Of a stretch of 64,000 nucleotides of DNA, positions 1 to 64,000 are shown piece after piece. Source of the DNA: Candidatus Nanohalarchaeota archaeon (GTDB lineage Archaea; Nanohalarchaeota; Nanosalinia; Nanosalinales; JAFCCC01); assembly GCA_017610385.1 (NCBI GenBank), contig JAFCCC010000004.1:2863-66862 (forward strand). The letters are read 5' to 3'. The number at the start of each line of letters is the position of its first letter. Within the stretch, counting starts at the first letter, position 1. Below the pieces are notes generated by a model, which saw nothing but the letters and a program-made list of their open reading frames with translations, was not told the DNA's origin and searched no databases. The translations under genes and the position numbers were made by a program.

Positions 1-1524
1 ATAATTCTTAATAGAGCCTTTTTTAGAAAACATAGCGTCATTTAACGTCATTCCCAATTGTTGAATTCTCCGTAAAGTTTCCACGAAGAAATTATGCATA
101 GGCGTTTCTTTTTCTCCTATTTTTTCATACTCTTGAATTACTTCATAAAGAGAACGCTCCATTGGAATATTTTTAGCCAGCGAATTTTCTAACTCAGTTA
201 AACCCAAATCTAAACCTTGCTCAATTTCCTCAATCATTTCTCTGATTTTTTTCCTTTTGTAAGAACGACCAATAAAAAAAGTTACTAAGCCAGCCAAAAT
301 CCCCCAAAATATAGTAAACGCTTGGAACATATCTGCGATTAGATTTGCTCCAATATACCTCTGAGCCATAAAAATTTTGAATTCAGCAGTTCCAGAAAAG
401 AATATATACGCGTTAAAAATTTTAAAAAAATGAAATAATCCAGGGATAATTAGAACAAAAGTTATTAGAAAACATACTGGAACCAATGGAAGGAAAATTT
501 CCTTTCCACCCAATTTAATAATTAATTTATCTTTTGGTGGCACATTTGCGACATTAACTAAGGCAGGATGCGCATAAGCCCCAGGTCTCTTAGCGATTTG
601 CCTGTGAATTACAAAAAATAAAAGAGAAGGCATTATAAAAATGTATCCGACTGCAATGTAAATTGGATTTATGGCATCATGCAGAAAAATACTGACTAAT
701 GGAAACATAATCAAACCCATTATTGGCAGAACAATTCCCATCATATGTATAAGAGTAACAGGACCTTTCAAATTCTGTGCATACCTCTGCATATTGTTGT
801 AAGTAGATTCTATAATGTACTCTTGCGCTTTTTTAACCATATATCGTCGTTCATCACCCACTCTTGAAACAGAATTAATCAAATATTCTAACGCCTTAAC
901 AAAGTCATTACTCCATTCTCTCCAAAGTTGCGTATAATGACCTAGAGCAACTTTTATATTGGTGTAGTGACCCATTTCTAGATCCCATAATAATTTAGAA
1001 AGATCTGTTGATAGAGGCCCTGTGGTGTAACGGGCTGACGTTCTTATGGCCCCTTCTAAGCTAGGATTCATGTCTAAATACATTGCCATATATAAAATAA
1101 CCCTTAAAGCAGCATCTGAACCCTGAATCCTTGTAACTTCTGCTTTAAATCCAGGATAAGATAACATATAGTATGTCCAAAATAACGGAACCAACCAAAT
1201 CATAAATCTCAAAGGAGATGGAAAAATCACAGTTAAAAATAACCACACAATAGTCAGTAAACCCACGGTAATAAGAAATGTTCCTCCAATTTCTTTAGGA
1301 GTAAGATTTAGCCTAGCAACGCGAATGTGCTCTTCAAATTTCTCATCAGTTTTTTTGCCCAAGCTAACTTTAGCGAACTTAGAAAAATAATGGCACATTT
1401 TTTCGTAGAAAAGACGCCGCTCTTTGGATTTTTCTGCTTTTAAATATCTCTGATACTCTAAACTAATATACCGGTTCCTTTTTTCCTCTTCGGAAACTGG
1501 TTTAGAACGTTTTTTAAAAAACAT
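1..1524 (-). CDS. FlaJ/TadC/PilC-like polytopic platform protein (paralogue of 7599..9659); 3' end lies outside the window
   Basis: Absent from the ORF track because there is no stop in the window. The minus strand is open in one frame from ATG 1524..1522 to base 1 (508 codons): MFFKKRSKPVSEEEKRNRYISLEYQRYLKAEKSKERRLFYEKMCHYFSKF... It is collinear with ORF 7599..9659, e.g. SLEGAIRTSARYTTGPLSTDLSKLLWDLEMG vs NLEGAVIFAATNLEGPISKDLKKVLWNVEVG, and NLKGPVTLIHMMGIVLPIMGLIMFPLVSIFL vs DLKMPVTILNGFGILLPVLGMIALPLASIFL. Several long hydrophobic helices. Confidence 0.7.
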   Translation of the reverse strand, partial: MFFKKRSKPVSEEEKRNRYISLEYQRYLKAEKSKERRLFYEKMCHYFSKFAKVSLGKKTDEKFEEHIRVARLNLTPKEIGGTFLITVGLLTIVWLFLTVIFPSPLRFMIWLVPLFWTYYMLSYPGFKAEVTRIQGSDAALRVILYMAMYLDMNPSLEGAIRTSARYTTGPLSTDLSKLLWDLEMGHYTNIKVALGHYTQLWREWSNDFVKALEYLINSVSRVGDERRYMVKKAQEYIIESTYNNMQRYAQNLKGPVTLIHMMGIVLPIMGLIMFPLVSIFLHDAINPIYIAVGYIFIMPSLLFFVIHRQIAKRPGAYAHPALVNVANVPPKDKLIIKLGGKEIFLPLVPVCFLITFVLIIPGLFHFFKIFNAYIFFSGTAEFKIFMAQRYIGANLIADMFQAFTIFWGILAGLVTFFIGRSYKRKKIREMIEEIEQGLDLGLTELENSLAKNIPMERSLYEVIQEYEKIGEKETPMHNFFVETLRRIQQLGMTLNDAMFSKKGSIKNY

Positions 1525-1584
1525 TACAATAGACAATTGACGAAATTTTTTTAAATATCTTTACTAAAGAACTTTATAGGAAAG

Positions 1585-4500
1585 ATGACCACAACAAAAC
1601 CAGATTCAAAATTTAAAGGTAATACGCCAAAAATAGACTATTTTGAGCAATCAGAGTATTATTTTGATCGCAATGAAAAACGAATCCGTCTAAATCTTCA
1701 AGGAAGTAGTTATGCTGCTTCAATTGAGGATTTCGGCGAAGTTATGAGTAAAGTTATTACTTACCTTAGAAAAATAAGGGAAGCGCGATCATTTGTTCTT
1801 GCTAAGGATAGAGAATATGAATATACGGTTTACCAAACACATTTATTAAAGGAAATTGCAGAAGTTCTCGAATTTATCAAAAGAAAAAAATTAACAAATC
1901 CCTCTCAGTTAGAAATACCAAGTTGTGGAAAACATACTGCCGAAAGAGTTGCTTTTATGCAAGATTTTGTAATTAACAAATTGCAAACAGACCCTCTTGG
2001 TGCATATGTTCGACTAAAAAGATATATTGAAGAAATGACTGTTATTGAAAACAAAGAGAGAGGGATATCTAATCGTTGTTATCAAAAATATATTTCAACA
2101 GTTTTAGAGCCTATCAGAATAGAATTAGAAAAAACAGATTTAATTCAAAAAGTAAAAGATCAGCTTCCTGGACATCATATTGGAAATAGAGACATCTATA
2201 GACAGATTTTTCATCCAACAATTCGGCCAAATTTTATGTTGACTAGATATCAGGCATCGCTTCCTGAAAATGGAAATGAAATTGATCATTACATGATTCC
2301 TGTAGTAAATGCAGAAGTTCGGATTTTCAAAGTTTTAGGAGATATTAGACTACATTATCATATTACTCCGCCAGAATTTAATTTAAACGAAGAAGAATAT
2401 GCTATTTTAGATACTGCCCGAAGATATATGTCTGAACATGAACCAACAGAATCTGAGTTTGCAGATCCAGAAAGAACAAGGGAAGTTTTCTTTAATATTG
2501 GAAAAGACATGCTTTTGGATATTTTGGCTAGTATGGAACTGGAGTTAAGTGAAGAAAAAGTTGAACAATTAGCCACTATTTTAACAAGATATACTGCTGG
2601 TTTAGGAATCTTAGAGGTTCTTTTAGCAGACCCAAACTTACAAGATATTTATGTTAATTCTCCTGTAGGGAACATTCCAATTTATACTATTCACGGGAAA
2701 TATGGAGACTGCGTAACCAATCTTATTCCTACTTCCGATGATGCTGAATCCTGGGCTACACGATTCAGAATGAGCTCTGGAAGGCCATTAGATGAGGCTA
2801 ATCCTGTGTTAGATACAGAGACAGAAGTGCCAGGCGGGCGGGCCAGAGTAGCAATTATATCTAAAAATTTAAGTCCAGAAGGTCTAGCCTTCGCATTTCG
2901 ACGTCATAGAGAAAAGCCATGGACCTTTCCGTTGTTTATTGAACAAAATATGTTAACTCCATTGGCTTCTGGGTTACTAAGCTTCATAATCGACGGCGCA
3001 AGGACAATGCTCATTGCAGGAACTAGATCTGCTGGAAAATGTGTTGAGGGTAACACCTTAATTCAACTTTCTGATGGCAACATCAAAAAAATTAAGGATT
3101 TGATTGGGGTAGAAAAACTCAAAATAGATGATGGAAAATTATATGAGCCAAGAGACCCGTCTTACGTTCAAAGTTTAAGTGAAATGACCAATAGCTCACA
3201 AAAGATTCAACATGTATGGAAAAGAGAATCCCCTGAAAAAATGATTAAATTAAGGACAAAAACCGGTAAAGAGATAGTTACTACTCCAGAACACCCGTAC
3301 TTTATCTATAATGGCGCGCTAAAGAATAAAAGAGCTGATGAATTAAAGACTGGAGAGTTGATTGCAACACCAAGGAGAATTAAAACCAATGCAATAGATG
3401 TAAAAATCGAGTTAGACCACAATAATCATTTATTCACAGAAACAAAAAGTTACTATCTTGTAAAAGGTCGTACCAACGCCCATCAGGTTAAATTCCCCAA
3501 AAAAGTAACACCGGAACTTTCCGAATTTATTGGTCTCATCTGTGGAGATGGACACTTAGATTTACACAAATTAGAATTCCATAATTGTTGCCCAGAATTA
3601 AGAAAAAGATATATTTCATTACTTGAGATGTTCGATCTTCCTTACAGAGTTTTCAAAAGTAAAACTACTTATGTAGTACAGGTCACATCTAGAGTATTAA
3701 ATAGAATTTTAAATGATGTTTTCGAAATTCCATTTGGAAAAAAAGCAGATAAGATTATTATTCCACAAAAAATCTTACGATCTAATAACACTGTTTTGGC
3801 AGCATTTATTAGAGGATATTTTGACACAGATGGTTTTGTACATAAAAATAAGCGAGAAATTGAAATCACTAGTGCAAGTGAGGCCATAATTGAACAATTA
3901 AGGATGGCTCTTTTAAGATTCGGAATCATTTCTACAACGAATAGAAAACGGGTTAGAGGATCAACTTATTTTAGATTACTAATATATGGAGCTTTTATTG
4001 AACCATTTGCAAAAGAAATTGGATTTTCTCAACCTGACAAAGAAAAAAGATTAAGACGATTATTATCTGAAAAACACATGAATAATACCAATATTGATGT
4101 AATACCTCAGGGAAACGAAATCTTGCGGACTTTAAGAAAAGTTTTGAGAGTGAGTCCATTAGATTTGCGAGGGGCTGGAAAAGATTGTTGGGCATATGAA
4201 ACTAATCAGTACAGAGTAACACGAAGATGGTTTAAAAAGATCATTGAATTTTATAGAAAAAGGTATGATTATTTAATTGAGAGTAAAGAACAGATTGAAC
4301 TTCTTCGAAAATTTATTGAATTTGATTGTGATACATATTTATCTAAAGTGGATTATTTAAGAAAACTTCTTGGAATATCCTATGTAACTCTTTCTGCCGA
4401 TTTGAATATTTCTGATTCTGGACTTAAAAAAATACTTCAAAAGAACAAGGTAAGTGATATAGAAAAATTATGGGAAATCCATAAGTTAAAGCAAACTTTT

Positions 4501-7500
4501 AGCGTTCACCAAAAATCCTTATCCAATTTAAACGAGGTTGCACCAATCATTAAAAATACACCAATTTTTGTTGACGCCGGATTAATTTCTTACGCAAAAC
4601 TTTCAAGAGATTTAAAAATACCAGAAACTACGTTGAAGTCCTATTGTTATGGAGGAATCACAGTTTCAGAAGAAAAAGCAAAACTTATTGAACATAAATT
4701 GACTTCAGTTAAAAATAAAGTAGTAGAACAAATAGAAAAATCAGAGAGTATCTTGCAAGAATTAAATTCATATGATTTTATTGCACACTGTGTTTCTTTT
4801 GGAACACTATTGCAAAAATTTAGAGAAGATCTTCACATCACAAATCAGGAATTTGCTTCAGAAGACTTCTCGGTTTCTACAGTTTCTAATTTCTTTGCCG
4901 GTAGATATAAACCCTCCTACATGGTTTTAAAATCTCTTATTGGGACAATATTAAAAATTTATGATGATTCTACCTCTTTAAAGGTACAAACTAGGTTAAG
5001 CGTATTTGAAAAATTAGCAAATTCAGATATTTTTTGGGACGAAGTCTCTTCCGTGGAATTTATTAACAAGAGTGATGACTTTGTTTATGATTTGACAATT
5101 GAGAATACGCACAATTTTGTTGCAAATGGACTTTTTGCACATAATACTTCTCTTCTAAGCGCCTGTTTAACCGAGCTGATGAAGAAATACCGGATCTGCA
5201 CAGTAGAAGACTCAGTGACCGGAGATTCTAAATTGATGTATCGCATTAATAACCAATTTAAAAGAACGACTATAGGTGAACTCATTGACCCCCTCGTTGA
5301 CCCAGAGAACAAAATAGCCACAGACAATTTAGAAATACTAACAGACCTTCCTGAAAAAATAGAGGTTTATAGTATAGATGAATTCGGAAAACTTCACCTC
5401 TCACCAGTTTCTGCTGTTTCAAGGCACAAAGTTAAGAAAAAAATCTATGAAATTGAAACTAGAACTGGACGCAAAATTAAAGTAACAGAAGACCACTCAT
5501 TATTCTCTTTGAATAATTCTGCGCAAATTTGCCCAATACCCACCAAACAACTTAAAGCAGGGAATTACATTGCAACACCTCGTACCTTAAAATTATCTCA
5601 AAAAAATTTAGATTTTCTCAACTTGGCAGACTACACAGAGAAACTTAATGGATACTTTGTTTCTAAAAATATAAGCAAATATATACAGGAAAACAGAAAA
5701 AAAGTTTTAAAATTAGCTAAAAAATATAATTATTCAGATTCAACTGTGGGAAGTTGGGTACGCAACGGAATTTTGCCTTCCCCAATCTTTAAAGAACTTG
5801 ATTTAAAAGAGAACCTGCCTCTTACATCTTTAAAATATAAAGAAGGCGGTCATTCCAGGGAAATAAACTGTAAAATAGGTCTTACTGAAGAACTACTTTC
5901 TTTTATGGGTATGTGGCTAGCAGATGGCTGTTATGATCAAAGAAGCATAATACTTTCTATTGCTGATAAAGAAGCAGTTGATATCATCACAAAAATTAGC
6001 AAATTATTTGGATGCGCTCTAAAAAAGCATTCGGATGGTTTTTCATACATGTTCAATAGCAAAACTGTAAAAGAAGTTATGATTTCTGTTCTGGGCCTAA
6101 CTGGAAACTCTCATACTAAAAGAATTCCGAATCTAATATATAATTTATCAGAAAAACAAATTGGCGCATTTTTAAAAGGTTTATTTAGTGGTGACGGATA
6201 TACTGCAAAATATGAAGTAGGTATATCTCTTATTAATGCTAAATTAATCTCAGACGTTCAAACATTGCTTCTGGGGTTTGGAATTATTTCTCGCGTCAGG
6301 CTTGCGTCAGGTAAGGGCACATCTTCCTATAATACTTCACACAATATGATTAGTCTGCGCATTAGCGGAATAAAATTCTTAGAGGAATTTAGAAAAAAAG
6401 TAAATTTTGTTCAGAACCACAGAAAAGAGTTCCTAGAAAAACTCTGTAATAAAAATATAACTCACGACAATACAGATATTATTCCTATTTCTTTAGATTT
6501 TAAAAAGAGGCTTTCAGTTATTTGCCCCTCATTTAGTACCTACGATTACATCACAAGAGAAAATAATCTTGGCAGAGAAAAACTAGCTAGCTTAATAGAG
6601 GAAATCCCTGCCGGAGACACAGAACTGCTTTTGACTTCCAAGGATTTAGCAGAATCTGATGTATTTTGGGATCAAATAAAAAGCATCAAAGAAATCGAAC
6701 ACGATGGCAGTTACGTATACGATCTCTCTGTTCCTCAAAACGAATCTTTTGTATGTGAAAATATTTTAGCTCACAACACGCTAGAGATTCCAGTTTCTTC
6801 GTTGCGTGATTTGGGATATAATGTTGAACGAATGAAATCTCGTTCTGTAATTACCCAAGTTGAAAGCGAACTTTCAGCAGATGATGCAATTAGAACTGCT
6901 TTAAGATTAGGTGATTCTGTTCTAATTATTGGAGAGGTAAGGAGTTTAGAAGCTAAGTCTCTTTATGAGGCAATGCGAATTGGTGCTCTAGCAAATTTTG
7001 TGGCAGGAACAATTCACGGAGACTCAGCGTATGGTGTTTTTGATCGTGTTGTAAATGATCTAGGTGTTCCCCCAACCTCTTTTAAAGCAACAGATATTGT
7101 TGTTGTAGCAAATACTCTTAGATCTCCGGATGGGCTACATACCTTTAGGAGAGTAACCAATATTGTTGAAGTAAGAAAAGAATGGACTGAAGACCCCTTA
7201 AAAGAACACGCTTTTGTTGATTTAATGATTTATGACTCTCAAAAAGATGAATTAGTTCCAACAGACACATTATTAAACGGTGAAAGTTTCGTTTTGAACA
7301 GTATTGCGAATAATATTAGAGAATGGAAAAATGATTGGACGGCGATTTGGAATAACATATTACTAAGAGCCAAAATTAAAGAGACTCTTGTTAAATATTC
7401 TAGGGACTTTAAAAAACCAGAAATTTTAGAAGCAGAATTTACAGTTAAATCAAATGAGAAATTCCATGAACTTAGTGAGTTTGTTAAGCAAGACCAAGGA

Positions 7501-7596
7501 ATTATGAATTCTAAAAAAATATTTTCCTTATGGTTAAACTGGGTAAAAAAAGAGCTTAAACTACAAAATATAAAGGCAAATGACTTCTTATTATAG
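1585..7596 (+). CDS. Type II/IV secretion-family ATPase (GspE/FlaI/PilB/VirB11 superfamily), interrupted by two inteins
   Basis: 2003-aa ORF. Removing the two inteins in silico leaves a 779-aa extein reading ...IAGTRSAGK|TSLLSACLTELMKKYRICTVED|TLEIPV...VLIIGEVRSLEA...VAGTIHGDS. These are the Walker A, Asp box, Walker B and His box, collinear with ORF 26279..29926 (GGTGSGK|TSLLNVL..RIVSIEDTREIQL..RIIVGEIRRKRQA..YSTLHADT). Confidence 0.9.
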   Translation: MTTTKPDSKFKGNTPKIDYFEQSEYYFDRNEKRIRLNLQGSSYAASIEDFGEVMSKVITYLRKIREARSFVLAKDREYEYTVYQTHLLKEIAEVLEFIKRKKLTNPSQLEIPSCGKHTAERVAFMQDFVINKLQTDPLGAYVRLKRYIEEMTVIENKERGISNRCYQKYISTVLEPIRIELEKTDLIQKVKDQLPGHHIGNRDIYRQIFHPTIRPNFMLTRYQASLPENGNEIDHYMIPVVNAEVRIFKVLGDIRLHYHITPPEFNLNEEEYAILDTARRYMSEHEPTESEFADPERTREVFFNIGKDMLLDILASMELELSEEKVEQLATILTRYTAGLGILEVLLADPNLQDIYVNSPVGNIPIYTIHGKYGDCVTNLIPTSDDAESWATRFRMSSGRPLDEANPVLDTETEVPGGRARVAIISKNLSPEGLAFAFRRHREKPWTFPLFIEQNMLTPLASGLLSFIIDGARTMLIAGTRSAGKCVEGNTLIQLSDGNIKKIKDLIGVEKLKIDDGKLYEPRDPSYVQSLSEMTNSSQKIQHVWKRESPEKMIKLRTKTGKEIVTTPEHPYFIYNGALKNKRADELKTGELIATPRRIKTNAIDVKIELDHNNHLFTETKSYYLVKGRTNAHQVKFPKKVTPELSEFIGLICGDGHLDLHKLEFHNCCPELRKRYISLLEMFDLPYRVFKSKTTYVVQVTSRVLNRILNDVFEIPFGKKADKIIIPQKILRSNNTVLAAFIRGYFDTDGFVHKNKREIEITSASEAIIEQLRMALLRFGIISTTNRKRVRGSTYFRLLIYGAFIEPFAKEIGFSQPDKEKRLRRLLSEKHMNNTNIDVIPQGNEILRTLRKVLRVSPLDLRGAGKDCWAYETNQYRVTRRWFKKIIEFYRKRYDYLIESKEQIELLRKFIEFDCDTYLSKVDYLRKLLGISYVTLSADLNISDSGLKKILQKNKVSDIEKLWEIHKLKQTFSVHQKSLSNLNEVAPIIKNTPIFVDAGLISYAKLSRDLKIPETTLKSYCYGGITVSEEKAKLIEHKLTSVKNKVVEQIEKSESILQELNSYDFIAHCVSFGTLLQKFREDLHITNQEFASEDFSVSTVSNFFAGRYKPSYMVLKSLIGTILKIYDDSTSLKVQTRLSVFEKLANSDIFWDEVSSVEFINKSDDFVYDLTIENTHNFVANGLFAHNTSLLSACLTELMKKYRICTVEDSVTGDSKLMYRINNQFKRTTIGELIDPLVDPENKIATDNLEILTDLPEKIEVYSIDEFGKLHLSPVSAVSRHKVKKKIYEIETRTGRKIKVTEDHSLFSLNNSAQICPIPTKQLKAGNYIATPRTLKLSQKNLDFLNLADYTEKLNGYFVSKNISKYIQENRKKVLKLAKKYNYSDSTVGSWVRNGILPSPIFKELDLKENLPLTSLKYKEGGHSREINCKIGLTEELLSFMGMWLADGCYDQRSIILSIADKEAVDIITKISKLFGCALKKHSDGFSYMFNSKTVKEVMISVLGLTGNSHTKRIPNLIYNLSEKQIGAFLKGLFSGDGYTAKYEVGISLINAKLISDVQTLLLGFGIISRVRLASGKGTSSYNTSHNMISLRISGIKFLEEFRKKVNFVQNHRKEFLEKLCNKNITHDNTDIIPISLDFKKRLSVICPSFSTYDYITRENNLGREKLASLIEEIPAGDTELLLTSKDLAESDVFWDQIKSIKEIEHDGSYVYDLSVPQNESFVCENILAHNTLEIPVSSLRDLGYNVERMKSRSVITQVESELSADDAIRTALRLGDSVLIIGEVRSLEAKSLYEAMRIGALANFVAGTIHGDSAYGVFDRVVNDLGVPPTSFKATDIVVVANTLRSPDGLHTFRRVTNIVEVRKEWTEDPLKEHAFVDLMIYDSQKDELVPTDTLLNGESFVLNSIANNIREWKNDWTAIWNNILLRAKIKETLVKYSRDFKKPEILEAEFTVKSNEKFHELSEFVKQDQGIMNSKKIFSLWLNWVKKELKLQNIKANDFLL
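3040..5145 (+). mobile_element. Intein 1 (702 aa, LAGLIDADG homing-endonuclease type) inserted in the Walker A motif
   Basis: Begins with Cys (CVEGNTLIQL, tgt 3040..3042) directly after the P-loop Lys. Block B is VTTPEHPYF. Two LAGLIDADG motifs (FIGLICGDGHL, FIRGYFDTDGFV). Ends FVANGLFAHN (aat 5143..5145) followed by +1 Thr. In frame with the host. Confidence 0.9.
5212..6777 (+). mobile_element. Intein 2 (522 aa, LAGLIDADG type) inserted in the Asp-box (..VED|T..)
   Basis: Begins with Ser (SVTGDSKLMY, tca 5212..5214). Block B is KVTEDHSLF. LAGLIDADG motifs are FMGMWLADGCYD and FLKGLFSGDGYT. Ends FVCENILAHN (aac 6775..6777) followed by +1 Thr. Excision restores RICTVED-TLEI, matching RIVSIEDTREI of the paralogue. 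Confidence 0.85.
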
Positions 7597-7598
7597 GT

Positions 7599-9659
7599 AT
7601 GGATCATAAGCTTGATGAAGCATGGTGGGATAAAGAACGAAAAAAGTTACAAAGACGCTTTAATGGATCTGAATTTTTACACGGAGAAGAAAGATTTCGC
7701 TCAAAAGACTATTTGAAATTTATAGAAAGCTCCAAACCAGAAAAAGAGAATCTTTATGTTAAATTATGTCATTCTTTTCAAAAATTTCAAATTAAGCCAG
7801 ATAAAGCAACTAATGTTAAACTTACAAACGCGATTAACTTGCTGGAATGGGACATTACTCCAGGTCAGTGTATGACAACTGGAATATTTCTTGCTATTGT
7901 TTTAGCAATTCCTAGTTTTTTAGTATTCTTATTTAAAATTTCACTTATTCTTAAATTGGCAGCATTTTCAATTCCGCTTATTGCATTGTATGTTGGAATG
8001 ACTTATCCTCATATAAAAGCATTAGAAAAAATTGTAAAAGGTTCTGAAGATCTAATTTTTTGCATACTATATATGATAATATACACGTATTCTTCTCCAA
8101 ATCTAGAAGGTGCTGTTATCTTTGCAGCCACAAATTTAGAAGGTCCGATTTCAAAGGATTTAAAAAAAGTTTTGTGGAATGTTGAAGTTGGAAATCAAAT
8201 AAATGTTGATCGCTCTCTTTCAGATTATATTGCTCGCTGGGAGCCATATAATCGGGATTTTCTTGAATCAGTCCAATTAATCAAAGGTGCGATGAGAGAG
8301 CCTTCAGATCAAAAAAGAAATGAAATGTTGCATGCTTCATCTGAAACGATTTTACAAGGCACCAAAGAAAAAATGAAACATTATTCTCAAGACTTAAAAA
8401 TGCCTGTTACAATTTTAAATGGTTTCGGTATATTACTTCCTGTTTTAGGTATGATTGCTTTACCCTTGGCATCTATTTTTTTAGAATCAACGATTAAACT
8501 TTCGCATCTAATTTTATTTTATGATATAGTTTTACCTTTGATTCTTTATACTGTAATGATCCGTGTTTTAATTAAAAGACCACCAACAACCAGCGTTCAA
8601 CCCCTAAATCAACGAGCTCTCCCACCAAAAGGCAAATTTACTATTAAACTCGGTAAAAAACACATAAAAATTCCCGCATTAGTTCCTGCAATTTTAATTT
8701 TTGTCGCACTTGCCACCCCCGGATTAATTAGTTTAATACAAAATCCCATGCTTCAAGAACCATCTATTGCAAATATGAGCAGAAGTCTATTCATTGTGTT
8801 GGGTTTGGGTTTGGGCATTGGTACCTACTTTTTTATAGGCTATAAACAGAGATATGAAAAACAAAAACAGCTTGAAATCATAGAAGCTCAATTTCCAGTT
8901 GCGTTATTTGAACTTGGACACAGGTTAGCTGATGGAAAACCAATTGAAGCTGCTCTGGATTCTGCAGCATATGCCATGAAAAATCTATCTATTTCTGGAT
9001 TTTTCAGAATAATCTCAAATAATATTAAAAGAGTTAACATGGTTTTTAGAGATTCTATATTTGACAAAGAACTTGGCGCCATTAGAAAATATCCTTCAAA
9101 GTTAATAGAAACTGTTATGAAGGCAATTGTAGATGCTGCCCGGAGAGGTACCAAGGTTGTAAGTGGCACAATGCTTACTATTGCCTCATATCTTCAAAAT
9201 TTACATAACACTCAAGAAGAGATTTCTGATTTAATGGAAGAAAGTACAACCACTATGAAATTCGTTGGTTTTATGCTTGCACCAGTAATTGCAGGAGTTG
9301 CAGTCTCCATGACTCAAATTATGATCAATGCACTAACGATTTTAAAAGAGAAGTTTGCAGATGTCGGAGAAATTGGAGCAGGTGGCGCAGATACGGGCAT
9401 GGGTACAAATTTATTATCTGGATTTATAAAATTAGAATCAATGATTCCCCCACACATATTGCAATTAGTTATTGGAATTTACATAATTGAGATTTTACTG
9501 ATTATTGGTTTATTTTATACTAGAGTAAAACAAGGAGAAAATAAAACCGTAGAAAGAATGAACATGGGCAAATTATTATTAATTGGATCAATAGTTTATG
9601 TAATTACCACGTTACTAATTTCTGCAATCTTTGGGGGAATATTAAAAACAATTATTTAA
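7599..9659 (+). CDS. FlaJ/TadC/PilC-like polytopic platform protein
   Basis: 686 aa with many long hydrophobic segments. Cytoplasmic helical stretches have T2SS-F-like wording (EAQFPVALFELGHRLADGKPIEAALDSAA). The ATG lies 2 nt after the ATPase stop. Paralogue of 1..1524. Family assigned by eye only. Confidence 0.6.
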   Translation: MDHKLDEAWWDKERKKLQRRFNGSEFLHGEERFRSKDYLKFIESSKPEKENLYVKLCHSFQKFQIKPDKATNVKLTNAINLLEWDITPGQCMTTGIFLAIVLAIPSFLVFLFKISLILKLAAFSIPLIALYVGMTYPHIKALEKIVKGSEDLIFCILYMIIYTYSSPNLEGAVIFAATNLEGPISKDLKKVLWNVEVGNQINVDRSLSDYIARWEPYNRDFLESVQLIKGAMREPSDQKRNEMLHASSETILQGTKEKMKHYSQDLKMPVTILNGFGILLPVLGMIALPLASIFLESTIKLSHLILFYDIVLPLILYTVMIRVLIKRPPTTSVQPLNQRALPPKGKFTIKLGKKHIKIPALVPAILIFVALATPGLISLIQNPMLQEPSIANMSRSLFIVLGLGLGIGTYFFIGYKQRYEKQKQLEIIEAQFPVALFELGHRLADGKPIEAALDSAAYAMKNLSISGFFRIISNNIKRVNMVFRDSIFDKELGAIRKYPSKLIETVMKAIVDAARRGTKVVSGTMLTIASYLQNLHNTQEEISDLMEESTTTMKFVGFMLAPVIAGVAVSMTQIMINALTILKEKFADVGEIGAGGADTGMGTNLLSGFIKLESMIPPHILQLVIGIYIIEILLIIGLFYTRVKQGENKTVERMNMGKLLLIGSIVYVITTLLISAIFGGILKTII

Positions 9660-9677
9660 GGTAAATTTGAGGTAAGG

Positions 9678-10316
9678 ATGGTATCAAAAGCAGCTATTTT
9701 TGGAATTGGAGCAGTATTATTATTAGCAGTTTTTGCTTCCACTTTTGCATCTTTAGTAGATACAAATCTAGGAGATGCGATAAATTCCGTTGTACGTATT
9801 TTAAGATATAGAAAAATGGATATAACTTCTCCAGAACAACTAGAGCAATTAATGCTTTGCTTGCAACAACGCGCTATAAATTGTGATACAGTCAATGCAA
9901 AAGGTTATTGGAAGTTGCTTAAAAATACACCTTTTGAAGGCTGCCCATGTGGGGATGATTTTATGGCGGGGACTGATGTTATTGTTAATTTCAAATTTAA
10001 TGATACTGAAGAATATACAATAAACGATGGTTTCGCAGCTTTTGGAGAAGTAAAACCAGTTCCATTAAAATGTAATGTACGAATTACAGATAATTGGTTA
10101 AATAAGATCAAAGGATTTCTTATGGGACAATCCAAATATTATCTTTTATTTTATAATCCAAACGACGAACAACTCACTACAACCATAGTTAATAATACAG
10201 AAGGCGTTGTTGTGGTAAATACAAGATGGACACTAAGCAATGATATTAATGAATTCTTTGGCTTGTCTGAAACAGACAGATTAGTTCAAGGATGTATCGC
10301 AATAAAAAAACAATAA
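9678..10316 (+). CDS. Membrane-anchored/secreted hypothetical protein (paralogue of 10852..11673)
   Basis: N-terminus is MVSKAAIFGIGAVLLLAVFAS (a possible KA|A class III signal or an anchor). Shares ITSPEQLEQLMLCLQQ and EGCPCG...VIVNFKFNDTEEYTI with IKNEEQFRGLLQCLAA and QGCTITG...VHVKFKIDNSDGYII of the downstream ORF. Confidence 0.55.
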   Translation: MVSKAAIFGIGAVLLLAVFASTFASLVDTNLGDAINSVVRILRYRKMDITSPEQLEQLMLCLQQRAINCDTVNAKGYWKLLKNTPFEGCPCGDDFMAGTDVIVNFKFNDTEEYTINDGFAAFGEVKPVPLKCNVRITDNWLNKIKGFLMGQSKYYLLFYNPNDEQLTTTIVNNTEGVVVVNTRWTLSNDINEFFGLSETDRLVQGCIAIKKQ

Positions 10317-10338
10317 CTTTGTTAATTTGCAAAAAAAA

Positions 10339-10530
10339 GCATCAATTTACTTGCCCAGAACACATTGCAAAAGAACATATTATTTAATAAAAAACCCAAT
10401 TTATGAAAAGACATCAATTCATAAGAACCTATTGATTCACAAGGACAGATTCACAAGGACATATTGATTCACAAAAACATACTAATTTACAAAAAACTAT
10501 TAAATCATAAAAACTAGGACGAACATAAAA
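10339..10530. repeat. Array of ~10 degenerate 14-19-nt units, core ATTGATTCACAAGGAC
   Basis: Read directly: catcaattcataagaac / ctattgattcacaagga / cagattcacaagga / catattgattcacaaaaa / catactaatttacaaaaaa / ctattaaatcataaaaa ... Stops in all frames. Lies between a stop codon and two micro-ORFs. Confidence 0.7.
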
Positions 10531-10535
10531 TAATT

Positions 10536-10670
10536 ATGCGAAAAGGATTAGGTAATTGGGTTGCTGCTTTAATCACAATCTTATTGGCCATTGCGATTAT
10601 TTTTGCAATGTATGTAGTTGGCGTAGGAACTGTTACTAAAATTGCAAGATCACTTTTCGGACAATCTTAA
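10536..10670 (+). CDS. 44-aa mini-pilin-like peptide
   Basis: Below the ORF-track size cutoff. ATG 10536, TAA 10668..10670. MRKGLGNWVAALITILLAIAIIFAMYVVGVGTVTKIARSLFGQS carries the same M[KR]KG + hydrophobic-helix signature as the larger pilin-like genes here. Confidence 0.5.
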   Translation: MRKGLGNWVAALITILLAIAIIFAMYVVGVGTVTKIARSLFGQS

Positions 10671-10675
10671 TCAAA

Positions 10676-10843
10676 ATGAAAGAAGCAGTTTACATTATTG
10701 GTTGGGCAATATTGGCAATATTAGCTGGAGCACTTATTTTTGGTATTGTTGCAGGCAAAATTTTACCAGAAGTACCCGGATTTGTTTGTGATTTTGTATC
10801 TAGTATTGGATTAAAAAATCTAAATTTGGCTGGGTGTGCATAG
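10676..10843 (+). CDS. 55-aa single-helix membrane peptide
   Basis: ATG 10676, TAG 10841..10843. MKEAVYIIGWAILAILAGALIFGIVAGKILPEVPGFVCDFVSSIGLKNLNLAGCA. Starts 5 nt after the previous micro-ORF and ends 8 nt before the next ATG. Confidence 0.4.
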   Translation: MKEAVYIIGWAILAILAGALIFGIVAGKILPEVPGFVCDFVSSIGLKNLNLAGCA

Positions 10844-10851
10844 GGTGTATT

Positions 10852-11673
10852 ATGGCAGCTGAAATTTCAACTAAAACAGTTTTTCTTATCTCTGCAGTTA
10901 TAATAGTCGCAGTAGTTATTGGTTTGGGAGTTTGGATCTACTCTGATCGAATTGAGCCAATTTTGGGAGGCGTTATGAAGAATATGGGTGTTTATCAAAT
11001 AACCATTAAAAATGAAGAACAATTTAGAGGTCTTTTACAATGTTTAGCTGCTGCACATTATCATTTTGGAAAGAATTCACAAGACAAATTAACTCAAATA
11101 AATTTTAAAGATTTAGATAGCACCGAAATGCAGGGATGTACAATAACTGGAAAAGTTCCCCAAAAAGTGCATGTCAAATTCAAGATAGATAATTCAGACG
11201 GATATATTATTTTAGCAAGTGGAGATTTAATGCCGCCAGAATATAAAGCCTATGGACATGACCCCTTAGGAAGCATATATGTATCAGATTTGAACATCGA
11301 AAAAGGTGACTCCCAGTCTATGTTTAATAGCAAAATTTTTCCTTTTGTAGAATATCGTGGAATTGATTGCACACCCATAAGAGCGCTGTCTCTAGGCTCT
11401 GATGTTGGTTGGGCAGTTATTGTTCAAAACGGTATTGTTGAAAAGAATTCTACTGATACAGTATATTGTAAAGGTGCTATTCACAATAAACTAAACTTAG
11501 CTTCTTTCAGAATTTACGACGGAACTGAAGCAGATTTAACAATTTATCACGATAGGAATATAGATAGAAACTGGATTTTTGGGATTCTTCCTAGAATTCC
11601 TGATTTGAAATTAGATGATGTTCTCATTATCACAATGAAAATAGAAGAATCTGGAATTAAAAAAGAAAAATAA
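10852..11673 (+). CDS. Membrane-anchored/secreted hypothetical protein (paralogue of 9678..10316)
   Basis: The ORF track starts at an alternative codon (10834). The ATG at 10852 gives MAAEISTKTVFLISAVIIVAVVIGLGVW and avoids overlap with the upstream micro-ORF. Paralogy motifs are given under 9678..10316. Confidence 0.55.
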   Translation: MAAEISTKTVFLISAVIIVAVVIGLGVWIYSDRIEPILGGVMKNMGVYQITIKNEEQFRGLLQCLAAAHYHFGKNSQDKLTQINFKDLDSTEMQGCTITGKVPQKVHVKFKIDNSDGYIILASGDLMPPEYKAYGHDPLGSIYVSDLNIEKGDSQSMFNSKIFPFVEYRGIDCTPIRALSLGSDVGWAVIVQNGIVEKNSTDTVYCKGAIHNKLNLASFRIYDGTEADLTIYHDRNIDRNWIFGILPRIPDLKLDDVLIITMKIEESGIKKEK

Positions 11674-11745
11674 TCAATATAAAACACAAGCAGAACCCTG
11701 AAATTACTTTAATAAAAAGTGTTTCATAAGTCGTATGAACGAGAA

Positions 11746-13131
11746 TTAAGGCAATAAAAATGATTCACAGGATTCTTCTAGCATTAGATTCACTCCAGGA
11801 ATGTGACGCATCCACCCAAAAACAGGATCTTTATTATACCAAGGTATAACTTGAAAAATACCATCTCCCGGATCTGCATATATGTGACCATCTACTATTT
11901 TATATAGTCTATCTTCTCCAATAGATATTGTTGCTCGATTTGTAATTCCGTCTAGGGTGGTAATTGTCATATGATATGGAATTCGTACAGAGCACCTATT
12001 TAATATTTCTTGTTCAGAACAAGTATTTTCTCCACGACGTCTTTCATGGGAATCACGAGTTAATCTATATTCTATTACTGTGTTTGTTTTTTGAGCTACT
12101 TTCATAGTATACTTTCCCGAACTTGTTTTTATTTCAAAACTATCTGGAGCTTTTTTTAAAACCTCATCAAAGGTTGAAGTTGTATACAGATCGTAAAGTT
12201 CATGACTTATTCCGTTTACTCTAGCGAACTGTAACTTGTCCTTTGTAGTCATATTCGGATCTAAGGGCAAAGAATATCCCTCAAAAACTCTGTCAAATTG
12301 TCCATTCCCATCTAAATCTGATAATTGTGTTACATGTGATTCTAGCTGATCTTTTTTTGTTAAGATGTCTTCCATAAAGGTTGTGGCATTATAAACAATT
12401 CCTGTTTCTGGATTTTGTATATACCAGAGATCAACAAGCATATTTGGCATTAGGCGAGAAGAAGGTAGATCTGTTAGATGCATAAATGATTCAGAAGCCC
12501 TTATTGAATATTGATCTGTAATTCCTAGATGTAGTACTTGCCCAATTGTATTTTCTAATATTTCTATAGGTGATGGACGAGCTTTGTCATAGTATATGTC
12601 AAGCAGTGCTCCATTACCTGCTGAAATATAAGATCTTCCATCAGCACGAACCCAAAGAGATTCTGGTCCAAGATTTAGATTAAAAAACATTTTATAAGGT
12701 GTTGTAGATAACTCCCGAAGATCATTTCGAAGCTCATTTGGAACAAAACCGCCTTCTCTTAATATTTTTTTGTAAATTTGTTCTGCACGAGAATCAACCG
12801 TGATGTTTGTATTATTTTCTGAACTTGCGCCAGCTCTAGTAGTTTCAGTTTTACCACCCGCATGAATAATGATTGTAGTGGAATCTTCTGTTGACTTTTC
12901 TATTGGATTTTCTATATCAGAATTTGATGCAACCGAACTGCCTTGTTCAGAGGTAACCGGCCTTGTATTTTTATTAACCGGTTTGGTACATCCAAAAAGA
13001 CCGCCTCCAGAAAGAAGAGCCAAAATAGTTGCTATACTCGCACCTTTTCGAACGCGATCCCAAATCTCATGACTTTTTGTCTCGTCTGGCAACGAACCAT
13101 TTTTTAAAGAAAGGCCCACTTTCTCTATCAT
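11746..13131 (-). CDS. Secreted or membrane-anchored hypothetical protein
   Basis: 461-aa ORF. The N-terminal region ...WDRVRKGASIATILALLSGGGLFGCTKP could be read as a class III-like RKG|A signal or a lipobox-like LFGC. No recognisable catalytic motifs. Confidence 0.5.
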   Translation of the reverse strand: MIEKVGLSLKNGSLPDETKSHEIWDRVRKGASIATILALLSGGGLFGCTKPVNKNTRPVTSEQGSSVASNSDIENPIEKSTEDSTTIIIHAGGKTETTRAGASSENNTNITVDSRAEQIYKKILREGGFVPNELRNDLRELSTTPYKMFFNLNLGPESLWVRADGRSYISAGNGALLDIYYDKARPSPIEILENTIGQVLHLGITDQYSIRASESFMHLTDLPSSRLMPNMLVDLWYIQNPETGIVYNATTFMEDILTKKDQLESHVTQLSDLDGNGQFDRVFEGYSLPLDPNMTTKDKLQFARVNGISHELYDLYTTSTFDEVLKKAPDSFEIKTSSGKYTMKVAQKTNTVIEYRLTRDSHERRRGENTCSEQEILNRCSVRIPYHMTITTLDGITNRATISIGEDRLYKIVDGHIYADPGDGIFQVIPWYNKDPVFGWMRHIPGVNLMLEESCESFLLP

Positions 13132-13232
13132 TTTAATCTAGTACTTATAGATAGTGGTGACACTATATATAACTTTCCATAATTCTTATTGTTTTGATAA
13201 GCATAGTTATTTTAACAAAAAAAACGAACTTT

Positions 13233-13391
13233 ATGATGATGAGAACACAAAAGGGAATAGAATCTATTGCAACTTTAATTCCTTGGTTGCTTTTAGCCGT
13301 GATTTTTATTGCACTAGTTATTTTCTTTGTTACAAACCGATTTGAATCAATTAAGGAGTTAATTGCAAGGATCTTTCCAACACCCGTATGA
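13233..13391 (+). CDS. 52-aa mini-pilin-like peptide
   Basis: A start at the ATG triplet run 13233..13241 gives MMMRTQKGIESIATLIPWLLLAVIFIALVIFFV.. (QKG|I + hydrophobic helix). The track's upstream start adds 13 non-signal residues. Confidence 0.5.
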   Translation: MMMRTQKGIESIATLIPWLLLAVIFIALVIFFVTNRFESIKELIARIFPTPV

Positions 13392-13423
13392 TCTAAACAA
13401 AATGCCTAAGGAGAAGAATTTAA

Positions 13424-13753
13424 ATGAAAGGAGAAATAAGTAGCTTAATAAAAGCATTAGTTGTTCTTGCTTTAGTGATAGGGATAGTTTCTTTGATAGC
13501 CTTCGGTTCCAAAGCCATAATTGCTGCAATTAAGGGGAACTCTGCGGAGCTTATTAGTACAGTAAATGACACATTTGTAGATGAAAATATGGCAAAGCAG
13601 TGCAAATTAGCGTTTCAACAGTGTTGTGCACTTGCAGAAGGAGATCGTGCTACAAGAACAGATCTTTGTATGAGTGTTTTAGGAAATACTTTATATGATA
13701 TGGGAGATGGAGATCCAGTGGCCTGTATAAAATATTTTGAGGGAATATGTTAA
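13424..13753 (+). CDS. Pilin-like protein, Cys-rich
   Basis: MKGEISSLIKALVVLALVIGIVSLIAF, then a small domain with 7 Cys (CKLAFQQCCALAEG..LCMSV..VACIKYFEGIC). First gene of a head-to-tail overlapping gene string. Confidence 0.55.
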   Translation: MKGEISSLIKALVVLALVIGIVSLIAFGSKAIIAAIKGNSAELISTVNDTFVDENMAKQCKLAFQQCCALAEGDRATRTDLCMSVLGNTLYDMGDGDPVACIKYFEGIC

Positions 13754-14265
13754 TTCACAAAACGATAATTCATAGAAAAGGCAATTCTGTGGAGAAATTA
13801 ATTTTATATGCTATTAGCGGAATCTTGTCTGGTTTGTTGATACTTGTACTTTATAATTTAACAATCAATGGAATTACCACATCTCAAATCAATTCAGATT
13901 TAGGTATAGCCAAAATAATTCAAAAGGATTTAAGAGATCTTTGCGCCCCCATTTCTTCTAATTTGAAATTTAATCCCGAAGAAGGATTAGCTCCGTTAGT
14001 TACTGAAAAAGTTAGATTTTCGAATAGCTTAACTGAATTAAAACTTCTAAATGATCCAGAAGGTCCTCATTTTAATCTTACTTGGAAGAATCAGCAGGCA
14101 AGACTTAGTTTAGAGGGTTGTGATTTCTTTGATGGTATTATCCTTATTTCGCCAACGCACAGAGAAAAAATTATTGGCGGCGTAAAATATGCTATATACA
14201 GAAATGCGTATTATAATGAAACTGACCAAAAAGCATATGTAACTGTAACTTTTGAGGAGGTATAG
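13747..14265 (+). CDS. Pilin-like protein (class III signal)
   Basis: MLIHKTIIHRKG|NSVEKLILYAISGILSGLLILVLY. The ATG overlaps the upstream stop. Confidence 0.6.
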   Translation: MLIHKTIIHRKGNSVEKLILYAISGILSGLLILVLYNLTINGITTSQINSDLGIAKIIQKDLRDLCAPISSNLKFNPEEGLAPLVTEKVRFSNSLTELKLLNDPEGPHFNLTWKNQQARLSLEGCDFFDGIILISPTHREKIIGGVKYAIYRNAYYNETDQKAYVTVTFEEV

Positions 14266-14269
14266 AATA

Positions 14270-14815
14270 ATGAAAAGGAAAGGGGTAGAAACATTTAATG
14301 CGGTTCTATACACCACTTTTTTTATTACGTTTGCATTATTTCTTTTATTTATTTTTCTTCAGGTTGGTGTAAAAGAAAAAGGCGTTGTTTTGGGTTCTTT
14401 AAATTCTGAACACGCCAATCGAATTTCTAATGCCATTAATTTAATTCAAACCTATGAACAAGGAACAGTTCATATAGAACTGCCTGGAAAATACATTGTA
14501 AAACTTAGTTCTAAACGTACTACGCTGGGGCGCCTATATTACGTAGAAGTAGCTTATAAAAGTGAAAATAATATCGCAAATAGTAAAGGGTTTAAAATAA
14601 AAAAAGATACAAAGGTGTTTCCCATAATGAGTCAAGGTAACTTAGTAAGTTCAACTCATATTGACGTTTTTGGTGTCGTTTCTACTAAAAAAAACCCCAC
14701 GAATAAAATTTGTATAGTTAAAATCAATGATAAATTATACATTTTTGATGAGGAAAACCCAACATATACTTTACCTAACGAGGTGAATCAAGTAGAATGC
14801 GCTCTAAATTACTAA
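14270..14815 (+). CDS. Pilin-like protein (class III signal)
   Basis: The ATG at 14270 gives MKRKG|VETFNAVLYTTFFITFALFLLFIF and is preceded by GAGGAGGT (14253..14260). The track's start at 14252 is a TTG inside the upstream gene end. Confidence 0.65.
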   Translation: MKRKGVETFNAVLYTTFFITFALFLLFIFLQVGVKEKGVVLGSLNSEHANRISNAINLIQTYEQGTVHIELPGKYIVKLSSKRTTLGRLYYVEVAYKSENNIANSKGFKIKKDTKVFPIMSQGNLVSSTHIDVFGVVSTKKNPTNKICIVKINDKLYIFDEENPTYTLPNEVNQVECALNY

Positions 14816-15843
14816 TCACACATACAAACACACATAGAAAAGGAGATTTTGAAAAGATTATCGTTTTTATTTTTCTAATTGTTGTAGGAGTGACCATTAT
14901 GGGCTTTGCAGCACTAGACTTTATTCATTTCAAAGTAGACGTTCAAACTTCTGGTCAAGAAGAATACAATCGATTTGCTTTAACTGAAAAAATACTAAAT
15001 GCACCGGGTTGTACTATTTCAAGAGGAACTTTCTTAAAAAGTAAATTATTATCTCAGGACCCAGAAACCTGTCAATTTATTGATTGCCCTATAGATACTA
15101 CAATTGACTGGGCGTATTCTGCACTGTCCAACGACTTTGAACTCCCAATTTGTGAAGTAACAACTAGCAGCGACCAAACTGTAAAATATAAATTTAAAAT
15201 TTCAGAAGCGATTCCTATTTTAGTTTATGATAAAGCCTCTGGCGTATATTCTAGTGCGTATTTGCTTATTTATGGACCAGAAGGAATTTATTCTTCATCA
15301 TATTCGTCTGGTAGATCTGCACCAGGAACTTTAGAGGTTTCAGAAAAAGAAAAGTATAAATCAAAAATAAATGTAGATTATATGTATGATTTTGATTGTG
15401 ACGCTCCGCAGGGATTAGAACCACGAGCAAAATGCGTCATTGATCAGGTTATTGGGAGTATAGAAGCTAATACGGGTGGTAGATGCAATCCTTGCGAATT
15501 AAAATCTGAAGTTTATGCAGGTACAGATAAAAAAGAAACAGAAACGGTTAAAGAAGATGTAGGTGGTATTTGGAGTACCTGGGAAAAATGGACTGCAGAT
15601 AATTTTGTTTCAACCGTTGTTTGGGCAGGAGAAGATACAAACATTGGAATAAAATGGAATTATGTGACTGGAAAAACAGGGTCCGGGTATTTTACGAGAA
15701 ATTTCAGAAAACCTTATTTAAAAATAATTTATCGAGTTATTTGCCCACCCGGCATGGTTGCAGAGCAAATTGATGATAAGTATCAATGTAAGGGATTAGA
15801 ACCCGCAGAAGAAGAAAAATCAGAGGTACCAGAAGATGCATAA
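14797..15843 (+). CDS. Pilin-like protein (class III signal), Cys-containing globular domain
   Basis: MRSKLLITHTNTHRKG|DFEKIIVFIFLIVVGVTIMGF. Overlaps the upstream gene by 19 nt. Confidence 0.6.
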   Translation: MRSKLLITHTNTHRKGDFEKIIVFIFLIVVGVTIMGFAALDFIHFKVDVQTSGQEEYNRFALTEKILNAPGCTISRGTFLKSKLLSQDPETCQFIDCPIDTTIDWAYSALSNDFELPICEVTTSSDQTVKYKFKISEAIPILVYDKASGVYSSAYLLIYGPEGIYSSSYSSGRSAPGTLEVSEKEKYKSKINVDYMYDFDCDAPQGLEPRAKCVIDQVIGSIEANTGGRCNPCELKSEVYAGTDKKETETVKEDVGGIWSTWEKWTADNFVSTVVWAGEDTNIGIKWNYVTGKTGSGYFTRNFRKPYLKIIYRVICPPGMVAEQIDDKYQCKGLEPAEEEKSEVPEDA

Positions 15844-16429
15844 TCACAAAGGAATGGAAGCATTTTTAGCAGTTCCTATTGGACTAGCCTTTATTATTAT
15901 TATCGCTTTTGGGCTAAAAGCAGTTGGTAATGTAACCCTAATTCAATCTCACATTCTAGTTGAACAGACCTTTGCATTTGAAAGTTCATTTGGAACATTG
16001 GTTAATCAGGTGAATCAATTATTGAGTATTAAGAATCCTGATAATTTTCCTGGAGAATTACGTCTACCAAATAAAAAAATTGACAAGCTTTCTTATTGGC
16101 TTGCATTTTATGCTCATGCAAATAAAACCAATTCAAATATTAAATATAATGTTACAGATCCAAATTCAGCTGAAATTTCTTTGGAAGACGCAAATGTCTC
16201 AATTACTGCACAACTAAACGAAACTGCCCATGCAATTCTATCAACCGATATATTTTATTCCTTACTATTCGCAGATATTGTTGTTAATCAGATTCCAGAC
16301 AGAAAAATACAGACGTTTGGTAGAGCAATACTTCCAATACCAATTCCTGGTGATGAAATAAAATATTTCAAATTTGGAAGAGAAGAAACAAATTATAATT
16401 TAGTGTTATCTCAAAAGGAGCGTGATTAA
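15836..16429 (+). CDS. Pilin-like protein (class III signal)
   Basis: MHNHKG|MEAFLAVPIGLAFIIIIAFGL. 8-nt overlap with the upstream gene. Confidence 0.6.
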   Translation: MHNHKGMEAFLAVPIGLAFIIIIAFGLKAVGNVTLIQSHILVEQTFAFESSFGTLVNQVNQLLSIKNPDNFPGELRLPNKKIDKLSYWLAFYAHANKTNSNIKYNVTDPNSAEISLEDANVSITAQLNETAHAILSTDIFYSLLFADIVVNQIPDRKIQTFGRAILPIPIPGDEIKYFKFGREETNYNLVLSQKERD

Positions 16430-19400
16430 GTGAATTATAAACTTTCGAAAGGTATGGGTGAAGGAGTTATTATTGTTATTATTCTTTTGGGAAGTTTAAT
16501 CAGTCTAGTTTTAGGAATTAGCGCTCAAATGTGGACGGTCCACAACAAGGTCGCAAGAATAGAAGATTTTTCTGCAATGGTCCAAACGCATGCAATAGCA
16601 AATCATTTAGAAGAACATTATATTAATCAAAGTCTAGTTTACGCTAGCTGGGAGTCTTCTTATCAGCTAGGGAAGATTGGAGGAACTTCAGCAGAATGGA
16701 AAGAAGGAAAGCTTCCTAAAATTGATGAAATTTCTTGGAATTTGGCTCAGAATATTACACATTCAAAATATTTTAGCAGTTTTGAAAGCAAAGAATGTAT
16801 TGTAAATTTTAAAGATGAGTATCAATTTGAAGATATTAATTTCAGCAAGGAAAATTCTTTTGAATTCTTCGCAAATAAGACTCCAATTGAGGTTAGTTGC
16901 TCTAAAAATAGTGCCACCGCAAAGTATTATTTAAATGCCTCTCGTTTGATAACAAGCAGTGGAAACAGATATTTTCATTTATATGATTTATGTTATAATT
17001 TATCTAATTGGACAGATTTCTTCGCAGATCAAATCGAAGATCCAAGTGGCAATTATTATGGCATATTCGCGCTTCCAGTGGAGGGCATGTCAGATAGTTT
17101 AAAAAATACATTTACTCCCGAATGTTCCCATGAAATAACTGATTCTCCAGGATCAGTCATTGAAGCGGCTTCTTTCTTGGTTGCTCAGTTGATTGCTGAA
17201 ATCGGATATCGAGGCGAAGTTTACGATGCCTATAAAAAAAGTAAAGACCTCGCAACCCTTCCAGATGGTGTAGAAATAGATTTAGAAAATGAAGCAAAAT
17301 TAAGATGGCCAAGTTTAAGTCATGAAATTCTAAGTTTATTATTTCCACAGTTGATGGGAAAATTAGGTGATTTACGAGCTAATATTCAAACATTAATAGA
17401 TGGTATAGAAACTCAAATTGACGCTACTTTAGCTGACTTTCAAAATTCTGGAATTATAGATATTGCTCATGATTTATCTACTTATTTGAAAGATTCATTA
17501 ACGACTGTAGAAAATATTCAAAAAATGGTCGATGACGCAAAAACAACTGCAGACAATATTCTTAATTCATTTGATTTTGTAGATTCAGCAGCAAAAACTG
17601 TTACGGATGTTGGTAACGATGTTGTTGATACAGTAGGTTCTATTACCTATAGTGATTTCATGGACGGTTTAAAGATGGATATATCTACAAAAATAACTGA
17701 TTTTGAACAACAAACTGTAAATAAAATTACGAATCCAATTGAGGACCTACTAGATAAAGCGAATATTGATTACGGAAGAAGAGCTTCTGCGTCTAGTCTT
17801 AGTGATTTTGCAGATGATACAGTCTCGCCTGTTTCCGAAGAATCACTAACTAAAGATGAATTAAAAAAACAAATTAATGATATAATTGATTCAACGGATT
17901 TAACTGATCTTACAGTGGATTTTACAGACTCTATTAAAGATGAAGCTCATAAAAAAGTAACTGCTTTTGTTGATGAAAATATTAAAGAAAAAATTAACGA
18001 CGCAATTGAAAAAACTATTTCTGACTTAAATGAAACATTAAGAAAGGAGATTAAAGAACAGTTCAAAGAACAATTTACAACAATAATAAGAGATAATTTA
18101 GAAGAACCAATTAAAGAACAAGTACGAAGTGTTATTCAAGATTCTATTCGAGGTTCAATAGACAGTTTATTAAATGATATTTCTGAGCAAATTGACCAGC
18201 AAATTGACCAGTATCTTGATGATATGTTAGGAATAAATTCCGAGTCTGGAGAAATTGATTATACTAGTTTAGTAGGTACAATTAGTGAAAATTGTGCTTT
18301 GCCCGACGATTTCTCTTTATTAGATAGCCTAAAAGACGAAGTTGAAAAGGTTATTAAAGAACAACTTCAAGAAAGCTTGTCTGGTGTCGTTGACCAATTA
18401 AAATCAGAAATAAAAGACGCAACTGAAAATACAATATTAACTGCTTTGGATGACACAATTGATTCTATTACAAGCGAATTAGAAACTGAAATTTTGTCTA
18501 TTTTAAATGAACAAACAGATGCGATAGTAGATTATTTTGTAAATGCGTTAGACGGACCAATATCTGATTCTATAAATCAACTTTTAGATAATTTAGAAGA
18601 GCAAATTAGTCTTAAAACAGATAATTTCATTAATTCCGCCGTAGATCAAGTAAATCCAATCGCAGAAGAATTTGATAGCAAAGTCAGCAACATCAAAAAT
18701 ATTGTGAAAAACGCTGCAGATTTGGCTATTGATTTAACTTATGAAAATGCAGCAGCAACTGAAACAGGATATTTTAAAATTAAAAATGCCGCTAGTTTTG
18801 GCGCAAGATTAAAAGAGGTAACTCCCATTAATAGACGGATTAAGACCAATATCATTACCTCTATTGAGACTTCAATTCACACAGAGATATTTGAACCAGT
18901 TTTAGTTGTTGTAAATGCCTTTGAACCAATTGATGAAGAAAAAGTTAATAATTTACAACAAAATCTTCTTGACGTAGCAGATACTGTGATGGAAGCTTCT
19001 GAAATTTTAAATGATGCTTCTGAAATAAAAGCTAAAATTGATTTGCAATTGGATCAAGTTCATTCTAATATTCAAACCACCCTAAATAATTTAGATAGTC
19101 AAATAGAAAGTACAATAAGTACACTTGATTTAATTGAACCATTCATAAATCAATTAAAATACATTAAAACAATTGTTGTAGCAAATATTGATAAGCTTAG
19201 CAATGTTCTAAGTGGAAACACTCCTTTTGTTTTTCATTTTCCACCAGAATCCAAAAAAATGATTTTAGACGTAACTGTTCCAATTCCGACACCGGCTGGC
19301 ATGGTTTACATACGAGCAGTTATTACAAGGGTTAAAATAGATCCCGAATCCGCTAAATACGACATACGCGCCACAGACAACAAATTTGTTCTTCCAGTAA

Positions 19401-19486
19401 GCGACGGATACAAAAATTTAGAGTTCGTTTGTCCTTATAAACAAGTATTTGAAGGAACCTTAGAGCAACCTCTGCCAGAATCTTGA
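16430..19486 (+). CDS. Giant (1018 aa) pilin-like protein with a long acidic, helix-prone region
   Basis: The GTG start abuts the upstream TAA, with AAGGAG ~10 nt upstream. N-terminus is MNYKLSKG|MGEGVIIVIILLGSLISLVLG. Residues ~300-900 are D/E/I/K/Q-rich with loose internal periodicity (KEIKEQFKEQFTTIIRDNLEEPIKEQVRSVIQDSIRGSIDSLLNDISEQIDQQIDQYLDD). Confidence 0.65.
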   Translation: MNYKLSKGMGEGVIIVIILLGSLISLVLGISAQMWTVHNKVARIEDFSAMVQTHAIANHLEEHYINQSLVYASWESSYQLGKIGGTSAEWKEGKLPKIDEISWNLAQNITHSKYFSSFESKECIVNFKDEYQFEDINFSKENSFEFFANKTPIEVSCSKNSATAKYYLNASRLITSSGNRYFHLYDLCYNLSNWTDFFADQIEDPSGNYYGIFALPVEGMSDSLKNTFTPECSHEITDSPGSVIEAASFLVAQLIAEIGYRGEVYDAYKKSKDLATLPDGVEIDLENEAKLRWPSLSHEILSLLFPQLMGKLGDLRANIQTLIDGIETQIDATLADFQNSGIIDIAHDLSTYLKDSLTTVENIQKMVDDAKTTADNILNSFDFVDSAAKTVTDVGNDVVDTVGSITYSDFMDGLKMDISTKITDFEQQTVNKITNPIEDLLDKANIDYGRRASASSLSDFADDTVSPVSEESLTKDELKKQINDIIDSTDLTDLTVDFTDSIKDEAHKKVTAFVDENIKEKINDAIEKTISDLNETLRKEIKEQFKEQFTTIIRDNLEEPIKEQVRSVIQDSIRGSIDSLLNDISEQIDQQIDQYLDDMLGINSESGEIDYTSLVGTISENCALPDDFSLLDSLKDEVEKVIKEQLQESLSGVVDQLKSEIKDATENTILTALDDTIDSITSELETEILSILNEQTDAIVDYFVNALDGPISDSINQLLDNLEEQISLKTDNFINSAVDQVNPIAEEFDSKVSNIKNIVKNAADLAIDLTYENAAATETGYFKIKNAASFGARLKEVTPINRRIKTNIITSIETSIHTEIFEPVLVVVNAFEPIDEEKVNNLQQNLLDVADTVMEASEILNDASEIKAKIDLQLDQVHSNIQTTLNNLDSQIESTISTLDLIEPFINQLKYIKTIVVANIDKLSNVLSGNTPFVFHFPPESKKMILDVTVPIPTPAGMVYIRAVITRVKIDPESAKYDIRATDNKFVLPVSDGYKNLEFVCPYKQVFEGTLEQPLPES

Positions 19487-19487
19487 T

Positions 19488-19593
19488 CATTTTATTTTAA
19501 ATAGTATCCACGTCCCTTACTAAACACTTACTTGACCATTATTTTAACTAGTATCCCTTAATCTTACTAAACACTTATCCATTTTATTTTAAT
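19488..19593. repeat. ~47-bp imperfect direct repeat (2 copies plus a partial third)
   Basis: CTTACTAAACACTTA occurs exactly at 19516..19530 and 19563..19577. ATTTTAA[AC]TAGTATCC precedes each copy, and CCATTTTATTTTAAT restarts at ~19579. Confidence 0.75.
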
Positions 19594-19660
19594 TATTCTC
19601 CTTTAAAGTAAGATTTACTATAAGATTATCTTTATAATCTAAGATACGCAATTGTATATT

Positions 19661-21184
19661 ATGTACTCTAAGAAGGGAATGAGCACCATGGCTTTTTTAA
19701 TTGTGGGTATTGTTCTAGCGGTAATTGTTGCATTATTAATTACTCTGCAAGTAAGAGCAAGTAACTCTAGTGTTGATGGACTATATTCAAAAGCAAAGCA
19801 ACAGTGGATTAATTTTTTTGGAGATAGTACACAGAACTCACATGATTCAAATGGAGATAACGGCGCTTCAACACATTTAGAATGTATAAATGAAATTTGT
19901 GTTGAAAAAGAAGGTAAAGGAACTGATAGCTCATCCTGTTCAACCGTTGGGGAAAGTTGCACTTTGGGTGCGTTGACTGCAGCATTTACTGTCAGTCCAA
20001 ATAATCCGACAACTCAGGATACTCCCCAGTTCAATGCTGAAAACTCACAAGGAGATATAACTCTTTATGAATGGGATTTTGGAGACGGATCTGACAAAAA
20101 GGCAGTTACCAACAAAAAAATAAATCATGCGTATAATGTTCCCGGGATATTTACAGTTAAACTAGTAGTCCATGACGATGTAGGGAATTTAGATGAGATT
20201 GCACTTAAAGTAACTATTATTGCGGTTAGCAATAACGAAGTACCTCCTTTAGCCGCATTCACTGTTTCTGCAGAATATCCAGGACCAGGGCAACCAGTTC
20301 AATTTACAGATGGCAGTAGCGATTCTAATGGCGTGATTGATATTGAAACACGAACTTGGGATTTCGGAGATGGACAAACTTCTTTACTTACAGATCCAGA
20401 ACATACATATTATGAATTAGGAGAGAAGGAAGTATCATTAACGGTTGTTGATAGGGCAGGAGAACAGAATGTAGCTCAAAAAATCCTCATGGTAAAAGAA
20501 TATCCTATTGCTGATTTTAGGATTATACCAAATCCCGATACAAATGAACTCAGAGTTGGAGATAGTATTACTTTTAATGGAGAAAATAGCCAAGACCCAA
20601 CAGAGCCCACCAAGGCAATTTCTAAATGGGAATGGAATATTAGTGCTCGTAGCAGTTACTCAGGTTCCATAGACGATGTTATTCTTCAGGGCAGCTATGT
20701 TTCACACGTGTTTACAGAAGAAGGAACCTATTCAATTGCTCTGACTGTTACATCAGCCGATGGAAACAGAACAAATACGCTTATAAAAGAAATTGAAATA
20801 TTACCAAAATTAATAATAGAACCAAGTGTAACTCACATTTATCGATACGTTGAAGGTACAATAGACAAATCAACTAAAATAAGAATAAAAATTAAAAATG
20901 AAGATGAAACTGCACTTAATATTTACGCTTCTATTAAAATTATGGATGATACAGAATGTGATAGTGATAGCCCCTCCATCATCATGCCTTCTTCACTACT
21001 AATTCAACCAGGAGATACAACTGACTTTTTAGACTTCAAAAACCTGTGTTATTGGCCACTCAATAAAGAAACTCACATACAAATTACAACTGGTCAAGAA
21101 GGTAGTTCAACTATGTGGTACACTTGTGTGACCTGCAAGGCAAATACTGCGCAATGTGGTCCTATAATTCCCGGACGGTGTTAA
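19661..21184 (+). CDS. Pilin-like protein carrying three PKD-type Ig domains
   Basis: The ATG at 19661 gives MYSKKG|MSTMAFLIVGIVLAVIVALLITL. PKD signatures: YEWDFGDGS..HAYNVPGIFTVKLVVHDDVGN; RTWDFGDGQ..HTYYELGEKEVSLTVVDRAGE; WEWNIS..HVFTEEGTYSIALTVTSADGN. Confidence 0.75.
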   Translation: MYSKKGMSTMAFLIVGIVLAVIVALLITLQVRASNSSVDGLYSKAKQQWINFFGDSTQNSHDSNGDNGASTHLECINEICVEKEGKGTDSSSCSTVGESCTLGALTAAFTVSPNNPTTQDTPQFNAENSQGDITLYEWDFGDGSDKKAVTNKKINHAYNVPGIFTVKLVVHDDVGNLDEIALKVTIIAVSNNEVPPLAAFTVSAEYPGPGQPVQFTDGSSDSNGVIDIETRTWDFGDGQTSLLTDPEHTYYELGEKEVSLTVVDRAGEQNVAQKILMVKEYPIADFRIIPNPDTNELRVGDSITFNGENSQDPTEPTKAISKWEWNISARSSYSGSIDDVILQGSYVSHVFTEEGTYSIALTVTSADGNRTNTLIKEIEILPKLIIEPSVTHIYRYVEGTIDKSTKIRIKIKNEDETALNIYASIKIMDDTECDSDSPSIIMPSSLLIQPGDTTDFLDFKNLCYWPLNKETHIQITTGQEGSSTMWYTCVTCKANTAQCGPIIPGRC

Positions 21185-21328
21185 TGGTACTAAAGTATAT
21201 TTGCTAAAGCAAATTAAGAACTTAAATTACGAAATCAAATGAGAAAAATTAAAAGTAACAAATCAAATTATTAAATTAACTTAGAAAACCAAATTATAAA
21301 ATTATATGAAAGTGGAAAGTGAAATATC

Positions 21329-22174
21329 ATGAAAAGAAAAGGATTTAACACAATTATGACCACCATAATTGTCGTAGCGGCAGTAATGATAGCAGTAGTG
21401 ATTAGTTTGGTCGCTTTTTCAGCACCTGTAAAAGACCTAGGTAACAGAACCCTAAGCACGATTAAAGATGTTTTTGATAATATCTTTTCCATAGGTCCTG
21501 GTGGAGCAACAACCCACGCGGCACTATTTGATACTGCAAGTTTGCCTTCGGGAGGAGTTAGAGATACTGCGAAAGCCTCTAATAAGGCCCTAACCGCTCT
21601 TTCAGATGTGACTGAGCCATTAGAGGATCTAGTGTCAGATGCTGGAAATGGCGTCACCGCAGCAGCAATCAAGGCTGCCGTAGATTCAGAAATAGACATA
21701 TCCTACGATATAGTTAATTACAACCCTCCACCAATCTATGACAATAAAATTTTCTATTCTGGATTTGAAGTAAGCCCAGACATAACAGATTGGGATTTGC
21801 AATTTAAAGAAAATCTTCTTGTTATGACGTTAAATTTCGTTGTTGGAGGTCAAGCTAAGCAAGCAGAAGGCTCTGTGGAAATTCCATTAGTTAATCAGGA
21901 CTTAGAATTAGAATATGATATAGGTAGTTTAGTAACTCCAATTGGAACTGCAGAAGCATCTCTGGAATTTAGTGGAAAAATTCAAGCAGGAACGCATGGA
22001 TTTCCATTACAGGGTGGAAAAACCTATAATTTAGGTGCGCATGCAGAGTTCGTTGGACGTAATAGTGATAATCTCACAATTACTGTCAACGTTCACACAA
22101 CTGACGAGGGTTTAGAAGCATCAGCTTCTGGCGATGCCGTATTGCAAATAATTGTTTTCGCTGAAGAAGCATAA
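21329..22174 (+). CDS. Pilin-like protein (class III signal)
   Basis: MKRKG|FNTIMTTIIVVAAVMIAVVISLVAF. Confidence 0.65.
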   Translation: MKRKGFNTIMTTIIVVAAVMIAVVISLVAFSAPVKDLGNRTLSTIKDVFDNIFSIGPGGATTHAALFDTASLPSGGVRDTAKASNKALTALSDVTEPLEDLVSDAGNGVTAAAIKAAVDSEIDISYDIVNYNPPPIYDNKIFYSGFEVSPDITDWDLQFKENLLVMTLNFVVGGQAKQAEGSVEIPLVNQDLELEYDIGSLVTPIGTAEASLEFSGKIQAGTHGFPLQGGKTYNLGAHAEFVGRNSDNLTITVNVHTTDEGLEASASGDAVLQIIVFAEEA

Positions 22175-22192
22175 TGCACTTGTGGTGGTTAA

Positions 22193-23317
22193 ATGAAAAA
22201 AGGATTGCAAATAATTACAGCTTTAGTTATCGTTATGGCGATTTTACTAGCAGGAGGCATAGCATATACTTCGGTAGCACAGGTCTGGAATAAAATAACA
22301 GAAGAGGGCACAAAAGCAAATCCTTTTGCAGATGTAATAAATCTTCTTATGGGTAAAAAAGCGTTTTCAGTAAGAGTAGATGATACACAATATACTATTC
22401 ACAAAATAGATGTTGTTGGAGCTTCTGGAACGGTTTTAAAATCTATTGAAGATTCAAACGTGATTGAATTTCCTATTAAGCCCGGCAAGAAATATTCTAT
22501 TAATTTTTACGTTGAAGATCCCATTGGAAATAAACTAACAATTCAAAGCCAATCCTTTTCTACTAGAGAAGACAAAGGTAAAACCATTTTATTGTCTGGA
22601 AGTTTTAACGGAGATGTATTTGTATTTTCCAAAGCCAAAGTTTACTTGAATGGATTAAAAAGTGTTGGAGGTACACCCATAAAATTCCCCAAAATTATGG
22701 AATACTCTCCAGAACCATCTGACGCAAGTGTGGATTGCAGTACCCAAACAAATTTTAAAACACAGATAGTGAACACAGGACTTATTTGTCCTGCATGGGA
22801 TAAAGGAGCAGATAAGGTCGGTTTTTGTGCCCTTGGCAGAATAGATGCAGGTTTTTGTCTTCCAAGAATTTATCAGACCACGAGGCTGTCTGGAGGAATT
22901 ATGTTAAATTTGAGTAACAAGGTATATGTATGTGAACAAGGACTACCTAGAGCAAGTGATAAAGATAATGATATTCCTCAAGAATTTAAAGAGCTTTGTG
23001 GAGTTTCCCCCTCTTCTGGAGATGTTATTATGGTTGTAACTGAAGAAATAAGTCCACAACTTATTTTTACATCCGCGGAAAATACAAGAATTCCTCTTTC
23101 AATTGCAATTAACACATATTCACGTATTTTCATTAATGAAAAATCAACAAGAGGATTAGAAAGCTGCTTAGACCCAAACAGAAAAAGCATCCTATCTTCT
23201 TATAAAAGAGGAGATTGTAAAATCAATTTTTATTATTACAAAGTGTGTCCTCCAGGATATTCTTATGATAGAAGTACTACTGACGGTGGTTGTATTAAAT
23301 TAGAAGCAGTCAATTAA
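22193..23317 (+). CDS. Pilin-like protein (class III signal), Cys-containing C-terminal domain
   Basis: MKKG|LQIITALVIVMAILLAGGIAY. GGTGG lies a few nt upstream of the ATG. Confidence 0.6.
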   Translation: MKKGLQIITALVIVMAILLAGGIAYTSVAQVWNKITEEGTKANPFADVINLLMGKKAFSVRVDDTQYTIHKIDVVGASGTVLKSIEDSNVIEFPIKPGKKYSINFYVEDPIGNKLTIQSQSFSTREDKGKTILLSGSFNGDVFVFSKAKVYLNGLKSVGGTPIKFPKIMEYSPEPSDASVDCSTQTNFKTQIVNTGLICPAWDKGADKVGFCALGRIDAGFCLPRIYQTTRLSGGIMLNLSNKVYVCEQGLPRASDKDNDIPQEFKELCGVSPSSGDVIMVVTEEISPQLIFTSAENTRIPLSIAINTYSRIFINEKSTRGLESCLDPNRKSILSSYKRGDCKINFYYYKVCPPGYSYDRSTTDGGCIKLEAVN

Positions 23318-23370
23318 CGAATATATTTATATGGGGTAATTCCATAATAATATACAAAGGGGTTTAGTAG

Positions 23371-23928
23371 ATGATAAAACGAAAAGGAATGACCATGGCA
23401 ATTCAAATTGTCATAGTAATTATTGTTTTAGTTGTTCTAGCGCTTCTAGTTATCGGAATTACAAGAGGTCAAATATTTGGCGGTTTGGGATTCCTTCAAA
23501 CTAAAGGAGATCAACAAGATTGTTTGTCTAGTAGGGATATTTATTGTCAAACAGAACCTACGGGTTGTTGGGCTTCTTCAGAAGAAAAAATTCAAAAATC
23601 CATTGAAGACGAAGGTAGATTTTGTCATACAATCTTAGGTAAAAAATTAGAGAATTCTTATTATTCTTGTCAATATAGGGAATATATTGATGAATCAGCT
23701 TACTCCATTATTGAAGGCATAAATACCACAGAAGAATACTATACAGCAGCTCGATCTGAAAGTGAGGGTGGCACTTATCGAGGTTATTTAAAGGATATTT
23801 GCAGAGGATTTAAGAAATATTGGGATTCCGATAAGCTTAATTGCACAAAAAGCAAAGCAGAACAATCTCCCGAAGATATAATTGATCTTACATTTTTAAA
23901 CGCCTTGGATTGCAAATCTCTTAATTAA
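23371..23928 (+). CDS. Pilin-like protein, Cys-patterned (paralogue of 23937..24302)
   Basis: MIKRKG|MTMAIQIVIVIIVLVVLALLVIG. Shares YCQTEPTGCWASSEEKIQKSI with YCQQNPSACWNASEAIVKEI of the next gene. Confidence 0.65.
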   Translation: MIKRKGMTMAIQIVIVIIVLVVLALLVIGITRGQIFGGLGFLQTKGDQQDCLSSRDIYCQTEPTGCWASSEEKIQKSIEDEGRFCHTILGKKLENSYYSCQYREYIDESAYSIIEGINTTEEYYTAARSESEGGTYRGYLKDICRGFKKYWDSDKLNCTKSKAEQSPEDIIDLTFLNALDCKSLN

Positions 23929-23936
23929 GTGATAAT

Positions 23937-24302
23937 ATGAAAAGAAAAGGAATGACTATGACGATGCAGCTGTTGATTACAGCAATTGTATTAATTGTAA
24001 CTGCTTTAACTGTATTATTAATTGTAAATAGCAAATTAGTTAGCGGTCCACAAAGAGTAGATGAAGTAGGCAATCGGAATATTTGTATTGCGAATAAAAA
24101 TACATATTGTCAGCAGAATCCAAGTGCTTGTTGGAACGCAAGCGAGGCTATTGTAAAAGAAATTTCTTGTGCTGAAAGGTTAGGTAAATCTGAAAAAGGA
24201 ACATTATTCAATTGTAAAGAACGCACATATTATACAAGTGAAGAATATGATAGTATTCTAGCAGGAATATTAGAGGTTTCTTGCGGCGCAGAAGAAATGT
24301 AA
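23937..24302 (+). CDS. Pilin-like protein, Cys-patterned
   Basis: MKRKG|MTMTMQLLITAIVLIVTALTVLLIV. Paralogy as noted under 23371..23928. Confidence 0.65.
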   Translation: MKRKGMTMTMQLLITAIVLIVTALTVLLIVNSKLVSGPQRVDEVGNRNICIANKNTYCQQNPSACWNASEAIVKEISCAERLGKSEKGTLFNCKERTYYTSEEYDSILAGILEVSCGAEEM

Positions 24303-24310
24303 AAGTAAAA

Positions 24311-24370
24311 GAAACAGTGTGCGTTTAAAAAGACCGTGTAAGTTTAAAATAAATACCGTAAGCTTAAAAG
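24311..24370. repeat. Three degenerate ~20-bp tandem units between convergent genes
   Basis: gaaacagtgtgcgtttaaaa / agaccgtgtaagtttaaaat / aaataccgtaagcttaaaag. The last unit overlaps the fen stop codon. Confidence 0.6.
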
Positions 24371-25389
24371 AAACTACCCAATCCTTTTTGTGAGCTTTTT
24401 TTTAATTCAATTAATTTATTTAATGTTGACGCAATTCTATTTAGTGAAAAATCATGTTGCTCATTTAAAAATTCTCTGAGTTTTTCTGGATTCGGATCCT
24501 TAAATTCAAAATCAACTTTTTTAACTGGCGGATTCTTAAAAAATTTTAGAATCTTATCTGGATCATTTTCGCATTCCCATTTAACTTTTGGGTCATCGAG
24601 AACAGAATCAAACGTTTCATGTTTTTTAACGATTTCCAATGCCTTTTTAGGACCAACTCCTTTTATTCCTTCTGGATTAAAATCTGTGCCAATTAATATC
24701 GCAATCCAAATTAGCTTCTCATGAGAAATACCAAGATGCTCTAATACTTTACTGGTTTCAATAATTTCTGGATTTATTTTGATATAAGCATCCTTTCTCG
24801 GAATCTTTCTTTTTCCACTGATACTTAAATTTTTGATGAATCTTTTGCAATTAAACAAAATAGAATCATAGTCTTGAGATGCAACTGCCCAGACTTGCCC
24901 GCTTTGATTCATAAATGCAGCTTGCGCTTCTCCTTCGCTTTCTGCCTGTATATACGGAACACCCATATATTCTAAAAGTTTTTTAGATTCAGTTACTATG
25001 TCTTTTGTTACTTTAGTTGCCTGCATAGCTTTTTGATAAGCTTCCTTTGTTTTTCCTTCTGATTTTAATCTTTCCCATTCCTTAAATGCTTCTTCTCTCC
25101 TTTTCTTACGCGCGGCATTTTCTGTAGCCTTTAAATCTGGCGATTTTCCATCAAAAACGTAAATTGGTTTTATTCCATATTCCATGAATTTTACAGTTCT
25201 ATAAAATAATCCAGACAAATGCGATGTAATGTTTCCATGAGAATCTTTTAGAGGAGTACCATCAAATTGCCTAATTATAGACAAAAACTGATATAGTGTA
25301 TTCATTCCATCAACTGCTATTTTCTTGTCTAAAAGTTTTTCAAAAGAAATTTTCTCAGTTGAAATTAAAGCAGATAAATCGACACCCAT
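24364..25389 (-). CDS. fen: Flap endonuclease 1 (FEN-1, XPG/RAD2 family)
   Basis: MGVDLSALI..IAVDGMNTLYQFLSIIRQFDGTPLKDSHGNITSHLSGLFYRT..IKPIYVFDGKSPDLK, plus the helix-hairpin-helix region GTDFNPEGIKGVGPKKA. C-terminal PIP box QKGLGSFF. Confidence 0.95.
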   Translation of the reverse strand: MGVDLSALISTEKISFEKLLDKKIAVDGMNTLYQFLSIIRQFDGTPLKDSHGNITSHLSGLFYRTVKFMEYGIKPIYVFDGKSPDLKATENAARKKRREEAFKEWERLKSEGKTKEAYQKAMQATKVTKDIVTESKKLLEYMGVPYIQAESEGEAQAAFMNQSGQVWAVASQDYDSILFNCKRFIKNLSISGKRKIPRKDAYIKINPEIIETSKVLEHLGISHEKLIWIAILIGTDFNPEGIKGVGPKKALEIVKKHETFDSVLDDPKVKWECENDPDKILKFFKNPPVKKVDFEFKDPNPEKLREFLNEQHDFSLNRIASTLNKLIELKKSSQKGLGSFF

Positions 25390-25467
25390 ATTTTAACAAG
25401 GGTATTTGAATTATAAAGTAATTTGCCTAAAGTTTATTTTAAATAGAAAAAAATACTTATATTATAC

Positions 25468-26226
25468 ATGGTTAAAGAGATTCTGACGAAAGGAAAGCCC
25501 GAGTGGAAAGAAACAATTATCAGTACAGATGTTGACCGCCTTTTAAAATATTTGACAGAAAAGGGTTCTGCTAATACTAAAAGAATATCCAAGGATCTTG
25601 GAATTCCAGAACAAACAATTTTAGGCTGGGCAAAGGCACTTACTTCTAGTAAGCTAATTGAAAAGGAATATTCTACAAAAGGAGTAATCTTAAAAGTAGG
25701 AAGTAAAAACCAAAAGATTACTCAAAAGAAAATTGCTGAAGTGCACAAGGAGATTGGAAGAAAAATTAAAAGAGTAAGAAGCAACGTACAAGGAGAGTCT
25801 CAGACAATAACCGAAGTAAAAAAAGAACTTGAAAAATTAGGGATTCTTTTAGAAAAAGATCGAAAAGAAAGTTACTATTTAGAAAAAAGAATTTTTTCTT
25901 TAAAGGACACTCAGATTAAATTAAAAAAAGAATTACTAAAAGATATTCTTTCTGAACGAGAAATTGAGACTGAAATTTCTTCTGTCTTAAATAATGTTCA
26001 TAAAACCCTTTCTAATTTGAAAGAAGCCGAAGGAGCTTTTAAAAAATTTGTAGGCGCCAAAAAAGAATTAGATGAAGATATTAATACACTAAAACAGCTT
26101 AGACAGTATGATACGAATATAGACTTGATGCTTAAAACAAGCAAAAAAGTAAGCGTTAAAGAACAAAGAACCAATTTAATTTTTAGAAAAGCTATGAGTT
26201 CTTTAAAGAAACTATTAAGAAAGTAA
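25468..26226 (+). CDS. Winged-helix + coiled-coil protein (first gene of pilus locus B)
   Basis: The N-terminus DVDRLLKYLTEKGSANTKRISKDLGIPEQTILGWAKALTSSKLIEKEY looks wHTH. The remaining ~170 aa are K/E-rich with heptad character. Function unknown. Confidence 0.5.
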   Translation: MVKEILTKGKPEWKETIISTDVDRLLKYLTEKGSANTKRISKDLGIPEQTILGWAKALTSSKLIEKEYSTKGVILKVGSKNQKITQKKIAEVHKEIGRKIKRVRSNVQGESQTITEVKKELEKLGILLEKDRKESYYLEKRIFSLKDTQIKLKKELLKDILSEREIETEISSVLNNVHKTLSNLKEAEGAFKKFVGAKKELDEDINTLKQLRQYDTNIDLMLKTSKKVSVKEQRTNLIFRKAMSSLKKLLRK

Positions 26227-26278
26227 AACTAAAAAAATACTATATAAGTAAAACTGGAAAACTGCCAAGGAAATAAAA

Positions 26279-29200
26279 ATGAAAGAATATATGGAAGAAT
26301 ATATTGTAGATTCAGACGGCGTTCCCGCCAGAATAAGAATTATTGATGGAACAGATTATGTACCTCATTATGAAGTAGACCGTCCAATTATTAATGAAGC
26401 AACTGAAGCAATTTTAGAGGAAATCAAAAGTGGTTTAGTACGAGAAGTTACAATTTCTATTAAAGAATATGTTGATTCAAAAGAATTAGAAGGTGTTAAA
26501 GAAAAATTTATAGCAAAAGCAAATGAATTAATTAAATCAGTTCTTCCTCGTGTTGGAGAAGCCCAACGAAAGGTACTAATTGGAAATTTAATTCATGAGA
26601 TGCTTGGTTTGGGAGATTTAGAAATTTTACTAAATGATGATAAATTAGAAGAAATTGTAATTAATAGTTCAAAAGAACCAGTCTGGGTTTATCATAAAAA
26701 ATTAGGCTGGTTAAAAACAAATATTATACCAAAAAGTGAAAGTGAAACTTATAATTATTCTTCAATTATTGGTAGGAGAGTTGGTCGCCAAATTTCAAAT
26801 TTAAATCCCTTATTAGATGCACACTTGCCGTCGGGGGATAGAACAAACGCGACAATATTTCCAATTTCAACCAAAGGAAACACATTAACTATCAGAAAAT
26901 TTGCAAGATCTCCATGGACTATTACTGATTTTATTGAAAATCATACAATATCTGCAGATATTGCCGCATTGATTTGGTTGTGTATGCAATATGAATTGAA
27001 TGTCCTAATATCTGGAGGTACGGGATCTGGCAAATGTGTTTCAGGAGACACACAAGTTTTATTATCAAATGGAGAACTTAAACGTATCAAGGATGTAGTT
27101 GATGAGAACCTAAGTTCTAATTGTGTACCTAGCGATGATGGTTGGTATTCAAAACAGACCTCAGTTTCATTATTTTCAATGAATTCTAATTTAAAACTAA
27201 ATGAAAGAAGTTGCTCGCAAATTTGGAAAAGAGAGGCCCCCGAATATTTGTTTGAACTTACCTTTCAGAGTGGCAAAAAAATCAAAGTTACTCCAGAACA
27301 CCCGTTCTTTGTTAATGATGCAGGAGATATACGAAAAATCTGTGCAGAAGATCTTACAACCGGCCAAAGAGCCGCTACAACTAGAAAGATTAATATAAAA
27401 GGCGAAGTCTATTCTTTAGAAGAGAAATTGAGCAATCTAAGTTTCTTCAGGCAAAAAGAAAAAGATTATGTGCTTTTGTGCTCACCGAAAGGACTGCCTG
27501 TAAAATTCCCTACCAAATTATCCCCTGAACTGGCTAAATTTATTGCGTATTTATTAGGAGATGGACATTTGAGTAAAGATGGTTCTCAATTAGCATTTCA
27601 TAATACCAATCATCGCCTTTTAAATGAGTTTCAAAATCTTGGTGAAAAGCTATTTGATATAAACTTCCACCACAAGAAACCTAAAAATCGTGTTGAATGT
27701 ATTCGTTGTTATTCCAAAACCTTATGCGAGACCATTTCTCAAGTATTTTGTATTCCCAAAGGTGTAAAATCACACAGGATTTTAGTACCAAAAGAAATTT
27801 TAGGAGGCACAGAAGAAATCATCTGTGGATTTGTAAAGGCACTAATGGATTGTGAGGGGTCAGTTAGTCTCAATAAAGATGAGATAGAATTTGGTTCTAA
27901 AAGTTCAGAGATTGTTAACCAGTTGCAATATCTTCTAAATAGAATAGGCATTATTTCTCGAGTGAAGTTTGGTAAGAACAACAGAAATAGACTATTTATT
28001 TCTTCAAGAGATGTTAGAATATTTACTAAGAAGATTGGTTTTACACACCCCCTTAAAAAAGATAAGTTAGAACAGCTTCTGACCAAAAAATTAAATCCCA
28101 ACTTTGATCTACTTCCCTGTCAATCCCTTCTGAAAAAAGTTTGTAATAATTTTTCATTATACGACAAAGAAGTAGCATTAGGATCTAAACTAAGTCGAAG
28201 GAGTATTTCTCGGTACTTAGATGGATCGAGAATGCCTTCCCCCGCAAATTTACAAAGAATATATAATTTTCTAACTCATAAAAATGACCAAATAAAGCAG
28301 GAATTAGAAAGATTCTCATTAGTCGAAGGGTTAATTAAAAAAATACCGGAAAAAGAAGCATTATTACATTGCACTAAAATTCTTGATCTAACTCATTTAA
28401 ACACTAATGATATTCTTTTCAAGAGCGGATTAAGTAATTCGATTTATTGGCAATGGAAACAAGAGGTTACACCATATACAAAAAATTTAGTTAAATTTGG
28501 AAACTGCGTTGTAGACTCATTTGAAAATTTTGAAAAGAATGTGATGAATGCTGAAACTCTAGAAGATTTTACCAACTGCGGAATCTATAAAAAAGAGATT
28601 GCAGAATATGCAGAACTGCCACTAAACCAGGTTTATAAAAAAAGCAAAATCAACAAACCTTTAAATCATTTGCAGTTGGATGCTGTAAAACTTCAAGAAT
28701 CTGTTCTTTTAGAGGAAGTTAGAGCTGAGGCTAAAAAACTCAAAGAAATTCTGAGCAGTTGGGATAAAAAAGATTACCAAGCAATTTTTAGTGAAATTGT
28801 TCGTCTAAGAAATTTATTGAGGTTGTACCCTGAAAAAACAAAAAAGGATTTGGGTTATAGTATTCCTCAAAGCACCGAGTCTGTTGTTCAGTATTCTAAA
28901 GAAAAGCTTACGGGGATTTCTAATTATCTTCGCGAGACTCTAGAGCAAATGCACGCAAATGGAACGAAATTACTTCGAAATTTGGAAAATTTGGTTAAAA
29001 GCGATGTTCTTTGGGACAAAATTGTTACCATTAAACAGATAAAATCTACTGAAAAGTGGGTTTATGATTTAACTGTTCCAGATACACACAATTTTGTTGC
29101 TAATGGTATAATTGCACATAATACGTCTTTATTGAATGTTCTAATGCCATTTATACCCGCAAATCAAAGAATTGTTTCAATAGAAGATACTAGAGAAATT

Positions 29201-29926
29201 CAGCTTCCAAATTTTTTACATTGGGTTCCTTTAACAACTAGACAACAAAATCCAGAAGGCAAAGGAAAAGTTTCAATGTTAGATCTTTTAGTTAATTCTT
29301 TAAGAATGAGACCAGATAGAATAATTGTTGGAGAAATACGAAGAAAGAGGCAGGCAGAGGTTTTATTTGAAGCTATGCACACAGGACATTCTGTTTATTC
29401 TACCCTCCATGCAGATACTGCACAACAAACGATTAGGCGATTAATAAATCCTCCAATTGATGTTCCAGTATCTATGATTTCGGCAATAGATTTAAATGTT
29501 GTAATGTTTCGAGATAGACGAAGAAACTTTCGAAGAGTTATGGAGGTAGCCGAAGTTATTCCAGAGTTTCAGGGAGCTAATTCCGAAGCCAATGCTAATA
29601 TAATTTATCGCTGGCATCCCAAATCAGATGTAATACGAAAAGAAGGCAGAAGCATTAGAGTAAATAGTCAATTAGAATTGCATGCTGGGCTAAGTCAAGA
29701 AGAAATACGAGCCGACATCGCAGAAAAAGTCAAAATTCTAAATTGGATGGTCAAAGAAAATATTAGAGATATTGAAGAAGTAGGCAAACTTATTGCAGAA
29801 TATTACAAAGATAAAACTGTCGTATTAAATTTGATTAGTAAACCATACCACTTAAAATCTACCAAGGTTCAAGTAATCAAACCAAAACGTGTGAATTCAA
29901 AAACAATAAGAAAAGCCAAAAAATAA
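26279..29926 (+). CDS. FlaI/PilB-like type IV pilus assembly ATPase interrupted by one intein
   Basis: The extein is 519 aa: ..LISGGTGSGK|TSLLNVLMPF..RIVSIEDTREIQL..MRPDRIIVGEIRRKRQAEVLFEAMHTGHSVYSTLHADT. This gives Walker A, Asp box, Walker B and His box. Confidence 0.9.
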   Translation: MKEYMEEYIVDSDGVPARIRIIDGTDYVPHYEVDRPIINEATEAILEEIKSGLVREVTISIKEYVDSKELEGVKEKFIAKANELIKSVLPRVGEAQRKVLIGNLIHEMLGLGDLEILLNDDKLEEIVINSSKEPVWVYHKKLGWLKTNIIPKSESETYNYSSIIGRRVGRQISNLNPLLDAHLPSGDRTNATIFPISTKGNTLTIRKFARSPWTITDFIENHTISADIAALIWLCMQYELNVLISGGTGSGKCVSGDTQVLLSNGELKRIKDVVDENLSSNCVPSDDGWYSKQTSVSLFSMNSNLKLNERSCSQIWKREAPEYLFELTFQSGKKIKVTPEHPFFVNDAGDIRKICAEDLTTGQRAATTRKINIKGEVYSLEEKLSNLSFFRQKEKDYVLLCSPKGLPVKFPTKLSPELAKFIAYLLGDGHLSKDGSQLAFHNTNHRLLNEFQNLGEKLFDINFHHKKPKNRVECIRCYSKTLCETISQVFCIPKGVKSHRILVPKEILGGTEEIICGFVKALMDCEGSVSLNKDEIEFGSKSSEIVNQLQYLLNRIGIISRVKFGKNNRNRLFISSRDVRIFTKKIGFTHPLKKDKLEQLLTKKLNPNFDLLPCQSLLKKVCNNFSLYDKEVALGSKLSRRSISRYLDGSRMPSPANLQRIYNFLTHKNDQIKQELERFSLVEGLIKKIPEKEALLHCTKILDLTHLNTNDILFKSGLSNSIYWQWKQEVTPYTKNLVKFGNCVVDSFENFEKNVMNAETLEDFTNCGIYKKEIAEYAELPLNQVYKKSKINKPLNHLQLDAVKLQESVLLEEVRAEAKKLKEILSSWDKKDYQAIFSEIVRLRNLLRLYPEKTKKDLGYSIPQSTESVVQYSKEKLTGISNYLRETLEQMHANGTKLLRNLENLVKSDVLWDKIVTIKQIKSTEKWVYDLTVPDTHNFVANGIIAHNTSLLNVLMPFIPANQRIVSIEDTREIQLPNFLHWVPLTTRQQNPEGKGKVSMLDLLVNSLRMRPDRIIVGEIRRKRQAEVLFEAMHTGHSVYSTLHADTAQQTIRRLINPPIDVPVSMISAIDLNVVMFRDRRRNFRRVMEVAEVIPEFQGANSEANANIIYRWHPKSDVIRKEGRSIRVNSQLELHAGLSQEEIRADIAEKVKILNWMVKENIRDIEEVGKLIAEYYKDKTVVLNLISKPYHLKSTKVQVIKPKRVNSKTIRKAKK
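27035..29122 (+). mobile_element. Intein (696 aa, LAGLIDADG type) in Walker A, at the same site as intein 1 of ORF 1585..7596
   Basis: Cys start (CVSGDTQVLL, tgt 27035..27037). Block B is KVTPEHPFF. LAGLIDADG motifs are FIAYLLGDGHL and FVKALMDCEGSV. Ends FVANGIIAHN (aat 29120..29122) + Thr. Clearly homologous along its length to 3040..5145. Confidence 0.9.
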
Positions 29927-29930
29927 ATAG

Positions 29931-30785
29931 GTGATTTTGATGAAGAAAAAATCCCAAAATTACCAAATTTTCTTACCTTTAGCACAAAAATTGAAAGTTT
30001 TATTTCCAACTTTAAATCGTGAAATTATTCAAGCAAAATTGAAAGATGATCCTGTTGTTTTATTGGCCAAGGCAATTTATAGCGCACTTATACGATCCAT
30101 AATAATCTCTTTACCTCTTATCGTGACTGGTATTTTAATTTCAATTAAACTTCTTTGGTTTGGTCTAGCTGCTTTTCCATTAGTTTTATTATTCAGTTTT
30201 TTTACTGGCGCAAAAACCCCGCAAAGAAAAGCTATAAAACGAGTTAGATTATTAGAGCGAGATTTACCATATGCTTTACGGCACATTTTAATTGAGGTTA
30301 AGTCTGGAATACCTCTTTTTCAAGCCATGGTTTCTGTTTCAGAGGGATATGGTGAATCTTCCAGAGAATTTGAACAAATTGTGAAAGAAATTCATTCGGG
30401 AATACCCGAAGTTCAGGCCCTAGAGAATGCAATTTTTCGAAATCCTTCTTTAGAATTTAGAAGATCTCTTTGGCAAATTATTAATTCTTTGGAATCAGGA
30501 GCCAATGTTTCTTCTACATTAGAATCTTTAGTTGATTCTATAGTAAATAATCAGGTTTTAAGTGTCCAAAAATACGGAAAAGAATTAAATCCATATACTT
30601 TAATTTATATGCTGGCGGCAGTAATCTTACCATCTTTGGGAGTTACATTTTTAATGATTTTATCTACCTTTACAGGAATAAAAACCTCAGACACCCTGTT
30701 TTATGGAATTCTTGTATTTTTAATTTTATTCCAATACTTTTTCATTAATTTCATTAGAAGTAAAAGACCATTAATAAAAGTTTAG
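29931..30785 (+). CDS. TadB/FlaJ-like platform protein (single T2SS-F-like domain)
   Basis: ERDLPYALRHILIEVKSGIPLFQAMVSVSEG followed by hydrophobic helices. The first ATG is at 29940 (MKKKS). Starts 5 nt after the ATPase stop. Confidence 0.65.
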   Translation: MILMKKKSQNYQIFLPLAQKLKVLFPTLNREIIQAKLKDDPVVLLAKAIYSALIRSIIISLPLIVTGILISIKLLWFGLAAFPLVLLFSFFTGAKTPQRKAIKRVRLLERDLPYALRHILIEVKSGIPLFQAMVSVSEGYGESSREFEQIVKEIHSGIPEVQALENAIFRNPSLEFRRSLWQIINSLESGANVSSTLESLVDSIVNNQVLSVQKYGKELNPYTLIYMLAAVILPSLGVTFLMILSTFTGIKTSDTLFYGILVFLILFQYFFINFIRSKRPLIKV

Positions 30786-30793
30786 GAGTTACC

Positions 30794-31759
30794 ATGCAAA
30801 AAGAAACATTATTTAATTTATTACCAAAAAAATACAGAACGCTGTTGGAGAGCGAGGCACAATTCGCGCATATTCGTAATTATATTCCGATTTCACTGAA
30901 TGTCATAACAATAATTTCAGCGATCTCTAGTTTGTTGGCGCTTTTTTTACATGTTTCTTTGATTTTAAAATTAGTTATTCTGTTAGGTGGAATCTCGTTA
31001 GCATTCATAATGCCTTACATGATTTTTACACTGACTGCAGAAAAGCGTAAAACAGAAACAGAGCAAGTTCTTCCTGATGCTTTGTTGCTTATGAGCGCAA
31101 ACATTAAATCTGGTTTAACAGTAGATAAAGCATTTTTATTAAGTGCAAGAGACGAATTTGGTCCTTTGGGTCTTGAAATCAAAGCAGTTGCAATGGAAAT
31201 TTTTGGGGGCAAACCAATCAGCGAAGCTTTACTACGTCTAAAGAAAAAAACTAACTCTAAAATTCTAGGGGAAATCGTAGCACTGATTGCAGATGGGATA
31301 AAATCTGGCGGAGAACTTTCCAAACTATTAGAAAGTGCCGCTCGAGATATTAGAAAAACAATGTTATTAAAAAAAGAGATTGCTGCAAATGTAAGAACTT
31401 ATATTATTTTTATTACGATGGCGGCCTTAGTTGGATCCCCATTGCTTTTCGCAATTTCTACATATTTAACGTCAACTACCGCCCAAATTTGGGGGTCAAC
31501 AGCGATAGATTTTAGTACAGTATCTGCTGGGGGTTTTTTTAGTTTTCAAAAACCCCACTTTAATCCAGAGTTCTTTAGAATTTTTTCTATATTAGCTATA
31601 ATTATTACTAATTTATCTGCATCCTTCATAATTTCTGAAATAAAATACGGAACAATAAAGAAAGGATTCAAAAATGCACCAATTTATGTGCTATTATCTT
31701 TAGCAATATTTTTTATTGTAAGGTTTATAATTTCTAGAGCTCTCTCAACCCTAATTTAA
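30794..31759 (+). CDS. TadC/FlaJ-like platform protein (single T2SS-F-like domain)
   Basis: VLPDALLLMSANIKSGLTVDKAFLLSARDEFGPLGLEIKAVAMEIFGGKPISEALLRL, flanked by hydrophobic helices. Confidence 0.65.
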   Translation: MQKETLFNLLPKKYRTLLESEAQFAHIRNYIPISLNVITIISAISSLLALFLHVSLILKLVILLGGISLAFIMPYMIFTLTAEKRKTETEQVLPDALLLMSANIKSGLTVDKAFLLSARDEFGPLGLEIKAVAMEIFGGKPISEALLRLKKKTNSKILGEIVALIADGIKSGGELSKLLESAARDIRKTMLLKKEIAANVRTYIIFITMAALVGSPLLFAISTYLTSTTAQIWGSTAIDFSTVSAGGFFSFQKPHFNPEFFRIFSILAIIITNLSASFIISEIKYGTIKKGFKNAPIYVLLSLAIFFIVRFIISRALSTLI

Positions 31760-31831
31760 TTATTAAGGTGTTTCAGAAGCAATTTATATATACTTCTTTA
31801 ACCAATTTTTAATAAAATACAAATTGTCGAG

Positions 31832-32311
31832 TTGACTAAAATGATAAAAAACGTTTTTAACCAAAAATCAAAGAGAAAGGGGCAAAGCGCTATAGAATAC
31901 CTAACAACATATGGCTGGGCAATATTGGCTATTGTTATTGCAGGAGCAGTTATTATCGCTTTTATGCAGGGCCGATGTCCAAAGACTCAAACATTGACTC
32001 CACAAGACATTCAACTTACAAGCTGGGTTTATACGGCAACAGACGCAATTGATGTCAGATTCACTAACTTAGCTTCAGATAGAATTACTGTTCAAGGTAT
32101 TTTCTTAGATACCAATGGAGATGGGACCTACGATGATTTCGGTACCAATTACTCAGATTCCTTGAATGTCGGAGATTCTTTGACTAAATCTTTAAGTTCA
32201 ATTGGAACAACCAGCGGTTGTAACAAAATAAGCATAAAGATTCAGTATTTGTTAACAGGTATGAATAATCCCGCTAACGCAACTGGAACTTTACAAGGAA
32301 AAGCTCCTTAA
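31832..32311 (+). CDS. Archaeal type IV pilin (Epd/DUF361-like); major-pilin candidate of locus B
   Basis: ..QKSKRKG|QSAIEYLTTYGWAILAIVIAGAVIIAF: Gly-1, Gln+1, Glu+5, then a hydrophobic helix. The first ATG is at 31841. Confidence 0.8.
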   Translation: MTKMIKNVFNQKSKRKGQSAIEYLTTYGWAILAIVIAGAVIIAFMQGRCPKTQTLTPQDIQLTSWVYTATDAIDVRFTNLASDRITVQGIFLDTNGDGTYDDFGTNYSDSLNVGDSLTKSLSSIGTTSGCNKISIKIQYLLTGMNNPANATGTLQGKAP

Positions 32312-32345
32312 GAAGGTTTAACCCCTTCTTATATTTTTTATTTTA
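32310..32345 (+). terminator. Hairpin plus T-rich tract after the pilin gene
   Basis: AAGAAGG(32310..32316)-tttaacc-CCTTCTT(32324..32330), followed by atattttttattttatttt. Sits between convergent genes. Confidence 0.4.
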
Positions 32346-32522
32346 TTTTGATTTGTTCTAAACAACAAATCAGATTCTACCTATTATGGTTAATTCAATA
32401 ATCAATAAATTAGATTTTAACTGCTACAATTAATTTCATAATCAATAAGTCGAATTCAAAGCGTATTGCAGGTAACCTCCTTCATTCATCAAGTCAAATT
32501 CTAATCACTATTAAATTTTTGA

Positions 32523-33764
32523 TTAATAGGTTAAAGAAGAAATATTCCACAAATCTATGTGTATTTGATCTAATTTGAACCAAGACTCGACATTAGAAAC
32601 ACCCATTATCCTATGTGTTGTTCCATACGCGGAATCATTCCAATAAACAAAATCTAAAGCACTACTTGATTTTTGTAAGTCTACTGGAAGTTCTAAAATA
32701 TTTATAAAATGACCTATCCCTTCATGAGACCCAACTAATTTATTTTCAAACCGATCAAAAAAATTAGGGCCATCTGATGTATAAAAATAACAGTTTTCTA
32801 TGAGTTCATTATAAATGTTATTTATCCAGACATTATTTCCTACTAGAACCACCGTTAAATTAGCTTTTAATGTGTTATCTAATACAAAAACACCCGAAAT
32901 CGCGTTACTGAGAACCAATCCTTTGTTACACGGATTAGAAACATTAAAACTTGTTTGAGAGACAACGCCCAGGTAATCCTCCAAATAGCCTAGTTCAAAA
33001 TCAGAATAACTGCAGATATCCTTTACAAAGGCAATTTTAGTTTCTCTATTCGTAGTTGTACTAACGGGTTCATTATTCAAAAATAATGCCGCCGTGCCAG
33101 AAGTCCAATTAGAACTTGAATATTTATTAGAATTGCCAGTTCCACTTTGTTTGGCTCTAAAAGAATAAGAACATTGCGTATATGCAGAAGTCCTTTTTCC
33201 TTCTGTTCTTAAAAAAAACAAAGGATCTTCAATTTCAGATATATTTATTAAGGAATTTATTGATTCAAGGGGATTAAAAGAGGATTTAGATCGCGGGTCT
33301 GATAGATTTATGCTATTTAAATAGTTTAAAGAAATATATGGAAATATTGAAGAATTTGCTATAAGTCTAATTAGAGTAATGTCTAATGAATATCCTGATA
33401 TTTGCGCCAGGGTTTGAATTTTTTCTTTCCAGTCTTGTATGGAAGAATCTTCCATTATCGTAGATTGAGAGCCATTTAATGTGCCCTCTTGTATTAATTC
33501 AATTAAATCTGTTTTTGGTTCTGACAAAGCAGAGCCAGAACTTACAACCGCATTTGAAAGTGCAACTGCTGCTCGTTTTGTAGAGATATCATAAGCACGA
33601 ATCATATCTTGTTCAATACTTTTTAAAAAATAATCTGTTTCATCTGTTCTAATTTTTTGACCGCGTCCACGATATGTTCTTAAATTTAGCGGAAGAACTA
33701 TTAAAATAATTAACATAGAAATTACAAATAAAACAAAAAATGTATACACAAATCCCTTTCTCAC
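32523..33764 (-). CDS. Pilin-like protein (class III signal)
   Basis: I place the start at GTG 33764..33762, which forms a GTGA overlap with the upstream TGA and is preceded by GGAGGTG. This gives (M)RKG|FVYTFFVLFVISMLIILIVLPL. The track's longer N-terminus lies inside the upstream gene. Confidence 0.6.
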   Translation of the reverse strand: MRKGFVYTFFVLFVISMLIILIVLPLNLRTYRGRGQKIRTDETDYFLKSIEQDMIRAYDISTKRAAVALSNAVVSSGSALSEPKTDLIELIQEGTLNGSQSTIMEDSSIQDWKEKIQTLAQISGYSLDITLIRLIANSSIFPYISLNYLNSINLSDPRSKSSFNPLESINSLINISEIEDPLFFLRTEGKRTSAYTQCSYSFRAKQSGTGNSNKYSSSNWTSGTAALFLNNEPVSTTTNRETKIAFVKDICSYSDFELGYLEDYLGVVSQTSFNVSNPCNKGLVLSNAISGVFVLDNTLKANLTVVLVGNNVWINNIYNELIENCYFYTSDGPNFFDRFENKLVGSHEGIGHFINILELPVDLQKSSSALDFVYWNDSAYGTTHRIMGVSNVESWFKLDQIHIDLWNISSLTY

Positions 33765-36532
33765 CCCCACACCTCCAATCTTATTTCTGCAGGGCCCCAC
33801 ATCCACGGAATTTTTCCAATTGCAATACTGTCTGTTTTAATATTTGATGAACTTAGTTTTACATCAATTATGCTATTATTATCTGTATCTAAAGAGGATA
33901 TAAGTCTTTGAACCGCATCATCCAAGGAATCATTGTTTGGATCCCAGATATCCTCGTAGTTGCCCACCTGAATTGTAAAATTGCCAAGTTCAGATTCAAA
34001 TATTCGCGTGCTTCCTTCTGCCCGTTCAAATGCATTTCCATATGGAACATAACCTTTAATCAATAATGTGTAAATTACCTTATCATCTGGAGACCCGCCT
34101 TGTGTTGTGTCCTTTTCCGTGGCCGTATCTACTTGAATTTCGTTTTCCCCAGAAACAAGAGTATTTACTGGAATTTGAATTACAAAAGGATCCCCCAAAA
34201 TTTGATAATTCTCTCCAAAGTCCCACAATTTGTATGTATAATTGTATTCTTGCGTTGTTTGATTTTTAACTAATATTCTATCTGTCCAAAAATTAGAAGA
34301 ATAAGACGTAACCATAAGTTCTTTTACCTCTGTATTATTTGGAAGAGTAAATGAAAAATTCTTAGGCGATTCAATTATGCCCCCAAATTTTTCGGTTTCC
34401 TGTGTCAATGAAATTTCACCGAAGCCCGAAGAACTATACGAAGTATAATTGAATTTAAGATACGAATCTGAATATAATACATTGTTTGTTGAGAAATTAC
34501 CAGAAAATTCAATTGTCTGCGCAGAATAACTCGCATCTTTTATGCTTGTACCAATATTTTGATAAATTTCAGCTAATTGTTCCACATTTGAGGCATTATA
34601 GTACATAGAATCGTTGCACGCCATTGCTTTTAACGTAGTTTCATCTGCGTCCGCACCAAATCCTATTGTATATACTGAAATATTTTGATCACATGCTGCC
34701 TGTGCTGCCAAAATAGCATCTTGTTTTGAATTTCCACTTCCTTGTTCAGCGCAGGCTTTATTGGCTTCTCCATCACTCATAAGCACAATGCCTCTAAATT
34801 TGGTTTCATCGCTTTGTTCTTTTAACATTTCTATAGCTTTATTAACTCCACAACAAGTGCAAGTGCCCCACCAGGTTTCAGTAGAATCTACTGCTGCCTG
34901 AAGTGTTAAATTGTTCTCTGTTAAATTCACTGTTCGAGCAATGCTGTCTGAAAATGGAATTACACAACCAGGATTATATGAATTCCATCCACAAGAATTT
35001 GGATACTCACAAACATAACAGTAATACCAACTCCACATTTGAGCACAGCCGCCATAATCATTTGTATAATCTACCATACCCATTTGATTTCCAGAATTAT
35101 TCAAAATGCTATTAACAAATATTTTTCCAGCAGCTTTTGCGACATCAATTTTCTTTTCACAACCAGTTACGCCCCATCTTTGACCTCGTAAATGATCAGA
35201 ATCATCATACCAATCAGTGCATTGTTGAGATCCTGTTTGTCCGTTTGTGCACCATTCCATACTTCCGGATACGTCTGTAACCAAAATTACATCCGCGCCT
35301 ATTCTTTCAATTGACGAAGAAATATTCTTAAATCCAACTCTTATAGGAATAGTATTGCCGCTTAAAACATTAATTGAAATATTGTCTTGAGTTAAATTTC
35401 CTATGATTTGATCATTATTTAAATAAATAGTCTCATTAACTCCAGACGCATTTTTTTCAAAGATGGTTGCATTACCTATTGACATAAAAGTAGTATAATT
35501 TGATTTATAGTGCAAATATGCTTCAATTGAATTTAAGGTTCCTGGTACATAAAACGAAGAAAATAAATTAATTACCCCTTTAATTCCAGGCAATTTAGCA
35601 TACTTGATTTTATACGATGTTTCTTCCAAACTAATATTTTGAGTGGAATTATACTTAATTTTAATTAAACCGCCGCCAATGTATGCTGGAAAGTTTTCAA
35701 ATTTAAATTCAATTAAATTCTGATCAGAAAAGTAATTGCAATAATCTGGATTAAATGTTTCATTACAAATTAGAAAATCACTAGAAGATAAATTACCTTC
35801 TATAGGAATAAAGGCTCCTGCAAAATTGTTATTAATATAAACTTTAAAGGGGTTCGACGCATCAAGTTCTATTTGTGCCTCAAAAACATTATTCATATTT
35901 TCTAGACTTAAATTCTGTGTTATATTTCCATCGCCCACGTAACCACCAAAATATCCAAACTTTGTGTCCATCTTATTTACTTCTGTTAAAGAAACCTTTG
36001 CAACATAGCCAGTTCTGGGAACTGACCGTTTTACTCCAGAAATTAAGCGTCTTGCTACAGTAATCTTACTTTCATTATCTACTTCTGAACTAGTATATAT
36101 TACAGTTTGTCCGTCTTCGTCTGAAATAAGTACGCGATAATTCGTGTTTGAAGGCATTAGTTGTTCCAAATAGAGTTGAGTTAGGTTTTGTGCTAAAGTA
36201 GCATTTCCAGCAGCCCACAAAATTGCCAGCGAATCTATAATAGATAAATTTAGATCATTTTCAGTTAATACAGAATTATTGATAAAACAATCAGTCTGTG
36301 ATTTTGTAAATGCCTCTGAAATTTTTTGATACGTCATTAATTGCAAAGCATCTTCTCCAAGCGAGTTCAGTTCTGTGTATTTATTTATTTCTTTTTCTAT
36401 TGGATTGCTGGTTAATTCAAAGTTAGTTAATAAAATCATAATTCCTATAACAAATGCCAGTGCAATCATCGCATCAAATGAGAAATAGAATCCCTTTGAT
36501 TTTATTTCGAATTTCCTAGTTTTTATTTCCAC
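33761..36532 (-). CDS. Large pilin-like protein with a von Willebrand factor A domain
   Basis: MEIKTRKFEIKSKG|FYFSFDAMIALAFVIGIMILL. vWA/MIDAS wording ADVILVTDVSGSMEW (nt ~35299..35258), ..GIVLMSDGEAN.., ..VYTIGFGADAD... Many N-x-S/T sequons. Confidence 0.75.
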   Translation of the reverse strand: MEIKTRKFEIKSKGFYFSFDAMIALAFVIGIMILLTNFELTSNPIEKEINKYTELNSLGEDALQLMTYQKISEAFTKSQTDCFINNSVLTENDLNLSIIDSLAILWAAGNATLAQNLTQLYLEQLMPSNTNYRVLISDEDGQTVIYTSSEVDNESKITVARRLISGVKRSVPRTGYVAKVSLTEVNKMDTKFGYFGGYVGDGNITQNLSLENMNNVFEAQIELDASNPFKVYINNNFAGAFIPIEGNLSSSDFLICNETFNPDYCNYFSDQNLIEFKFENFPAYIGGGLIKIKYNSTQNISLEETSYKIKYAKLPGIKGVINLFSSFYVPGTLNSIEAYLHYKSNYTTFMSIGNATIFEKNASGVNETIYLNNDQIIGNLTQDNISINVLSGNTIPIRVGFKNISSSIERIGADVILVTDVSGSMEWCTNGQTGSQQCTDWYDDSDHLRGQRWGVTGCEKKIDVAKAAGKIFVNSILNNSGNQMGMVDYTNDYGGCAQMWSWYYCYVCEYPNSCGWNSYNPGCVIPFSDSIARTVNLTENNLTLQAAVDSTETWWGTCTCCGVNKAIEMLKEQSDETKFRGIVLMSDGEANKACAEQGSGNSKQDAILAAQAACDQNISVYTIGFGADADETTLKAMACNDSMYYNASNVEQLAEIYQNIGTSIKDASYSAQTIEFSGNFSTNNVLYSDSYLKFNYTSYSSSGFGEISLTQETEKFGGIIESPKNFSFTLPNNTEVKELMVTSYSSNFWTDRILVKNQTTQEYNYTYKLWDFGENYQILGDPFVIQIPVNTLVSGENEIQVDTATEKDTTQGGSPDDKVIYTLLIKGYVPYGNAFERAEGSTRIFESELGNFTIQVGNYEDIWDPNNDSLDDAVQRLISSLDTDNNSIIDVKLSSSNIKTDSIAIGKIPWMWGPAEIRLEVWG

Positions 36533-37011
36533 AGGTATAATTTTAATACACCTCTTTCTAGTTTATTAGAATCATTTAACAAAATTATTCTGCTTTGAGC
36601 TAAAACCATGCTCGAATTTATGTTCCATAAACTTCCTAGAACAAATGAGTTATTTGTGGTAGTAATATTCAATAGAAGATTATAATCTCTAATTCTCAGT
36701 TTATCTTTTATTTGAGTTATATTCATTGAAAGAAGTTGATTTAATTTAGATAACTGAAGAATATGATCTTTTGAGGATAAACCAATAATTCTAACATTTT
36801 CTTCTGTCCAATTTTCTGGATAACCTGGTGTTCTAATCATTAAATCCGTTATTTGAAATAATCTTTCTTTCATCAAATTTTGTTCGCTAAAATAGGAACT
36901 TTTGTCATATGTTCTATTCCAAAGGTAAAAGCATATCGTGACTAAAAACATGAAAATAATAAGGCTAATTACAACGTCCAAAGAAAAAACCTGAGCTTTT
37001 TTAGTTCGCAT
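36523..37011 (-). CDS. Pilin-like protein (class III signal)
   Basis: MRTKKAQ|VFSLDVVISLIIFMFLVTICF. 10-nt overlap with the downstream gene. Confidence 0.6.
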   Translation of the reverse strand: MRTKKAQVFSLDVVISLIIFMFLVTICFYLWNRTYDKSSYFSEQNLMKERLFQITDLMIRTPGYPENWTEENVRIIGLSSKDHILQLSKLNQLLSMNITQIKDKLRIRDYNLLLNITTTNNSFVLGSLWNINSSMVLAQSRIILLNDSNKLERGVLKLYLWK

Positions 37012-37432
37012 AAATCATTCCTCTTGTATTTCTAAGTATATTTGAACCAGGATTAAGTGATCCAGACAGATTGGCTATGGTATATCCTATTGAATAACGG
37101 TTATCATAATAAACATAGATCAACGTGAAATTATCACTAGTCTCGTAAGATACATTATACTCATAAACTGAAATTTTATATGGCAGTTCAAACTCTTTTG
37201 TAAAGTTTTCCCCATGTGTAAGCGCCAAGTTTACTTCATAACCAATGTATTCTGCAAGCATTTTGGCTTCTAAGTCAGTATTGTACTTTATAGCATTCAT
37301 TTGTTTGTGTAGTAATGCACTATAAAAACCCGCAAAGATTAATAGGGTCAAAGAAACCATTATTATAAATTCCAATGAAACCTGCCCTTTCTTAGCCTGA
37401 AATCTTAACATAATTTTCCACCGCCCTAACAA
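37001..37432 (-). CDS. Pilin-like protein (Epd/DUF361-like signal)
   Basis: ..MLRFQAKKG|QVSLEFIIMVSLTLLIFAGF (Gln+1, Glu+5). The internal Met at 37411 may be the true start. Confidence 0.7.
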   Translation of the reverse strand: MLGRWKIMLRFQAKKGQVSLEFIIMVSLTLLIFAGFYSALLHKQMNAIKYNTDLEAKMLAEYIGYEVNLALTHGENFTKEFELPYKISVYEYNVSYETSDNFTLIYVYYDNRYSIGYTIANLSGSLNPGSNILRNTRGMIYAN

Positions 37433-37823
37433 TAATCTTGTGCGTTCCCGGAGTTATTGGAATACTTCCGGTTACATTAAAATCAACAATTTCATAAACA
37501 GGTATTAGTCCTTTATGCGAGTTCAAATTAATTGAAATTTCTCTTCCATTAATTGTTGTGGCATTAATTCCTGCCGGAAAAGTTACTTGAATTGACGTTC
37601 TAGCGGGTTCTCCTTGAGAATAAACAAGCTCTACAGCTTCTCGAATTGCACTTAACGCGTTTTTTGCTATTGCCGATCTCGAAACCAAAGTTAAATCCAC
37701 TGATGAATTCTGAGTACTGAAGATAATTGGAGCTGCTAAAAGTAACGCAAACGCTATAATTACTAAGTATTCTAAAGCAATTTGTCCTTTTATTTTATTT
37801 CCTAAAAAAGAGATCATACACAT
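37392..37823 (-). CDS. Pilin-like protein (Epd/DUF361-like signal)
   Basis: ..GNKIKG|QIALEYLVIIAFALLLAAPIIF (Gln+1, Glu+5). First gene of the minus-strand pilin operon. Confidence 0.7.
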   Translation of the reverse strand: MCMISFLGNKIKGQIALEYLVIIAFALLLAAPIIFSTQNSSVDLTLVSRSAIAKNALSAIREAVELVYSQGEPARTSIQVTFPAGINATTINGREISINLNSHKGLIPVYEIVDFNVTGSIPITPGTHKIIVRAVENYVKISG

Positions 37824-37916
37824 AATTTATCTTTAATTGTTTAAATGTCTAAATTCATACAGAGTTATGTGTTTTTTAAGAGCACAAATTTAAACTTAAT
37901 TATAAAACCTACTTTT

Positions 37917-38714
37917 ATGGAAATTTTAATTCCCTCTACGTTTGGTAGCGAAGAGCGTGATCCTAAATTAATTGCATTTAAAATAGGTCAAATTGCACGT
38001 ATTTGTGGCATCTTTGGAGTAAAAAAAATCATAATCTATAGAGATATTGATGAAAAAGTTAATACGAAACTGACTTCTGTACGCATTGAAAAATTTTTAA
38101 AATATCTTGAATGTCCACCATATCTAAGAAAATTATTAATACCATACGATAAAGAATTAAAAGAAGCAAATGTTCTTTCACCATTACAAATACCCGCTCA
38201 CGGCTACTCTGAAAAATATAGAGAGGGACTGGTTCTTAAAAATCAAAATCCCTCCATTGTAGAAGCAGGATTTAAAAACCCCGTGGAAATTAACCAAAAT
38301 CTAAAAAAAGGTTCAAGAGTAACTCTAGAAAAAACAGACTCGGGATTTAAACTAGCAGAAAAAATACACGGTTTCTGGACATTTGAAATTGAAAATCTGG
38401 ATTTAGACCTCAAAACAGTTTTAGAAGAAAAGAAAAAAGAAAATAAAATTATTATTGGAACTTCCAAAGTCGGGGAAAAAATTTCAAAAGTAAAATCACA
38501 GATAAAAAAATTGAATTTTGAAAATATAGTTATTGTTTTTGGTTGTGCCTGGAGAGGAATTCAAGAAATACTAAAGAATTGTAATGTATCTGAAAGCGAA
38601 TTAAAAACGTATTTTGATTTTATAATTAATACAATCCCAAATCAACACACTAAGACTGTTCGTACAGAAGAGGCACTCAGTATAACCTTGGGACTTTTTA
38701 ATTCTTGGGAATAA
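37917..38714 (+). CDS. SPOUT-superfamily putative RNA methyltransferase (DUF171/Methyltrn_RNA_3-like)
   Basis: From the ATG at 37917: MEILIPSTFGSEERDPKLIAFKIGQIARICGIFGVKKIIIYRD. This is the characteristic N-terminal wording of the family as I remember it. Not profile-checked. Confidence 0.6.
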   Translation: MEILIPSTFGSEERDPKLIAFKIGQIARICGIFGVKKIIIYRDIDEKVNTKLTSVRIEKFLKYLECPPYLRKLLIPYDKELKEANVLSPLQIPAHGYSEKYREGLVLKNQNPSIVEAGFKNPVEINQNLKKGSRVTLEKTDSGFKLAEKIHGFWTFEIENLDLDLKTVLEEKKKENKIIIGTSKVGEKISKVKSQIKKLNFENIVIVFGCAWRGIQEILKNCNVSESELKTYFDFIINTIPNQHTKTVRTEEALSITLGLFNSWE

Positions 38715-38720
38715 GAAAGA

Positions 38721-38975
38721 TTAAAGAAGCTCCATTCGTTCAACTTCTACTGATTGAACTCCATCAATCGCTCTGATTTTGTCCAGATTTTCATCTAGTA
38801 TTCCTTCTATGTCTTGCAGTTCCATTGCAACTTTTATTGCCTTTAATCCAAAAGCAATATCCTCCAGACCAAAATCCTTTGCATCAACAGTTTCTTTAAT
38901 TTTATTTTGAAGTTGGTCCAAATCTACATCAACACTTTCTGGCATAACTTTTAAGATTAATGCTACATTTCCCAT
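38721..38975 (-). CDS. Translation elongation factor aEF-1 beta
   Basis: MGNVALILKVMPESVDVDLDQLQNKIKETV..FGLKAIKVAMELQDIEG..IRAIDGVQSVEVERMELL. Typical ~85-aa size. ATG at 38975. Confidence 0.85.
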   Translation of the reverse strand: MGNVALILKVMPESVDVDLDQLQNKIKETVDAKDFGLEDIAFGLKAIKVAMELQDIEGILDENLDKIRAIDGVQSVEVERMELL

Positions 38976-38986
38976 AAGAATCACAT

Positions 38987-39154
38987 TTATGGACCTACAA
39001 ATCCACAGTTAGAGCAAGTATAATTATTTTTTAGTTTTTTACAATGCGCACATCTAGCAATTATTTCTTTGCCACAGTTTGGGCAAGGAAAAATAGAAAA
39101 AGTTTCTCCAGATGCCAAATTTGCACCACACGTTGAACATTCTGTAATTTTCAT
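38987..39154 (-). CDS. Zn-ribbon protein (COG2888-like, the usual upstream partner of aEF-1beta)
   Basis: Below the track cutoff. MKITECSTCGANLASGETFSIFPCPNCGKEIIARCAHCKKLKNNYTCSNCGFVGP has three CxxC pairs plus a CxxxxxxC (eight Cys) and ends ..CGFxGP. Its stop lies 11 nt before the aEF-1beta ATG. Confidence 0.7.
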   Translation of the reverse strand: MKITECSTCGANLASGETFSIFPCPNCGKEIIARCAHCKKLKNNYTCSNCGFVGP

Positions 39155-39314
39155 AATAATAACCTATATTTTGTTAGTTTATTTATCTTTTGAATTTTAC
39201 TGTATTCTATATACAGCTTTATATGATTAACTAGAAGTTCATTATTTTGACGAAATACATGAAAAGCTACTTATAATGTACTTCGTAATGGCCTAATCCC
39301 ATACAAAATTTGCT

Positions 39315-39388
39315 GCTCCTGTGGTCTAGCTGGATATGATATGACCCTGCGGAGGTCAAGATCTCGGGTTCGAATCCCGACAGGAGCG
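39315..39388 (+). tRNA. tRNA-Arg (anticodon GCG), no encoded CCA
   Basis: Acceptor GCTCCTG/CAGGAGC. Anticodon arm TGACC-CTGCGGA-GGTCA. T arm TCGGG-TTCGAAT-CCCGA. The D stem is weak (G.T, T-A, C-G, T.T). Confidence 0.85.
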
Positions 39389-39392
39389 TAAA

Positions 39393-39743
39393 ATGAAAAT
39401 AAAAAACACTACAAAAGAAATTGAATTGGAACACATTAAATTATGCAGAAGTTTTGGCAGTTTAATGAAGGGACTTATGTTTAAAAAAGAAGGAAAAGCG
39501 CTTTTAGACTTTAAGAGAGAAGGTTTTTATGGTATTTGGATGCTTTTTATGCGATTTTCAATTGATATGGCCTTTCTGGATAAAAATAAAGAAATTATAG
39601 ACCTTAAACGAAATGTACAACCAATTAGTATAAATCCAAAAACGTGGAAAACATTTTACCCCAAAAAACGTGCAAGATATGTATTAGAAGTTGAACACGG
39701 AAGATTAGATCAATTTACTATTGGGGATCATTTAGATTTTTAA
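39393..39743 (+). CDS. DUF192-family protein
   Basis: ..LMKGLMFKKEGKALLDF..GIWMLFMRFSIDMAFLDKNKEIIDLKRNV.P....KRARYVLEVEHG fits the DUF192 pattern (GLM...M.nt..pLD..F.d....yvLE...G) from memory. Confidence 0.6.
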   Translation: MKIKNTTKEIELEHIKLCRSFGSLMKGLMFKKEGKALLDFKREGFYGIWMLFMRFSIDMAFLDKNKEIIDLKRNVQPISINPKTWKTFYPKKRARYVLEVEHGRLDQFTIGDHLDF

Positions 39744-39831
39744 TGGGTCGGGAGAGGTCCTTATCTTTTTAGGTAAGGGTTCGATAGAGAAGTAATCTTA
39801 ACGAAGTTTGTAAGGAAATAACTTTCTTTTT

Positions 39832-41526
39832 TTATGATTTTGGATGTTCGTGACCCAATTTTTTTCTATTTTCCAAGTATTTTTTATGTTCTTCTTGTTC
39901 GTTTAAAAAAGCATTAAGATCCAATTTATAGTTCTCAATCATTATGGATACGTGCGAACCTCCCAGAAAATGAGGTAAGATTACATAAGTAGCTCCTCTA
40001 GAATATAATTCAATTGCATCATTTACTGTATCTGAAACCACCAGAATAATCGAATCTGAGTTTATTTCTCTAACTTTATCTATTATTAGAAAATTTGTTT
40101 CTAAATCAGGAATGGTGGATACAATTAGCTTCATCTGTGCCAAATTTAATTCATTTAAGAATTCTTCGTCATCTGCGTCTCCATATCTGCATGCTATTCC
40201 TTCTTTGCATAGATTCTGAATGATTTCGGGATTATAATCCACAACGAGGAAATTCTTTTTTAATTTTTTGAACGCCTCTAGAATGTCATATCCTATTCTA
40301 TTATATCCAAATAAAATCAATTCCTGATTTCCTACCCATTCTTTAGTATCTTTCATTCTTTCTCTTTCAAAAACAGATATATATTGAGATACATGTTTGT
40401 ATATCTTATCAGAGTAGGTTATTAGATACGTAGAACCTGAAATAGTGATTAAACCCACAATAGTAACTAAAGAGAGAATTTCTGCATTTAAGTGACCCAA
40501 TGATAGCCCCAATGAAACAAGGATTAAAGAAAATTCACTTATTTGCGCTACGGTAAGTCCTGCTTGGAATCCAACCTTTTTCTTATATCCTAAGGCGCCC
40601 ATTAAAATCATCACAATTAGCGGATTTCCTACCAGTATGAACAATGAAAAAATTAGAGCAGGAACAATTAATTGAGAAATATTTCCAAAAACCATTTGAG
40701 AGCCTAAAAGAATAAAAAACAAAATAATAAAGAAATCCCGTAAAGGCCTCATTCTAGAGCTAATTTCATAGTGATACGGAGACATAGAAAGGGCAATCCC
40801 GGCAATTAATGCTCCAATTTCCATTGAAAATCCTAGATAATAAAATAGTGCCGCCAGACCTAAGCCCCAACCAATTGAAAATAAGAATAAATATTCTTGA
40901 GATTTTGCGAAAAAACTAGACAATTTTGGAAGACCGAAAATGCTTATTAGAATAAACGCCACAATCGATAAAACCGCCAAAACAATGGACCATACGGAAA
41001 TACTCATTAGGCTTGTTCTATTTGAAACTGAAGAAACAATCATTAAAAGGACAATGACAAAAATGTCCTGAACCAATAAAAATCCTATTGAAATTTTTCC
41101 ATATAGTTTTTCTAAATCTTTCTTATCCGATAGCAACTTCATAATGATGATCGTGCTGCTAAAAGTTAGCGCTATCGCAATATATGCTGAGACAAGTGCA
41201 GAGAATCCTAATAATAAACTTATAAGAAAACCAATCAATGATGTAAAAATGATTTGACCTAAACCTGTAATGATGGAAACTTTTCCTACTTCTTTTATCA
41301 CCTTAGGACTTAGGCTTAGGCCAACCACAAAAAGAAGAAAGGCCACCCCAATACGAGAAAAAAGAGTTATTGTTTCTGTAGAATGAACAAGATCAAGAAG
41401 ATAAGGACTAACCAATATGCCCGTCAAAATGTAACCAATGATGAGGGGTTGTTTTAATAATCTCATTACCCCTGCGATTAGAACCGTTATTACAATTATT
41501 AGACTTAATTCTAGAAAGATTTCCAT
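39832..41526 (-). CDS. Kef-type monovalent cation:proton antiporter (CPA2) with C-terminal RCK/TrkA-N domain
   Basis: ~12 hydrophobic helices starting MEIFLELSLIIVITVLIAGVMRLLKQPLIIGYILTGILVSP. The C-terminal soluble part ELILFGYNRIGYDILEAF..VVDYNPE is Rossmann-like. Confidence 0.8.
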   Translation of the reverse strand: MEIFLELSLIIVITVLIAGVMRLLKQPLIIGYILTGILVSPYLLDLVHSTETITLFSRIGVAFLLFVVGLSLSPKVIKEVGKVSIITGLGQIIFTSLIGFLISLLLGFSALVSAYIAIALTFSSTIIIMKLLSDKKDLEKLYGKISIGFLLVQDIFVIVLLMIVSSVSNRTSLMSISVWSIVLAVLSIVAFILISIFGLPKLSSFFAKSQEYLFLFSIGWGLGLAALFYYLGFSMEIGALIAGIALSMSPYHYEISSRMRPLRDFFIILFFILLGSQMVFGNISQLIVPALIFSLFILVGNPLIVMILMGALGYKKKVGFQAGLTVAQISEFSLILVSLGLSLGHLNAEILSLVTIVGLITISGSTYLITYSDKIYKHVSQYISVFERERMKDTKEWVGNQELILFGYNRIGYDILEAFKKLKKNFLVVDYNPEIIQNLCKEGIACRYGDADDEEFLNELNLAQMKLIVSTIPDLETNFLIIDKVREINSDSIILVVSDTVNDAIELYSRGATYVILPHFLGGSHVSIMIENYKLDLNAFLNEQEEHKKYLENRKKLGHEHPKS

Positions 41527-41529
41527 ATT

Positions 41530-42033
41530 CTAACTCCTCTGCAAAAACTTAATTACACTGCTAGGGGTTACAACACCAACAACTTTTTCTTTTTCATTTA
41601 GTACTGGAATATATGAGAACCCTTCTTTGTGGATTAATTCTATCACCTCTTTTAAAGAGTCCGAAAACTTTACAGTGGATCTGTGTTCATTAACTAGCTC
41701 TTTAGCAGATTTATACAAAAATTTACGAGTATATGCAACACCTAATTTTTGAGTAATCGAATCATTTAATTGTTCCAAAAAAAGATTAATTAAAACCTTA
41801 ACGTCGATTTCTCCCACGAATTTTTTATCGTTTGTAACCACAATACAAACTTCAGTATCTTCTCTCTTCAATTTCCTCATAATTTTTTTTGCGCTATCAT
41901 CCGTTTTGAGTAATACTGGTTTAATCATTACATCTTTCGCAGTTTTACCTATGTGATAACCGTCCATCTCAAGTAAATTTGATAATTCTTCTGCTTGATT
42001 CTCTCTTAATTTCTTAATTTTGACATTTTCCAT
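41530..42033 (-). CDS. CBS-domain pair protein
   Basis: Two CBS-like units (..AKDVMIKPVLLKTDDSAKKIMRKL.. and ..ELVNEHRSTVKFSDSLKEVIELIHKEGFSYIPVLNEKEKVVGVVT). Its stop lies 3 nt from the Kef start. Confidence 0.7.
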   Translation of the reverse strand: MENVKIKKLRENQAEELSNLLEMDGYHIGKTAKDVMIKPVLLKTDDSAKKIMRKLKREDTEVCIVVTNDKKFVGEIDVKVLINLFLEQLNDSITQKLGVAYTRKFLYKSAKELVNEHRSTVKFSDSLKEVIELIHKEGFSYIPVLNEKEKVVGVVTPSSVIKFLQRS

Positions 42034-42157
42034 CTAGAATCCCTTATGGGAAAATATGACCAAGAGTCCTTTTAAATGTTTCCATATTTCTCAATTAAGC
42101 AACTATGCAATATGAAATATTATTTCATACGAAAACAAAACCAACATAAAAGCGAAA

Positions 42158-42433
42158 TTATTTTTTCATTAATTTTACAACGCTATCATAAATCTTGAAA
42201 AATTGTTTTAATTCTTTAAATTTTAAGAAGTAATATTTTTCAGGATGCTCTCTTTCAAAATTTAAAAAACCCAAATCATACAACAATTTAAGATGTTTTG
42301 ATGCGGAAGACTCTGTTATGTTTAATTGTTCCGCAACTTCATGAACTGAAACCCTTTGTTTCTTATACAGAATATGAAATATGTCTCGTCTTATCTTAGA
42401 TCTTATTGCTCTGGCCAATTTTTCATCTGGCAT
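42158..42433 (-). CDS. ArsR/SmtB-like small wHTH transcription regulator
   Basis: AIRSKIRRDIFHILYKKQRVSVHEVAEQLNITESSASKHLKLLYDLGFL. Confidence 0.65.
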   Translation of the reverse strand: MPDEKLARAIRSKIRRDIFHILYKKQRVSVHEVAEQLNITESSASKHLKLLYDLGFLNFEREHPEKYYFLKFKELKQFFKIYDSVVKLMKK

Positions 42434-42582
42434 ATTATATAATAGGGTGTTAGGGTTTTAATTAATTACTTTTTATTCTTCCCCCAGATTGCATAGACCC
42501 TCCATGATAGATTCGTATGTGATTCGGTTTGGGTCCGAAAAATTATTGTCTCAAACGTACGGGATTCGTATAGGGGTGTATT

Positions 42583-42655
42583 TGGGTCTGGGGAGAATCG
42601 AACTCCCGACCTTTGCCTTGTAAGGGCAACGTCATAACCCCTAGACCACAGACCC
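42583..42655 (-). tRNA. tRNA-Val (anticodon TAC), no encoded CCA
   Basis: The reverse complement is GGGTCTG TG GTCT AGGGGTTA TGAC G TTGCC CTTACAA GGCAA AGGTC GGGAG TTCGATT CTCCC CAGACCC A, a full cloverleaf. Confidence 0.9.
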
Positions 42656-42882
42656 AAAATTTCTGAAAGTTTCACTGACTGACAAATCAAAGAGCGTTCA
42701 TTTCTGTTTAATTTAAATTAGGCCCTTCACAGCCACACGAAACACAATACACTATAATTCCTTTTTCAAAAAAGTTTTTAAATGTGTGTTGTTGATAATT
42801 GACTTTTTGAAAGGTTTGTATGTTGTTAAGTTAGTTGTTTGTATTCTATTTAGTTATATTATACGTGACTTTATCAGATTAT

Positions 42883-42988
42883 TTTTGTGAAGGTTGCCTC
42901 ACAGAGTGAGTGCAGCCTAAAGCGTTAACCGATTTCGCGGTTACTTTTGTGAAGGTTGCCTCACAGAGTGAGTGCAGCCTAAAGCGTT
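42883..42988. repeat. Perfect 44-bp direct repeat (period 62 bp), each copy containing a GC-rich hairpin
   Basis: TTTTGTGAAGGTTGCCTCACAGAGTGAGTGCAGCCTAAAGCGTT occurs at 42883..42926 and 42945..42988 (44/44 identical). Internal hairpin GGTTGC-CTCAC-aga-GTGAG-t-GCAGCC (42892..42917 in copy 1). Confidence 0.9.
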
Positions 42989-43046
42989 GATTAACTTGAC
43001 CGGAAAATATAATTTAATGTTAAGTTAGCCCAATCACGTTAATCAA

Positions 43047-43078
43047 TTAACCGATTTCGCGGTTATCCGAGCGCTCGG
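43047..43078. promoter_or_regulatory. Two palindromes upstream of the glycosylase gene; the first also occurs in the 44-bp repeat spacer
   Basis: TTAACCGATTTCGCGGTTA (43047..43065) is identical to 42925..42943 and contains TAACCG/CGGTTA arms. CCGAGCGCTCGG (43067..43078) is a perfect 12-bp palindrome 36 nt before ATG 43115. The regulatory role is a guess. Confidence 0.3.
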
Positions 43079-43114
43079 AGTTAAAAATAAAAATACTCAA
43101 TCCAAAGTAAAAAA

Positions 43115-43741
43115 ATGAATATTAAAGAACAAATCAAAGTTCTAAAAGAAAAAGATCCAATTTTAGGAGAAGTAATAGATCAAATTGGCATAATTACCAT
43201 ACCTCACAAAGAGGAAAATACGTTTATTGCGCTGTCAAACACAATAATTTATCAACAATTAGCAGGAAATGCCGCCAAATCCATTTATGGACGATTTAAA
43301 GCACTTTGTAATAATGAAATAGCCCCAAAAAAAGTGCAGAGTTTATCTCTCGAAGAATTAAGAACTGCGGGTCTCTCTGAGCGAAAAGCTTTATATCTGA
43401 AGGACCTCGCAAGGAACTTTATTAAAGGTATGATTCTTCCTGAAAACTTTAGTAAATTAAGTAATGAAAAAATTATGGAAAAACTAATGGCTGTAAAAGG
43501 AATTGGTCCATGGACTGTAGAAATGTTTTTAATATTTAACCTAAATCGGCCAGATGTTTTTTCAGCCAAAGATTTGGGATTGCATAAGGGAATTTGTAAA
43601 TTATACAATAAAAAGTATCCTTTAACAGAAAAAGAATTAAATGAAATCGCAGAAAAATGGAGTCCGCATAGAACTCTAGCTTCTTTATATTTATGGAAAA
43701 TTAAAGACCGCGTGAATTTTGAGCCAATGTTTATTGATTAA
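43115..43741 (+). CDS. HhH-GPD DNA glycosylase (AlkA / 3-methyladenine glycosylase II-like)
   Basis: IIYQQLAGNAAKSIYGRF.., HhH LMAVKGIGPWTVEMFLIFNLNRPDVFSAKDLGLHKGI with the conserved Asp. Confidence 0.8.
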   Translation: MNIKEQIKVLKEKDPILGEVIDQIGIITIPHKEENTFIALSNTIIYQQLAGNAAKSIYGRFKALCNNEIAPKKVQSLSLEELRTAGLSERKALYLKDLARNFIKGMILPENFSKLSNEKIMEKLMAVKGIGPWTVEMFLIFNLNRPDVFSAKDLGLHKGICKLYNKKYPLTEKELNEIAEKWSPHRTLASLYLWKIKDRVNFEPMFID

Positions 43742-46700
43742 ATTTGTTTTCCAGTAATCGCATCAATAACTATCTTTTGAGTTGCGTAATATGGGTAATA
43801 AATTATATCTGCTCCATCTATTTCCCCTTTAATTACTTTTTTGGCCCGAGAAACCGCGTTATTTCTTGAATAGTCTATTTCTAATACTTTAGCATTCTGA
43901 GCGTCTACTTTTCCTATATTTGCAAATGGATTTTCTTTACCAGAATAAAATGTTTTTTCACCATCCAGAAATCTCTTAACAAATTTTTGAGAAACCAGAT
44001 GATCTAGCATTGCTGAAAGATCACTAAAACTTATTGATAACTTTTCAATTAATTCATTTTTTGTTCTAGGTTTTAAACTAACTATATTCAATAATTCAAG
44101 TTCTCCACCACTTAAATTCGGACTTCTAAATTTAAGTTCGCCATTTTTTCCATCTAACACCAATTTTAAATTTCCAGAAGTTATGACCCAAAGCGGATAA
44201 TATACTTCTTTCATGGATTCTCTAAGTTTTTTTTCAAAATAATCTTTCGAATACTTTGGAGAAAATATTTTCAACATTTTAGTAGATTCTGTCATTACTT
44301 TCATTTCTCCACCATGTTTAGTTTTCCTGACTCGTATTTCAGTCATAATTGGATAGTCTTTTCCTAAAACCAAGCCCACACCAGACGGAAGTCCACGTAT
44401 AGCTCCCTTAACGCTTTTTGTAACTCCCTCAAAGGATTTAGAAATAGCGTTTAAATCGCTTGGATTGGTAACCCTTAAAATAACTTGTGTATTGCACTGG
44501 GATAAAATATTATTATCTATTCTAGCAGGTCTTTGAGAAACAACAATTAATCCTAGACCGAATTTTCTTCCTTCTGATGCAATAGACATTAATGTGTTAG
44601 AACTTGCCGCCTTTCCAATATTCCTCTCAGGAATAAAATTGTGTGCTTCCTCAATTAACATTAAAAAAGGACTAACTTCCCCTCTTTTTCTTAAATAAAA
44701 TAGATTTTTAGAAAGTAAATGCACAATAATTTCTTGGGTTTTTGGTGCAACACCCTTCAAGTTAATTAATGTTGCTTGCCCAGGTTTTATTAAATTTTTG
44801 AGTTCTGTGGGATTTTTAGAAAATAGACTGCTTTTTCTAAGTAATTCTAGTAAATTAATCAAACCCCACTTTGCTTTGGATTCTGACGCCGTACAAAAAG
44901 AGAGTATATCATCCAAAGAATAGTTTTTACCTTCTAACTCTCTCAAAATTGTATATAAAATACCTAATTGAGAATTAGTTAATTTAGATGGTAAAACATC
45001 CATAATATCTTGTGCTTTCAAATTCATTTCTGAGAAAGTTAATAATTGTGCTTCACTATTCACACTGGATTCCCCAGTAAATTCAACAACTTTGTAACTT
45101 TTTGGAGTTACTTCAAATTTTTCCTGTTGTTCCTTAGTAATTTTATTTTTGGTTCCTAAACTATGATATTCTCCATGTGGATCTATTATTAATACTGGAT
45201 AATTTTTGTCTAATAGTTCTTCACATACGACCCCAGCAAGATAACTATTATGAGAAACAATTCCTCCTCGCCCAGCTATAAAAGTATGGGTGTCGTCTAC
45301 AGTGAGATCATAAACATACCCATCATCACTAGTTTTTTCATTAATTTCTGTAATTTGATCCCAAAATATATCCGAATCAGCCAACAAACTTATTTTTTTA
45401 GAAGGCAAAACTTCTTTCAGTTTTTTAACAGCCTCTCGAGACGGAAATCTGTTTTCTAACTCATATCTACTAATAATCATATCACTCATTCCAATTCTCT
45501 TACTTAACTCCATTTGAGATAAACCATTTTCTTTTCGGGTTCGAAGAATTTCTGGCCCAAGATGGGGTATAATATCTACATTTGTATTTCCTTTTGTGTT
45601 GTTAACATAAGATTTTAGTTTTTCTTGTTTTCGTTTTATAGAAAATCCAATACGGTCTGAAAATTTACAAAGATTTCCAGCGCCACTAATTGAGACTTCA
45701 TAATACCAATTACCAGAATGATTTGAATTAGTTGCTTTTTTAAATGACTTCCTCAGCCTTGCGACAATCTTAAAGTTTAATAGCAAATACATGATCTTAT
45801 TGGCTATATCTTTGCTTGCACTGGATAGTGTAACCGCACAATTTTCCATACAGCCTTCACAATCATAAAAAGTTCTTAAAAATGATTTCTTACAGTTTAT
45901 ATCTGACTTTAAAATGCAATCCGGAATATTTTTCTCCCGAGATTTATGACTTACCTCATATCCAATGCATTCCAAAAATAATTTTAAAGATTTAGAATCA
46001 ATATATCGTGCACAATCTGAGAACTTGCCGGTTTTTAATCCAAAAAGCTTCATTCCAAGATTTGAGAATCTTCGTAATAGTTTTTCATCATAATTAGTAA
46101 AAATGATTCTGAAACTAGTTTTATCTACTTCAGCTCCCTCTGCAATACTCAATGCAAGAAATTCTGCTAAATCGGGACTCATCGCAGTGGGATATGAAAT
46201 GGCCTTACTAAATTTTGAATGTATTAATATACAACCTCGTGAAGAATTAAGGGGCGAATCGTCCTCGTAGATCCAATTATCAATAGTCTTTCTTTTTTCA
46301 GGAATACCCAAAATATTACAAATTCTTTGTGCCCCAAAACCTTCTTCTCTTAATCGCATAACTTTTGTATACGTCTTTTTTGCTTCTTTTCTTAAGTCGT
46401 TGATCTGATTACTTTGTTCTAAAACAGATTCGGGAATCTTCAAATCATTTTTACTGTTTACCAAGGTTTTTCTTGGAATTGCAATATAGTCCCCTTTCTT
46501 TAGAACACGAGACTCCTTAAATTGAACTTCGTCTTGAATTGTAAGCAAAGGATGTTCTTCAGAAACCTCTATTTTTCTCCCAGAGGCAGTTCTAAGTTCT
46601 AATATTTTATCGCATTTTTTCCTGTATGCAAAACTTGCTGGAGATGTTTTTAGTTTTAAATTTTTATCTATAGATTGCACGAAAACATTTTCAAGTGATA

Positions 46701-47223
46701 TTAATTTTTCTTCTTCAGAATTTTTAATCACATTATTTTCACTGTCTTTAAAAATAGCTCTTATTGTCTTTAATGATCCATCATCCAATAAAATTTCAGT
46801 GTTCCCACTTACACATTTTCCCGAGCCAGTCTGAGCAAGAATTGCGACGTGTTTGTAAAATGATTCAGGATCTAGATGAATTTTAACATGCGTATTAGAT
46901 TCTAACTTTCCAATATATAGTCCACGTTCATCTAAACCCAGAGTTTCTGAAATTAATTCTTGCGATGCAGAGTAAATCATAGAATTTGGTTTAATTGCAG
47001 ATTTTGGTCTTCTCAATAATCCTTTTTCTCTGTAACCAATAATAGAAGTTTGCGCTTCTGTTTTACCATCTTCATATTTTTTAACTTCTTGAACTTGTGC
47101 CAAAATCCATTGTTCTTGTTTTTTAACTGCCACAAAATCAAATTTTTTAATTTCTGTATACGCTCTAAACTTAAATTCCGAGGTAGATACGGTACCTTCA
47201 ATCTCTCCAATTAACATATGCAT
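43738..47223 (-). CDS. HerA-like (DUF87) P-loop ATPase interrupted by one intein, with a C-terminal ~230-aa extension
   Basis: N-terminal barrel-like region. Walker A ILAQTGSGK|SYLAGVVCEELL after intein removal. Walker B LMLIEEAHNF. SEGRKFGLGLIVVSQRPARID. The extension contains a wHTH-like ELLNIVSLKPRTKNELIEKLSISFSDLSAMLDHLVSQKFVKR. The extein is 638 aa. Confidence 0.8.
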   Translation of the reverse strand: MHMLIGEIEGTVSTSEFKFRAYTEIKKFDFVAVKKQEQWILAQVQEVKKYEDGKTEAQTSIIGYREKGLLRRPKSAIKPNSMIYSASQELISETLGLDERGLYIGKLESNTHVKIHLDPESFYKHVAILAQTGSGKCVSGNTEILLDDGSLKTIRAIFKDSENNVIKNSEEEKLISLENVFVQSIDKNLKLKTSPASFAYRKKCDKILELRTASGRKIEVSEEHPLLTIQDEVQFKESRVLKKGDYIAIPRKTLVNSKNDLKIPESVLEQSNQINDLRKEAKKTYTKVMRLREEGFGAQRICNILGIPEKRKTIDNWIYEDDSPLNSSRGCILIHSKFSKAISYPTAMSPDLAEFLALSIAEGAEVDKTSFRIIFTNYDEKLLRRFSNLGMKLFGLKTGKFSDCARYIDSKSLKLFLECIGYEVSHKSREKNIPDCILKSDINCKKSFLRTFYDCEGCMENCAVTLSSASKDIANKIMYLLLNFKIVARLRKSFKKATNSNHSGNWYYEVSISGAGNLCKFSDRIGFSIKRKQEKLKSYVNNTKGNTNVDIIPHLGPEILRTRKENGLSQMELSKRIGMSDMIISRYELENRFPSREAVKKLKEVLPSKKISLLADSDIFWDQITEINEKTSDDGYVYDLTVDDTHTFIAGRGGIVSHNSYLAGVVCEELLDKNYPVLIIDPHGEYHSLGTKNKITKEQQEKFEVTPKSYKVVEFTGESSVNSEAQLLTFSEMNLKAQDIMDVLPSKLTNSQLGILYTILRELEGKNYSLDDILSFCTASESKAKWGLINLLELLRKSSLFSKNPTELKNLIKPGQATLINLKGVAPKTQEIIVHLLSKNLFYLRKRGEVSPFLMLIEEAHNFIPERNIGKAASSNTLMSIASEGRKFGLGLIVVSQRPARIDNNILSQCNTQVILRVTNPSDLNAISKSFEGVTKSVKGAIRGLPSGVGLVLGKDYPIMTEIRVRKTKHGGEMKVMTESTKMLKIFSPKYSKDYFEKKLRESMKEVYYPLWVITSGNLKLVLDGKNGELKFRSPNLSGGELELLNIVSLKPRTKNELIEKLSISFSDLSAMLDHLVSQKFVKRFLDGEKTFYSGKENPFANIGKVDAQNAKVLEIDYSRNNAVSRAKKVIKGEIDGADIIYYPYYATQKIVIDAITGKQI
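45247..46815 (-). mobile_element. Intein (523 aa, LAGLIDADG type) in Walker A of the HerA-like gene
   Basis: Cys start (CVSGNTEILL, TGT 46815..46813). Block B is EVSEEHPLL. LAGLIDADG-like FLALSIAEGAEV and FLRTFYDCEGCM. XRE-type HTH NGLSQMELSKRIGMSDMIISRYELENR. Ends FIAGRGGIVSHN (AAT 45249..45247) + Ser. Confidence 0.85.
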
Positions 47224-47328
47224 ATCTTGAGTGTTAAACTCTTTAAACTTAACTCAAGAGTACTCGACGTTTAATTGTATTTAATAGATAGCGTTTAGTT
47301 TATATTCCTAAAAGTTTAATAAAATAAA

Positions 47329-48243
47329 ATGTTCAGTTACATTTCATTTGGTTTCTTTTCAATTGTGATCGCTTTATTTGGATCTTCTATAGCCGCTTAT
47401 TTTGACGTTAAAACTACAGATGTTCCAGATTTTATTGCTATTTATATGGCAATTGCCGGAGTTACAATAAATGCAATTCAAAGTTATTTAACAGGAAATA
47501 ACACGTACATTATTGGTTCATTGATTGTGGGTGGCATTTTTACTGCGATAGGTGCTTTGAAATATTATACCCGGTTGTGGGGTGGTGCTGATTTTCTTTT
47601 GTTTGGTGCTATAGGGTTTTTAATTCCACGTATGCCAAGCACATTCGTCACTGTTTCTGCACCTTGGCCATATCCTGTCACACTGGTATTCAATATCATG
47701 ATTATTGGTGCAATATATTCTATAATTTATTCAGTATTGTTAGCAATTAGAACAAAGGGATATTGGAAATTATTTTTGAATAATTTTAGAAAATCCAGAA
47801 AAACACTAATTCTCGGTTTAATATTGTATTTTGGTTTGGTTTTCATTTTATCTGGAGCAACGTCTATTATTACTTCAATTCCTTTTACATTTATTTTTAT
47901 AGGTTTTTTGCAAAAATTTATTTTATATTTTATTGCTTTAATTTTCTTGACTGTTTTTTTGCAAACAATTCAATTTGATATTTTAAATAAAAAGATTAGA
48001 ACTACCCATTTAAAAGAAGGTGATGTTCTATCTGAAAAAGTAATATTAAGAAAAAAAATAATTCCCGCAAATAAAATTATTGGACTTACCAAAGAGCAAG
48101 TTAAACAAATTAAACAAGAGAAGCGATTTATTAAAATCACTCAAGGCGTACCATATATTCCGATATTTCCAATAGCCATTATAGTCACTTTCTTTTTCGG
48201 AGATATAATTTATATATTACTTCCAATTGCTGGAGTTTATTAG
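47329..48243 (+). CDS. A24-family aspartic prepilin/preflagellin peptidase (PibD/FlaK/EppA-like)
   Basis: Polytopic. First catalytic-Asp context is SIAAYFDVKTTDVPDF, second is LWGGADFLLFGAIGFL (GxGD-like). The C-terminal ~90 aa are extra. Confidence 0.75.
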   Translation: MFSYISFGFFSIVIALFGSSIAAYFDVKTTDVPDFIAIYMAIAGVTINAIQSYLTGNNTYIIGSLIVGGIFTAIGALKYYTRLWGGADFLLFGAIGFLIPRMPSTFVTVSAPWPYPVTLVFNIMIIGAIYSIIYSVLLAIRTKGYWKLFLNNFRKSRKTLILGLILYFGLVFILSGATSIITSIPFTFIFIGFLQKFILYFIALIFLTVFLQTIQFDILNKKIRTTHLKEGDVLSEKVILRKKIIPANKIIGLTKEQVKQIKQEKRFIKITQGVPYIPIFPIAIIVTFFFGDIIYILLPIAGVY

Positions 48244-48249
48244 ATGGAT

Positions 48250-48550
48250 TTATTAGATTATACTCTTCAGTAGTTTATGGGAATTAATTTAGGATATTTA
48301 TTCAATTACATTATTTATTGAATTAGAATTATATCCTTTATTTAATTCGAATTATACTATTTATTAAATTCTCCTATTTATTAGATTCTATTTTATTAGT
48401 TATTAGATTAGATTTTATTATTTATTAGATTATATTTTATTATTTATTGGATTATGATCTTATGTAAATTCGATCAGTTATTAAATTTTGAATATTAATT
48501 TATACTATTTATTAAATTACAATCATTAACTTGTGCTATTTTTAACCTAT
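48250..48550. repeat. ~300-bp spacer of degenerate tandem units, core TATTTATT[AG][AG]ATT
   Basis: Read directly: tatttattcaatt, tatttattgaatt, tatttattaaatt (x2, each preceded by tatac), tatttattagatt (x2), tatttattggatt ... Lies between convergent gene ends. Confidence 0.7.
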
Positions 48551-48555
48551 AACCT

Positions 48556-49683
48556 TTATTGAATTATAGTAGTTCTATTTGTGTTTAAAGAAATAATATT
48601 TTTCTCAATATGATTTACTAATCCCTTCATATCATCCCTTAAAGTATAAATGTGAGATTCATTTTTCAAAAGAGCATCTTTTAAATTATTAATTTTAGAG
48701 GTTATTTCATGAATCTCATTATCTAAAACTTTAACTTCTTCTAAATTTAATTGATTTTCCAAGTTTTTTTGCCTGTCCTCAATTAATTGAATTTTTTCCA
48801 AAAGTTCAAAAGGAACTTCTAATTTTGAAACTTCTGGTTTTTTTAATTTAGAAATACTCTTTCTTAAATCTGATTCTACAAGATTCTGCGCATGAGCTAA
48901 CTGTGTTACTCTATGTTCTAATGTTTTTAATTGTGAGTCCATATTTTCTGATTTTTCAGAGATATATGTTCTATGTTCTTTGATTCCTCCATGAATGTTT
49001 TTAAAGTTTCCTTTTACTTCTGAAAATTCCCTCCGAATTTGTGATTCAAATTGCTTAAACCTAGACATTAAATCATCTTCAAACAGGCCCAAATCCGCCC
49101 TTAAATCCTTTCTAATATTTTTTGGTTGATCTGTTATAGGATATTTTGCATCAACTCGTTTATCTAATAAATTTAATTTGTGCTGAATCTCTCGTATTTT
49201 ATTTTTTAAAATTCCAGTTCTAGAATACAGCTCATCTATTTCCTTAATATCCTCTGTCGGCAAAGTCTTTAGTGTCCTGGACAAATATTCCACATTTTCT
49301 TTTAATTTGGAGGTAACTTCAACTTCTTTGTTGAGTTTATTTATCTTTTTACCAAAGGATTCAAGTTCTGAATAAAGAAAATTCAATTTTTTATGAACAT
49401 TATTGTTTTCATAATCTTCCTGAATTTTTTCCAAAACCTTAATTTGATTTTCAAATTCTGAAGACTTTAGAAATTCTATTCTTTCTAATGGATCTAGTAC
49501 AATTCCCTGTCCCTTCTTTACAGTTTTATTGCTATTAGTCTTTACAATATTAGTACGCCCCTTCTTTACAGTTTTATTACGATTACTCTTTACAAGATTA
49601 TTACTTTTCTTCTTTACAAGATTATTACTTTTCTTCTTTACACGCGTATTACTACCACTCTTTTTTACTTTTTCTTTAACCAT
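48556..49683 (-). CDS. Coiled-coil protein with a Lys-rich repetitive N-terminus
   Basis: N-terminus KKKSNNLVKKKSNNLVKSNRNKTVKKGRTNIVKTNSNKTVKKGQ. The remainder is heptad-like K/E/L-rich. Confidence 0.55.
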   Translation of the reverse strand: MVKEKVKKSGSNTRVKKKSNNLVKKKSNNLVKSNRNKTVKKGRTNIVKTNSNKTVKKGQGIVLDPLERIEFLKSSEFENQIKVLEKIQEDYENNNVHKKLNFLYSELESFGKKINKLNKEVEVTSKLKENVEYLSRTLKTLPTEDIKEIDELYSRTGILKNKIREIQHKLNLLDKRVDAKYPITDQPKNIRKDLRADLGLFEDDLMSRFKQFESQIRREFSEVKGNFKNIHGGIKEHRTYISEKSENMDSQLKTLEHRVTQLAHAQNLVESDLRKSISKLKKPEVSKLEVPFELLEKIQLIEDRQKNLENQLNLEEVKVLDNEIHEITSKINNLKDALLKNESHIYTLRDDMKGLVNHIEKNIISLNTNRTTIIQ

Positions 49684-49736
49684 ACGTTAAACTTATTAAA
49701 AATAAGATATAAAATTTCCCTTTATGTGGTGAAAAT

Positions 49737-50996
49737 ATGAATATTTACATAGAAACCTATGGATGCACCAAGAATAAAGCAGATTCAGAGATAATGACAA
49801 ATATACTTCTAAAAGAACACAAAATAACCTCTTTTGAATCTGCGGAATTAGTAATCTTGAATAGTTGCGCAGTGAAATTAACCACAGAAAATAAAATTTT
49901 GTACAGAATAACAAAAATAATAGAAACAAATAAGAAATTAATTGTGGCCGGTTGTATGGCGAATACAGAAAAAGACAAAATACTTCGAATTGATAAAAAT
50001 ATTTCATTAATTTCTCCACAAGCAATTCACAGAATTGCAGAATTAGTTGCAATCGTAAAAAAAGGAGAGCGAGCTGAATTTTTAGAGGATACCAAAGAAG
50101 ACAAACTAAAATATCATAAATCTAGAAAACAATTGATTGAAATAATTCCTATTGCAGAAGGTTGTTTAAACGCCTGTAGCTTTTGTCTGACCAAACTCGC
50201 GAGAAAAGATTTATTTTCATACCCAAAAGAAGAAATTCTTAAAATTATCAAAAAAGCAGTTTCTATCGGTGTTAAAGAATTTTGGCTCTGCGGAGAAGAT
50301 ACTGGTTGTTATGGCTTTGATAGAGGATATACTTTAGCAGATCTTCTCTATCAGATTTCTGAAATAGATGGAAAGTTTAAGGTACGAATTGGAATGATGA
50401 ATCCCAGCAACGCACTTAAAATTTTAGATGAGTTAGTAGATTCTTTTGAGTCAGATAAAATTTACAAATTTATTCACATTCCAGTTCAATCTGGATCAGA
50501 TAAAGTCCTTAAAGACATGTTAAGACAAAACACAGTTAAGGATTTTTTAACAGTAGTTCACGCATTTAGAAGAAAATATCCAAGAATTAGTATTGCAACT
50601 GATATCATCGCCGCATTTCCCACAGAAACACAAAAAGATTTTCAAAAAACCAAGAAACTTTTAAAAAAAGTTAAGCCAGATATAACAAATTTGTCGCGGT
50701 ACAGCCCCAGACCAAATACTCTTGCAAAAAAACTTTATTCTGAAATTAATTCCAAAATTGTAAAAGCACGTACAAGAGAACTTACCAAATTAATAAATAC
50801 AATTTCATTCAAACAAAACAAAAAATGGATTGGGTGGACTGGCGAGGTTTTAATTTCAGAGCGCGGTAGAAAAGGATTTCTACAAGGACGGAATTATGCA
50901 TATAAACCAATAATTGTTAAACAGGCTATGCTTGGTAATACAGTTACTGTAAAAATAAAAGCAGCATACAGAAGTCATTTATTAGCAAATATGTAA
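49737..50996 (+). CDS. Archaeal-type MiaB-like radical-SAM methylthiotransferase (MtaB/CDKAL1-like) with TRAM domain
   Basis: MNIYIETYGCTKNKADSE.. (UPF0004). Radical-SAM cluster EGCLNACSFC (Cx3Cx2C). C-terminal beta-rich TRAM-like GWTGEVLISERG.. Confidence 0.85.
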   Translation: MNIYIETYGCTKNKADSEIMTNILLKEHKITSFESAELVILNSCAVKLTTENKILYRITKIIETNKKLIVAGCMANTEKDKILRIDKNISLISPQAIHRIAELVAIVKKGERAEFLEDTKEDKLKYHKSRKQLIEIIPIAEGCLNACSFCLTKLARKDLFSYPKEEILKIIKKAVSIGVKEFWLCGEDTGCYGFDRGYTLADLLYQISEIDGKFKVRIGMMNPSNALKILDELVDSFESDKIYKFIHIPVQSGSDKVLKDMLRQNTVKDFLTVVHAFRRKYPRISIATDIIAAFPTETQKDFQKTKKLLKKVKPDITNLSRYSPRPNTLAKKLYSEINSKIVKARTRELTKLINTISFKQNKKWIGWTGEVLISERGRKGFLQGRNYAYKPIIVKQAMLGNTVTVKIKAAYRSHLLANM

Positions 50997-51028
50997 TTTA
51001 TATATCTTATTAAATTCAATTTCTATTT

Positions 51029-51481
51029 ATGTTGCGCAAGGGTATTTCACCAGTAATTGCTATTGTACTAATTTTAATGATGACTGTTTCACTTGCTGGA
51101 CTGGCATACGTTTGGATTAATCGTATGATGAAAAATAACATGAAAAATACAGATAGCACGTTGGAGACCAAATTAGAAATTTTAGGACTGGATTGTACAG
51201 TGAATAATATAATTAATTTAACTGTGCAAAATATTGGCAAAAGAAAAATCAATGCAGGAACCACGTATATTTATTTTAGGGATGTTTCTAAAGATCGTGT
51301 TATGGGTCGACTCGAGGTTGATTGGAGCGCTCAGGATTTTGTAAATCCAGATGGTTTTTCAATAATTCCAAATCTCGACATCTCTTCAGTTGTTAATTGG
51401 ACAAAAGGAGATTATTATGAATTGCGATTCGAATTCCCAACCACGAATTATAAAATAGAGAAAACATGCACAGTTCAATAA
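51029..51481 (+). CDS. Archaeal pilin (DUF1628/arch_flag_Nterm-type signal)
   Basis: MLRKG|ISPVIAIVLILMMTVSLAGLAYVW. Confidence 0.75.
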   Translation: MLRKGISPVIAIVLILMMTVSLAGLAYVWINRMMKNNMKNTDSTLETKLEILGLDCTVNNIINLTVQNIGKRKINAGTTYIYFRDVSKDRVMGRLEVDWSAQDFVNPDGFSIIPNLDISSVVNWTKGDYYELRFEFPTTNYKIEKTCTVQ

Positions 51482-51645
51482 ATTTGTTGTAGAAAATTCT
51501 GATTTAAACTCAATTGCAAACGGATTCTGCTTTGAATTCAATTACGATTTAGTTCTAATTTGAACCTGATTATAATTCAAACCCACTTATACTTTAAAAG
51601 GAAGCCCTAATTTAACTTAAATATATTCTTAACTAAATTAGGAAC

Positions 51646-53007
51646 ATGTATTCCTATAGTATTCAAAGGGCTCTGGAAAAGAATAAAATAGAGATAGGCG
51701 ATAGAATTTTAATAAAGAAGGCCAAAATCTCTTACGAAGGTATCTTAATGCCCCGCTCTGAAATAGGCAACCCCAATGCGTTAGTAATTAAAATAGACAG
51801 CGGATATAATGTCGGACTTTTGTATGATAAAAACACGAAACTTAAAAAAAGTCATCAAAAGTCTTCAAGAGCTTTGAAAGAAGAAAACGAAATCGAACTT
51901 GGTAAAATACGTAAAGAATTATTAAACATTACCTTTGATTCAAAAAAAGATCCGATTTCACTTATTTCTGTTGGCGGGACCATCTCTTCTCGTGTAGACT
52001 ATAAAACGGGCGGTGTGACTGGGATAATGAATCCAAAAGAGTTTTTACATAATGTTCCAGAATTGCAGGACATAGTTAACATAAAAACTATTAAACGACC
52101 GTTTAATAAGATGAGTGAGGATATGAATCCAAAAGACTGGCAAATAATTGCTAAAGTCTGTGAAAAAGAACTAAATAAAGATATTAAAGGAGTTATAATT
52201 ACCCATGGAACAGATTTTTTGCATTACACAAGCGCTGCACTTTCTTTTATGCTAAAGAATTTAGGAAAACCCGTTGTTTTGATGGGCGCACAGAGGTCCC
52301 CTGATCGCGGTAGTAGTGACACTGGATTTAACTTAATTTGTTCTTCTTATGCTGCTATTTCAGATATAGCAGAAGTTGGAATCTGTATGCATGGAACAAC
52401 AAATGATGATTATTGTTTGTTTAATCGAGGTACTCGAGTTAGAAAGATGCATTCAAGTAGAAGAGATGCATTCCGCCCGATTAATGATTTGCCTCTAGCG
52501 AAAATATTTCCAAATGGTAAAATAGAGCCCATTAATAAATTTCACACCAGAACAAACTCTAAAGTCAAAGCAGATACGAAATTCGAGCCAAAAGTAGCAA
52601 TATTAAAGGCATATCCCGGCTCTGATCCAGAACTTATTGATTTTTATGTGGAGAACGGATACAAAGGACTAATTATAGAGGCTGGTGCATTAGGTCATGT
52701 TCCCACCAATTCTGAAATATCTTGGATTCCACATCTAAAAAAAGCCATCAAATCCGGAGTTTTTGTTGGTACAACGACCCAATGTTTATACGGCAGAGTT
52801 AACTCAGATGTTTATAGTAATCTTAGAATACTCTATCATGATATAAACGCAGTTCCTTTAGAGGATATGTTAACTGAGACCGCATATGTAAAATTAGGTC
52901 ATGTTTTGGGACACACCCAAAATTTAGAAGAAATAAAAAAAGATATGCTAACGAATTATGCAGGAGAAATTTCAAAAAGATCATTAAGAGAAACATTTCT
53001 TTACTAA
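51646..53007 (+). CDS. gatD: Glu-tRNA(Gln) amidotransferase subunit D
   Basis: Asparaginase-type motifs ISVGGTISSRVDYKTGGV and ITHGTDFLHYTSAAL. ~450 aa. Immediately upstream of gatE. Confidence 0.9.
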   Translation: MYSYSIQRALEKNKIEIGDRILIKKAKISYEGILMPRSEIGNPNALVIKIDSGYNVGLLYDKNTKLKKSHQKSSRALKEENEIELGKIRKELLNITFDSKKDPISLISVGGTISSRVDYKTGGVTGIMNPKEFLHNVPELQDIVNIKTIKRPFNKMSEDMNPKDWQIIAKVCEKELNKDIKGVIITHGTDFLHYTSAALSFMLKNLGKPVVLMGAQRSPDRGSSDTGFNLICSSYAAISDIAEVGICMHGTTNDDYCLFNRGTRVRKMHSSRRDAFRPINDLPLAKIFPNGKIEPINKFHTRTNSKVKADTKFEPKVAILKAYPGSDPELIDFYVENGYKGLIIEAGALGHVPTNSEISWIPHLKKAIKSGVFVGTTTQCLYGRVNSDVYSNLRILYHDINAVPLEDMLTETAYVKLGHVLGHTQNLEEIKKDMLTNYAGEISKRSLRETFLY

Positions 53008-53014
53008 TGTGTAA

Positions 53015-53086
53015 AAATAGAAATTAAATGATAAATAGAAATTAAATGATAACTAGAAATCAAATGATAAATAAAAATCAAACATA
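53015..53086. repeat. 4 x 18-bp tandem repeat in the gatD-gatE spacer
   Basis: AAATAGAAATTAAATGAT at 53015..53032 and 53033..53050 (identical), then aactagaaatcaaatgat and aaataaaaatcaaacata. Confidence 0.85.
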
Positions 53087-53099
53087 TTGAGATGTAAAA

Positions 53100-54965
53100 A
53101 TGAAACAGAAATTCAGATGTGGTTTAGAAATACACCAGCAGCTAAATACCAAAGAAAAATTGTTTTGTAGTTGTTTAAATTCTGTTGAAAATATTCAACC
53201 GTATTCTAAATTAGAACGATTTTTAAGACCTGTGACATCTGAGCTCGGTGAGAAAGATCCAACCGCTTTATTCGAATTTCTAAAAAAGAACAAATTCATT
53301 TACAACCTGTATCACAACAGCACATGTCTTGTTGAATTAGATGCAGAGCCACCCCATCGTTTAAATGAAGAAGCACTTAGAATTGTTCTAGAAGCCGCAT
53401 TATTAATGAATTGTCATATTCCCGATGAAATACAATTTATGCGTAAAATGGTTCTAGATGGTTCAAATACTGCTGGTTTCCAGAGAACCTCTATTGTCGG
53501 CATGGATGGCTATATTGAAACTTCTGAAGGAAAAGTAAGAATCAAAGATATAGAATTAGAAGAAGAGGCCGCTGCACTAAATCAAAGACAAAATAAATCA
53601 GTTATATATGATTTAGATAGATTAGGCATACCTTTAATTGAAGTTGGAACTGAAACGGATATAAAAAGCATTGAACACGCGAAAGAAGTAGCACTTAAGA
53701 TTGGAATGCTTTTAAGAAGTACTGGAAAGGTTAAACGAGGTTTAGGGACCATTCGGCAGGACGTTAATATTTCAATTGATGGGGGATCTAGAGTCGAAAT
53801 AAAAGGATTTCAGGACGTTAAAAACATAGATAGTTTAATTAAGTTAGAAATCACGAGACAGCGTTCTTTGATCCAAATTAAAAAAGAATTGAACAAAAGA
53901 GGAGTAAAAACATTCAAACTAGAACAAATGGATAGTTCTAATTTATTTTTAAAAAGTGAAAATAAATTAATAAGATCAATTTTAAAGGAAAATGGAGTAG
54001 TACTTTCTGTAAAACTGCCAAAGTTTGCGGGTTTAATGAAAAAAATTATTTCTGATGAAAAGACCTTAGCAAAAGAATTAGTGGATTATGTTAAGATTTA
54101 TGGACTAAAAGGAATAATTCATTCTGATGAAAATCTTAAAAAATATGAGATAGAAACTGACTTTGAAAGATTAGCAAATAAACTCAAAAAAGAAAAAGAA
54201 GATGTTGTTCTTATTGTTGCTGGGCACAAAGATCAAGTAAAAAAAGCAATGATGGCCCTCTGTAAACGAATTGAATTTCTTCCAATCGGCGTCCCAGAAG
54301 AAACAAGAGCTGCTGATTTAAATTATACCACACATTATTCTAGACCATTGCCTGGGAAATCTCGAATGTACCCAGAAACAGATATTCCCCCCAAAGAAAT
54401 TTCAAAAGCACTTTTATCTAAAATCAAAAAAGAATTGCCGCAAACCTTAGAGGAAAAAGAAAAAAAATACTCTAAATTAATTGGAAAGGAAATGGCATCA
54501 CAATTAGTTGATTCTTATCATTTCGTCATATTTGAAAAAATAATTTCTGAGTCCAAATTTGATAAGAAAATTATTGCTAATATTTTTACAAATGTACTTA
54601 ACAGTCTAGATAAACGTGGTTTTCTAACTGCCAAACTAACAAAAAAACACTTTTTAGATATTATTAAATTATTAGAAAGTAGAAAAATTGCGACTAATTC
54701 AACTTCACTAATCTTATCTAAATTATGTTTAAAGCCAGAACTTTCTGTTAGTGACGTTATAAAACAAAATAACTTAGCTAAATTAACTGACAAGGAACTT
54801 AAAGAATTAATTAAAGTTACTATTTTTCAAAATAAGAAAGACCTTGCCGGAAAAGAATATCACGCAGAAAAAATACTTATGCAAATTTTAATGCGAAAAA
54901 TTGGTGGTCGTGCCGAAGGATCAAAAATATCTGAATTCTTAAAAAAAGAACTTAAAAATAATTAA
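53100..54965 (+). CDS. gatE: Glu-tRNA(Gln) amidotransferase subunit E
   Basis: MKQKFRCGLEIHQQLNTKEKLFCSC.., ..CLVELDAEPPH.., GatB/E core plus a C-terminal helical tail. 621 aa. Confidence 0.9.
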   Translation: MKQKFRCGLEIHQQLNTKEKLFCSCLNSVENIQPYSKLERFLRPVTSELGEKDPTALFEFLKKNKFIYNLYHNSTCLVELDAEPPHRLNEEALRIVLEAALLMNCHIPDEIQFMRKMVLDGSNTAGFQRTSIVGMDGYIETSEGKVRIKDIELEEEAAALNQRQNKSVIYDLDRLGIPLIEVGTETDIKSIEHAKEVALKIGMLLRSTGKVKRGLGTIRQDVNISIDGGSRVEIKGFQDVKNIDSLIKLEITRQRSLIQIKKELNKRGVKTFKLEQMDSSNLFLKSENKLIRSILKENGVVLSVKLPKFAGLMKKIISDEKTLAKELVDYVKIYGLKGIIHSDENLKKYEIETDFERLANKLKKEKEDVVLIVAGHKDQVKKAMMALCKRIEFLPIGVPEETRAADLNYTTHYSRPLPGKSRMYPETDIPPKEISKALLSKIKKELPQTLEEKEKKYSKLIGKEMASQLVDSYHFVIFEKIISESKFDKKIIANIFTNVLNSLDKRGFLTAKLTKKHFLDIIKLLESRKIATNSTSLILSKLCLKPELSVSDVIKQNNLAKLTDKELKELIKVTIFQNKKDLAGKEYHAEKILMQILMRKIGGRAEGSKISEFLKKELKNN

Positions 54966-55415
54966 TTAAGAAGTAGTTATTGATGTTTCTTCATCAATTA
55001 AATTTGGACAATCGGGAGTTGTGATTGTTATTTTATCTGGCAAACTTGAAATAGAGGTTATTGTTATGGTTTTTATATCTGCGGATTGTAATGTTCCTGA
55101 GTTCTCATTTCCTTCCTGAACTCCAGACCGATATACATAAACATTTACGTCTGTTAAATCTATTGCACCAGTATTTGCTATAGAAACTAGCATTCGATCA
55201 TTTGTATCATCCCACACGGCATCATAAATCGCAATCCCCGCATAAGAACAAGAAATAACCTGATTAGATCTATTACCCACATTTTCAGTTTGTTCTTTTG
55301 TAAATGTCGTTAACCAAGCAGTTAATATTGCTGCTACAGCCATTGTAAATGCTATAAGAAGTACTGCAGCAATTAAAGGAGATACACCCTTTTGTTTATT
55401 CATGATTCGCCTCAT
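54966..55415 (-). CDS. Archaeal pilin (DUF1628/arch_flag_Nterm-type signal)
   Basis: ..MNKQKG|VSPLIAAVLLIAFTMAVAAILTAWL. Its stop codon directly abuts the gatE stop. Confidence 0.75.
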   Translation of the reverse strand: MRRIMNKQKGVSPLIAAVLLIAFTMAVAAILTAWLTTFTKEQTENVGNRSNQVISCSYAGIAIYDAVWDDTNDRMLVSIANTGAIDLTDVNVYVYRSGVQEGNENSGTLQSADIKTITITSISSLPDKITITTPDCPNLIDEETSITTS

Positions 55416-55449
55416 ATTATAAGTTACGAAAGTTTGTATATAAAACTAT

Positions 55450-55743
55450 CTACTCTTTAATCTTGTCCTTAAGGAACTCTATTTCGTCTGTAAGAACTTT
55501 CTGGTTCTTTTCTAGCAATTCTACGGAATGAAGGATCTCATTTGTCAGTTTTTCAAAATTCTGACGCTGTACTACTTCCTTACCCAAAAGTTTTTCATAC
55601 TTTTCCTTATCATTGCTTTGCACAGTCTCTAAATTACATTCTAATTCATTTAGCTTACTAAACATATCTTTTTCAAATTTTTCCAAGTTTTTTTTAACGA
55701 ACTTAAGTTCCCGTCTTCTTCTTTTTTTAAATAAAAATGTCAT
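55450..55743 (-). CDS. Small coiled-coil protein
   Basis: 97 aa, basic N-terminus (KKRRRRELKF) then heptad-like sequence. TAATG overlap with the upstream gene. Confidence 0.5.
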   Translation of the reverse strand: MTFLFKKRRRRELKFVKKNLEKFEKDMFSKLNELECNLETVQSNDKEKYEKLLGKEVVQRQNFEKLTNEILHSVELLEKNQKVLTDEIEFLKDKIKE

Positions 55744-56924
55744 TACATCCCCATCTTTTCAAGAAGCATTTCAATTAATTCTGCGTTCTTTTGTTTAGTA
55801 TCTTCAAAAGCATTTTTTAGTTTATTTATTTCTCCTTTACCTGCTTTTGTAATTTCCAAATCCCTTAACTTATCTTTGTATTTATGCAATTCATATTTCT
55901 TTAGTTCTTTAAGTGTCTCACGCAATTCTTTTTCTATCTCGTTTAATTCAGAGATATTATCTTTAACTTTTTCTTGATCACTTTCAATGGAAAATACCTT
56001 AACCATTAATTGTTCTAGTTTATTGTTCATCTCTAATAGTTGTAAATTCCGTTTTTCGAATGCCTCTTGAGTATCTTTTAAGACTTGTTCTGTATGTTTT
56101 TCTTGTTCTTGTACTGTTGGTAACTCACGGGTTCTTTCATCAACATCTTTAATATTAATCTTAATTTTAGAACAATCTGCCTTGGTGCTTTGTAATTCGT
56201 GTTTGAAATCCTTTAAAAGGTCTTTGATAGCAAGAACTTGTGCTGCGGTTTTTCCATTTTCAGTTAGTTTATTCCAGATTAATTCATAAGATTGCTTTAA
56301 TCTATCAAATGCAGGAGTCATAACAAAATCTGTTTCAATTCTATTTTTTAACTCATCAAATTCTTCTCTAAACTTCTTGGCCCACAATAAGCTCATTTGT
56401 AATTCTTCTTCTTTTTTATCTAGTGTAGAAATTGAACCCATCATTTTTTTCTGAGTTTCTATTATTTCAAAGACTTTCCCAGAAACTCCTTCTAAATCTT
56501 CTCTTTGTTTTTTCGATAGTTGATATTGTTCTTCTAGCTCTGCACTGTATTTTTCAATCTTTCTATCTAATTCATAAACTTCTGCCTTTGAAAAATCTTG
56601 ATTTTCTTCTAATTTAATTATTCTCTGAACGAATTCAACATTTAATTTACTCTCTAAATTATGCAGAGTCTCTGTCAAAACAGCTATTTTTCGCATAGTT
56701 TCAGCTTCTGTTGTTTCTGATGTTCTAAATTCCTCATTGACTTTTTGTTTAAAGTCATCTGTACTTTTAACTAATTCCCAGATTTCTGAACGAAGTTCTT
56801 CTGATTCTTTGACATTTTTGTCTATTTTAGAAGTATATAAAACCCCTTTTTCTTCTAATTTCTTTTCAAAGTTCTGCCCAATTATTTCTATCTTCTGATT
56901 AATTGTTTGCTGTAAATTACCCAT
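55743..56924 (-). CDS. Coiled-coil protein (probably the 3' part of a disrupted longer gene)
   Basis: 393 aa, K/E/L-rich throughout. C-terminus ..KQKNAELIEMLLEKMGM. The frame stays open upstream of its ATG (..NEHVSHLKEL-MGNLQ). Confidence 0.6.
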   Translation of the reverse strand: MGNLQQTINQKIEIIGQNFEKKLEEKGVLYTSKIDKNVKESEELRSEIWELVKSTDDFKQKVNEEFRTSETTEAETMRKIAVLTETLHNLESKLNVEFVQRIIKLEENQDFSKAEVYELDRKIEKYSAELEEQYQLSKKQREDLEGVSGKVFEIIETQKKMMGSISTLDKKEEELQMSLLWAKKFREEFDELKNRIETDFVMTPAFDRLKQSYELIWNKLTENGKTAAQVLAIKDLLKDFKHELQSTKADCSKIKINIKDVDERTRELPTVQEQEKHTEQVLKDTQEAFEKRNLQLLEMNNKLEQLMVKVFSIESDQEKVKDNISELNEIEKELRETLKELKKYELHKYKDKLRDLEITKAGKGEINKLKNAFEDTKQKNAELIEMLLEKMGM

Positions 56925-56941
56925 TAATTCTTTAAGATGAC

Positions 56942-57211
56942 TTACATGTTCATTTCCCTGTGTTCATTTCCCTGTTTTACAGAAGTATCAAATGTTTCAA
57001 TATGTTCTGATAAAGACTGAATTTTATTTCCTATTTTTATTAAATCAGTCTGTTTAGCTGCTTCAGTATCTAAATTTAATGCCTCAATTTCTCCCAACCG
57101 TTCATTTAACTCTGTCACGGTTTCCGCAAGTTTATTTGTTTCTATTTTTGAAATCCTATCAGTAATCCCGCTTACTTCTTCTTGTATTTGACCTAATTTC
57201 TTATCTGTATT
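56942..57211 (-). pseudogene. Start-less coiled-coil reading frame, the middle piece of a once-continuous ~590-aa gene (57510..55743)
   Basis: 89 sense codons, NTDKKLGQIQEEVSGITDRISKIETNKLAETVTELNERLGEIEALNLDTEAAKQTDLIKIGNKIQSLSEHIETFDTSVKQGNEHREMNM*, with no plausible start. A 14-bp tandem duplication separates it from the downstream ORF, and a 1-nt frame offset separates it from the upstream ORF. Confidence 0.6.
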
Positions 57212-57510
57212 TTAGTCAGTGTTTTAGTTTCCAAAGTAATAATTCTTTCTTTTAATTCCCTATTTTTTTCATTTACTTTATCAAAATCCTTATCTACTAG
57301 CGATAAATTCCTATTCAATTGCTCACTTAAATTAAACGTAATTCTCTTTTCTAAATCACTCAATTTTGATTCGATAGGACTTAGTTTTGAAATTCGATTT
57401 TTCAGAGATTCAATTTCTTTCTGTCTCCTGTTATCCTTAGTTTTTATACTTTCAATACTACTGGTCACCCGTTCTTTTAACTCCGTTAGATGTTTTTCAA
57501 TATCTTCCAT
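57193..57510 (-). CDS. Coiled-coil protein (probably the 5' part of the disrupted gene)
   Basis: The ATG at 57510 (MEDIEKHLTELKERV..) lies 1 nt after the upstream TAA. The track's earlier start lies inside the upstream gene. Confidence 0.5.
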   Translation of the reverse strand: MEDIEKHLTELKERVTSSIESIKTKDNRRQKEIESLKNRISKLSPIESKLSDLEKRITFNLSEQLNRNLSLVDKDFDKVNEKNRELKERIITLETKTLTKIQIRN

Positions 57511-57511
57511 T

Positions 57512-59347
57512 TTAAATCCCCATTTTATCAAGCATAGATTCAACTACTTCAGCATTCTTACGAAGTGCTCTTTCTAAAAATAGGTTGAGCTCCTTTAAAT
57601 CTTGCATGTTTGCCTTTGATTCATTAACTTGTTTGATTTCAAATTCAAATTTCTTACCCAAACTAGAATTATAATCTTTTAGTGCCACCAACCCATCTTT
57701 TAACTCTTGTTGACTTTGTTCTAATAAGAATAATTTCCCAGCCAAATTATTTATTTTGGTGTCTATTTGAACATCAATTAAACCTTTCTTTGTAAGTTCA
57801 GACTTATAATTTTCTAAAACCCGATTAAATCCTTTTTCTGAATCATTTAGTTCTTCCATTTTTCGTTCAACAGATTTAAATTGCCTTATATTTTCCTTAA
57901 TCTTAGAATATTCTTTTTCAAAGTCCCCTAGTCTTGTAGATAATATTTTTAAAGAACTTTCAATTGGTTTCTGCCGTTCCCCGATTTCTTTAGTTTCATC
58001 TAGTCTTTCTTTGAATTCTTTTAGTTTTCTGGTAATCTTTCCAACATCTTCTTTGGTAATCACATCTGAAATTTTCTCATTTAGCAAATTAGTTTGATTT
58101 TCAACAGATTTAATAGTCTTATACATAATTTCCTTGTTTAAACGCTCTAAAATAGCATTAATGTTTTCTATTCTTGATTTATTTGCTCGTTCTAATTCCA
58201 AATATGCTCTCTCAGAAATACTTCCTGTTTCAAAATCCTCCCGCGCTTTCTTCAATAGTTTCAGAATATTTCTTTTTTCACCTTCTAATTCTTCTGGACC
58301 TTCCATACTTCTAGAAAGAATCTCCATTTTTTCTTCTACTTTGCGGTCCAAATCATTGCTTTTTTCTTCTAATGCTTGCTCTAAATTTGTGATTTTTTTG
58401 GAAATACCTTTAGTTAATTTACTAATTTCCAGTTTAATTTCATCAAAAGACCCAGATAGTTCTTTCTTTTGAGATTCGTTTTGCAATTTATATTTTTCCA
58501 AACTTTTTAAGGATTCTTCTAATTCTTTTAATTTTTCAGAAATTTCTTTGGGTAATTCTTTAATTCCAATATTTTTAACTTCCTGCACCAATTGATTTTT
58601 AAATTTGTCTAAATCTGTTTTTTTGATGACATCTTCATTAAATTTTAAGTTTAATCCATCTTGTTGTTTTACTAATTCTTGAGTTAATTCATCTACTTTT
58701 TCTATGGTACTTAGGTTTTTAGTTAAATCTGCGGTTTTATTATTCACTTCCATAAAAATGCTCTCTATTTTAGCGGCAATTCTTTCATTGTATCTTTTTG
58801 TGTGCTCAATCGAATCTATATCTTCTTTAATCTTATTTGATAACTCTACTAAATTTTCTAAACTTTTTATTTTTTCAAAAGAACCCCTAATTGACTTTAA
58901 TTCATTATCAACGCTTCCAAATACTTTTTCATTTCTTTCTATTTTTGCAAAAGATTTATCCACCTCTAAATTTAATTTTTCAATTTTCATTGCAAATTTT
59001 TCTGGGGAAACCTCTTCCATAATTTCTTTAAATTTATCTATATTGAGTTCAATTTCTCTTTGAGATTTTTCACGATCCAAAATCATTCTTCTTAAATCTC
59101 CAATCTCTTCAGAAACTCTATTTAATCTTTCATTTACCTGAGGTCTAAAGCTATCAACTAGTTCTAACTTTCCCCCCAGCTTCTCTATTTCTATAACAAG
59201 TTTTTCTACTTGAGAATCCTCGGTTTTTAAGAAAGGAGTTTGTTTTACTGGTTCTATTTTGGTTACCTTAAATTTATTCCAGCAAGAATCACAAACACTA
59301 CCTTTTTCGTCTTTCAAATCTTTTCCACAAATAATACATTTTCTCAT
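57512..59347 (-). CDS. Zn-ribbon + long coiled-coil protein
   Basis: N-terminus MRKCIICGKDLKDEKGSVCDSCWNKF (CxxC..CxxC), then ~570 aa of heptad-like sequence. C-terminus ..LRKNAEVVESMLDKMGI. ATGA overlap with the upstream gene. Confidence 0.6.
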   Translation of the reverse strand: MRKCIICGKDLKDEKGSVCDSCWNKFKVTKIEPVKQTPFLKTEDSQVEKLVIEIEKLGGKLELVDSFRPQVNERLNRVSEEIGDLRRMILDREKSQREIELNIDKFKEIMEEVSPEKFAMKIEKLNLEVDKSFAKIERNEKVFGSVDNELKSIRGSFEKIKSLENLVELSNKIKEDIDSIEHTKRYNERIAAKIESIFMEVNNKTADLTKNLSTIEKVDELTQELVKQQDGLNLKFNEDVIKKTDLDKFKNQLVQEVKNIGIKELPKEISEKLKELEESLKSLEKYKLQNESQKKELSGSFDEIKLEISKLTKGISKKITNLEQALEEKSNDLDRKVEEKMEILSRSMEGPEELEGEKRNILKLLKKAREDFETGSISERAYLELERANKSRIENINAILERLNKEIMYKTIKSVENQTNLLNEKISDVITKEDVGKITRKLKEFKERLDETKEIGERQKPIESSLKILSTRLGDFEKEYSKIKENIRQFKSVERKMEELNDSEKGFNRVLENYKSELTKKGLIDVQIDTKINNLAGKLFLLEQSQQELKDGLVALKDYNSSLGKKFEFEIKQVNESKANMQDLKELNLFLERALRKNAEVVESMLDKMGI

Positions 59348-60363
59348 TTACTTGTTCCCACCTTCTTTTTTAATGAAGTCAAATATTCTTGGCACATTTT
59401 GTACATCCCTTTATCATATTTTTCTTTTACTAATGCCAATTCAAGTTCTAAATCACGTAATCCCTTTTTCTGAGACAGTTTTTTAAGTGCAATTTCTATA
59501 TTTTTTATTTGGTCTTTAAGTTCTGCAGGGCTTTTTTTGATTTTTTGTGATGCTTTATTTTTTAAATGCGCTTTGACACCTTTTAAATGTTCTATATTTA
59601 ATTTTCTTTTTCTTACAATAAATTTCTTTCTCCCAAAACTCAAATAAAATATCAAAAGACCTATTGCGATTATCGCTACAGAAACACCATATTTTAAAAT
59701 CTTAGACCAAAGCTCTTTATTTTCCTTAGCTTTTAGAAGTAAATCTCTTTCCTTTGCCATAAACTCTGCAGTATGATTTGAGTTCATGAGTACTCCCTCT
59801 ATTTCTTCCAATGAAATTCTAATAGATTCCAAAGAAGTATATGCTGTATCGTAGTCTTCATCTGCATAGCTTTTTTTCGCGTCATCTAATTTAGTTCCCA
59901 TTTCAAAAATCGATACTTTAATTTCATCAGAAGTTTCATTTAATAGTGATTTTAATACTTGTAATCTGCCTTCATAATACTCAATTAAACTTTTAATCTG
60001 ATTTGGGACCTGACTAACTCTTATTGTAATTTGTTTAGAATAATTTTCACTTTCCATCCCCATTAAAAGAGGATAATATCCAATTTTACTTCCAGATTTC
60101 ACTGTTATAGTAACTGACTCTGCTGTTTGCGCATTCAGAAGAATCGTTTTTTGTTTTGGTTCAATAGCTAAATCACTAGCCAAATTTAAGAGATATGCTC
60201 TTTCAATTCTATCTTGATTTAAAATCGTCAATTTAATAAAGTACGTAGAATTAGGGAGCATAATAATCTCTGATGGTGCGCTTATTATTACTTCTGCATT
60301 TGTTAAGCCAACAAAAAGAAAAAATAAAGTCAAAAAAGCCGCCAATATAGCAAGTTTATTCAT
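59344..60363 (-). CDS. Type-I membrane protein: Sec signal, Ig-like + helical ectodomain, one TM helix, ~95-aa basic cytoplasmic tail
   Basis: MNKLAILAAFLTLFFLFVGLTNA|EVI.. The TM helix YGVSVAIIAIGLLIFYLSF is followed by GRKKFIVRKRKL. The tail is homologous to the C-terminus of the upstream ATPase. Confidence 0.6.
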   Translation of the reverse strand: MNKLAILAAFLTLFFLFVGLTNAEVIISAPSEIIMLPNSTYFIKLTILNQDRIERAYLLNLASDLAIEPKQKTILLNAQTAESVTITVKSGSKIGYYPLLMGMESENYSKQITIRVSQVPNQIKSLIEYYEGRLQVLKSLLNETSDEIKVSIFEMGTKLDDAKKSYADEDYDTAYTSLESIRISLEEIEGVLMNSNHTAEFMAKERDLLLKAKENKELWSKILKYGVSVAIIAIGLLIFYLSFGRKKFIVRKRKLNIEHLKGVKAHLKNKASQKIKKSPAELKDQIKNIEIALKKLSQKKGLRDLELELALVKEKYDKGMYKMCQEYLTSLKKKVGTSK

Positions 60364-63300
60364 TATATCTTCTCCCCATAATTCTTTAGACTTTCTCTCA
60401 AACTTTCCATGTAGATTTCAGTCATTCTAAATGCCCCTGTTTTTAATTTATCTAATGCAAGTTTATACTCTAATTCAATATCTGTAACGTCCGTTCCCTT
60501 CTCTTTAATTCTCTCAATAGCCAATTCAACTTTCTTTAATTCTTCTCCGAATTTCTTGTATGTTGAAAGTTCTTGCTCAGTAATTTTGTGTGGTTCGTGC
60601 AATAGCGGTCTAAATTTAATGAAATATGGCCTTCCTTTATTGTACTTTGGGTTCTGTAACATGCCTACACCCACTTCTTCTTTTGTGACTCTCTTAGCGT
60701 AATCTTCTCCGTATTTGTCTTTTACACGACCAATATCTTCCAAAGCCTTTGTATGCATCTGAATTTCTGTTAATACATTACCTCTTAATGCTTCTTTGAA
60801 ATCTGCTAAAACCTGAGAAATCATAATTAGACCAATACCCCACTTTCTAAATTCTCTTGCAGCTTTTTCTAATGCAATATAACCGCCTTTTCCACCATAT
60901 CTTTCTAATAATCTATGAACCTCATCAAATACAATAAACATTTTTAGTTCAGTAGATTCTTCCCAAGGTTCCTTAAATATTGTACTTACAATAGAGCTTA
61001 CTGCTTGATCATATTGCCCTGGCTTTAATTTATTTAATGTAAATATCGTAATCTCACCAGGATTCATATATTTCTTAAAGTCAATATGCAAATCTGGATC
61101 AGTTACTTCGTAAATCATTCCTTTAAATGGTCTGGAATCACTTTCTTTCATTCCAAATTCTTTATATAGTTTCAATAGATTTGGGTCTTTTACTCTTTTA
61201 ACAAACCCAGTCCATTGTGCTGTTGGATCAAACACAATGATTGGAATATTTTTATTTAATAATTCTTCTACCATGACCATCGCAGATACGGATTTGCCAC
61301 TTCCTGTGGCCCCCGCAGTTATCATATGTGTACTTAAATCGGCGGAATTAAATGTGGCTTTTGTATTTGTTTCTGCTATTTTTCCCAAATACAAATCTCC
61401 TGATGGAAGTGTTTTGAAAGACATTGGGAAAATATACTTTGATTTAGACAATTTCCATTTTAAGTAATATCTCCTGCCGTAAAATGCACCCAACCCTCCC
61501 AAAATAACACCTAATATAGAAATAGCAATTATTATTCTTATAGGTGTCCAGAAGGGTTTAATTACTTCAAATATGTCTGCAGATGAAGCGGTTTTATTCT
61601 CATAGGTTGCTGTTGTTTCTATGAAATATCTACCCAAGTCAATATTTGTTAATGGTACTGATCTAACAAAGGATAATGAGGTTTCCAAAGCTAATTCTTC
61701 CTCTTGTTGCAATAAAACCTTTTCACTGTCAATTGATTTTATATTATAGGTTAAATGCACATCAAACTTCTTCTTAAATCCTAAATTATAGATGGAAGTA
61801 TGGAACTTTAAAGAACTATTTGAGGTTACGTATTTTGTTAGAGTCTCTACTTTAATATCTAATAGTGCTTCTTGTTCTGGAGTTACAAACAAGGTTACTG
61901 GAATTGTTTGTGAACTTGTCCCAACTGTTATTTTTATTTCTCCTGTATAAATTCCAGGCTGTGTTGTTGGTAATGTAAACACTTTTACTTTAAGATCTTC
62001 TGTTGTGCCACCCTTCATTGTAAATACATCTTTTTCAAGTACGATATATTCCCATACAGAACCACTTACTTCTAATTTTGTTTCTTGAGTTGTTTCTTGA
62101 TTATTTGTAATCCAAAGAGAATACATCTTACTATCTCCTGGGCTCAAAGTAGCTTCTATCAAATCTGTTTTAACTGAAAAAGAGGGTACTGCCGCTTGTT
62201 CTTTATTTAATTTATCTAATTCATCTTGTAATTGACTTAATGAAACTCCTCCTCCTCCGCTACCTCCAGAATAGCTAGTAGTGCTTCCACAAGAGCCACA
62301 GTCTTCTGAACAAGATGTGCAGGTTTCATATTGTGCGTCACATACACCATCTCCACAAACAACCATTTCTGCTACTGCATAAGCAGAGAAAGAAGTTAAT
62401 CCAGTGACTGTAATAGTTTCTGAATTTACATCAGGCGTTCCGCCAACACAAACCCAAGTAGAATTGCAGCTTCTTGAATTAAAACTCCAATCTGAGCATT
62501 TATACACTCTTAGAGAATCAACATTAGTATAACTTGTTCCTGAGAAATTCAATTGTAATGATACTCTACTTAAATTAAAGGCATTTTGAACTGATAGTAC
62601 TCTCTGAGTGCTTTTTGTACTGGTTACCCCTACGAATCTTAAAGGCACATCATCAAATTGTATGGGGTCAAGTGTATTTTCTGTAATTGGAACATCATAC
62701 AGTGTAATCCAATGATCAAATGTTCTTATTTTCAGATCGTATGTTGCATTGTATATTGAAGAGTTATAATATCCAGTTCCGTTTGTAGTTAAATTAAATT
62801 GATTATAATTTCCTTCTAAACTTTTATTTACTCTATATAATTCATAAGTAACATCTACGGTACTGTTTTGAGAATCCAAGAAATTTCCAGACAAAGTTAT
62901 CTTATTGAAGAATACTTCAAACCAACCAGTATAATTATCATAGTTTCCAGTTGTATCATTAAAGCCTAGACTATAATCATAACTGCCCAGTTCTGTGAGA
63001 TTGTATAATAACACACTCCACGTAGTATTTGTTAAATTGCTTGTAACATTTGTTAAGGTATACTTTGTTACAGTTCCATTAGGATATGTCAAATTCAAGA
63101 AAACTTGACTAACATTCACATTATCTGAAATATTTGCATAAATGGTATTGTTTTGACCGTAGATTATGTCTGGAATAGTAACATGTTCTAAAATTGGTGC
63201 AGAAATATCTCTATAGGTTATCGCATTACTTTCTATGTCTGTACGTTCAGCACCTACTGTAGCATATGTTGCTTGTAATGTAATATCATATGTTTGTGCA

Positions 63301-64000
63301 TCTGTGTTGTTTGGCGCCGTACAATTTAAATCCCAAAGTTCTATTGTGTTGTCGTAATTATAGCTTACGTTTTCACAAGCATTAGAACCAATAGCTGCTG
63401 TCCAAGTTATATTTTCATCTAAAGATTCGCCGGCCCAGGTTGCGTTTGCCGTTAAATTAATTAACTCCCCAGAACTAACATTTGTTAGTGGAGCAGTACT
63501 GTTTGGAGTCAATATATCCAGTCCAAATTCAGTTACTTTCATGGAAATAGACGTATTTGACTGAATCGGATTTGCAGTTAAATTTGAAATGGAAATTACT
63601 GCAGAATAATTCCCACCCAAAACCGGAGCAGTATAATTAATTTTAATTACTTCTGTATTTGTTGCATTAATTACAAAATTAGAGGTATTTGCTGTAAGGT
63701 AATTAGATAGATTTCCAGAAATACTTAAGGAAAAATTAATTGGAACATTACCTATATTTGTGACATTAATTGTTCCTGCATCATCCTGATTTCCTGTACC
63801 GGTTATAATATTAGTAAAGTTACTCGGAGTTCTAGTCCAATTCAAATCTCGTGGTATAATAATATATGCAGGAATGCTGTCGTAATGTCTTATATCTCCT
63901 GTAGAATTTTGTGTTGTTATATTTAACCAAAGCGTGTAATTTCCAGGACTATAACCATACGGAACACCAACATTCATTTGAATTAGTTTTAATTCTGAAA
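60363..64000 (-). CDS. Single-pass membrane protein: very large sequon-rich ectodomain + cytoplasmic HerA/DUF87-type P-loop ATPase; 5' end outside the window
   Basis: The frame is still open upstream of the track's Met (..SELKLIQ-MNVG), and there is no signal peptide at that Met. Cys-rich linker VCGDGVCDAQYETCTSCSEDCGSCGS. TM helix IRIIIAISILGVILGGLGAFYG + RRYYLKWKLSKSK. Walker A ITAGATGSGKSV, Walker B MFIVFDEVH, AREFRKWGIGLIMISQ. Confidence 0.75.
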   Translation of the reverse strand, partial: SELKLIQMNVGVPYGYSPGNYTLWLNITTQNSTGDIRHYDSIPAYIIIPRDLNWTRTPSNFTNIITGTGNQDDAGTINVTNIGNVPINFSLSISGNLSNYLTANTSNFVINATNTEVIKINYTAPVLGGNYSAVISISNLTANPIQSNTSISMKVTEFGLDILTPNSTAPLTNVSSGELINLTANATWAGESLDENITWTAAIGSNACENVSYNYDNTIELWDLNCTAPNNTDAQTYDITLQATYATVGAERTDIESNAITYRDISAPILEHVTIPDIIYGQNNTIYANISDNVNVSQVFLNLTYPNGTVTKYTLTNVTSNLTNTTWSVLLYNLTELGSYDYSLGFNDTTGNYDNYTGWFEVFFNKITLSGNFLDSQNSTVDVTYELYRVNKSLEGNYNQFNLTTNGTGYYNSSIYNATYDLKIRTFDHWITLYDVPITENTLDPIQFDDVPLRFVGVTSTKSTQRVLSVQNAFNLSRVSLQLNFSGTSYTNVDSLRVYKCSDWSFNSRSCNSTWVCVGGTPDVNSETITVTGLTSFSAYAVAEMVVCGDGVCDAQYETCTSCSEDCGSCGSTTSYSGGSGGGGVSLSQLQDELDKLNKEQAAVPSFSVKTDLIEATLSPGDSKMYSLWITNNQETTQETKLEVSGSVWEYIVLEKDVFTMKGGTTEDLKVKVFTLPTTQPGIYTGEIKITVGTSSQTIPVTLFVTPEQEALLDIKVETLTKYVTSNSSLKFHTSIYNLGFKKKFDVHLTYNIKSIDSEKVLLQQEEELALETSLSFVRSVPLTNIDLGRYFIETTATYENKTASSADIFEVIKPFWTPIRIIIAISILGVILGGLGAFYGRRYYLKWKLSKSKYIFPMSFKTLPSGDLYLGKIAETNTKATFNSADLSTHMITAGATGSGKSVSAMVMVEELLNKNIPIIVFDPTAQWTGFVKRVKDPNLLKLYKEFGMKESDSRPFKGMIYEVTDPDLHIDFKKYMNPGEITIFTLNKLKPGQYDQAVSSIVSTIFKEPWEESTELKMFIVFDEVHRLLERYGGKGGYIALEKAAREFRKWGIGLIMISQVLADFKEALRGNVLTEIQMHTKALEDIGRVKDKYGEDYAKRVTKEEVGVGMLQNPKYNKGRPYFIKFRPLLHEPHKITEQELSTYKKFGEELKKVELAIERIKEKGTDVTDIELEYKLALDKLKTGAFRMTEIYMESLRESLKNYGEKI

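Follow-up and report, generated by a model that had tools for sequence, protein, structure and literature searches.

The DPANN are tiny symbiotic archaea. Type IV pilus-like loci conserved in cluster-2 DPANN archaea have been described as encoding a CpaF-annotated ATPase, TadC and coiled-coil proteins (Hamm et al. 2024, Nat Commun, PMC11291902, Fig. 4), and a proteomic study of Ca. Nanohaloarchaeum antarcticus detected proteins from equivalent loci (PMC11291902). Earlier work has already noted loci of this type (PMC11291902, PMC6393860, preprint 10.64898/2026.04.22.720090). Here we compare with them locus A (1-24302), which lies in a 64-kb window, the whole stretch of DNA analysed. Likened by its features to archaeal 'system 2' or clade 2 (Makarova et al. 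2016, PMC4858521) and to subsystems 4A and 4B (Sivabalasarma & Albers 2026 preprint), locus A has in common with them an ATPase whose N- and C-terminal regions are extended, a single-gene platform of ~700 aa, several pilins, signal-less pilin-like proteins and large adhesin-like proteins; it differs in having no MinD or KaiC-type accessory genes. An ATPase flanked by two platform genes, as in locus A, is reported for some DPANN in 4A/4B (Sivabalasarma & Albers 2026 preprint). With Tad/Flp and Epd (system 1) locus A shares very short pilins without a globular domain (g44, g65), an ATPase structurally near CpaF/TadA, and many minor pilin-like genes per operon. However, Tad and Epd systems have a split TadB and TadC platform and an ATPase of ~420-520 aa, the architecture of a second locus in the window (locus B), whereas the platforms of locus A are fused and its ATPase has 779 aa. 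In the locus B signals Pfam PF04021 detects a Q(+1)...E(+5) pattern, which is missing from those of locus A.

Locus A likely specifies the machine for assembling a type IV filament (pilus), one that belongs to a family conserved in cluster-2 DPANN archaea, since it combines a FlaI/TadA-clade ATPase, T2SSF-type platforms and prepilin-like substrates, with a peptidase encoded in the window. The open reading frames listed by an earlier note on this DNA were all recovered at their coordinates. The features are as follows, with K-G denoting the Lys-Gly signature described below and slashes marking junctions or putative cleavage sites.

1..1524, minus strand: platform paralogue 1 (plat1), divergent from the ATPase and running past the window edge; Pfam T2SSF E=2.3e-5
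1585..7596, plus strand: secretion ATPase precursor, 2003 aa; extein 779 aa, with a family-specific N-terminal domain of ~250 aa
3040..5145 (aa 486-1187), plus strand: intein 1, 702 aa, LAGLIDADG and HTH, in Walker A at GK/T
5212..6777 (aa 1210-1731), plus strand: intein 2, 522 aa, LAGLIDADG, first residue Ser, at VED/T (Asp box)
7599..9659, plus strand: platform paralogue 2 (plat2), 686 aa, ~9 predicted TM segments
9678..10316, plus strand: g212, N-terminally anchored, no conserved cleavage motif, g279 paralogue
10536..10670, plus strand: g44, 44-aa Flp-like short pilin candidate, MRKG/LGNW..., mature ~40 aa
10676..10843, plus strand: g55, small hydrophobic protein with an MKEA N-terminus, no K-G; 71% identical in L016
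10852..11673, plus strand: g279, 273 aa from ATG, N-terminally anchored, no K-G
11746..13131, minus strand: g461r, secreted or lipoprotein-like, RKG-ASIATILALLSGGGLFGC
13233..13391, plus strand: g65, 52 aa from ATG, short pilin candidate, QKG/IESIATLIPW...
13424..13753, plus strand: g109, K-G pilin-like, Cys-rich
13747..14265, plus strand: g172, K-G pilin-like
14270..14815, plus strand: g187, 181 aa, K-G pilin-like
14797..15843, plus strand: g348, K-G pilin-like, Cys-rich
15836..16429, plus strand: g197, K-G pilin-like
16430..19486, plus strand: g1018, K-G-anchored, 1018 aa, acidic, long helices predicted for most of the chain
19661..21184, plus strand: g510, K-G-anchored, three PKD domains and a Cys-rich C-terminus, adhesin candidate
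21329..22174, plus strand: g281, K-G pilin-like
22193..23317, plus strand: g374, K-G pilin-like, Cys-rich
23371..23928, plus strand: g185, K-G pilin-like, g121 paralogue
23937..24302, plus strand: g121, K-G pilin-like, g185 paralogue, final gene ahead of FEN1
47329..48243, plus strand: prepilin (class III signal) peptidase, family A24; Pfam Peptidase_A24 E=1e-8, NCBIfam FlaK E=3e-6

The ATPase precursor carries two complete inteins, with junctions GTRSAGK/C...AHN/TS and VED/S...AHN/TLE. Their removal in silico brings back the family-invariant GK[ST] and EDTLE motifs and leaves the 779-aa extein (519 aa in the locus B ATPase), in which Walker A, Asp box, Walker B and His box are all intact. At three or more sites, inteins recur among orthologues of this ATPase. 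The Walker A lysine is extein residue 485, in agreement with the ~485 aa before the P-loop given by the earlier note; the size of this "oversized" region is real but is not peculiar to this ATPase, the N-terminal ~250 residues being a family trait. No PDB sequence homologue was found for this N-terminal domain, and FlaI residue 41 aligns with query residue 257; the locus A protein has ~215 N-terminal residues more than FlaI. Among NCBIfam models FlaI scores best (135 bits), with archaeal GspE/FlaI/CpaF-type models at 135/119 bits against 52 for VirB11, and VirB11/TrbB models match weakly. Fold comparison likewise places the ATPase nearest to archaeal GspE, FlaI and CpaF, with FlaI a top structural match and VirB11 ranked below GspE, FlaI, CpaF and PilB. 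We class the ATPase with the FlaI/TadA clade, as it resembles archaeal GspE, FlaI and TadA more than VirB11, and the clustering with VirB11 that the earlier note had named as telling against a pilus was not seen by sequence or fold.

The two platforms are polytopic single chains of a T2SSF-related family with 8-9 predicted TM segments and are ~28% identical to each other. Plat1 has 508 aa within the window and 703 aa at full length on the source contig. Beyond the left window edge (position 1) lie the rest of plat1 and a 14th K-G pilin gene, and in L001 full-length plat1 is followed by a 264-aa K-G pilin. Plat2 itself has no Pfam match; T2SSF matched 5 of the 16 members of its family alignment (A2), and hhalign to the TadB-like protein of locus B gave 94% probability. 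Both platforms claimed by the earlier note, at ~690 aa each, are therefore present, and they do contrast with the split TadB/TadC-like pair of locus B; however, a single ~700-aa chain is a trait of the family and nothing special to this locus. What sets locus A apart is plat1, an anciently diverged second platform with its own pilin, for which none of 44 other loci has a counterpart; it forms a clade of its own with its L016 and L002 orthologues.

Downstream of plat2, 13 of 13 pilin-like genes have Lys at -2 and Gly at -1 after a short basic leader, followed by a hydrophobic helix of ~20 residues or more (a window of ≥16 residues after K-G with mean hydropathy ≥1.9). The set of at least 13 pilin-like genes proposed earlier thus holds. 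Screening the 64-kb window for Lys or Arg followed by Gly or Ala added g212 (K-A), five locus B genes and two Pilin_N-like genes and nothing further; no non-pilus gene of ≥100 aa passed. In pooled DPANN loci, the pilin-like genes have Lys at -2 in 47 of 52 and Gly at -1 in 42. Pfam Class_IIIsignal and Pilin_N recognised no locus A N-terminus, the former staying silent even at E≤10, so the signal assignment is taken solely from the invariant K-G motif and genomic context; we do not count this silence as refuting the signal class. On that basis the K-G N-termini are putative substrates of a prepilin peptidase, for which the A24 enzyme, outside locus A and holding both catalytic Asp motifs (D26, GGAD88), is the sole candidate in the window. 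No recognisable pilin globular domain, nor a confident structure model, was obtained for any pilin-like protein. The N-terminal helices of g212, g55 and g279 lack a conserved K-G, and membership of g461r in the machine is uncertain (a weak homologue lies at the matching position in L016).

Most start codons chosen here have an SD-like sequence ahead of them; together with overlapping stop and start codons, these sequences indicate operons. The earlier note's "seven" head-to-tail genes at 13424..19486 do abut or overlap; there are six in that range, and seven only when g65 (13233-13391) is added. All small locus A genes are kept in the syntenic relative L016 with pN < pS (g44 at 55% identity), a comparison that points to purifying selection. 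Genes of 40-70 aa with K-G that resemble g44 come after the platform in many related loci, the IETLIPW N-terminus of the g65 type also occurs in L013, and of the K-G pilin-like proteins g187 alone has a homologue that BLAST detects in Ca. Nanohalobium constans. The PKD and Cys-rich subunits foreseen earlier were found, with three PKD domains in 19661-21184.

Orthologues of the ATPase, 750-780 aa long and with 50-60% identity to it, are present in Nanohaloarchaeota, Aenigmarchaeota, Woesearchaeota and Nanoarchaeota. Those at 55-60% belong to Aenigmarchaeota and to Nanohaloarchaeota, among them the cultivated Ca. Nanohalobium constans, Nanohalococcus occultus and Nanohalovita; those of Woese- and Nanoarchaeota are at 38-49%. 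There are >536 metagenomic matches, and some orthologues carry the NCBI name 'CpaF family'. Many Nanohalo-, Woese- and Nanoarchaeota loci have the ATPase-platform pair followed by a run of K-G genes; a downstream K-G gene is absent from 17 of 35 metagenomic loci with ≥6 kb of downstream sequence, so the linkage is not universal. The long pre-P-loop region, the single ~700-aa platform and the K-G pilin run are traits of a widespread DPANN system. Locus A matches the Hamm loci in lineages, in its adjoining ATPase and platform, and in a large, mostly helical, N-terminally anchored protein, and is probably their Locus 2, as the remaining part of the window, with its glycosylase, GatE, NTPase and PilA-like genes, looks like their Locus 1. 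Not shared with them are a second, divergent platform and the pilin that accompanies it, the 13 K-G genes and the two inteins. The helical protein, g1018, may correspond to the coiled-coil proteins, judging from a low-confidence model (pLDDT 38) used for secondary structure only; equivalence is not demonstrable by sequence, near-identical copies being its only detectable homologues.

In the proposed filament machine, protein splicing would take out both inteins and the 779-aa ATPase would hexamerise at the cytoplasmic face of the ~700-aa platform. The A24 peptidase would trim the basic leaders ending in K-G, and ATP-driven platform movements would pull the trimmed subunits out of the membrane into a helical filament. 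The bulk subunits would likeliest be the 44-52-aa Flp-like g44 and g65, a guess from size. The translationally coupled operon from g65 to g1018 is probably a minor-pilin priming or tip complex, its last member long and helical, and the PKD and Cys-rich K-G proteins may be filament-borne adhesins. Plat1 and its pilin, on the divergent arm, would probably give the same ATPase a second assembly output.

Other readings of these genes can be weighed against this one. Rather than a long pilus, a short membrane-proximal stalk, on the model of the Sulfolobus bindosome or the type II secretion pseudopilus, could present or release the large K-G-anchored proteins (PKD, Cys-rich, helical). We find this fairly unlikely: 9 of the 13 K-G products exceed 150 aa, with large extracellular domains, and a 2026 preprint (10.64898/2026.04.22.720090) proposes that class III signal proteins functionalise type IV filament machineries, but many loci keep, beside the platform, short Flp-like pilin genes of the sort that real filaments typically have. 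The NCBIfam model for the bindosome ATPase, BasE, does match (73 bits), yet below the FlaI and TadA scores, and domain searches of locus A found no substrate-binding-protein domains. An uptake pilus, retractile or competence-like and importing DNA or other nutrients from host or environment, deserves little weight. The operon of several minor pilins recalls the layout of the Com pilus, in resemblance only, and the genome is reduced; however, locus A has no ComEC-like channel, DNA-binding pilin domain or retraction ATPase, and the HerA/FtsK-like NTPases of the window are far from it. Work on related genomes has put forward such uptake as a hypothesis for the pili of DPANN and Undinarchaeota (PMC9563170). 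It is very improbable that the K-G helices simply anchor surface proteins as uncleaved signals, clustered with the ATPase and platform by co-regulation and not as substrates. The silence of the Pfam class III models fits it, as does a basic leader, predicted by the positive-inside rule for any N-in anchor; that rule does not require an invariant Lys and Gly, and the motif recurs beside orthologous ATPase and platform genes in distant DPANN phyla, is absent from the window's non-pilus genes and has a prepilin peptidase encoded nearby. An archaellum or a conjugative, VirB11-type secretion system can practically be dismissed: the ATPase's best model is FlaI and its platform is a FlaJ-like single polytopic protein, but 135 bits is far under the equivalog cut-off of 550, no FlaH, FlaF/G, FlaCDE/X or archaellin domains matched in locus A (as the earlier note had held for accessory genes), and VirB4, VirD4 and VirB6 genes are not present.

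The most likely reading of the gene content is thus a filament built from short Flp-like pilins, with minor pilins and large adhesins displayed on it, that would serve attachment to a host cell or a surface. The complex filament or multi-adhesin display machine suggested earlier can reasonably be drawn from the same genes, and an ordinary pilus with minor pilins fits equally. Locus A stands at the elaborate extreme of its kind, with a second platform and its own pilin, two inteins, and 13 pilin-like genes against a maximum of 8 in other loci. This suggests that the nanohaloarchaeal window holds an unusually elaborate copy of a described DPANN pilus locus, with a putative role in attachment.

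Locus A occupies positions 1-24302 of the window, and the genes that the earlier note saw there were borne out: an ATPase gene, two platform paralogues (plat1 and plat2) and 13 pilin-like genes whose products have Lys at -2 and Gly at -1 before a hydrophobic helix (K-G genes). Downstream of plat2 are 17 further genes, 16 of them on the plus strand, the last lying just before FEN1. The left arm extends past the window on the source contig (JGI 3300033145, L001), where plat1 is 703 aa long and is followed by a 264-aa protein with the N-terminus FMKKG|QKELTMIISLIILLVV. The window is archaeal, with FEN1, gatD/gatE and two tRNAs at a GC content of ~33%; these genes flank locus A, and GC content is uniform. 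Salt-in halophily of the organism was rejected because the window proteins have a median pI of 8.7. The main features are as follows.

1-1524, minus strand: plat1, platform-like, truncated by the window edge and divergent from the ATPase gene
1585-7596, plus strand: ATPase gene, 2003 aa
7599-9659, plus strand: plat2, polytopic, 686 aa
24364-25389, minus strand: FEN1
47329-48243: A24 prepilin peptidase, 304 aa (Peptidase_A24, E=1e-8; both catalytic Asp motifs, D26 and D88)

Pfam identifies two intein splicing domains with LAGLIDADG modules in the ATPase precursor.

aa 486-1187: intein 1, between the Walker A Lys and Thr (GTRSAGK|C...AHN|TS)
aa 1210-1731: intein 2, first residue Ser (VED|S...AHN|TLE)

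In-silico splicing yields a 779-aa extein whose junctions restore the family-invariant GK[ST] and EDTLE, with Walker A, Asp box, Walker B and His box all intact. Inteins of the orthologues occupy at least three sites, around reference positions 485, 507 and 564, so that being intein-laden is a recurrent feature of the family; the window ATPase unites two of these sites, and the 81% identical relative P0001 has none. Three relatives of 1772-1783 aa (P0127, P0152 and P0238) have inteins at the Asp box and at a third site near residue 564, and the family therefore has at least three insertion points. Elsewhere in the window, LAGLIDADG+HTH inteins at the same Walker A site (GK|[TS]) were observed in three P-loop NTPases, namely the locus A ATPase, the ATPase of the second pilus locus (locus B) and HerA (3040-5145; 26279-29926, aa 253-948; 43738-47223, minus strand, aa 137-659). 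The Walker A inteins of loci A and B are 34% identical; counting intein 2 of the locus A precursor, the 64-kb window has four inteins.

Pfam assigns the extein to T2SSE (E=7e-17). Its best sequence relatives in the PDB are the archaeal GspE 2oap (E=2e-26, query 331-655), CpaF, and FlaI (E=9e-18, query 257-678 against FlaI 41-446). NCBIfam scores were 135 bits for FlaI, 119 for TadA, 73 for BasE and ~52 for TrbB/VirB11, every one of them far under the family cut-off (135 against 550 for the FlaI equivalog). A Foldseek search with the AF2 model of P0001 (pLDDT 76) gave GspE and FlaI at ~1e-20, CpaF at 6e-15, PilB at 7.5e-10 and VirB11 at 4e-8, ranking 2oap, FlaI and CpaF above VirB11. Since the PDB sequence, NCBIfam and fold matches all place VirB11 lower, the ATPase is, judged by sequence and modelled fold, of the archaeal pilus/archaellum/Tad type rather than conjugative. 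Clustering with VirB11, the outcome that the earlier note had set against its own assignment, was not observed. A VirB11-type conjugative or type IV secretion system was rejected on these scores (~52 bits against 135 for FlaI) and on its missing partner genes, as Pfam searches of locus A found no VirB4, VirD4 or VirB6.

The ATPase had also been described as oversized at its N-terminus. The locus B ATPase has a 519-aa extein, and its alignment with the locus A extein spans residues 257-617 of the latter, which therefore has ~250 extra N-terminal and ~100 extra C-terminal residues. The extra length is thus real, but it is family-wide rather than peculiar to the window. Nanohaloarchaeota and Aenigmarchaeota, three cultivated nanohaloarchaea among them, have abundant full-length orthologues (750-780 aa, 55-60% identity), and that of Ca. 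Nanohalobium constans, P0102, is 56% identical; Woese- and Nanoarchaeota MAGs encode orthologues with 38-49% identity, and JGI metagenomes gave >536 ATPase matches. The N-terminal 250 residues as sole query retrieved 192 clusters at 50% identity, always matching at the protein N-terminus, with full-length members of 720-800 aa or intein-sized. This domain was modelled confidently as a small alpha/beta unit with a helical bundle, and sequence and profile searches of the PDB returned no homologue or meaningful match to it.

Of the platforms, plat1 matches Pfam T2SSF at E=2.3e-5, slightly under the gathering score; plat2, which is 28% identical to plat1, gave no T2SSF match. In a 16-member alignment of the family, 5 proteins match T2SSF (best E=2e-9), which agrees with a polytopic platform protein of the T2SSF/PilC/TadC/FlaJ kind. 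The family profile aligned by hhalign to the TadB-like protein of locus B with 94% probability, and the second half of the platform gave no significant hhalign match to the TadC-like protein. A PDB profile search with the family gave no meaningful match and NCBIfam nothing useful. Each platform has 8-9 predicted TM segments, compared with 4+4 for the split TadB/TadC-like pair of locus B, so the distinction drawn by the earlier note between single ~700-aa platforms and a split pair stands. A second divergent platform was found in the window, in the syntenic relative L016 and in Nanohalarchaeota NHA22 (L002), and in 0 of the 44 metagenomic loci that reach 3 kb or more upstream. The platform duplication is old and phyletically narrow, as the three plat1-type proteins form a separate clade in an NJ tree. 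Five Woese- and Nanoarchaeota loci (L007 at 7212-8928, L009, L011, L012 and L013) have three tandem ~185-aa membrane paralogues upstream of the ATPase, with an extra ~127-aa membrane protein beside them in L009 and L011; the ~185-aa paralogues have no counterpart in the window.

Candidate substrates were taken as proteins bearing a class III signal, that is, a short basic leader, Gly or Ala at -1 and a hydrophobic helix of ~20 aa. We screened for these with an explicit criterion devised for this analysis (Lys or Arg, then Gly or Ala, plus hydropathy). In all 13 K-G products, Lys at -2 and Gly at -1 follow a leader of 3-16 residues and precede a stretch of 16 or more residues that is strongly hydrophobic, and SD-like motifs lie before most of the chosen starts. 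The other proteins passing the screen in the 64-kb window were g212 (K-A), five from locus B and two Pilin_N-like proteins beside gatDE; the rest were spurious antisense ORFs. Three locus A products (g212, g55 and g279) have N-terminal helices without a conserved cleavage motif. Neither PF04021 (Class_IIIsignal) nor PF07790 (Pilin_N) matched the full proteins or their isolated N-termini at E<=10, unlike the locus B pilins, which have Q(+1)...E(+5) and are recognised by Pfam.

L016, whose ATPase is ~80% identical, keeps the gene order from plat2 to g197. All the genes tested in this stretch have a counterpart there with 36-71% identity, and pN is well under pS for all of them, including those of 44, 55 and 52 aa. 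The ATPase and TadC are orthologous to those of Nanohalo-, Woese-, Nano- and Aenigmarchaeota with their adjacency kept: in 33 of 52 loci the platform gene comes immediately downstream of the ATPase gene. In Nanohalo-, Woese- and Nanoarchaeota loci, [KR]-K-G|helix N-termini are also found after the orthologous ATPase and platform, and across the pooled DPANN loci Lys is at -2 in 47 and Gly at -1 in 42 of 52 genes. The K-G motif noted from the N-termini alone recurs beside the orthologous ATPase in other DPANN phyla. Of the metagenomic loci, 35 extend 6 kb or more downstream; one or more K-G genes are present in 18 of these, and the window's 13 is extreme against a maximum of 8 in this sample. 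K-G genes of 40-76 aa adjoining the platform are a recurring element of the related loci. The genes evolve fast: in Ca. Nanohalobium constans, BLAST detects a counterpart of g187 alone.

g510 has three PKD domains in Pfam, PKD having been listed among the pilin-like subunits by the earlier note, and its PKD-type matches were the one useful NCBIfam result among the large pilin-like proteins. g1018 is an acidic protein with little Pro and Gly, for which mostly long helices are predicted; its AF2 single-sequence model (pLDDT 38) was used for secondary structure only. A homologue search with g1018 found only near-identical copies and one with g187 a single relative, and with almost no homologues a deep alignment for structure prediction was impossible for either. 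Nor does g1018 resemble the large proteins of L002 and L015 in sequence, and pairwise BLAST against the large downstream proteins of L002 and Ca. Nanohalobium constans also found none. A metagenome scan with a g348 alignment gave no match. The sole opposite-strand gene after plat2, g461r (11746-13131, minus strand), encodes an RKG motif and then a short hydrophobic stretch with a lipobox-like LFGC end; L016 has a larger, weakly similar gene at its position.

About 23 kb separate the A24 peptidase gene from locus A, and the enzyme may act for every pilus locus in the window. Its A24 domain covers residues 17-132 of the 304, and the long C-terminal extension has further hydrophobic segments and a charged soluble stretch. 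GC content is ~26% at 48001-50000, after the peptidase, around a 375-aa gene (48556-49683) with a weak DUF7605 match. Locus B (26279-37823) is of Epd/Tad type, with two pilins recognised by Class_IIIsignal and a VWA-domain protein of 923 aa whose N-terminus is a K-G helix. Around gatD/gatE lie two ~150-aa pilin-like genes (51029-51481, plus strand; 54966-55415, minus strand) with canonical archaeal N-termini (RKG|ISPVIA and QKG|VSPLIA) and weak Pilin_N matches.

Two type IV pilus-like loci are conserved across cluster-2 DPANN, with Nanohalo-, Woese-, Pace-, Nano- and Aenigmarchaeota among them (Hamm et al. 2024, PMC11291902, section 8, Fig. 4), one with CpaF, TadC and coiled-coil proteins and the other adding FlaF, PilA, Mpg, GroEL, GatE and an NTPase, and their expression has proteomic evidence in Ca. 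Nha. antarcticus (PMC11291902). The right half of our window contains a split-platform locus, an HhH-GPD glycosylase, HerA, the peptidase, PilA-like genes, gatDE and a large NTPase. Because this half resembles their Locus 1, locus A plausibly corresponds to Locus 2. The arrangement of pilin genes around gatDE fits the PilA/FlaF-GatE linkage of Locus 1, and a minus-strand operon at 57512-63977, encoding a HerA/FtsK-like NTPase of 1204 aa beside proteins of 339 and 611 aa, may be its 'NTPhyd' component. The Hamm-type locus has a coiled-coil protein, those of Ca. Nha. antarcticus being NAR1_03220 and NAR1_01690; g1018, mostly helical by its low-confidence model, is a candidate counterpart. 'Dark matter' islands beside ATPase and TadC in DPANN have been read as divergent pilins (Makarova et al. 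2019, PMC6393860), and pilins were not annotatable in non-halophilic Nanohaloarchaeota relatives (Zhao et al. 2022, PMC9563170). A 2026 Albers preprint describes a system 2 with extended ATPase termini, one platform, many pilins and adhesins, and subsystems 4A/4B with two platform genes, seen in some DPANN; locus A is alike in architecture, the sole basis on which we compared it with these Makarova clades.

A Tad/Epd (system 1) pilus was rejected for locus A, which has fused ~700-aa platforms and a 779-aa extein, the split form being in locus B. The statement that archaellum accessory genes are missing held up: Pfam and NCBIfam searches of locus A found no FlaH, FlaF/FlaG, FlaX/FlaCDE or archaellin domains. 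Assignment as a pilus locus is supported by the ATPase class, the platforms, the K-G motif and the peptidase. The oddities flagged at first reading are real but conserved, with orthologues across phyla, in a described DPANN system. Locus A therefore encodes a machine that is not new in kind; with two platforms, 13 K-G genes plus one beyond the left edge, and two inteins, it is the most elaborate known version. Following the standard type IV filament model, the peptidase would trim the subunits and the ATPase-driven platform would assemble them, with subunit roles allotted by size and operon structure. The main rival readings are an uptake pilus and, in place of a pilus, a short display or pseudopilus machine.

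To our knowledge, every DPANN archaeon in culture lives attached to a host cell, and few of the molecules in contact with the host are known. The locus A ATPase is among the best-conserved non-housekeeping proteins common to several DPANN phyla (50-60% identity), yet annotations in print often state that pilins could not be found (PMC9563170). In Nanobdellota, cryo-ET revealed an attachment-organelle filament entering host cells, its protein components stated to be unknown (PMC11420986). That the locus A machine builds this host-penetrating filament, or equally an equivalent host-contact structure in nanohaloarchaea, strikes us as improbable. Were it so, an apparatus derived from a pilus would serve to penetrate the host or to form a cytoplasmic bridge. 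Its shaft would consist of short Flp-like pilins and its tip or sheath of the long helical K-G protein, and its coupling to that structure would fall to the second platform and the ATPase's family-specific N-terminal domain.

As the biology of a described type IV pilus-like system is not new in kind, what locus A offers is help with annotation and with building hypotheses, not a discovery. It displays the traits of the predicted substrates together: a [KR]-K-G leader, very short Flp-like subunits adjoining the platform, a coupled minor-pilin operon with a giant helical protein last, and PKD and Cys-rich candidate adhesins. These traits provide a simple rule for pilin substrates in other DPANN genomes and candidates to localise in cultivated nanohaloarchaea.

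What the first reader, a model, noticed from the sequence alone, without database searches (positions are those of the whole stretch)
3040..6777. Two homing-endonuclease inteins only 22 codons apart in one secretion ATPase, hitting the Walker A and the Asp box
Intein 1 (702 aa, Cys1...HN/Thr+1) splits GTRSAGK|TSLL. Intein 2 (522 aa, Ser1...HN/Thr+1) splits TVED|TLEI. Only TSLLSACLTELMKKYRICTVED (nt 5146..5211) lies between them, so 61% of the ORF is intein. Both keep two LAGLIDADG motifs, so homing activity may be intact. From memory, inteins have precedent in this family (the KlbA inteins of archaeal VirB11-like ATPases). A tandem pair bracketing a 22-residue extein peptide still raises questions about splicing order and folding.
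Basis: partly seen in the sequence, partly recalled or inferred. Interest (0 to 1): 0.7.

Follow-up and report, generated by a model that had tools for sequence, protein, structure and literature searches.

The report
Two inteins in a pilus ATPase
A pilus-motor ATPase gene of a tiny DPANN archaeon is interrupted by two genuine self-splicing mobile inteins only 22 codons apart in its ATP-binding site, which is a striking but ordinary example of a known phenomenon that recurs in related archaea.

Summary
ORF 1585-7596 (2003 aa) holds a 702-aa intein (nt 3040-5145, Cys1...HN|Thr) and a 522-aa intein (nt 5212-6777, Ser1...HN|Thr), 22 codons apart; 61.1% of the ORF is intein. Both pass the Pfam and TIGRFAM splicing-domain and LAGLIDADG cut-offs. 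Both give confident models resembling TliVMA and PI-PkoII.

Removing both restores a 779-aa T2SSE/FlaI-type ATPase. It aligns without internal gaps, at 80% identity, to an intein-free syntenic orthologue. The junctions fall at Walker A (GK|T) and the Asp box (ED|T).

The arrangement is not unique. Among 238 DPANN homologues, inteins occupy three fixed sites (Walker A, Asp box, Walker B) in every pairwise combination. Walker A plus Asp box occurs in six other protein clusters, always with a 22-residue spacer, and it is scattered across the extein tree. Exteins 94-98% identical differ in occupancy, so these inteins are still being gained or lost.

Multi-intein archaeal genes, P-loop inteins and VirB11-family inteins are all documented. 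Verdict: real, first reading supported, a new member of a known kind, of moderate interest. Splicing order and endonuclease activity remain untested.

The parts
1585..7596 (+). Precursor ORF, 2003 aa: a T2SSE/FlaI/CpaF-type type IV filament ATPase carrying two inteins
   Evidence: Pfam T2SSE scores 33 bits unspliced and 61.5 bits once spliced.
1585..3039 (+). N-extein, 485 aa, ending in Walker A ...AGTRSAGK
   Evidence: G479, R481, G484 and K485 are invariant in 238 homologues.
3040..5145 (+). Intein 1 (site a, Walker A), 702 aa, Cys1...His-Asn, +1 Thr
   Evidence: PF14890 104.2 bits; TIGR01445 and TIGR01443 pass. AF2 model pLDDT 90.9. Best fold match TliVMA intein 7QSS, TMt 0.73.
3265..3303 (+). 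Intein 1 block B (GKEIVTTPEHPYF; T82 and H85 invariant)
3517..3558 (+). Intein 1, first LAGLIDADG motif LSEFIGLICGDGHL (D170 and G171 invariant)
   Evidence: LAGLIDADG_3 82.2 bits
3796..3840 (+). Intein 1, second LAGLIDADG motif LAAFIRGYFDTDGFV (D264 invariant)
4108..5019 (+). Intein 1 extra all-helical domain (residues 357-660) with Xre-type HTH modules, between the endonuclease core and the C-terminal splicing blocks
   Evidence: HTH_3 37.5 bits, 2 stretches. The model is all helices over 358-660, with pLDDT mostly 85-94. The region is present in most site-a inteins but absent from the 532-539 aa versions.
5080..5145 (+). Intein 1 blocks F and G (FVYDLTIENTHNFVANGLFAHN)
   Evidence: TIGR01443 30.5 bits
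5146..5211 (+). 22-codon inter-intein extein spacer TSLLSACLTELMKKYRICTVED, running from the Walker A Thr to the Asp box Asp
   Evidence: It is 22/22 identical to the intein-free orthologue. Spacer length is 22 in all 238 homologues.
5212..6777 (+). Intein 2 (site b, Asp box), 522 aa, Ser1...His-Asn, +1 Thr
   Evidence: PF14890 97.9 bits; TIGR01445 and TIGR01443 pass. AF2 model pLDDT 91.1, pTM 0.91. Best fold match PI-PkoII 2CW7, TMq 0.71.
5467..5505 (+). Intein 2 block B (GRKIKVTEDHSLF; T92, D94 and H95 invariant)
5893..5934 (+). Intein 2, first LAGLIDADG motif LLSFMGMWLADGCY
6160..6204 (+). Intein 2, second LAGLIDADG motif IGAFLKGLFSGDGYT
   Evidence: LAGLIDADG_3 55.1 bits
6712..6777 (+). 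Intein 2 blocks F and G (YVYDLSVPQNESFVCENILAHN)
6778..7596 (+). C-extein, 272 aa plus stop. It starts TLEIP (rest of the Asp box) and contains Walker B LIIGEVRS and the His box GTIHG.

Best explanation
The gene encodes the assembly ATPase of a type IV filament (pilus-like) machine of a DPANN archaeon whose nearest named relatives are Nanohaloarchaeota. It has been invaded at two catalytic motifs by two separate mobile class 1 inteins, each carrying a LAGLIDADG homing endonuclease. Intein 1 sits after the Walker A lysine (GK|T). Intein 2 sits 22 residues later in the Asp box (ED|T).

After translation each Hint domain should fold on its own and excise itself by the standard four-step pathway: an N-S or N-O acyl shift at Cys1 or Ser1, transesterification to the +1 Thr, Asn cyclisation, and an O-N shift. 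That yields a 779-aa active ATPase plus two free endonucleases. The +1 threonines are themselves conserved active-site residues, which makes the sites safe havens for the inteins.

The two inteins were most likely acquired separately by homing into alleles that were empty or singly occupied. The same sites are independently occupied, singly or in pairs, across DPANN relatives.

Shown here: the anatomy, the exact junctions, the restoration of the host protein, the folds, the family-wide site occupancy and its patchiness. Inferred: actual splicing, endonuclease activity, independent and unordered splicing, and sequential acquisition.
For: - Junctions and intein fraction are exact.
- Splicing and endonuclease profiles score above their curated cut-offs for both inteins.
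- All catalytic residues are present and are invariant or nearly so in 26-sequence alignments.
- The models are confident (pLDDT 90.9 and 91.1) and match solved HEN inteins: TliVMA 7QSS and PI-PkoII 2CW7.
- The spliced extein is 80.4% identical, with no internal gap, to the intein-free syntenic orthologue P0122/L001, and the spacer is 22/22 identical.
- The extein aligns gaplessly to 2OAP, CpaF and FlaI across Walker A and the Asp box.
- Extein dN/dS against that orthologue is about 0.06, and 0.026 in the ATPase core, so the host protein is under strong purifying selection and must be made.
- Census of 238 homologues: every insertion lies after extein residue 485, 507 or 563 with uniform chemistry. 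Site a is Cys1/HN/T or S; site b is Ser1/HN/T; site c is Ser1/HN/T. Counts are 31 a, 72 b, 7 ab, 7 bc and 3 ac.
- The a+b state needs 7 changes for 7 rows on both the FastTree and IQ-TREE extein trees.
- Exteins 93.5-97.6% identical differ in occupancy.
- Intein 1 is 52% identical to inteins whose exteins are only 45-47% identical, but 40% identical to the intein of the closest site-a extein (57%). That discordance suggests horizontal intein movement.
- The endonuclease cores are as conserved as the splicing blocks.
- Literature: multi-intein archaeal genes and neighbouring MCM-a/MCM-d inteins (PMC10643990); P-loop inteins and 21 archaeal VirB11 inteins (PMC4760082).
Against: - There is no experimental or read-level evidence of splicing or DNA cleavage. 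The only public run found holds low-depth fragments and shows no informative joints.
- The closest sampled relatives of each intein are only 46-52% identical, so no recent transfer into this lineage is documented.
- dS is saturated, so dN/dS averages over a long history that may largely precede the invasions.
- The homologue sample is biased by search length windows and hit caps, so occupancy frequencies and any association between sites a and b cannot be estimated.
- Thr+1 and Asp-1 are not the most favourable junction residues in model inteins (my own knowledge), although they are universal at these sites.
Confidence: 0.8

Rival explanations
1. Both inteins still splice, but one or both endonuclease domains are catalytically dead. 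They would be retained only because the splicing fold depends on them, so the pair is now a fixed, immobile passenger.
For: The homing cycle predicts endonuclease decay after fixation, and some inteins need the endonuclease domain for splicing (PMC10643990). The closest sampled inteins are at most 52% identical, so no recent transfer is seen for this lineage. Sequence alone cannot prove activity.
Against: All four LAGLIDADG acidic residues are present and invariant or nearly so. The endonuclease cores are as conserved as the splicing blocks. Occupancy differs between exteins 94-98% identical, and the nearest orthologue is empty, as expected for elements that are still mobile.
Confidence: 0.2
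2. The pair behaves as one composite mobile unit. The cut sites are only 66 bp apart, so cleavage of an empty allele by either or both endonucleases would be repaired from the doubly occupied donor in a single conversion tract that copies both inteins and the spacer (co-homing).
For: The window's sister allele is empty at both sites, and so is the sister of P0002 at 93.5% extein identity, so two changes happened over short distances. The strongest GC3 peak of the whole 2003-codon ORF covers the spacer and the first codons after intein 2 (14 of 22 against a mean of 0.23). That could be a foreign conversion tract.
Against: Other a+b holders sit next to b-only or a-only alleles, which fits sequential gain. 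In these proteins intein a and intein b identities do not track each other. No donor-like match to the spacer DNA was found, and the synonymous-site difference is not significant: 7/21 against 30/61. In Haloferax, double-intein homing into empty alleles is about five orders of magnitude less efficient (PMC10643990).
Confidence: 0.12
3. The inteins have been co-opted as post-translational switches. Conditional splicing, for example redox or temperature sensitivity of the Cys1 intein, would gate assembly of the pilus that a DPANN symbiont needs to attach to its host.
For: Conditional splicing is documented for other P-loop inteins, for example M. smegmatis DnaB (PMC6195587) and the RadA intein (PMC11409957); both were seen only as abstracts in the listing. 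Inteins cluster on catalytic motifs (PMC4760082). Three P-loop ATPase genes in this 64-kb window carry Walker A inteins.
Against: Occupancy is patchy. All 13 named genomes found through the N-extein alone lack inteins, and the nearest orthologue is empty. The function is therefore dispensable. No regulatory feature was found, and the selfish-element explanation suffices.
Confidence: 0.06
4. The gene is a dead precursor. One intein no longer splices and the ATPase function is supplied by the second T2SSE paralogue at 26279-29926.
For: A paralogous ATPase exists in the same window.
Against: All splicing residues are intact. The 2003-codon frame is open in AT-rich DNA. Extein dN/dS is about 0.06. 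The paralogue's extein is only 28% identical and belongs to a different locus.
Confidence: 0.03

Closest known systems
Haloarchaeal MCM-a / MCM-d double inteins (Turgeman-Grott et al. 2023, PMC10643990)
   Same: Two LAGLIDADG-bearing inteins lie close together in the ATPase domain of one P-loop protein, one of them directly after the Walker A lysine. Single, double and empty alleles coexist among relatives, and gain and loss are frequent on the extein tree.
   Different: The host is a type IV filament ATPase of DPANN archaea and not a replicative helicase. The second site is the Asp box, a motif specific to secretion ATPases. The spacing here is 22 residues (66 bp). Interference between the two endonucleases has not been tested here.
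VMA-b inteins of Thermococcales V-ATPase subunit A (TliVMA and PhoVMA; PDB 7QSS, 7QSU, 7QST)
   Same: They are the best sequence match (97.7 bits) and fold match (TMt 0.73) for intein 1. PMC10643990 states that archaeal VMA-b inteins occupy the same position, after the Walker A lysine. That Tli and Pho VMA are VMA-b inteins is from my own memory.
   Different: The host ATPase family differs. Intein 1 carries an extra helical HTH-containing domain of about 300 aa that the VMA inteins lack. Identity is only about 27%.
PI-PkoII (Thermococcus kodakarensis Pol intein 2, PDB 2CW7)
   Same: It is the best sequence match (75.4 bits) and fold match (TMq 0.71) for intein 2, with the same Hint plus endonuclease architecture over the full length.
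   Different: The host is a DNA polymerase, the insertion motif is unrelated, and identity is 20%.
Inteins of archaeal VirB11/COG0630 ATPases, including the KlbA inteins (Novikova et al. 2016, PMC4760082; Mja KlbA, PDB 2JMZ)
   Same: The host belongs to the same superfamily (T2SSE/VirB11/FlaI). Novikova et al. count 21 such inteins in archaea.
   Different: From my own memory, Mja KlbA is a mini-intein that begins with Ala1 and uses the class 2 mechanism. The inteins here are large, carry endonucleases and start with Cys1 or Ser1. Whether KlbA uses site a, b or c could not be tested, because the supplement is not held.
Mycobacterium smegmatis DnaB inteins DnaBi1 and DnaBi2 (PMC6195587)
   Same: Two inteins in one replicative helicase that splice at very different rates and respond differently to stressors (abstract only). 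This is a precedent for independent, unequal splicing of two inteins in one precursor.
   Different: It is a bacterial helicase. PMC10643990 says one of the two is a mini-intein without an endonuclease. The paper itself was not read.

Membership tests
Class 1 intein (Hint-domain protein-splicing element) | Nucleophile (Cys, Ser or Thr) as first residue | tested here: met
   Intein 1 has Cys1 and intein 2 has Ser1. The same residue occurs in 42 of 42 site-a and 86 of 86 site-b inteins.
Class 1 intein (Hint-domain protein-splicing element) | Block B TxxH motif | tested here: met
   TPEH (T82, H85 invariant) and TEDH (T92, H95 invariant)
Class 1 intein (Hint-domain protein-splicing element) | Blocks F and G, with terminal His-Asn followed by a Cys, Ser or Thr +1 residue | tested here: met
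   VYDL...AHN|T in both inteins. TIGR01443 scores 30.5 and 19.0 bits against a cut-off of 15.6.
Class 1 intein (Hint-domain protein-splicing element) | Profile match to the splicing domain above the curated threshold | tested here: met
   PF14890 scores 104.2 and 97.9 bits (cut-off 35.8). TIGR01445 scores 54.7 and 46.1 bits (cut-off 24.5).
Class 1 intein (Hint-domain protein-splicing element) | In-frame removal restores a contiguous, conserved host protein | tested here: met
   The 779-aa extein against the 778-aa intein-free orthologue: 80.4% identity and no internal gap. It also aligns gaplessly to 2OAP.
Class 1 intein (Hint-domain protein-splicing element) | Demonstrated protein splicing | not testable with these tools
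   This needs expression and a western blot, or mass spectrometry.
LAGLIDADG homing endonuclease (two-motif, monomeric) | Two LAGLIDADG motifs, each ending in a conserved acidic residue | tested here: met
   Intein 1...GLICGDG and ...YFDTDG, with D170 and D264 invariant. Intein 2...WLADG and ...FSGDG, with D238 and D328 at least 90% conserved.
LAGLIDADG homing endonuclease (two-motif, monomeric) | Profile and fold match | tested here: met
   PF14528 scores 82.2 and 55.1 bits (cut-off 22.5). Foldseek matches HEN inteins and I-DmoI or I-Tsp061I with TMt 0.6-0.8.
LAGLIDADG homing endonuclease (two-motif, monomeric) | Site-specific cleavage of the intein-less allele | not testable with these tools
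   There is only indirect support: patchy occupancy among near-identical exteins.
T2SSE / PilB / FlaI / CpaF / VirB11 secretion-ATPase superfamily (host protein) | Walker A, Asp box, Walker B and His box in order | tested here: met
   After splicing the motifs are GTRSAGKT, VEDTLE, LIIGEVR and GTIHG. They align to 2OAP (95.4 bits), CpaF and FlaI and are invariant in 238 homologues.
T2SSE / PilB / FlaI / CpaF / VirB11 secretion-ATPase superfamily (host protein) | Pfam T2SSE above threshold | tested here: met
   61.5 bits spliced and 33.0 bits unspliced, against a cut-off of 24.9
T2SSE / PilB / FlaI / CpaF / VirB11 secretion-ATPase superfamily (host protein) | Adjacent platform protein (T2SSF/TadC/FlaJ type) | tested here: inconclusive
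   The divergent upstream ORF 1-1536 (-) scores 24.8 bits on T2SSF, just under the 25.2 cut-off. Its counterpart in L004 has a recorded PF00482 hit.
KlbA inteins (InBase name for inteins of archaeal KlbA/VirB11 homologues) | Ala1 N-terminus and the class 2 splicing mechanism (from memory) | tested here: not met
   The first residues here are Cys1 and Ser1.
KlbA inteins (InBase name for inteins of archaeal KlbA/VirB11 homologues) | Same insertion site in the host ATPase | not tested
   The KlbA insertion site was not found in the held literature. 2JMZ matches only as a generic Hint domain.
Multi-intein genes with neighbouring endonuclease-bearing inteins (MCM-a/MCM-d type) | Two or more endonuclease-bearing inteins in one catalytic domain, with singly occupied and empty alleles among relatives | tested here: met
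   Census of 238 homologues: 118 empty, 72 b, 31 a, 7 ab, 7 bc and 3 ac
Multi-intein genes with neighbouring endonuclease-bearing inteins (MCM-a/MCM-d type) | Mutual interference of the two endonucleases during homing into an empty allele | not testable with these tools
   This needs genetics or in vitro cleavage and repair assays.

The most novel reading that the evidence does not exclude
The two cleavage sites are only 66 bp apart, and intein 1 carries an extra multi-HTH DNA-binding domain of about 300 aa. The two homing sites may therefore abut or overlap. In that case occupancy of one site would change recognition of the other, and the pair would move either strictly in sequence or as one 3.7-kb composite element that drags the spacer with it. 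The GC3-rich patch over the spacer would be the footprint of such a conversion tract. This would make the DPANN pilus ATPase family, with three sites within 78 residues in all pairwise combinations, the tightest natural system for studying cooperation or conflict between neighbouring inteins.
Probability: 0.12. Interest if true: 0.6.

Novelty: new member of a known kind. Interest (0 to 1): 0.35.

Why it matters
The element itself is ordinary: multi-intein genes, P-loop inteins and inteins in VirB11-type ATPases are all documented. Three things give it some value.

(1) It documents an apparently undescribed intein hot spot. The large type IV filament ATPase of DPANN archaea has three fixed sites, at Walker A, the Asp box and Walker B, occupied in all pairwise combinations and polymorphic between near-identical hosts. 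That is a natural data set for testing the model that neighbouring inteins interfere with each other, here at only 66 bp spacing.

(2) It has a practical annotation consequence. With two inteins the T2SSE signal drops from 61.5 to 33 bits. Several doubly occupied homologues have no recorded T2SSE hit, and one is named simply "LAGLIDADG family homing endonuclease". Surveys may therefore under-count pilus machinery in DPANN archaea.

(3) Both inteins use Thr+1 and tolerate very short native extein context, which may interest protein engineers.

Tried and rejected
- **Co-conversion footprint.** The spacer and the next ~10 codons form the highest GC3 window of the ORF. I fetched DNA of the empty orthologue and four intein-bearing relatives. 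No donor-like match appeared, and the synonymous-site difference (7/21 against 30/61) is not significant. I kept it only as a weak hint.
- **Population polymorphism from reads.** One search found no run. A second found a single marine metagenome with short, low-depth fragments 97-98% identical to both inteins, and no joints across either intein. This was inconclusive.
- **Internal promoters or terminators in the inteins.** Counts were at the level of shuffled sequence. I rejected this.
- **Recent intragenomic spread of one intein among the window's three ATPase genes.** Intein 1 is 34% identical to the Walker A intein of the second ATPase but up to 52% identical to same-site inteins in other genomes. 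Intein 2 is 28% identical to the HerA intein. There is no recent copying.
- **KlbA site equivalence.** I could not establish it.
- **Triple a+b+c occupancy.** None was seen among listed hits, but site c is rare, so its absence carries little weight.
- **Occupancy frequencies and a test of association between sites a and b.** I abandoned these because both homologue lists are capped and filtered by length. The 50% cluster representatives may also favour long members (my assumption).

Full report
**Observation.** The window has one open frame on the + strand from 1585 to 7596, 2003 codons long. A script placed the first insert at residues 486-1187 (nt 3040-5145, 702 aa, CVEGNTLI...NGLFAHN, followed by TSLL). 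It placed the second at residues 1210-1731 (nt 5212-6777, 522 aa, SVTGDSKL...ENILAHN, followed by TLEI). Between them lie exactly 22 codons, TSLLSACLTELMKKYRICTVED (nt 5146-5211), and 61.1% of the ORF is insert.

**Are they inteins?** Yes.
- Pfam Intein_splicing scores 104.2 and 97.9 bits (cut-off 35.8), and LAGLIDADG_3 scores 82.2 and 55.1 bits (cut-off 22.5).
- The NCBIfam N- and C-terminal splicing models TIGR01445 and TIGR01443 pass for both.
- Block B is TPEH in intein 1 and TEDH in intein 2. Blocks F and G read VYDL...HNF..AHN and VYDL...ESF..AHN.
- In 26-sequence alignments of same-site inteins, residue 1, the block B Thr and His, the block F Asp and the terminal His-Asn are all invariant.
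- AlphaFold2 models are confident: pLDDT 90.9 and pTM 0.78 for intein 1, and pLDDT 91.1 and pTM 0.91 for intein 2.
- Foldseek ranks the endonuclease-associated TliVMA intein 7QSS first for intein 1 (TMt 0.73) and PI-PkoII 2CW7 first for intein 2 (TMq 0.71).

**Host protein and insertion points.** Deleting both inserts gives a 779-aa protein. Its Pfam T2SSE score rises from 33.0 to 61.5 bits. It aligns without a gap across both junctions to Archaeoglobus GspE2 (2OAP, 95.4 bits), CpaF and FlaI. In that alignment ...AGTRSAGK|TSLL... overlies the Walker A GKT, and ...TVED|TLEIP... overlies the EDT.E Asp box.

The closest database homologue, P0122, has no intein. It is 778 aa long and 80.4% identical, with no internal gap and a spacer identical at 22 of 22 residues. 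It lies in a syntenic locus, with a divergent T2SSF-like gene followed by the ATPase, a 687-aa gene and a 211-aa gene.

Extein dN/dS against this orthologue is about 0.06, and 0.026 in the ATPase core. dS is saturated, but this still indicates a functional host gene, which implies that both inteins splice (inference).

**Endonucleases.** Each intein has two LAGLIDADG motifs that keep the terminal acidic residue. In intein 1 these are GLICGDG and YFDTDG, with D170 and D264 invariant. In intein 2 they are WLADG and FSGDG. Across 42 site-a and 86 site-b inteins the endonuclease cores are as conserved as the splicing blocks. Activity is plausible but not shown.

Intein 1 is long because about 300 residues of helices (357-660) sit between the endonuclease core and the C-terminal splicing blocks. 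This region has Xre-type HTH matches (HTH_3, 37.5 bits). Shorter site-a inteins of 532-539 aa lack it.

**Family context.** The ATPase belongs to a large DPANN family. Sources name its members as Nanohaloarchaea, Nanoarchaeota, Woesearchaeota and Aenigmarchaeota. I aligned 238 full-length homologues to the spliced extein.
- Every large insertion falls at one of three positions: after residue 485 (site a, Walker A GK|T/S), 507 (site b, Asp box ED|T) or 563 (site c, Walker B GEVRS|T).
- Junction chemistry is uniform at each site.
- The counts are 118 empty, 72 b, 31 a, 7 a+b (including the window), 7 b+c and 3 a+c.
- The spacer between sites a and b is 22 residues in all 238 sequences.
- The flanks of sites a and b are almost invariant. 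The +1 residue of site c varies. The window has Leu there, which lacks a nucleophile, whereas all ten site-c holders have Thr.

These counts come from capped, length-filtered searches, so they are not frequencies. In a small sample gathered without regard to inteins, 13 named genomes found through the N-extein alone, none carries an intein.

**Evolution.** On both a FastTree of all 238 exteins and an IQ-TREE of a 70-row subset, the seven a+b holders need seven separate changes.
- The window and P0002 are sisters of empty alleles.
- P0003 and P0005 are sisters of b-only alleles.
- P0004, P0006 and P0008 are nested among a-only alleles.

Exteins that are 93.5-97.6% identical differ in occupancy: P0036 (b) against P0171 (empty), P0095 (a) against P0102 (b), and P0002 (a+b) against P0235 (empty).

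Intein 1 is most like inteins whose exteins are distant (52% intein identity against 45-47% extein identity). It is less like the intein of the nearest site-a extein (40% against 57%). Together these results indicate ongoing gain and loss and horizontal intein movement. The double state appears to be assembled repeatedly, mostly on alleles already occupied at one site. That is what Turgeman-Grott et al. concluded for haloarchaeal MCM-a and MCM-d (PMC10643990).

**Mechanism.** The most likely course is independent folding and self-excision of each Hint domain by the class 1 pathway, with the conserved active-site threonines serving as +1 nucleophiles. I see no sequence reason why 22 residues of intervening extein should hinder this. 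From general knowledge of the P-loop fold, those residues are the helix after the P-loop and the strand leading to the Asp box. The order and any interdependence of the two reactions are unknown.

**Comparison with the known.**
- Multi-intein genes are common in archaea: 47 in 41 Thermococcales genomes and 41 in 66 Halobacteriales genomes (PMC10643990).
- Insertion after the Walker A lysine is a classic site, seen in MCM-a, VMA-b, RFC-a and DnaB-b (PMC4760082 and PMC10643990).
- Archaeal VirB11/COG0630 proteins were already credited with 21 inteins.
The precedent is therefore at host-superfamily level only.
- I found no paper describing inteins in the DPANN pilus ATPase family, its three sites or the a+b pair. 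The MCM study's survey of two DPANN genomes found no multi-intein gene.

I classify the finding as a new member of a known kind.

**Side results.** The same 64-kb window holds two more Walker A inteins. One is in a second T2SSE ATPase (nt 27035-29122), whose Asp box site is empty. The other is in a HerA-like ATPase (nt 45247-46815, minus strand). These are old paralogous lineages and not recent copies.

Doubly occupied homologues often lack a recorded T2SSE hit, and one is named only as a homing endonuclease. A recent survey reports type IV filament systems as scarce in DPANN archaea (PMC13705601). Intein-laden ATPases may contribute to that impression, though this is speculation.

**Verdict.** The arrangement is real and neat but ordinary in kind. 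Interest is about 0.35.

Noticed in passing
window 26279-29926 (+); intein at 27035-29122: A second, paralogous T2SSE ATPase (519-aa extein, 28% identical to the first) carries a 696-aa LAGLIDADG intein at the same Walker A bond (GSGK|C...AHN|TSLL). Its Asp box site (SIED|TREI) is empty. This intein is 34% identical to intein 1 and has a similar long insert after the endonuclease core.
   Followed up: partly
window 43738-47223 (-); intein at 45247-46815: A HerA/DUF87-type ATPase carries a 523-aa LAGLIDADG intein after its Walker A lysine (TGSGK|C...SHN|SYL), with an Xre-type HTH hit. It is 28% identical to intein 2 over its full length. The window therefore holds four inteins in three P-loop ATPase genes.
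   Followed up: partly
window 4108-5019 (+), intein 1 residues 357-660: A confidently modelled all-helical domain of about 300 aa, with HTH_3 matches, sits between the LAGLIDADG core and the C-terminal splicing blocks. It may extend DNA recognition. It is absent from the 532-539 aa site-a inteins of P0006 and P0008.
   Followed up: partly
window 7008-7010 (extein residue 564, Leu); relatives P0026, P0027, P0039, P0041, P0063, P0067, P0081, P0082, P0112, P0114: The family has a third intein site at Walker B (GEVRS|S...HN|T). All ten holders have Thr at +1. The window has Leu there, so a site-c intein could not splice in this allele without co-conversion of that codon.
   Followed up: yes
window 5146-5211 and 6778-6810: The highest third-position GC content of the whole 2003-codon ORF (14 of 22 codons against a mean of 0.23) lies over the inter-intein spacer and the first codons after intein 2. 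The empty orthologue shows only a mild rise in the same region. It could be a conversion-tract footprint, but this is statistically weak and no donor was found.
   Followed up: partly
P0095 vs P0102; P0036 vs P0171; P0002 vs P0235 (homologues, no window coordinates): Exteins 93.5-97.6% identical differ in intein occupancy. One pair, at 96.3% identity, has only site a filled in one member and only site b filled in the other. This implies very recent gain or loss.
   Followed up: partly
Homologues P0002, P0005, P0006, P0008: Doubly occupied homologues are poorly annotated. P0002 is named "LAGLIDADG family homing endonuclease", and several have no precomputed T2SSE hit. Inteins can hide pilus ATPases from automated surveys.
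   Followed up: no
window 1-1536 (-) and 7599-9659 (+): The ATPase is flanked by a divergent T2SSF-like platform gene (24.8 bits, just under the cut-off) and by a 686-aa gene with no Pfam hit. The order is conserved in the intein-free relative L001 and in L004.
   Followed up: partly
window 3235-3487 and 6229-6479: One public marine metagenome run (coded X1) holds short, low-depth contigs 97-98% identical to parts of both inteins. A close relative that carries both inteins therefore exists in a marine sample.
   Followed up: partly

Follow-up and report, generated by a model that had tools for sequence, protein, structure and literature searches.

A giant SPEARE-family membrane protein with a cytoplasmic HerA-clade ATPase and a conserved coiled-coil partner gene in a DPANN-type archaeon

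Results and Discussion

Identification of the locus as a member of the SPEARE family

At its end, the window analysed (a 64,000-nucleotide stretch of DNA) carries a SPEARE-family locus, of which it covers the 3′ part. The locus belongs to a DPANN-type archaeon, the closest relatives of which are Aenigmatarchaeota MAGs. The giant protein encoded here crosses the membrane once (type I) and combines an adhesin-like ectodomain with a cytoplasmic ATPase of the HerA/FtsK superfamily. We hold the SPEARE identity and this architecture with high confidence, and the explanation as a whole, i.e., the SPEARE locus together with the working model proposed below, is considered probable. The small-genome archaeon envisaged in the original prediction agrees with the DPANN type. 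The system had been taken as undescribed; it is the known SPEARE giant-protein family (Hamm et al., 2019, PMC6642349; Reva et al., 2023, PMC10266531).

Searches with the transmembrane (TM) and ATPase part returned >500 homologs with E-values down to 1e-184. These included AQV86_02330 of Nanohaloarchaea SG9, a locus tag listed among the SPEARE proteins (Hamm et al., 2019, PMC6642349), as well as the C-terminus of BNXNv_0298 (Ca. Nanohalovita) and the short gene adjoining it. BNXNv_0298 is treated with the SPEARE proteins by Reva et al. (2023), whose Fig. 1 legend labels it a giant SPEARE protein (PMC10266531). Giant proteins 8,880 aa and 15,808 aa long were found to end in the same series of two Ig modules, TM helix, ATPase and tail, and complete relatives carry a signal peptide and one TM helix ∼380 aa from the C-terminus. 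An exhaustive HMMER search at E ≤ 1e-30 gave 356 clusters (50% identity) with lengths up to 7,878 aa, the ATPase being C-terminal in most, and at least 567 family loci were present in GTDB species genomes. Production of a SPEARE protein in Ca. Nha. antarcticus has been demonstrated by proteomics (PMC6642349).

Organization of the giant gene

The following features, all on the (−) strand, were assigned to the giant gene:

60363..64000 (−), 3′ end of the giant SPEARE-family gene, 1,211 codons plus stop, open at the window edge
62364..64000 (−), variable ectodomain of beta-rich Ig-like repeats, dense in N-x-S/T, aa 1–545 of the 1,211-aa fragment, continuing upstream of the window
62247..62363 (−), Cys-rich motif plus Gly-rich linker (GGSGGGG, aa 578–584)
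62283–62363 (−), Cys-rich motif VVCGDGVCDAQYETCTSCSEDCGSCGS (CGDGxC...C..C..DC), aa 546–572
61542..62195 (−), two juxtamembrane Ig-like modules from alignments, aa ∼602–819, ending in a conserved PFWT motif
61479..61541 (−), single TM helix IRIIIAISILGVILGGLGAFY from hydropathy, N-out/C-in, aa 820–840
61437–61478 (−), positive-inside flank GRRYYLKWKLSKSK, directly after the TM helix
60600..61436 (−), HerA-clade P-loop ATPase core (profiles, alignment, AF2 and Foldseek)
61290–61313 (−), Walker A GATGSGKS, aa 896–903
61203–61235 (−), FDPTAQW
60915–60941 (−), Walker B MFIVFDEVH, aa 1020–1028
60813–60860 (−), ARExRKWG...SQ motif AREFRKWGIGLIMISQ, aa 1047–1062
60366..60599 (−), C-terminal three-helix tail, to aa 1211, conserved motif D-IELE-KLA-DKLK-G-F-M-E-Y

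A frame scan showed zero in-frame stops from 60363 up to base 63998, and hence the ORF is open at the window edge, as originally read; the ATG at 63977 is internal and is not its start. The earlier figure of more than 1,200 codons is correct for the window but understates the gene, as its called length on a 99.7%-identical JGI sister contig is 11,177 aa, with the contig end again truncating it. The size of the protein is therefore given as a lower bound, at least 11,177 aa. The predicted order of ectodomain, Cys-rich/Gly linker, two Ig modules, one TM helix and P-loop domain was confirmed; the >800 aa placed before the Cys-rich linker needs correction, since the linker begins at aa 546 and the whole in-window ectodomain comprises 819 aa.

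Pfam analysis of the ectodomain gave weak or partial matches to NPCBM_assoc, MG2, Filamin and bMG3. In the longer, 3,332-aa fragment, N-x-S/T sequons numbered 205 in 2,936 ectodomain residues, far above chance (82.8 ± 7.5 in shuffles), and 0 in 374 cytoplasmic residues; heavy N-glycosylation of the ectodomain is predicted. The Cys/Gly linker marks the start of a conserved ∼650-aa module, which short paralogs carry right after the signal peptide. The juxtamembrane Ig modules showed a weak Pfam match to FixG_C Ig-like and an hhalign match to the family of the downstream protein g339. A hydropathy scan of the 3,332 aa detected one hydrophobic segment only, and the AF2 model has a long helix (H23-56) at the TM region. 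Together with the positive flank and the sequon distribution, this bears out the single-pass topology and giant adhesin-like ectodomain originally proposed.

The P-loop ATPase region spans ∼370 aa and is followed by the helical tail. Pfam DUF87 matched at 41.7 bits, above the family cutoff, the top NCBIfam matches were CedD and HerA, and the top match in a PDB sequence search was HerA 4d2i. In an alignment of 81 sequences, Walker A, Walker B and the ARExRKWG..SQ motif were invariant or nearly so, the latter aligning with AREGRKFG...SQ of Sulfolobus HerA. The AF2 model (pLDDT 92.5) retrieved HerA structures at Foldseek ranks 1–28 (best E 1.3e-13), VirB4 being absent from the top 50; the model lacks the HAS-barrel found in canonical HerA. 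The cytoplasmic domain thus belongs to the HerA clade, and the DUF87/HerA assignment of the original prediction is upheld. The window also encodes, at 43738..47223, a separate canonical HerA that contains an intein.

Genes downstream of the giant gene

Five genes follow on the same strand:

59344..60363 (−), g339, signal peptide, Ig-like domain, helical ecto region, one TM helix and cytoplasmic helical tail
57512..59347 (−), g611, cytoplasmic Zn-ribbon and long coiled-coil protein
55743..57510 (−), g591, second coiled-coil gene, 591 aa and uninterrupted on the sister contig
55450..55743 (−), g97, small cytoplasmic protein, helical and rich in K/E
54966..55415 (−), archaeal type IV pilin-like protein, class III signal KG/VSPLIA

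The tight coupling claimed for these genes was borne out by the start/stop overlaps: the stop of the giant gene overlaps the start of g339 (TAATG at 60363), followed by ATGA at 59344–59347, a 1-nt gap at 57511 and TAATG at 55743, where the start of g97 overlaps the preceding stop. The pilin gene does lie beyond the last coupled gene, at a measured distance of 34 nt rather than 35 nt.

The 339-aa g339, common to 8 loci, shares an Ig module with the giant protein (hhalign probability 94.9%, E 4.7e-8) and ends in a similar tail (BLASTP E 4e-4). Going by these sequence matches, it appears to be related to the conserved ∼650-aa module but to lack the ATPase.

The product of g611 has no TM segment, and its residues ∼45–260 form a conserved partner domain encoded directly 3′ of the ATPase gene in relatives. 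A homolog lies directly downstream on the same strand at 70 of 83 loci by tblastn, and 66 of 82 by clustering; the gene order proposed for survey is thus conserved for the Zn-ribbon coiled-coil gene. Profile searches gave generic coiled-coil matches only, and the structure model was poor (pLDDT 58). By its position, g611 is the conserved cytoplasmic coiled-coil partner of the SPEARE ATPase family. This partner gene goes unmentioned in Hamm et al. (2019) and Reva et al. (2023); it adds to those accounts, as do the relation of g339 to the giant protein and the non-conservation of the pilin.

The several further long coiled-coil proteins of the original prediction proved to be the single gene g591, whose C-terminus and that of g611 are paralogous. 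Two frameshifting indels, a deletion of 22 nt near 57211 and a tandem duplication of 14 nt at 56962–56975, split g591 in the window into ORFs 57193..57510, 56942..57118 and 55743..56924. g97 was not found in relatives. The pilin gene has its own TATA-like TTTATATA box ∼22–29 nt upstream of its ATG and is absent from the neighbourhood of the module in relatives; it adjoins the operon but is probably a separate unit, contrary to its earlier inclusion in the apparatus. Several other pilus genes are located elsewhere in the window.

Possible function of the SPEARE ATPase

The ATPase lies directly under the membrane and is tied through the TM helix to the ectodomain. By analogy with related ATPases, the likeliest function is that of a hexameric motor which would bundle host-binding fibres and translocate a polymer, the translocase mechanism being put forward tentatively. 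The cytoplasmic domain would form a hexameric ring on the inner face of the membrane, like other HerA/FtsK ATPases, and the ring would bundle six TM helices along with six long, glycosylated fibres attaching to the surface of the host cell. The coiled-coil partner may dock on the helical tail and organise or regulate the ring, which is pure conjecture. Driven by ATP, the ring would carry a polymer through the membrane of the symbiont where it contacts the host, and this polymer would most likely be nucleic acid, given the analogy with HerA, FtsK and CedB/CedD. It is doubtful whether a ring of six single TM helices could itself serve as a conduit for DNA or protein. Neighbourhood clustering showed no polytopic CedA/VirB6-type channel protein conserved next to the giant gene, and no nuclease or DNA-processing gene is linked to it.

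A non-translocating hub is rather unlikely, but it is the alternative that survives best. The HerA-like ring would then only oligomerise, anchor or remodel, coupling clustered fibres to a coiled-coil scaffold (g611, g591, g97) and possibly serving mechanical stability, tension, turnover of contact sites or signalling in the host-bound state. The conserved partner is indeed neither a channel nor a nuclease but a long coiled-coil protein, with second and third coiled-coil genes in the present operon. Sir2-HerA and DUF4297-HerA, complexes that rank among the best structural matches, use HerA as an assembly platform. Also, g339 retains the Ig module, TM helix and tail without the ATPase, suggesting a structural role of their own for the tail and ecto module. 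However, the invariance of the catalytic motifs across the family argues for real ATP turnover and, to our knowledge, HerA/FtsK rings of established function work on a polymer that passes through their pore.

An envelope-spanning structure was proposed earlier by Reva et al. (2023), who re-read the SPEARE cytoplasmic domain as a secretion-type ATPase with a coiled-coil tip (PMC10266531). In this T4SS-like secretion "straw", with a VirB4/TraG-type ATPase, the giant protein would be the conduit injecting effectors into the host. The ATPase shares a superfamily with VirB4 and VirD4, gave weak sub-threshold matches to TrwB_AAD_bind, AAA_10, TraC and TraD, and retrieved the coupling protein TcpA at Foldseek rank 29; in many genomes a second, short paralog adjoins the giant gene. 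We nevertheless regard the straw as improbable in view of the HerA structures filling the higher ranks. A search of P0071 and P0087 at E ≤ 1 did not recover PF03135, the VirB4 N-terminal domain that has been reported for the short paralog; the region so assigned is signal peptide and extracellular Ig modules. VirB6/CedA-like, VirB3/8-like and relaxase genes are not conserved nearby, and an Ig-repeat fibre is not an obvious tube.

It is very improbable that the protein is a membrane-displayed, HerA-based antiviral defence module. PADLOC mad8 matched over nearly the full length (1.9e-12), several HerA defence models also matched, and the best folds include defence HerA complexes. These profile matches stem from the common ATPase fold; the locus has no linked Sir2, DUF4297, nuclease or methylase effector, and a giant glycosylated ectodomain spread among host-dependent archaea fits cell–cell interaction better.

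A domain degrading imported DNA in the manner of a type III restriction enzyme (Hamm et al., 2019, PMC6642349) has a counterpart in weak Pfam ResIII matches (21 bits in the window protein, 28–30 bits in nanohaloarchaeal paralogs). This reading is effectively refuted: ResIII is a helicase/ATPase subunit family matching the P-loop region only, DUF87/HerA outscores it and passes the threshold, and sequence and fold searches gave no nuclease domain or motif. The same conclusion was reached by Reva et al. (2023, PMC10266531).

Lastly, indels between the window and the JGI contig elsewhere in the operon mean that local errors or strain variants do exist, but a false fusion of separate ectodomain and ATPase genes by misassembly or sequencing error is scarcely conceivable and was ruled out, as the junction is identical on the sister contig and the fused architecture occurs in dozens of independent assemblies and complete genomes and in hundreds of relatives.

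Comparison with known systems

Giant prokaryotic adhesins such as halomucin and Ig-repeat RTX/Bap-type proteins have similarly huge surface arrays of Ig-like repeats but no cytoplasmic motor domain. FtsK/SpoIIIE (DNA) and EssC (protein) are membrane-anchored ring ATPases which transport across membranes; Pfam FtsK_SpoIIIE scored 22.6 bits, below the 24-bit cutoff, and FtsK/SpoIIIE and T7SS EssC/EccC are polytopic or have multiple ATPase domains, with no giant ectodomain. In VirD4-type proteins, which are membrane-anchored, the hexameric ring sits beneath the membrane. VirB4/VirD4 proteins (TrwB, TcpA) belong to the same superfamily and match weakly, whereas by fold they are not the closest clade, and the present protein has neither the VirB4 N-terminal domain nor the VirD4 all-alpha domain, and no other T4SS genes.

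HerA is an archaeal and bacterial helicase/translocase of DNA-end resection and defence. It gave the best sequence, profile and fold matches and shares the RecA-like core, the motif order and the ARE-RK-G-GL-SQ motif; the present protein differs in having no N-terminal HAS-barrel, in its membrane anchor and in the absence of a NurA, Mre11 or Rad50 partner. Contrary to what had been stated, the known FtsK/HerA motors are not only soluble or polytopic: CedB/CedD of the Ced DNA import system of Sulfolobales are HerA-clade ATPases tethered by a TM segment, as here, and act at cell–cell contacts (PMC11868833). CedD was the best NCBIfam match (3.8e-12), which covered ∼90 residues around Walker A and scored 45.6 against a cutoff of 600 bits. 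Unlike the present protein, CedD has an N-terminal TM segment, a VirB4-like NTD and no ectodomain, and the Ced system depends on polytopic CedA/CedE and on Ced pili, which are not linked here.

The nanohaloarchaeal SPEAREs (NAR1_1133, SG9 AQV86 proteins, SVXNc_0300, BNXNv_0298) differ from the present protein in lineage, which here is low-GC and non-halophilic and nearest to Aenigmatarchaeota MAGs. Published SPEAREs are smaller (9,409 aa vs at least 11,177 aa), and here the ATPase-less g339 follows instead of a short ATPase paralog. The serine-protease, laminin-G and toxin-like regions of some SPEAREs were not found in the 3,332 C-terminal aa available. In common with the nanohaloarchaeal proteins are the giant extracellular part of Ig repeats, the Gly-rich linker and two juxtamembrane Ig modules, one TM helix towards the C-terminus, and a conserved cytoplasmic P-loop domain with a coiled-coil tip, with 48–55% identity over the TM and ATPase part.

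The Giant Gene of the Window Belongs to the SPEARE Family

Translation of the minus strand from position 63998 gave 1,211 stop-free codons up to a TAA at 60363-60365, in agreement with the claim that the ORF is open at the window edge. The 23 bases 5′ of the ATG at 63977 were also open, and hence the ORF extends beyond the window. An exact-protein look-up of g339, the 339-aa product of the next gene downstream, matched one contig, JGI 3300033144 Ga0366838_1000196 (97,219 bp), which shares 99.68% identity with the window across 14.65 kb. On this sister contig (locus L001), the main gene was called at 11,177 aa and reached the contig end. The 1,211-aa fragment is organized as listed below.

Layout of the window fragment of the giant protein (minus strand), from N- to C-terminus
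N-terminal ~545 aa (-): beta-type sequence packed with N-x-S/T
aa 546-572: Cys-rich motif VVCGDGVCDAQYETCTSCSEDCGSCGS, with GGSGGGG after the motif
Between GGSGGGG and the TM helix: two Ig-like modules, with PFWT at their end
aa 820-840: hydrophobic helix, with GRRYYLKWKLSKSK directly C-terminal
C-terminal of the TM helix: P-loop domain with the motifs GATGSGKS, MFIVFDEVH, and AREFRKWGIGLIMISQ
C-terminal end: helical tail

The ectodomain was read over the 3,332 C-terminal amino acids of L001 (10 kb of the 33.5-kb gene). This stretch contained exactly one hydrophobic segment, with a positive-inside flank. Sequons numbered 205 per 2,936 residues in the ectodomain as against 82.8 ± 7.5 in shuffled sequences, and the cytoplasmic part (374 residues) had none. 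The single hydrophobic segment and the confinement of sequons to its N-terminal side are strong evidence for a predicted N-out, C-in, N-glycosylated type I protein. The Pfam families found in the ectodomain were Ig-like beta-sandwich families only (NPCBM_assoc, MG2, Filamin, and bMG3). The serine protease and laminin-G domains of the original SPEARE definition, whose existence in SPEAREs was disputed by Reva et al. (PMC10266531), were not seen within the C-terminal 3,332 of at least 11,177 aa.

The TM and ATPase part of the protein had >500 matches (E to 1e-184, 47–69% identity) from Aenigmarchaeota, Woesearchaeota, Hydrothermarchaeota, and Nanohaloarchaeota, including proteins of Nanohaloarchaea SG9, Ca. 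Nanohalovita haloferacivicina, and Ca. Nanohalococcus occultus. The cytoplasmic C-terminal domain showed 50% identity to SG9 AQV86_02330 (E ∼1e-139) and 55% identity to the C-terminus of BNXNv_0298. The nanohaloarchaeal giants were named SPEARE by Hamm et al. (2019; PMC6642349), who described a long extracytoplasmic part, a TM helix towards the C-terminus, and a conserved intracellular portion, found by proteomics that one such protein is made, and noted similar sequences in Woesearchaeota, Aenigmarchaeota, Micrarchaeota, and Altiarchaeales. Several SPEARE features are present here, i.e., a mostly extracytoplasmic protein, a single TM helix towards the C-terminus, a C-terminal region inside, Ig-like domains, and a gene call of 11,177 aa. 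The original prediction was thus mistaken in taking the gene for part of a system not yet described (PMC6642349, PMC10266531). For the cytoplasmic part, a type III restriction enzyme in the reading of Hamm et al. (PMC6642349), Reva et al. (2023; PMC10266531) gave a new reading, a VirB4/TraG-like ATPase with a coiled coil behind it; these authors also reported a second ATPase gene downstream of the giant and proposed a T4SS-like "straw." A literature search on the subject retrieved no paper beyond these two.

A Conserved Module Follows a Variable Ectodomain

The giants of Ca. Nanohalovita (L002) and a Woesearchaeota MAG (L003), called at 8,880 and 15,808 aa, respectively, both end in a Gly-rich linker, (Cys motif), two Ig-like domains, TM helix, ATPase, and tail. 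Directly after each giant, with overlapping stop and start, lies a paralog (628 aa in L002 and 699 aa in L003) composed of a signal peptide and the same module. Owing to the recurrence of this module, the giant is best described as a variable ectodomain joined to a conserved module of ∼650 aa, and by sequence the window gene is no odd fusion. Reading the relatives as split genes, in which an independent ATPase gene would follow the giant, was rejected: on translation, the giants proved to have an ATPase of their own, the small gene being a tandem paralog.

Across GTDB species genomes, a scan yielded at least 567 loci. In the best 80 of these, the ATPase-bearing ORFs were mostly ∼2,200, 2,950, or 3,100 aa long, or exceeded 3,700 aa and were open at the locus edge; complete ORFs of the relatives had a signal peptide and one TM helix ∼380 aa from the C-terminus. 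Among 1.84 billion representatives searched exhaustively with HMMER, there were 356 clusters at E ≤ 1e-30, with lengths up to 7,878 aa and the ATPase C-terminal in most of them. A misassembly joining ectodomain and ATPase is excluded, as the fused architecture recurs in these loci and clusters.

In each of the three giants examined (window 62247-62363 and its equivalents in L002 and L003), a Gly-rich linker was present N-terminal of the conserved module. Hamm et al. recovered peptides of the ectodomain and of the cytoplasmic part from gel fractions of different size (PMC6642349), which makes the linker a possible site of processing.

Several further observations concern the distribution of the family. 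In L003 (Woesearchaeota JAIPIC010000001, genes 1-10004 and 15145-22100), the 15,808-aa protein, the 699-aa paralog, and a coiled-coil partner are followed by a gene of >4,143 aa. The family also occurs in non-DPANN Hydrothermarchaeota (L009, Ca. Hydrothermarchaeum profundi JdFR-18, on a 1.9-Mb contig). Copies in bins labelled Heimdallarchaeota, Methanosarcinales, and Halobacteria (L011, L030, and L065) may reflect transfer or the mis-binning of symbiont contigs. Downstream of the partner, convergent on the opposite strand, there is often a second large gene that has the juxtamembrane Ig modules in common with the first (cluster 1; L035, L049, L052, L056, L057, L059, and others), and hence many genomes carry tail-to-tail pairs of SPEARE-like genes.

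The Cytoplasmic Domain Is a HerA-Clade ATPase

The Pfam family DUF87 ("Helicase HerA, central domain") matched the window protein with 41.7 bits against a cutoff of 23.2, and FtsK_SpoIIIE, HerA_C, TrwB, AAA_10, and ResIII remained below cutoff in the same scan. The top NCBIfam matches were CedD (3.8e-12) and HerA, both far under their equivalog cutoffs. Among PDB sequences, phmmer placed Sulfolobus HerA (4d2i) best, with AREFRKWGIGLIMISQ aligned to AREGRKFGVGLTIVSQ. An AF2 model of the TM helix, ATPase, and tail, built on an 81-sequence alignment, had a mean pLDDT of 92.5 and a pTM of 0.86. Foldseek against the PDB gave HerA chains at all of ranks 1–28 (best E 1.3e-13), followed by TcpA, TdpAB, DndH, and the STIV packaging ATPase; VirB4 was absent from the top 50. 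The assignment of the C-terminal domain to the HerA/FtsK superfamily is thus borne out by DUF87 and by the best PDB matches in both sequence and fold, and neither profile nor fold searches placed it outside that P-loop clade.

In the model, ∼15 residues and a short beta-hairpin separate the TM helix from the core, after which come three C-terminal helices. The features of a HerA-type P-loop core are present, namely, Walker A, Walker B, and an arginine-bearing ARE-RK motif; across the 81-sequence alignment, Walker A, Walker B, FDPTxQW, and RKWG..SQ were invariant or nearly so. The HAS-barrel was missing from the model, and Pfam and PDB searches returned no match N-terminal of the core.

The predicted collinearity of this ATPase with the other HerA of the window is real. 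The latter (43738..47223, minus strand) is a canonical soluble HerA (DUF87) whose P-loop is split by an intein carrying LAGLIDADG and HTH domains, and no NurA gene was obvious beside it. A PilB/FlaI-type (T2SSE) ATPase at 26279..29926 (plus strand) also carries a LAGLIDADG intein, so that two intein-bearing ATPases lie within 20 kb.

A Coiled-Coil Protein Is the Conserved Partner

All four gene junctions quoted in the original prediction (TAATG, ATGA, a 1-nt gap, and TAATG) were correct. Among the genes so coupled, g611 (57512..59347) encodes a Zn-ribbon and coiled-coil protein with 30% K+E and no hydrophobic segment, and its product is, by sequence, cytoplasmic. A homolog of its residues ∼45-260 was found directly 3′ of the ATPase gene, in the same orientation, at 70 of 83 loci (tblastn, E 1e-12 to 1e-69), nanohaloarchaeal and woesearchaeal loci included, and in all-against-all clustering its cluster was by far the largest (66 of 82 loci). 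The sequence alone as query retrieved no homologs and its profile only four proteins; homologs were instead detected by neighbourhood tblastn and clustering of loci, as word-index searches perform poorly on coiled coils. The family alignment showed conserved EKLxGKxE and IGELR motifs. The Pfam scan and PDB profile search gave generic coiled-coil matches only (DUF1664, Laminin_II, and MCP), and SMC/Rad50 NCBIfam matches of the coiled-coil genes were rejected as compositional since the ATPase heads were absent. An AF2 model of residues 1-300 was poor (pLDDT 58, pTM 0.19), with long helices only. The partner is unmentioned in the SPEARE papers (PMC6642349, PMC10266531), and it looks like a second defining component of the system.

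The product of the intervening gene g339 (59344..60363) has a signal peptide, then an Ig-like domain and a helical region outside the cell, and, past a single TM helix, a cytoplasmic tail; equivalent genes were found between the ATPase and partner genes at eight loci. Its Ig domain resembles the first juxtamembrane Ig module of the family (hhalign probability 94.9%, E 4.7e-8) and its tail that of the ATPase protein (BLASTP E 4e-4). These similarities suggest that g339 is an ATPase-less relative, one that may co-assemble with the main protein.

Further downstream, the prediction of more long coiled-coil proteins held for the coiled coil but not for the number of genes, as the JGI contig has a single 591-aa gene, whose C-terminus and that of g611 are paralogous (E 2e-9). 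Compared with that contig, the window lacks 22 nt near 57211 and has 14 nt duplicated in tandem (ACAGGGAAATGAAC x2) at 56962-56975, and these two indels split the minus-strand gene at 55743..57510 into three ORFs. Strain variation, pseudogene formation, or an error of assembly could account for them. The small helical protein g97 had no detectable relatives in the relatives' loci compared.

The Pilin Is Probably Not Part of the System

The pilin at 54966..55415 scored 30.2 bits with TIGR02537 (cutoff 20) and contains the motif KG|VSPLIA, and is by these sequence criteria a genuine class III signal protein. A regex scan of 83 loci found no such protein adjoining the module outside the window's contig, which speaks against its proposed place in the apparatus. 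A box, TTTATATA, lies 22–29 nt upstream of its ATG, the spacing expected of a leaderless archaeal transcript; in a genome of 30% GC, the box is only suggestive. The pilin gene lies among further pilus genes of the window, those for a prepilin peptidase-like protein, another pilin, an ATPase of the PilB type, and a UpsF-like protein. As it is not beside the module elsewhere, has its own box, and lies among other pilus genes, the pilin was rejected as a part of the SPEARE system.

Scattered type IV pilus and class III signal protein genes of the window
30794..31759: UpsF-like membrane protein
33761..37823: two proteins with class III signals, next to a 923-aa VWA protein
47329..48243: FlaK-like prepilin peptidase
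51029..51481: UpsA-like pilin

The stop codon of gatE (53100..54965), which is intact in the window (621 aa), abuts that of the pilin. In the JGI contig, an N-run and a 1-nt difference (L001 16175-16179; window ∼54192-54197) divide gatE into two gene calls.

Possible Mechanism and Significance

Topology, motor class, conservation of the catalytic residues, a conserved partner, and tight coupling are established for this system. ATPases of the HerA/FtsK type are hexamers, and by analogy the cytoplasmic domain would form one. The linker from TM helix to core is only ∼30 residues long, so that such a ring would have to lie directly against the membrane, its pore encircled by six TM helices, with six glycosylated fibres on the outer side. 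The most economical reading would be a bundle of host-binding fibres coupled to a ring by which a polymer is moved through the membrane of the symbiont. Nucleic acid would be the best guess for this polymer since the nearest characterized relatives, HerA, CedB/CedD, and FtsK, act on DNA.

It is tentatively proposed, as a possibility that we ourselves consider rather unlikely, that the conserved trio (the Ig modules, single TM helix, and HerA-clade ring; the helical tail; and the coiled-coil partner) forms a self-contained, previously unrecognised transport machine distinct from T4SS, Ced, T7SS, and FtsK, in which a hexamer of giant fibres docks on the host and the ring pulls host nucleic acid or another polymer in or pushes material out. 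Such a machine, if real, would supply host-dependent archaea, organisms not known to make their own nucleotides. Against polymer translocation, no channel-forming partner or nuclease is linked, and six single helices make a doubtful pore. A serious rival, possible though likewise doubtful, is a scaffold or mechanical role in which the coiled-coil proteins would serve as a cytoplasmic anchor.

DPANN archaea need physical contact with their hosts, and among candidate genes for the passage of material between the two, those for SPEARE-type proteins stand out most. They make up ∼4% of the Ca. Nanopetramus SG9 genome (PMC6642349). The family sharing the juxtamembrane module reaches low-GC non-halophilic lineages, and protein sizes now exceed 11,000 aa (15,808 aa in a Woesearchaeota MAG). 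New with respect to the SPEARE papers (PMC6642349, PMC10266531) are the placement in the HerA clade, the module boundary set at the Gly/Cys-rich linker, a coiled-coil partner that is nearly universal, an ATPase-less relative, and sizes above 11,000 aa. The architecture will not surprise a specialist; the minimal unit of a ∼650-aa module and its conserved partner, small enough to express, reconstitute, and image, makes DPANN–host transfer more testable. Short paralogs (550–700 aa) with the partner are tractable for biochemistry, whereas the giant genes are not.

Comparison With Known Systems

The motor is HerA-like and not VirB4-like. A T4SS-like effector "straw," as put forward by Reva et al. 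(PMC10266531), is accordingly quite improbable: the fold is that of HerA, and the N-terminal domain of VirB4 (PF03135) was found neither at E ≤ 1 in two SPEARE-family proteins (P0071 and P0087) nor at E ≤ 0.1 in the window protein. Other T4SS genes are also absent; no VirB6/CedA-type polytopic channel and no T4SS or conjugation gene cluster was conserved in 82 neighbourhoods by sequence clustering, which divergent proteins could escape. The cytoplasmic part as a restriction enzyme (Hamm et al., PMC6642349) rests on a sub-threshold ResIII P-loop match and can be dropped.

HerA carries an N-terminal HAS-barrel, which the ATPase of the main gene lacks, and has the NurA nuclease or a defence effector in its operon, whereas the main gene is followed by genes for coiled-coil and membrane proteins. 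Matches to HerA-based defence systems reflect the shared ATPase fold only, and a system of that kind was rejected. With CedD/CedB, the similarity amounts to 45.6 bits against a cutoff of 600 and covers model positions 176-266 only; these proteins have an N-terminal TM helix and a VirB4-like N-terminal domain, whereas the topology of the main gene product is reversed.
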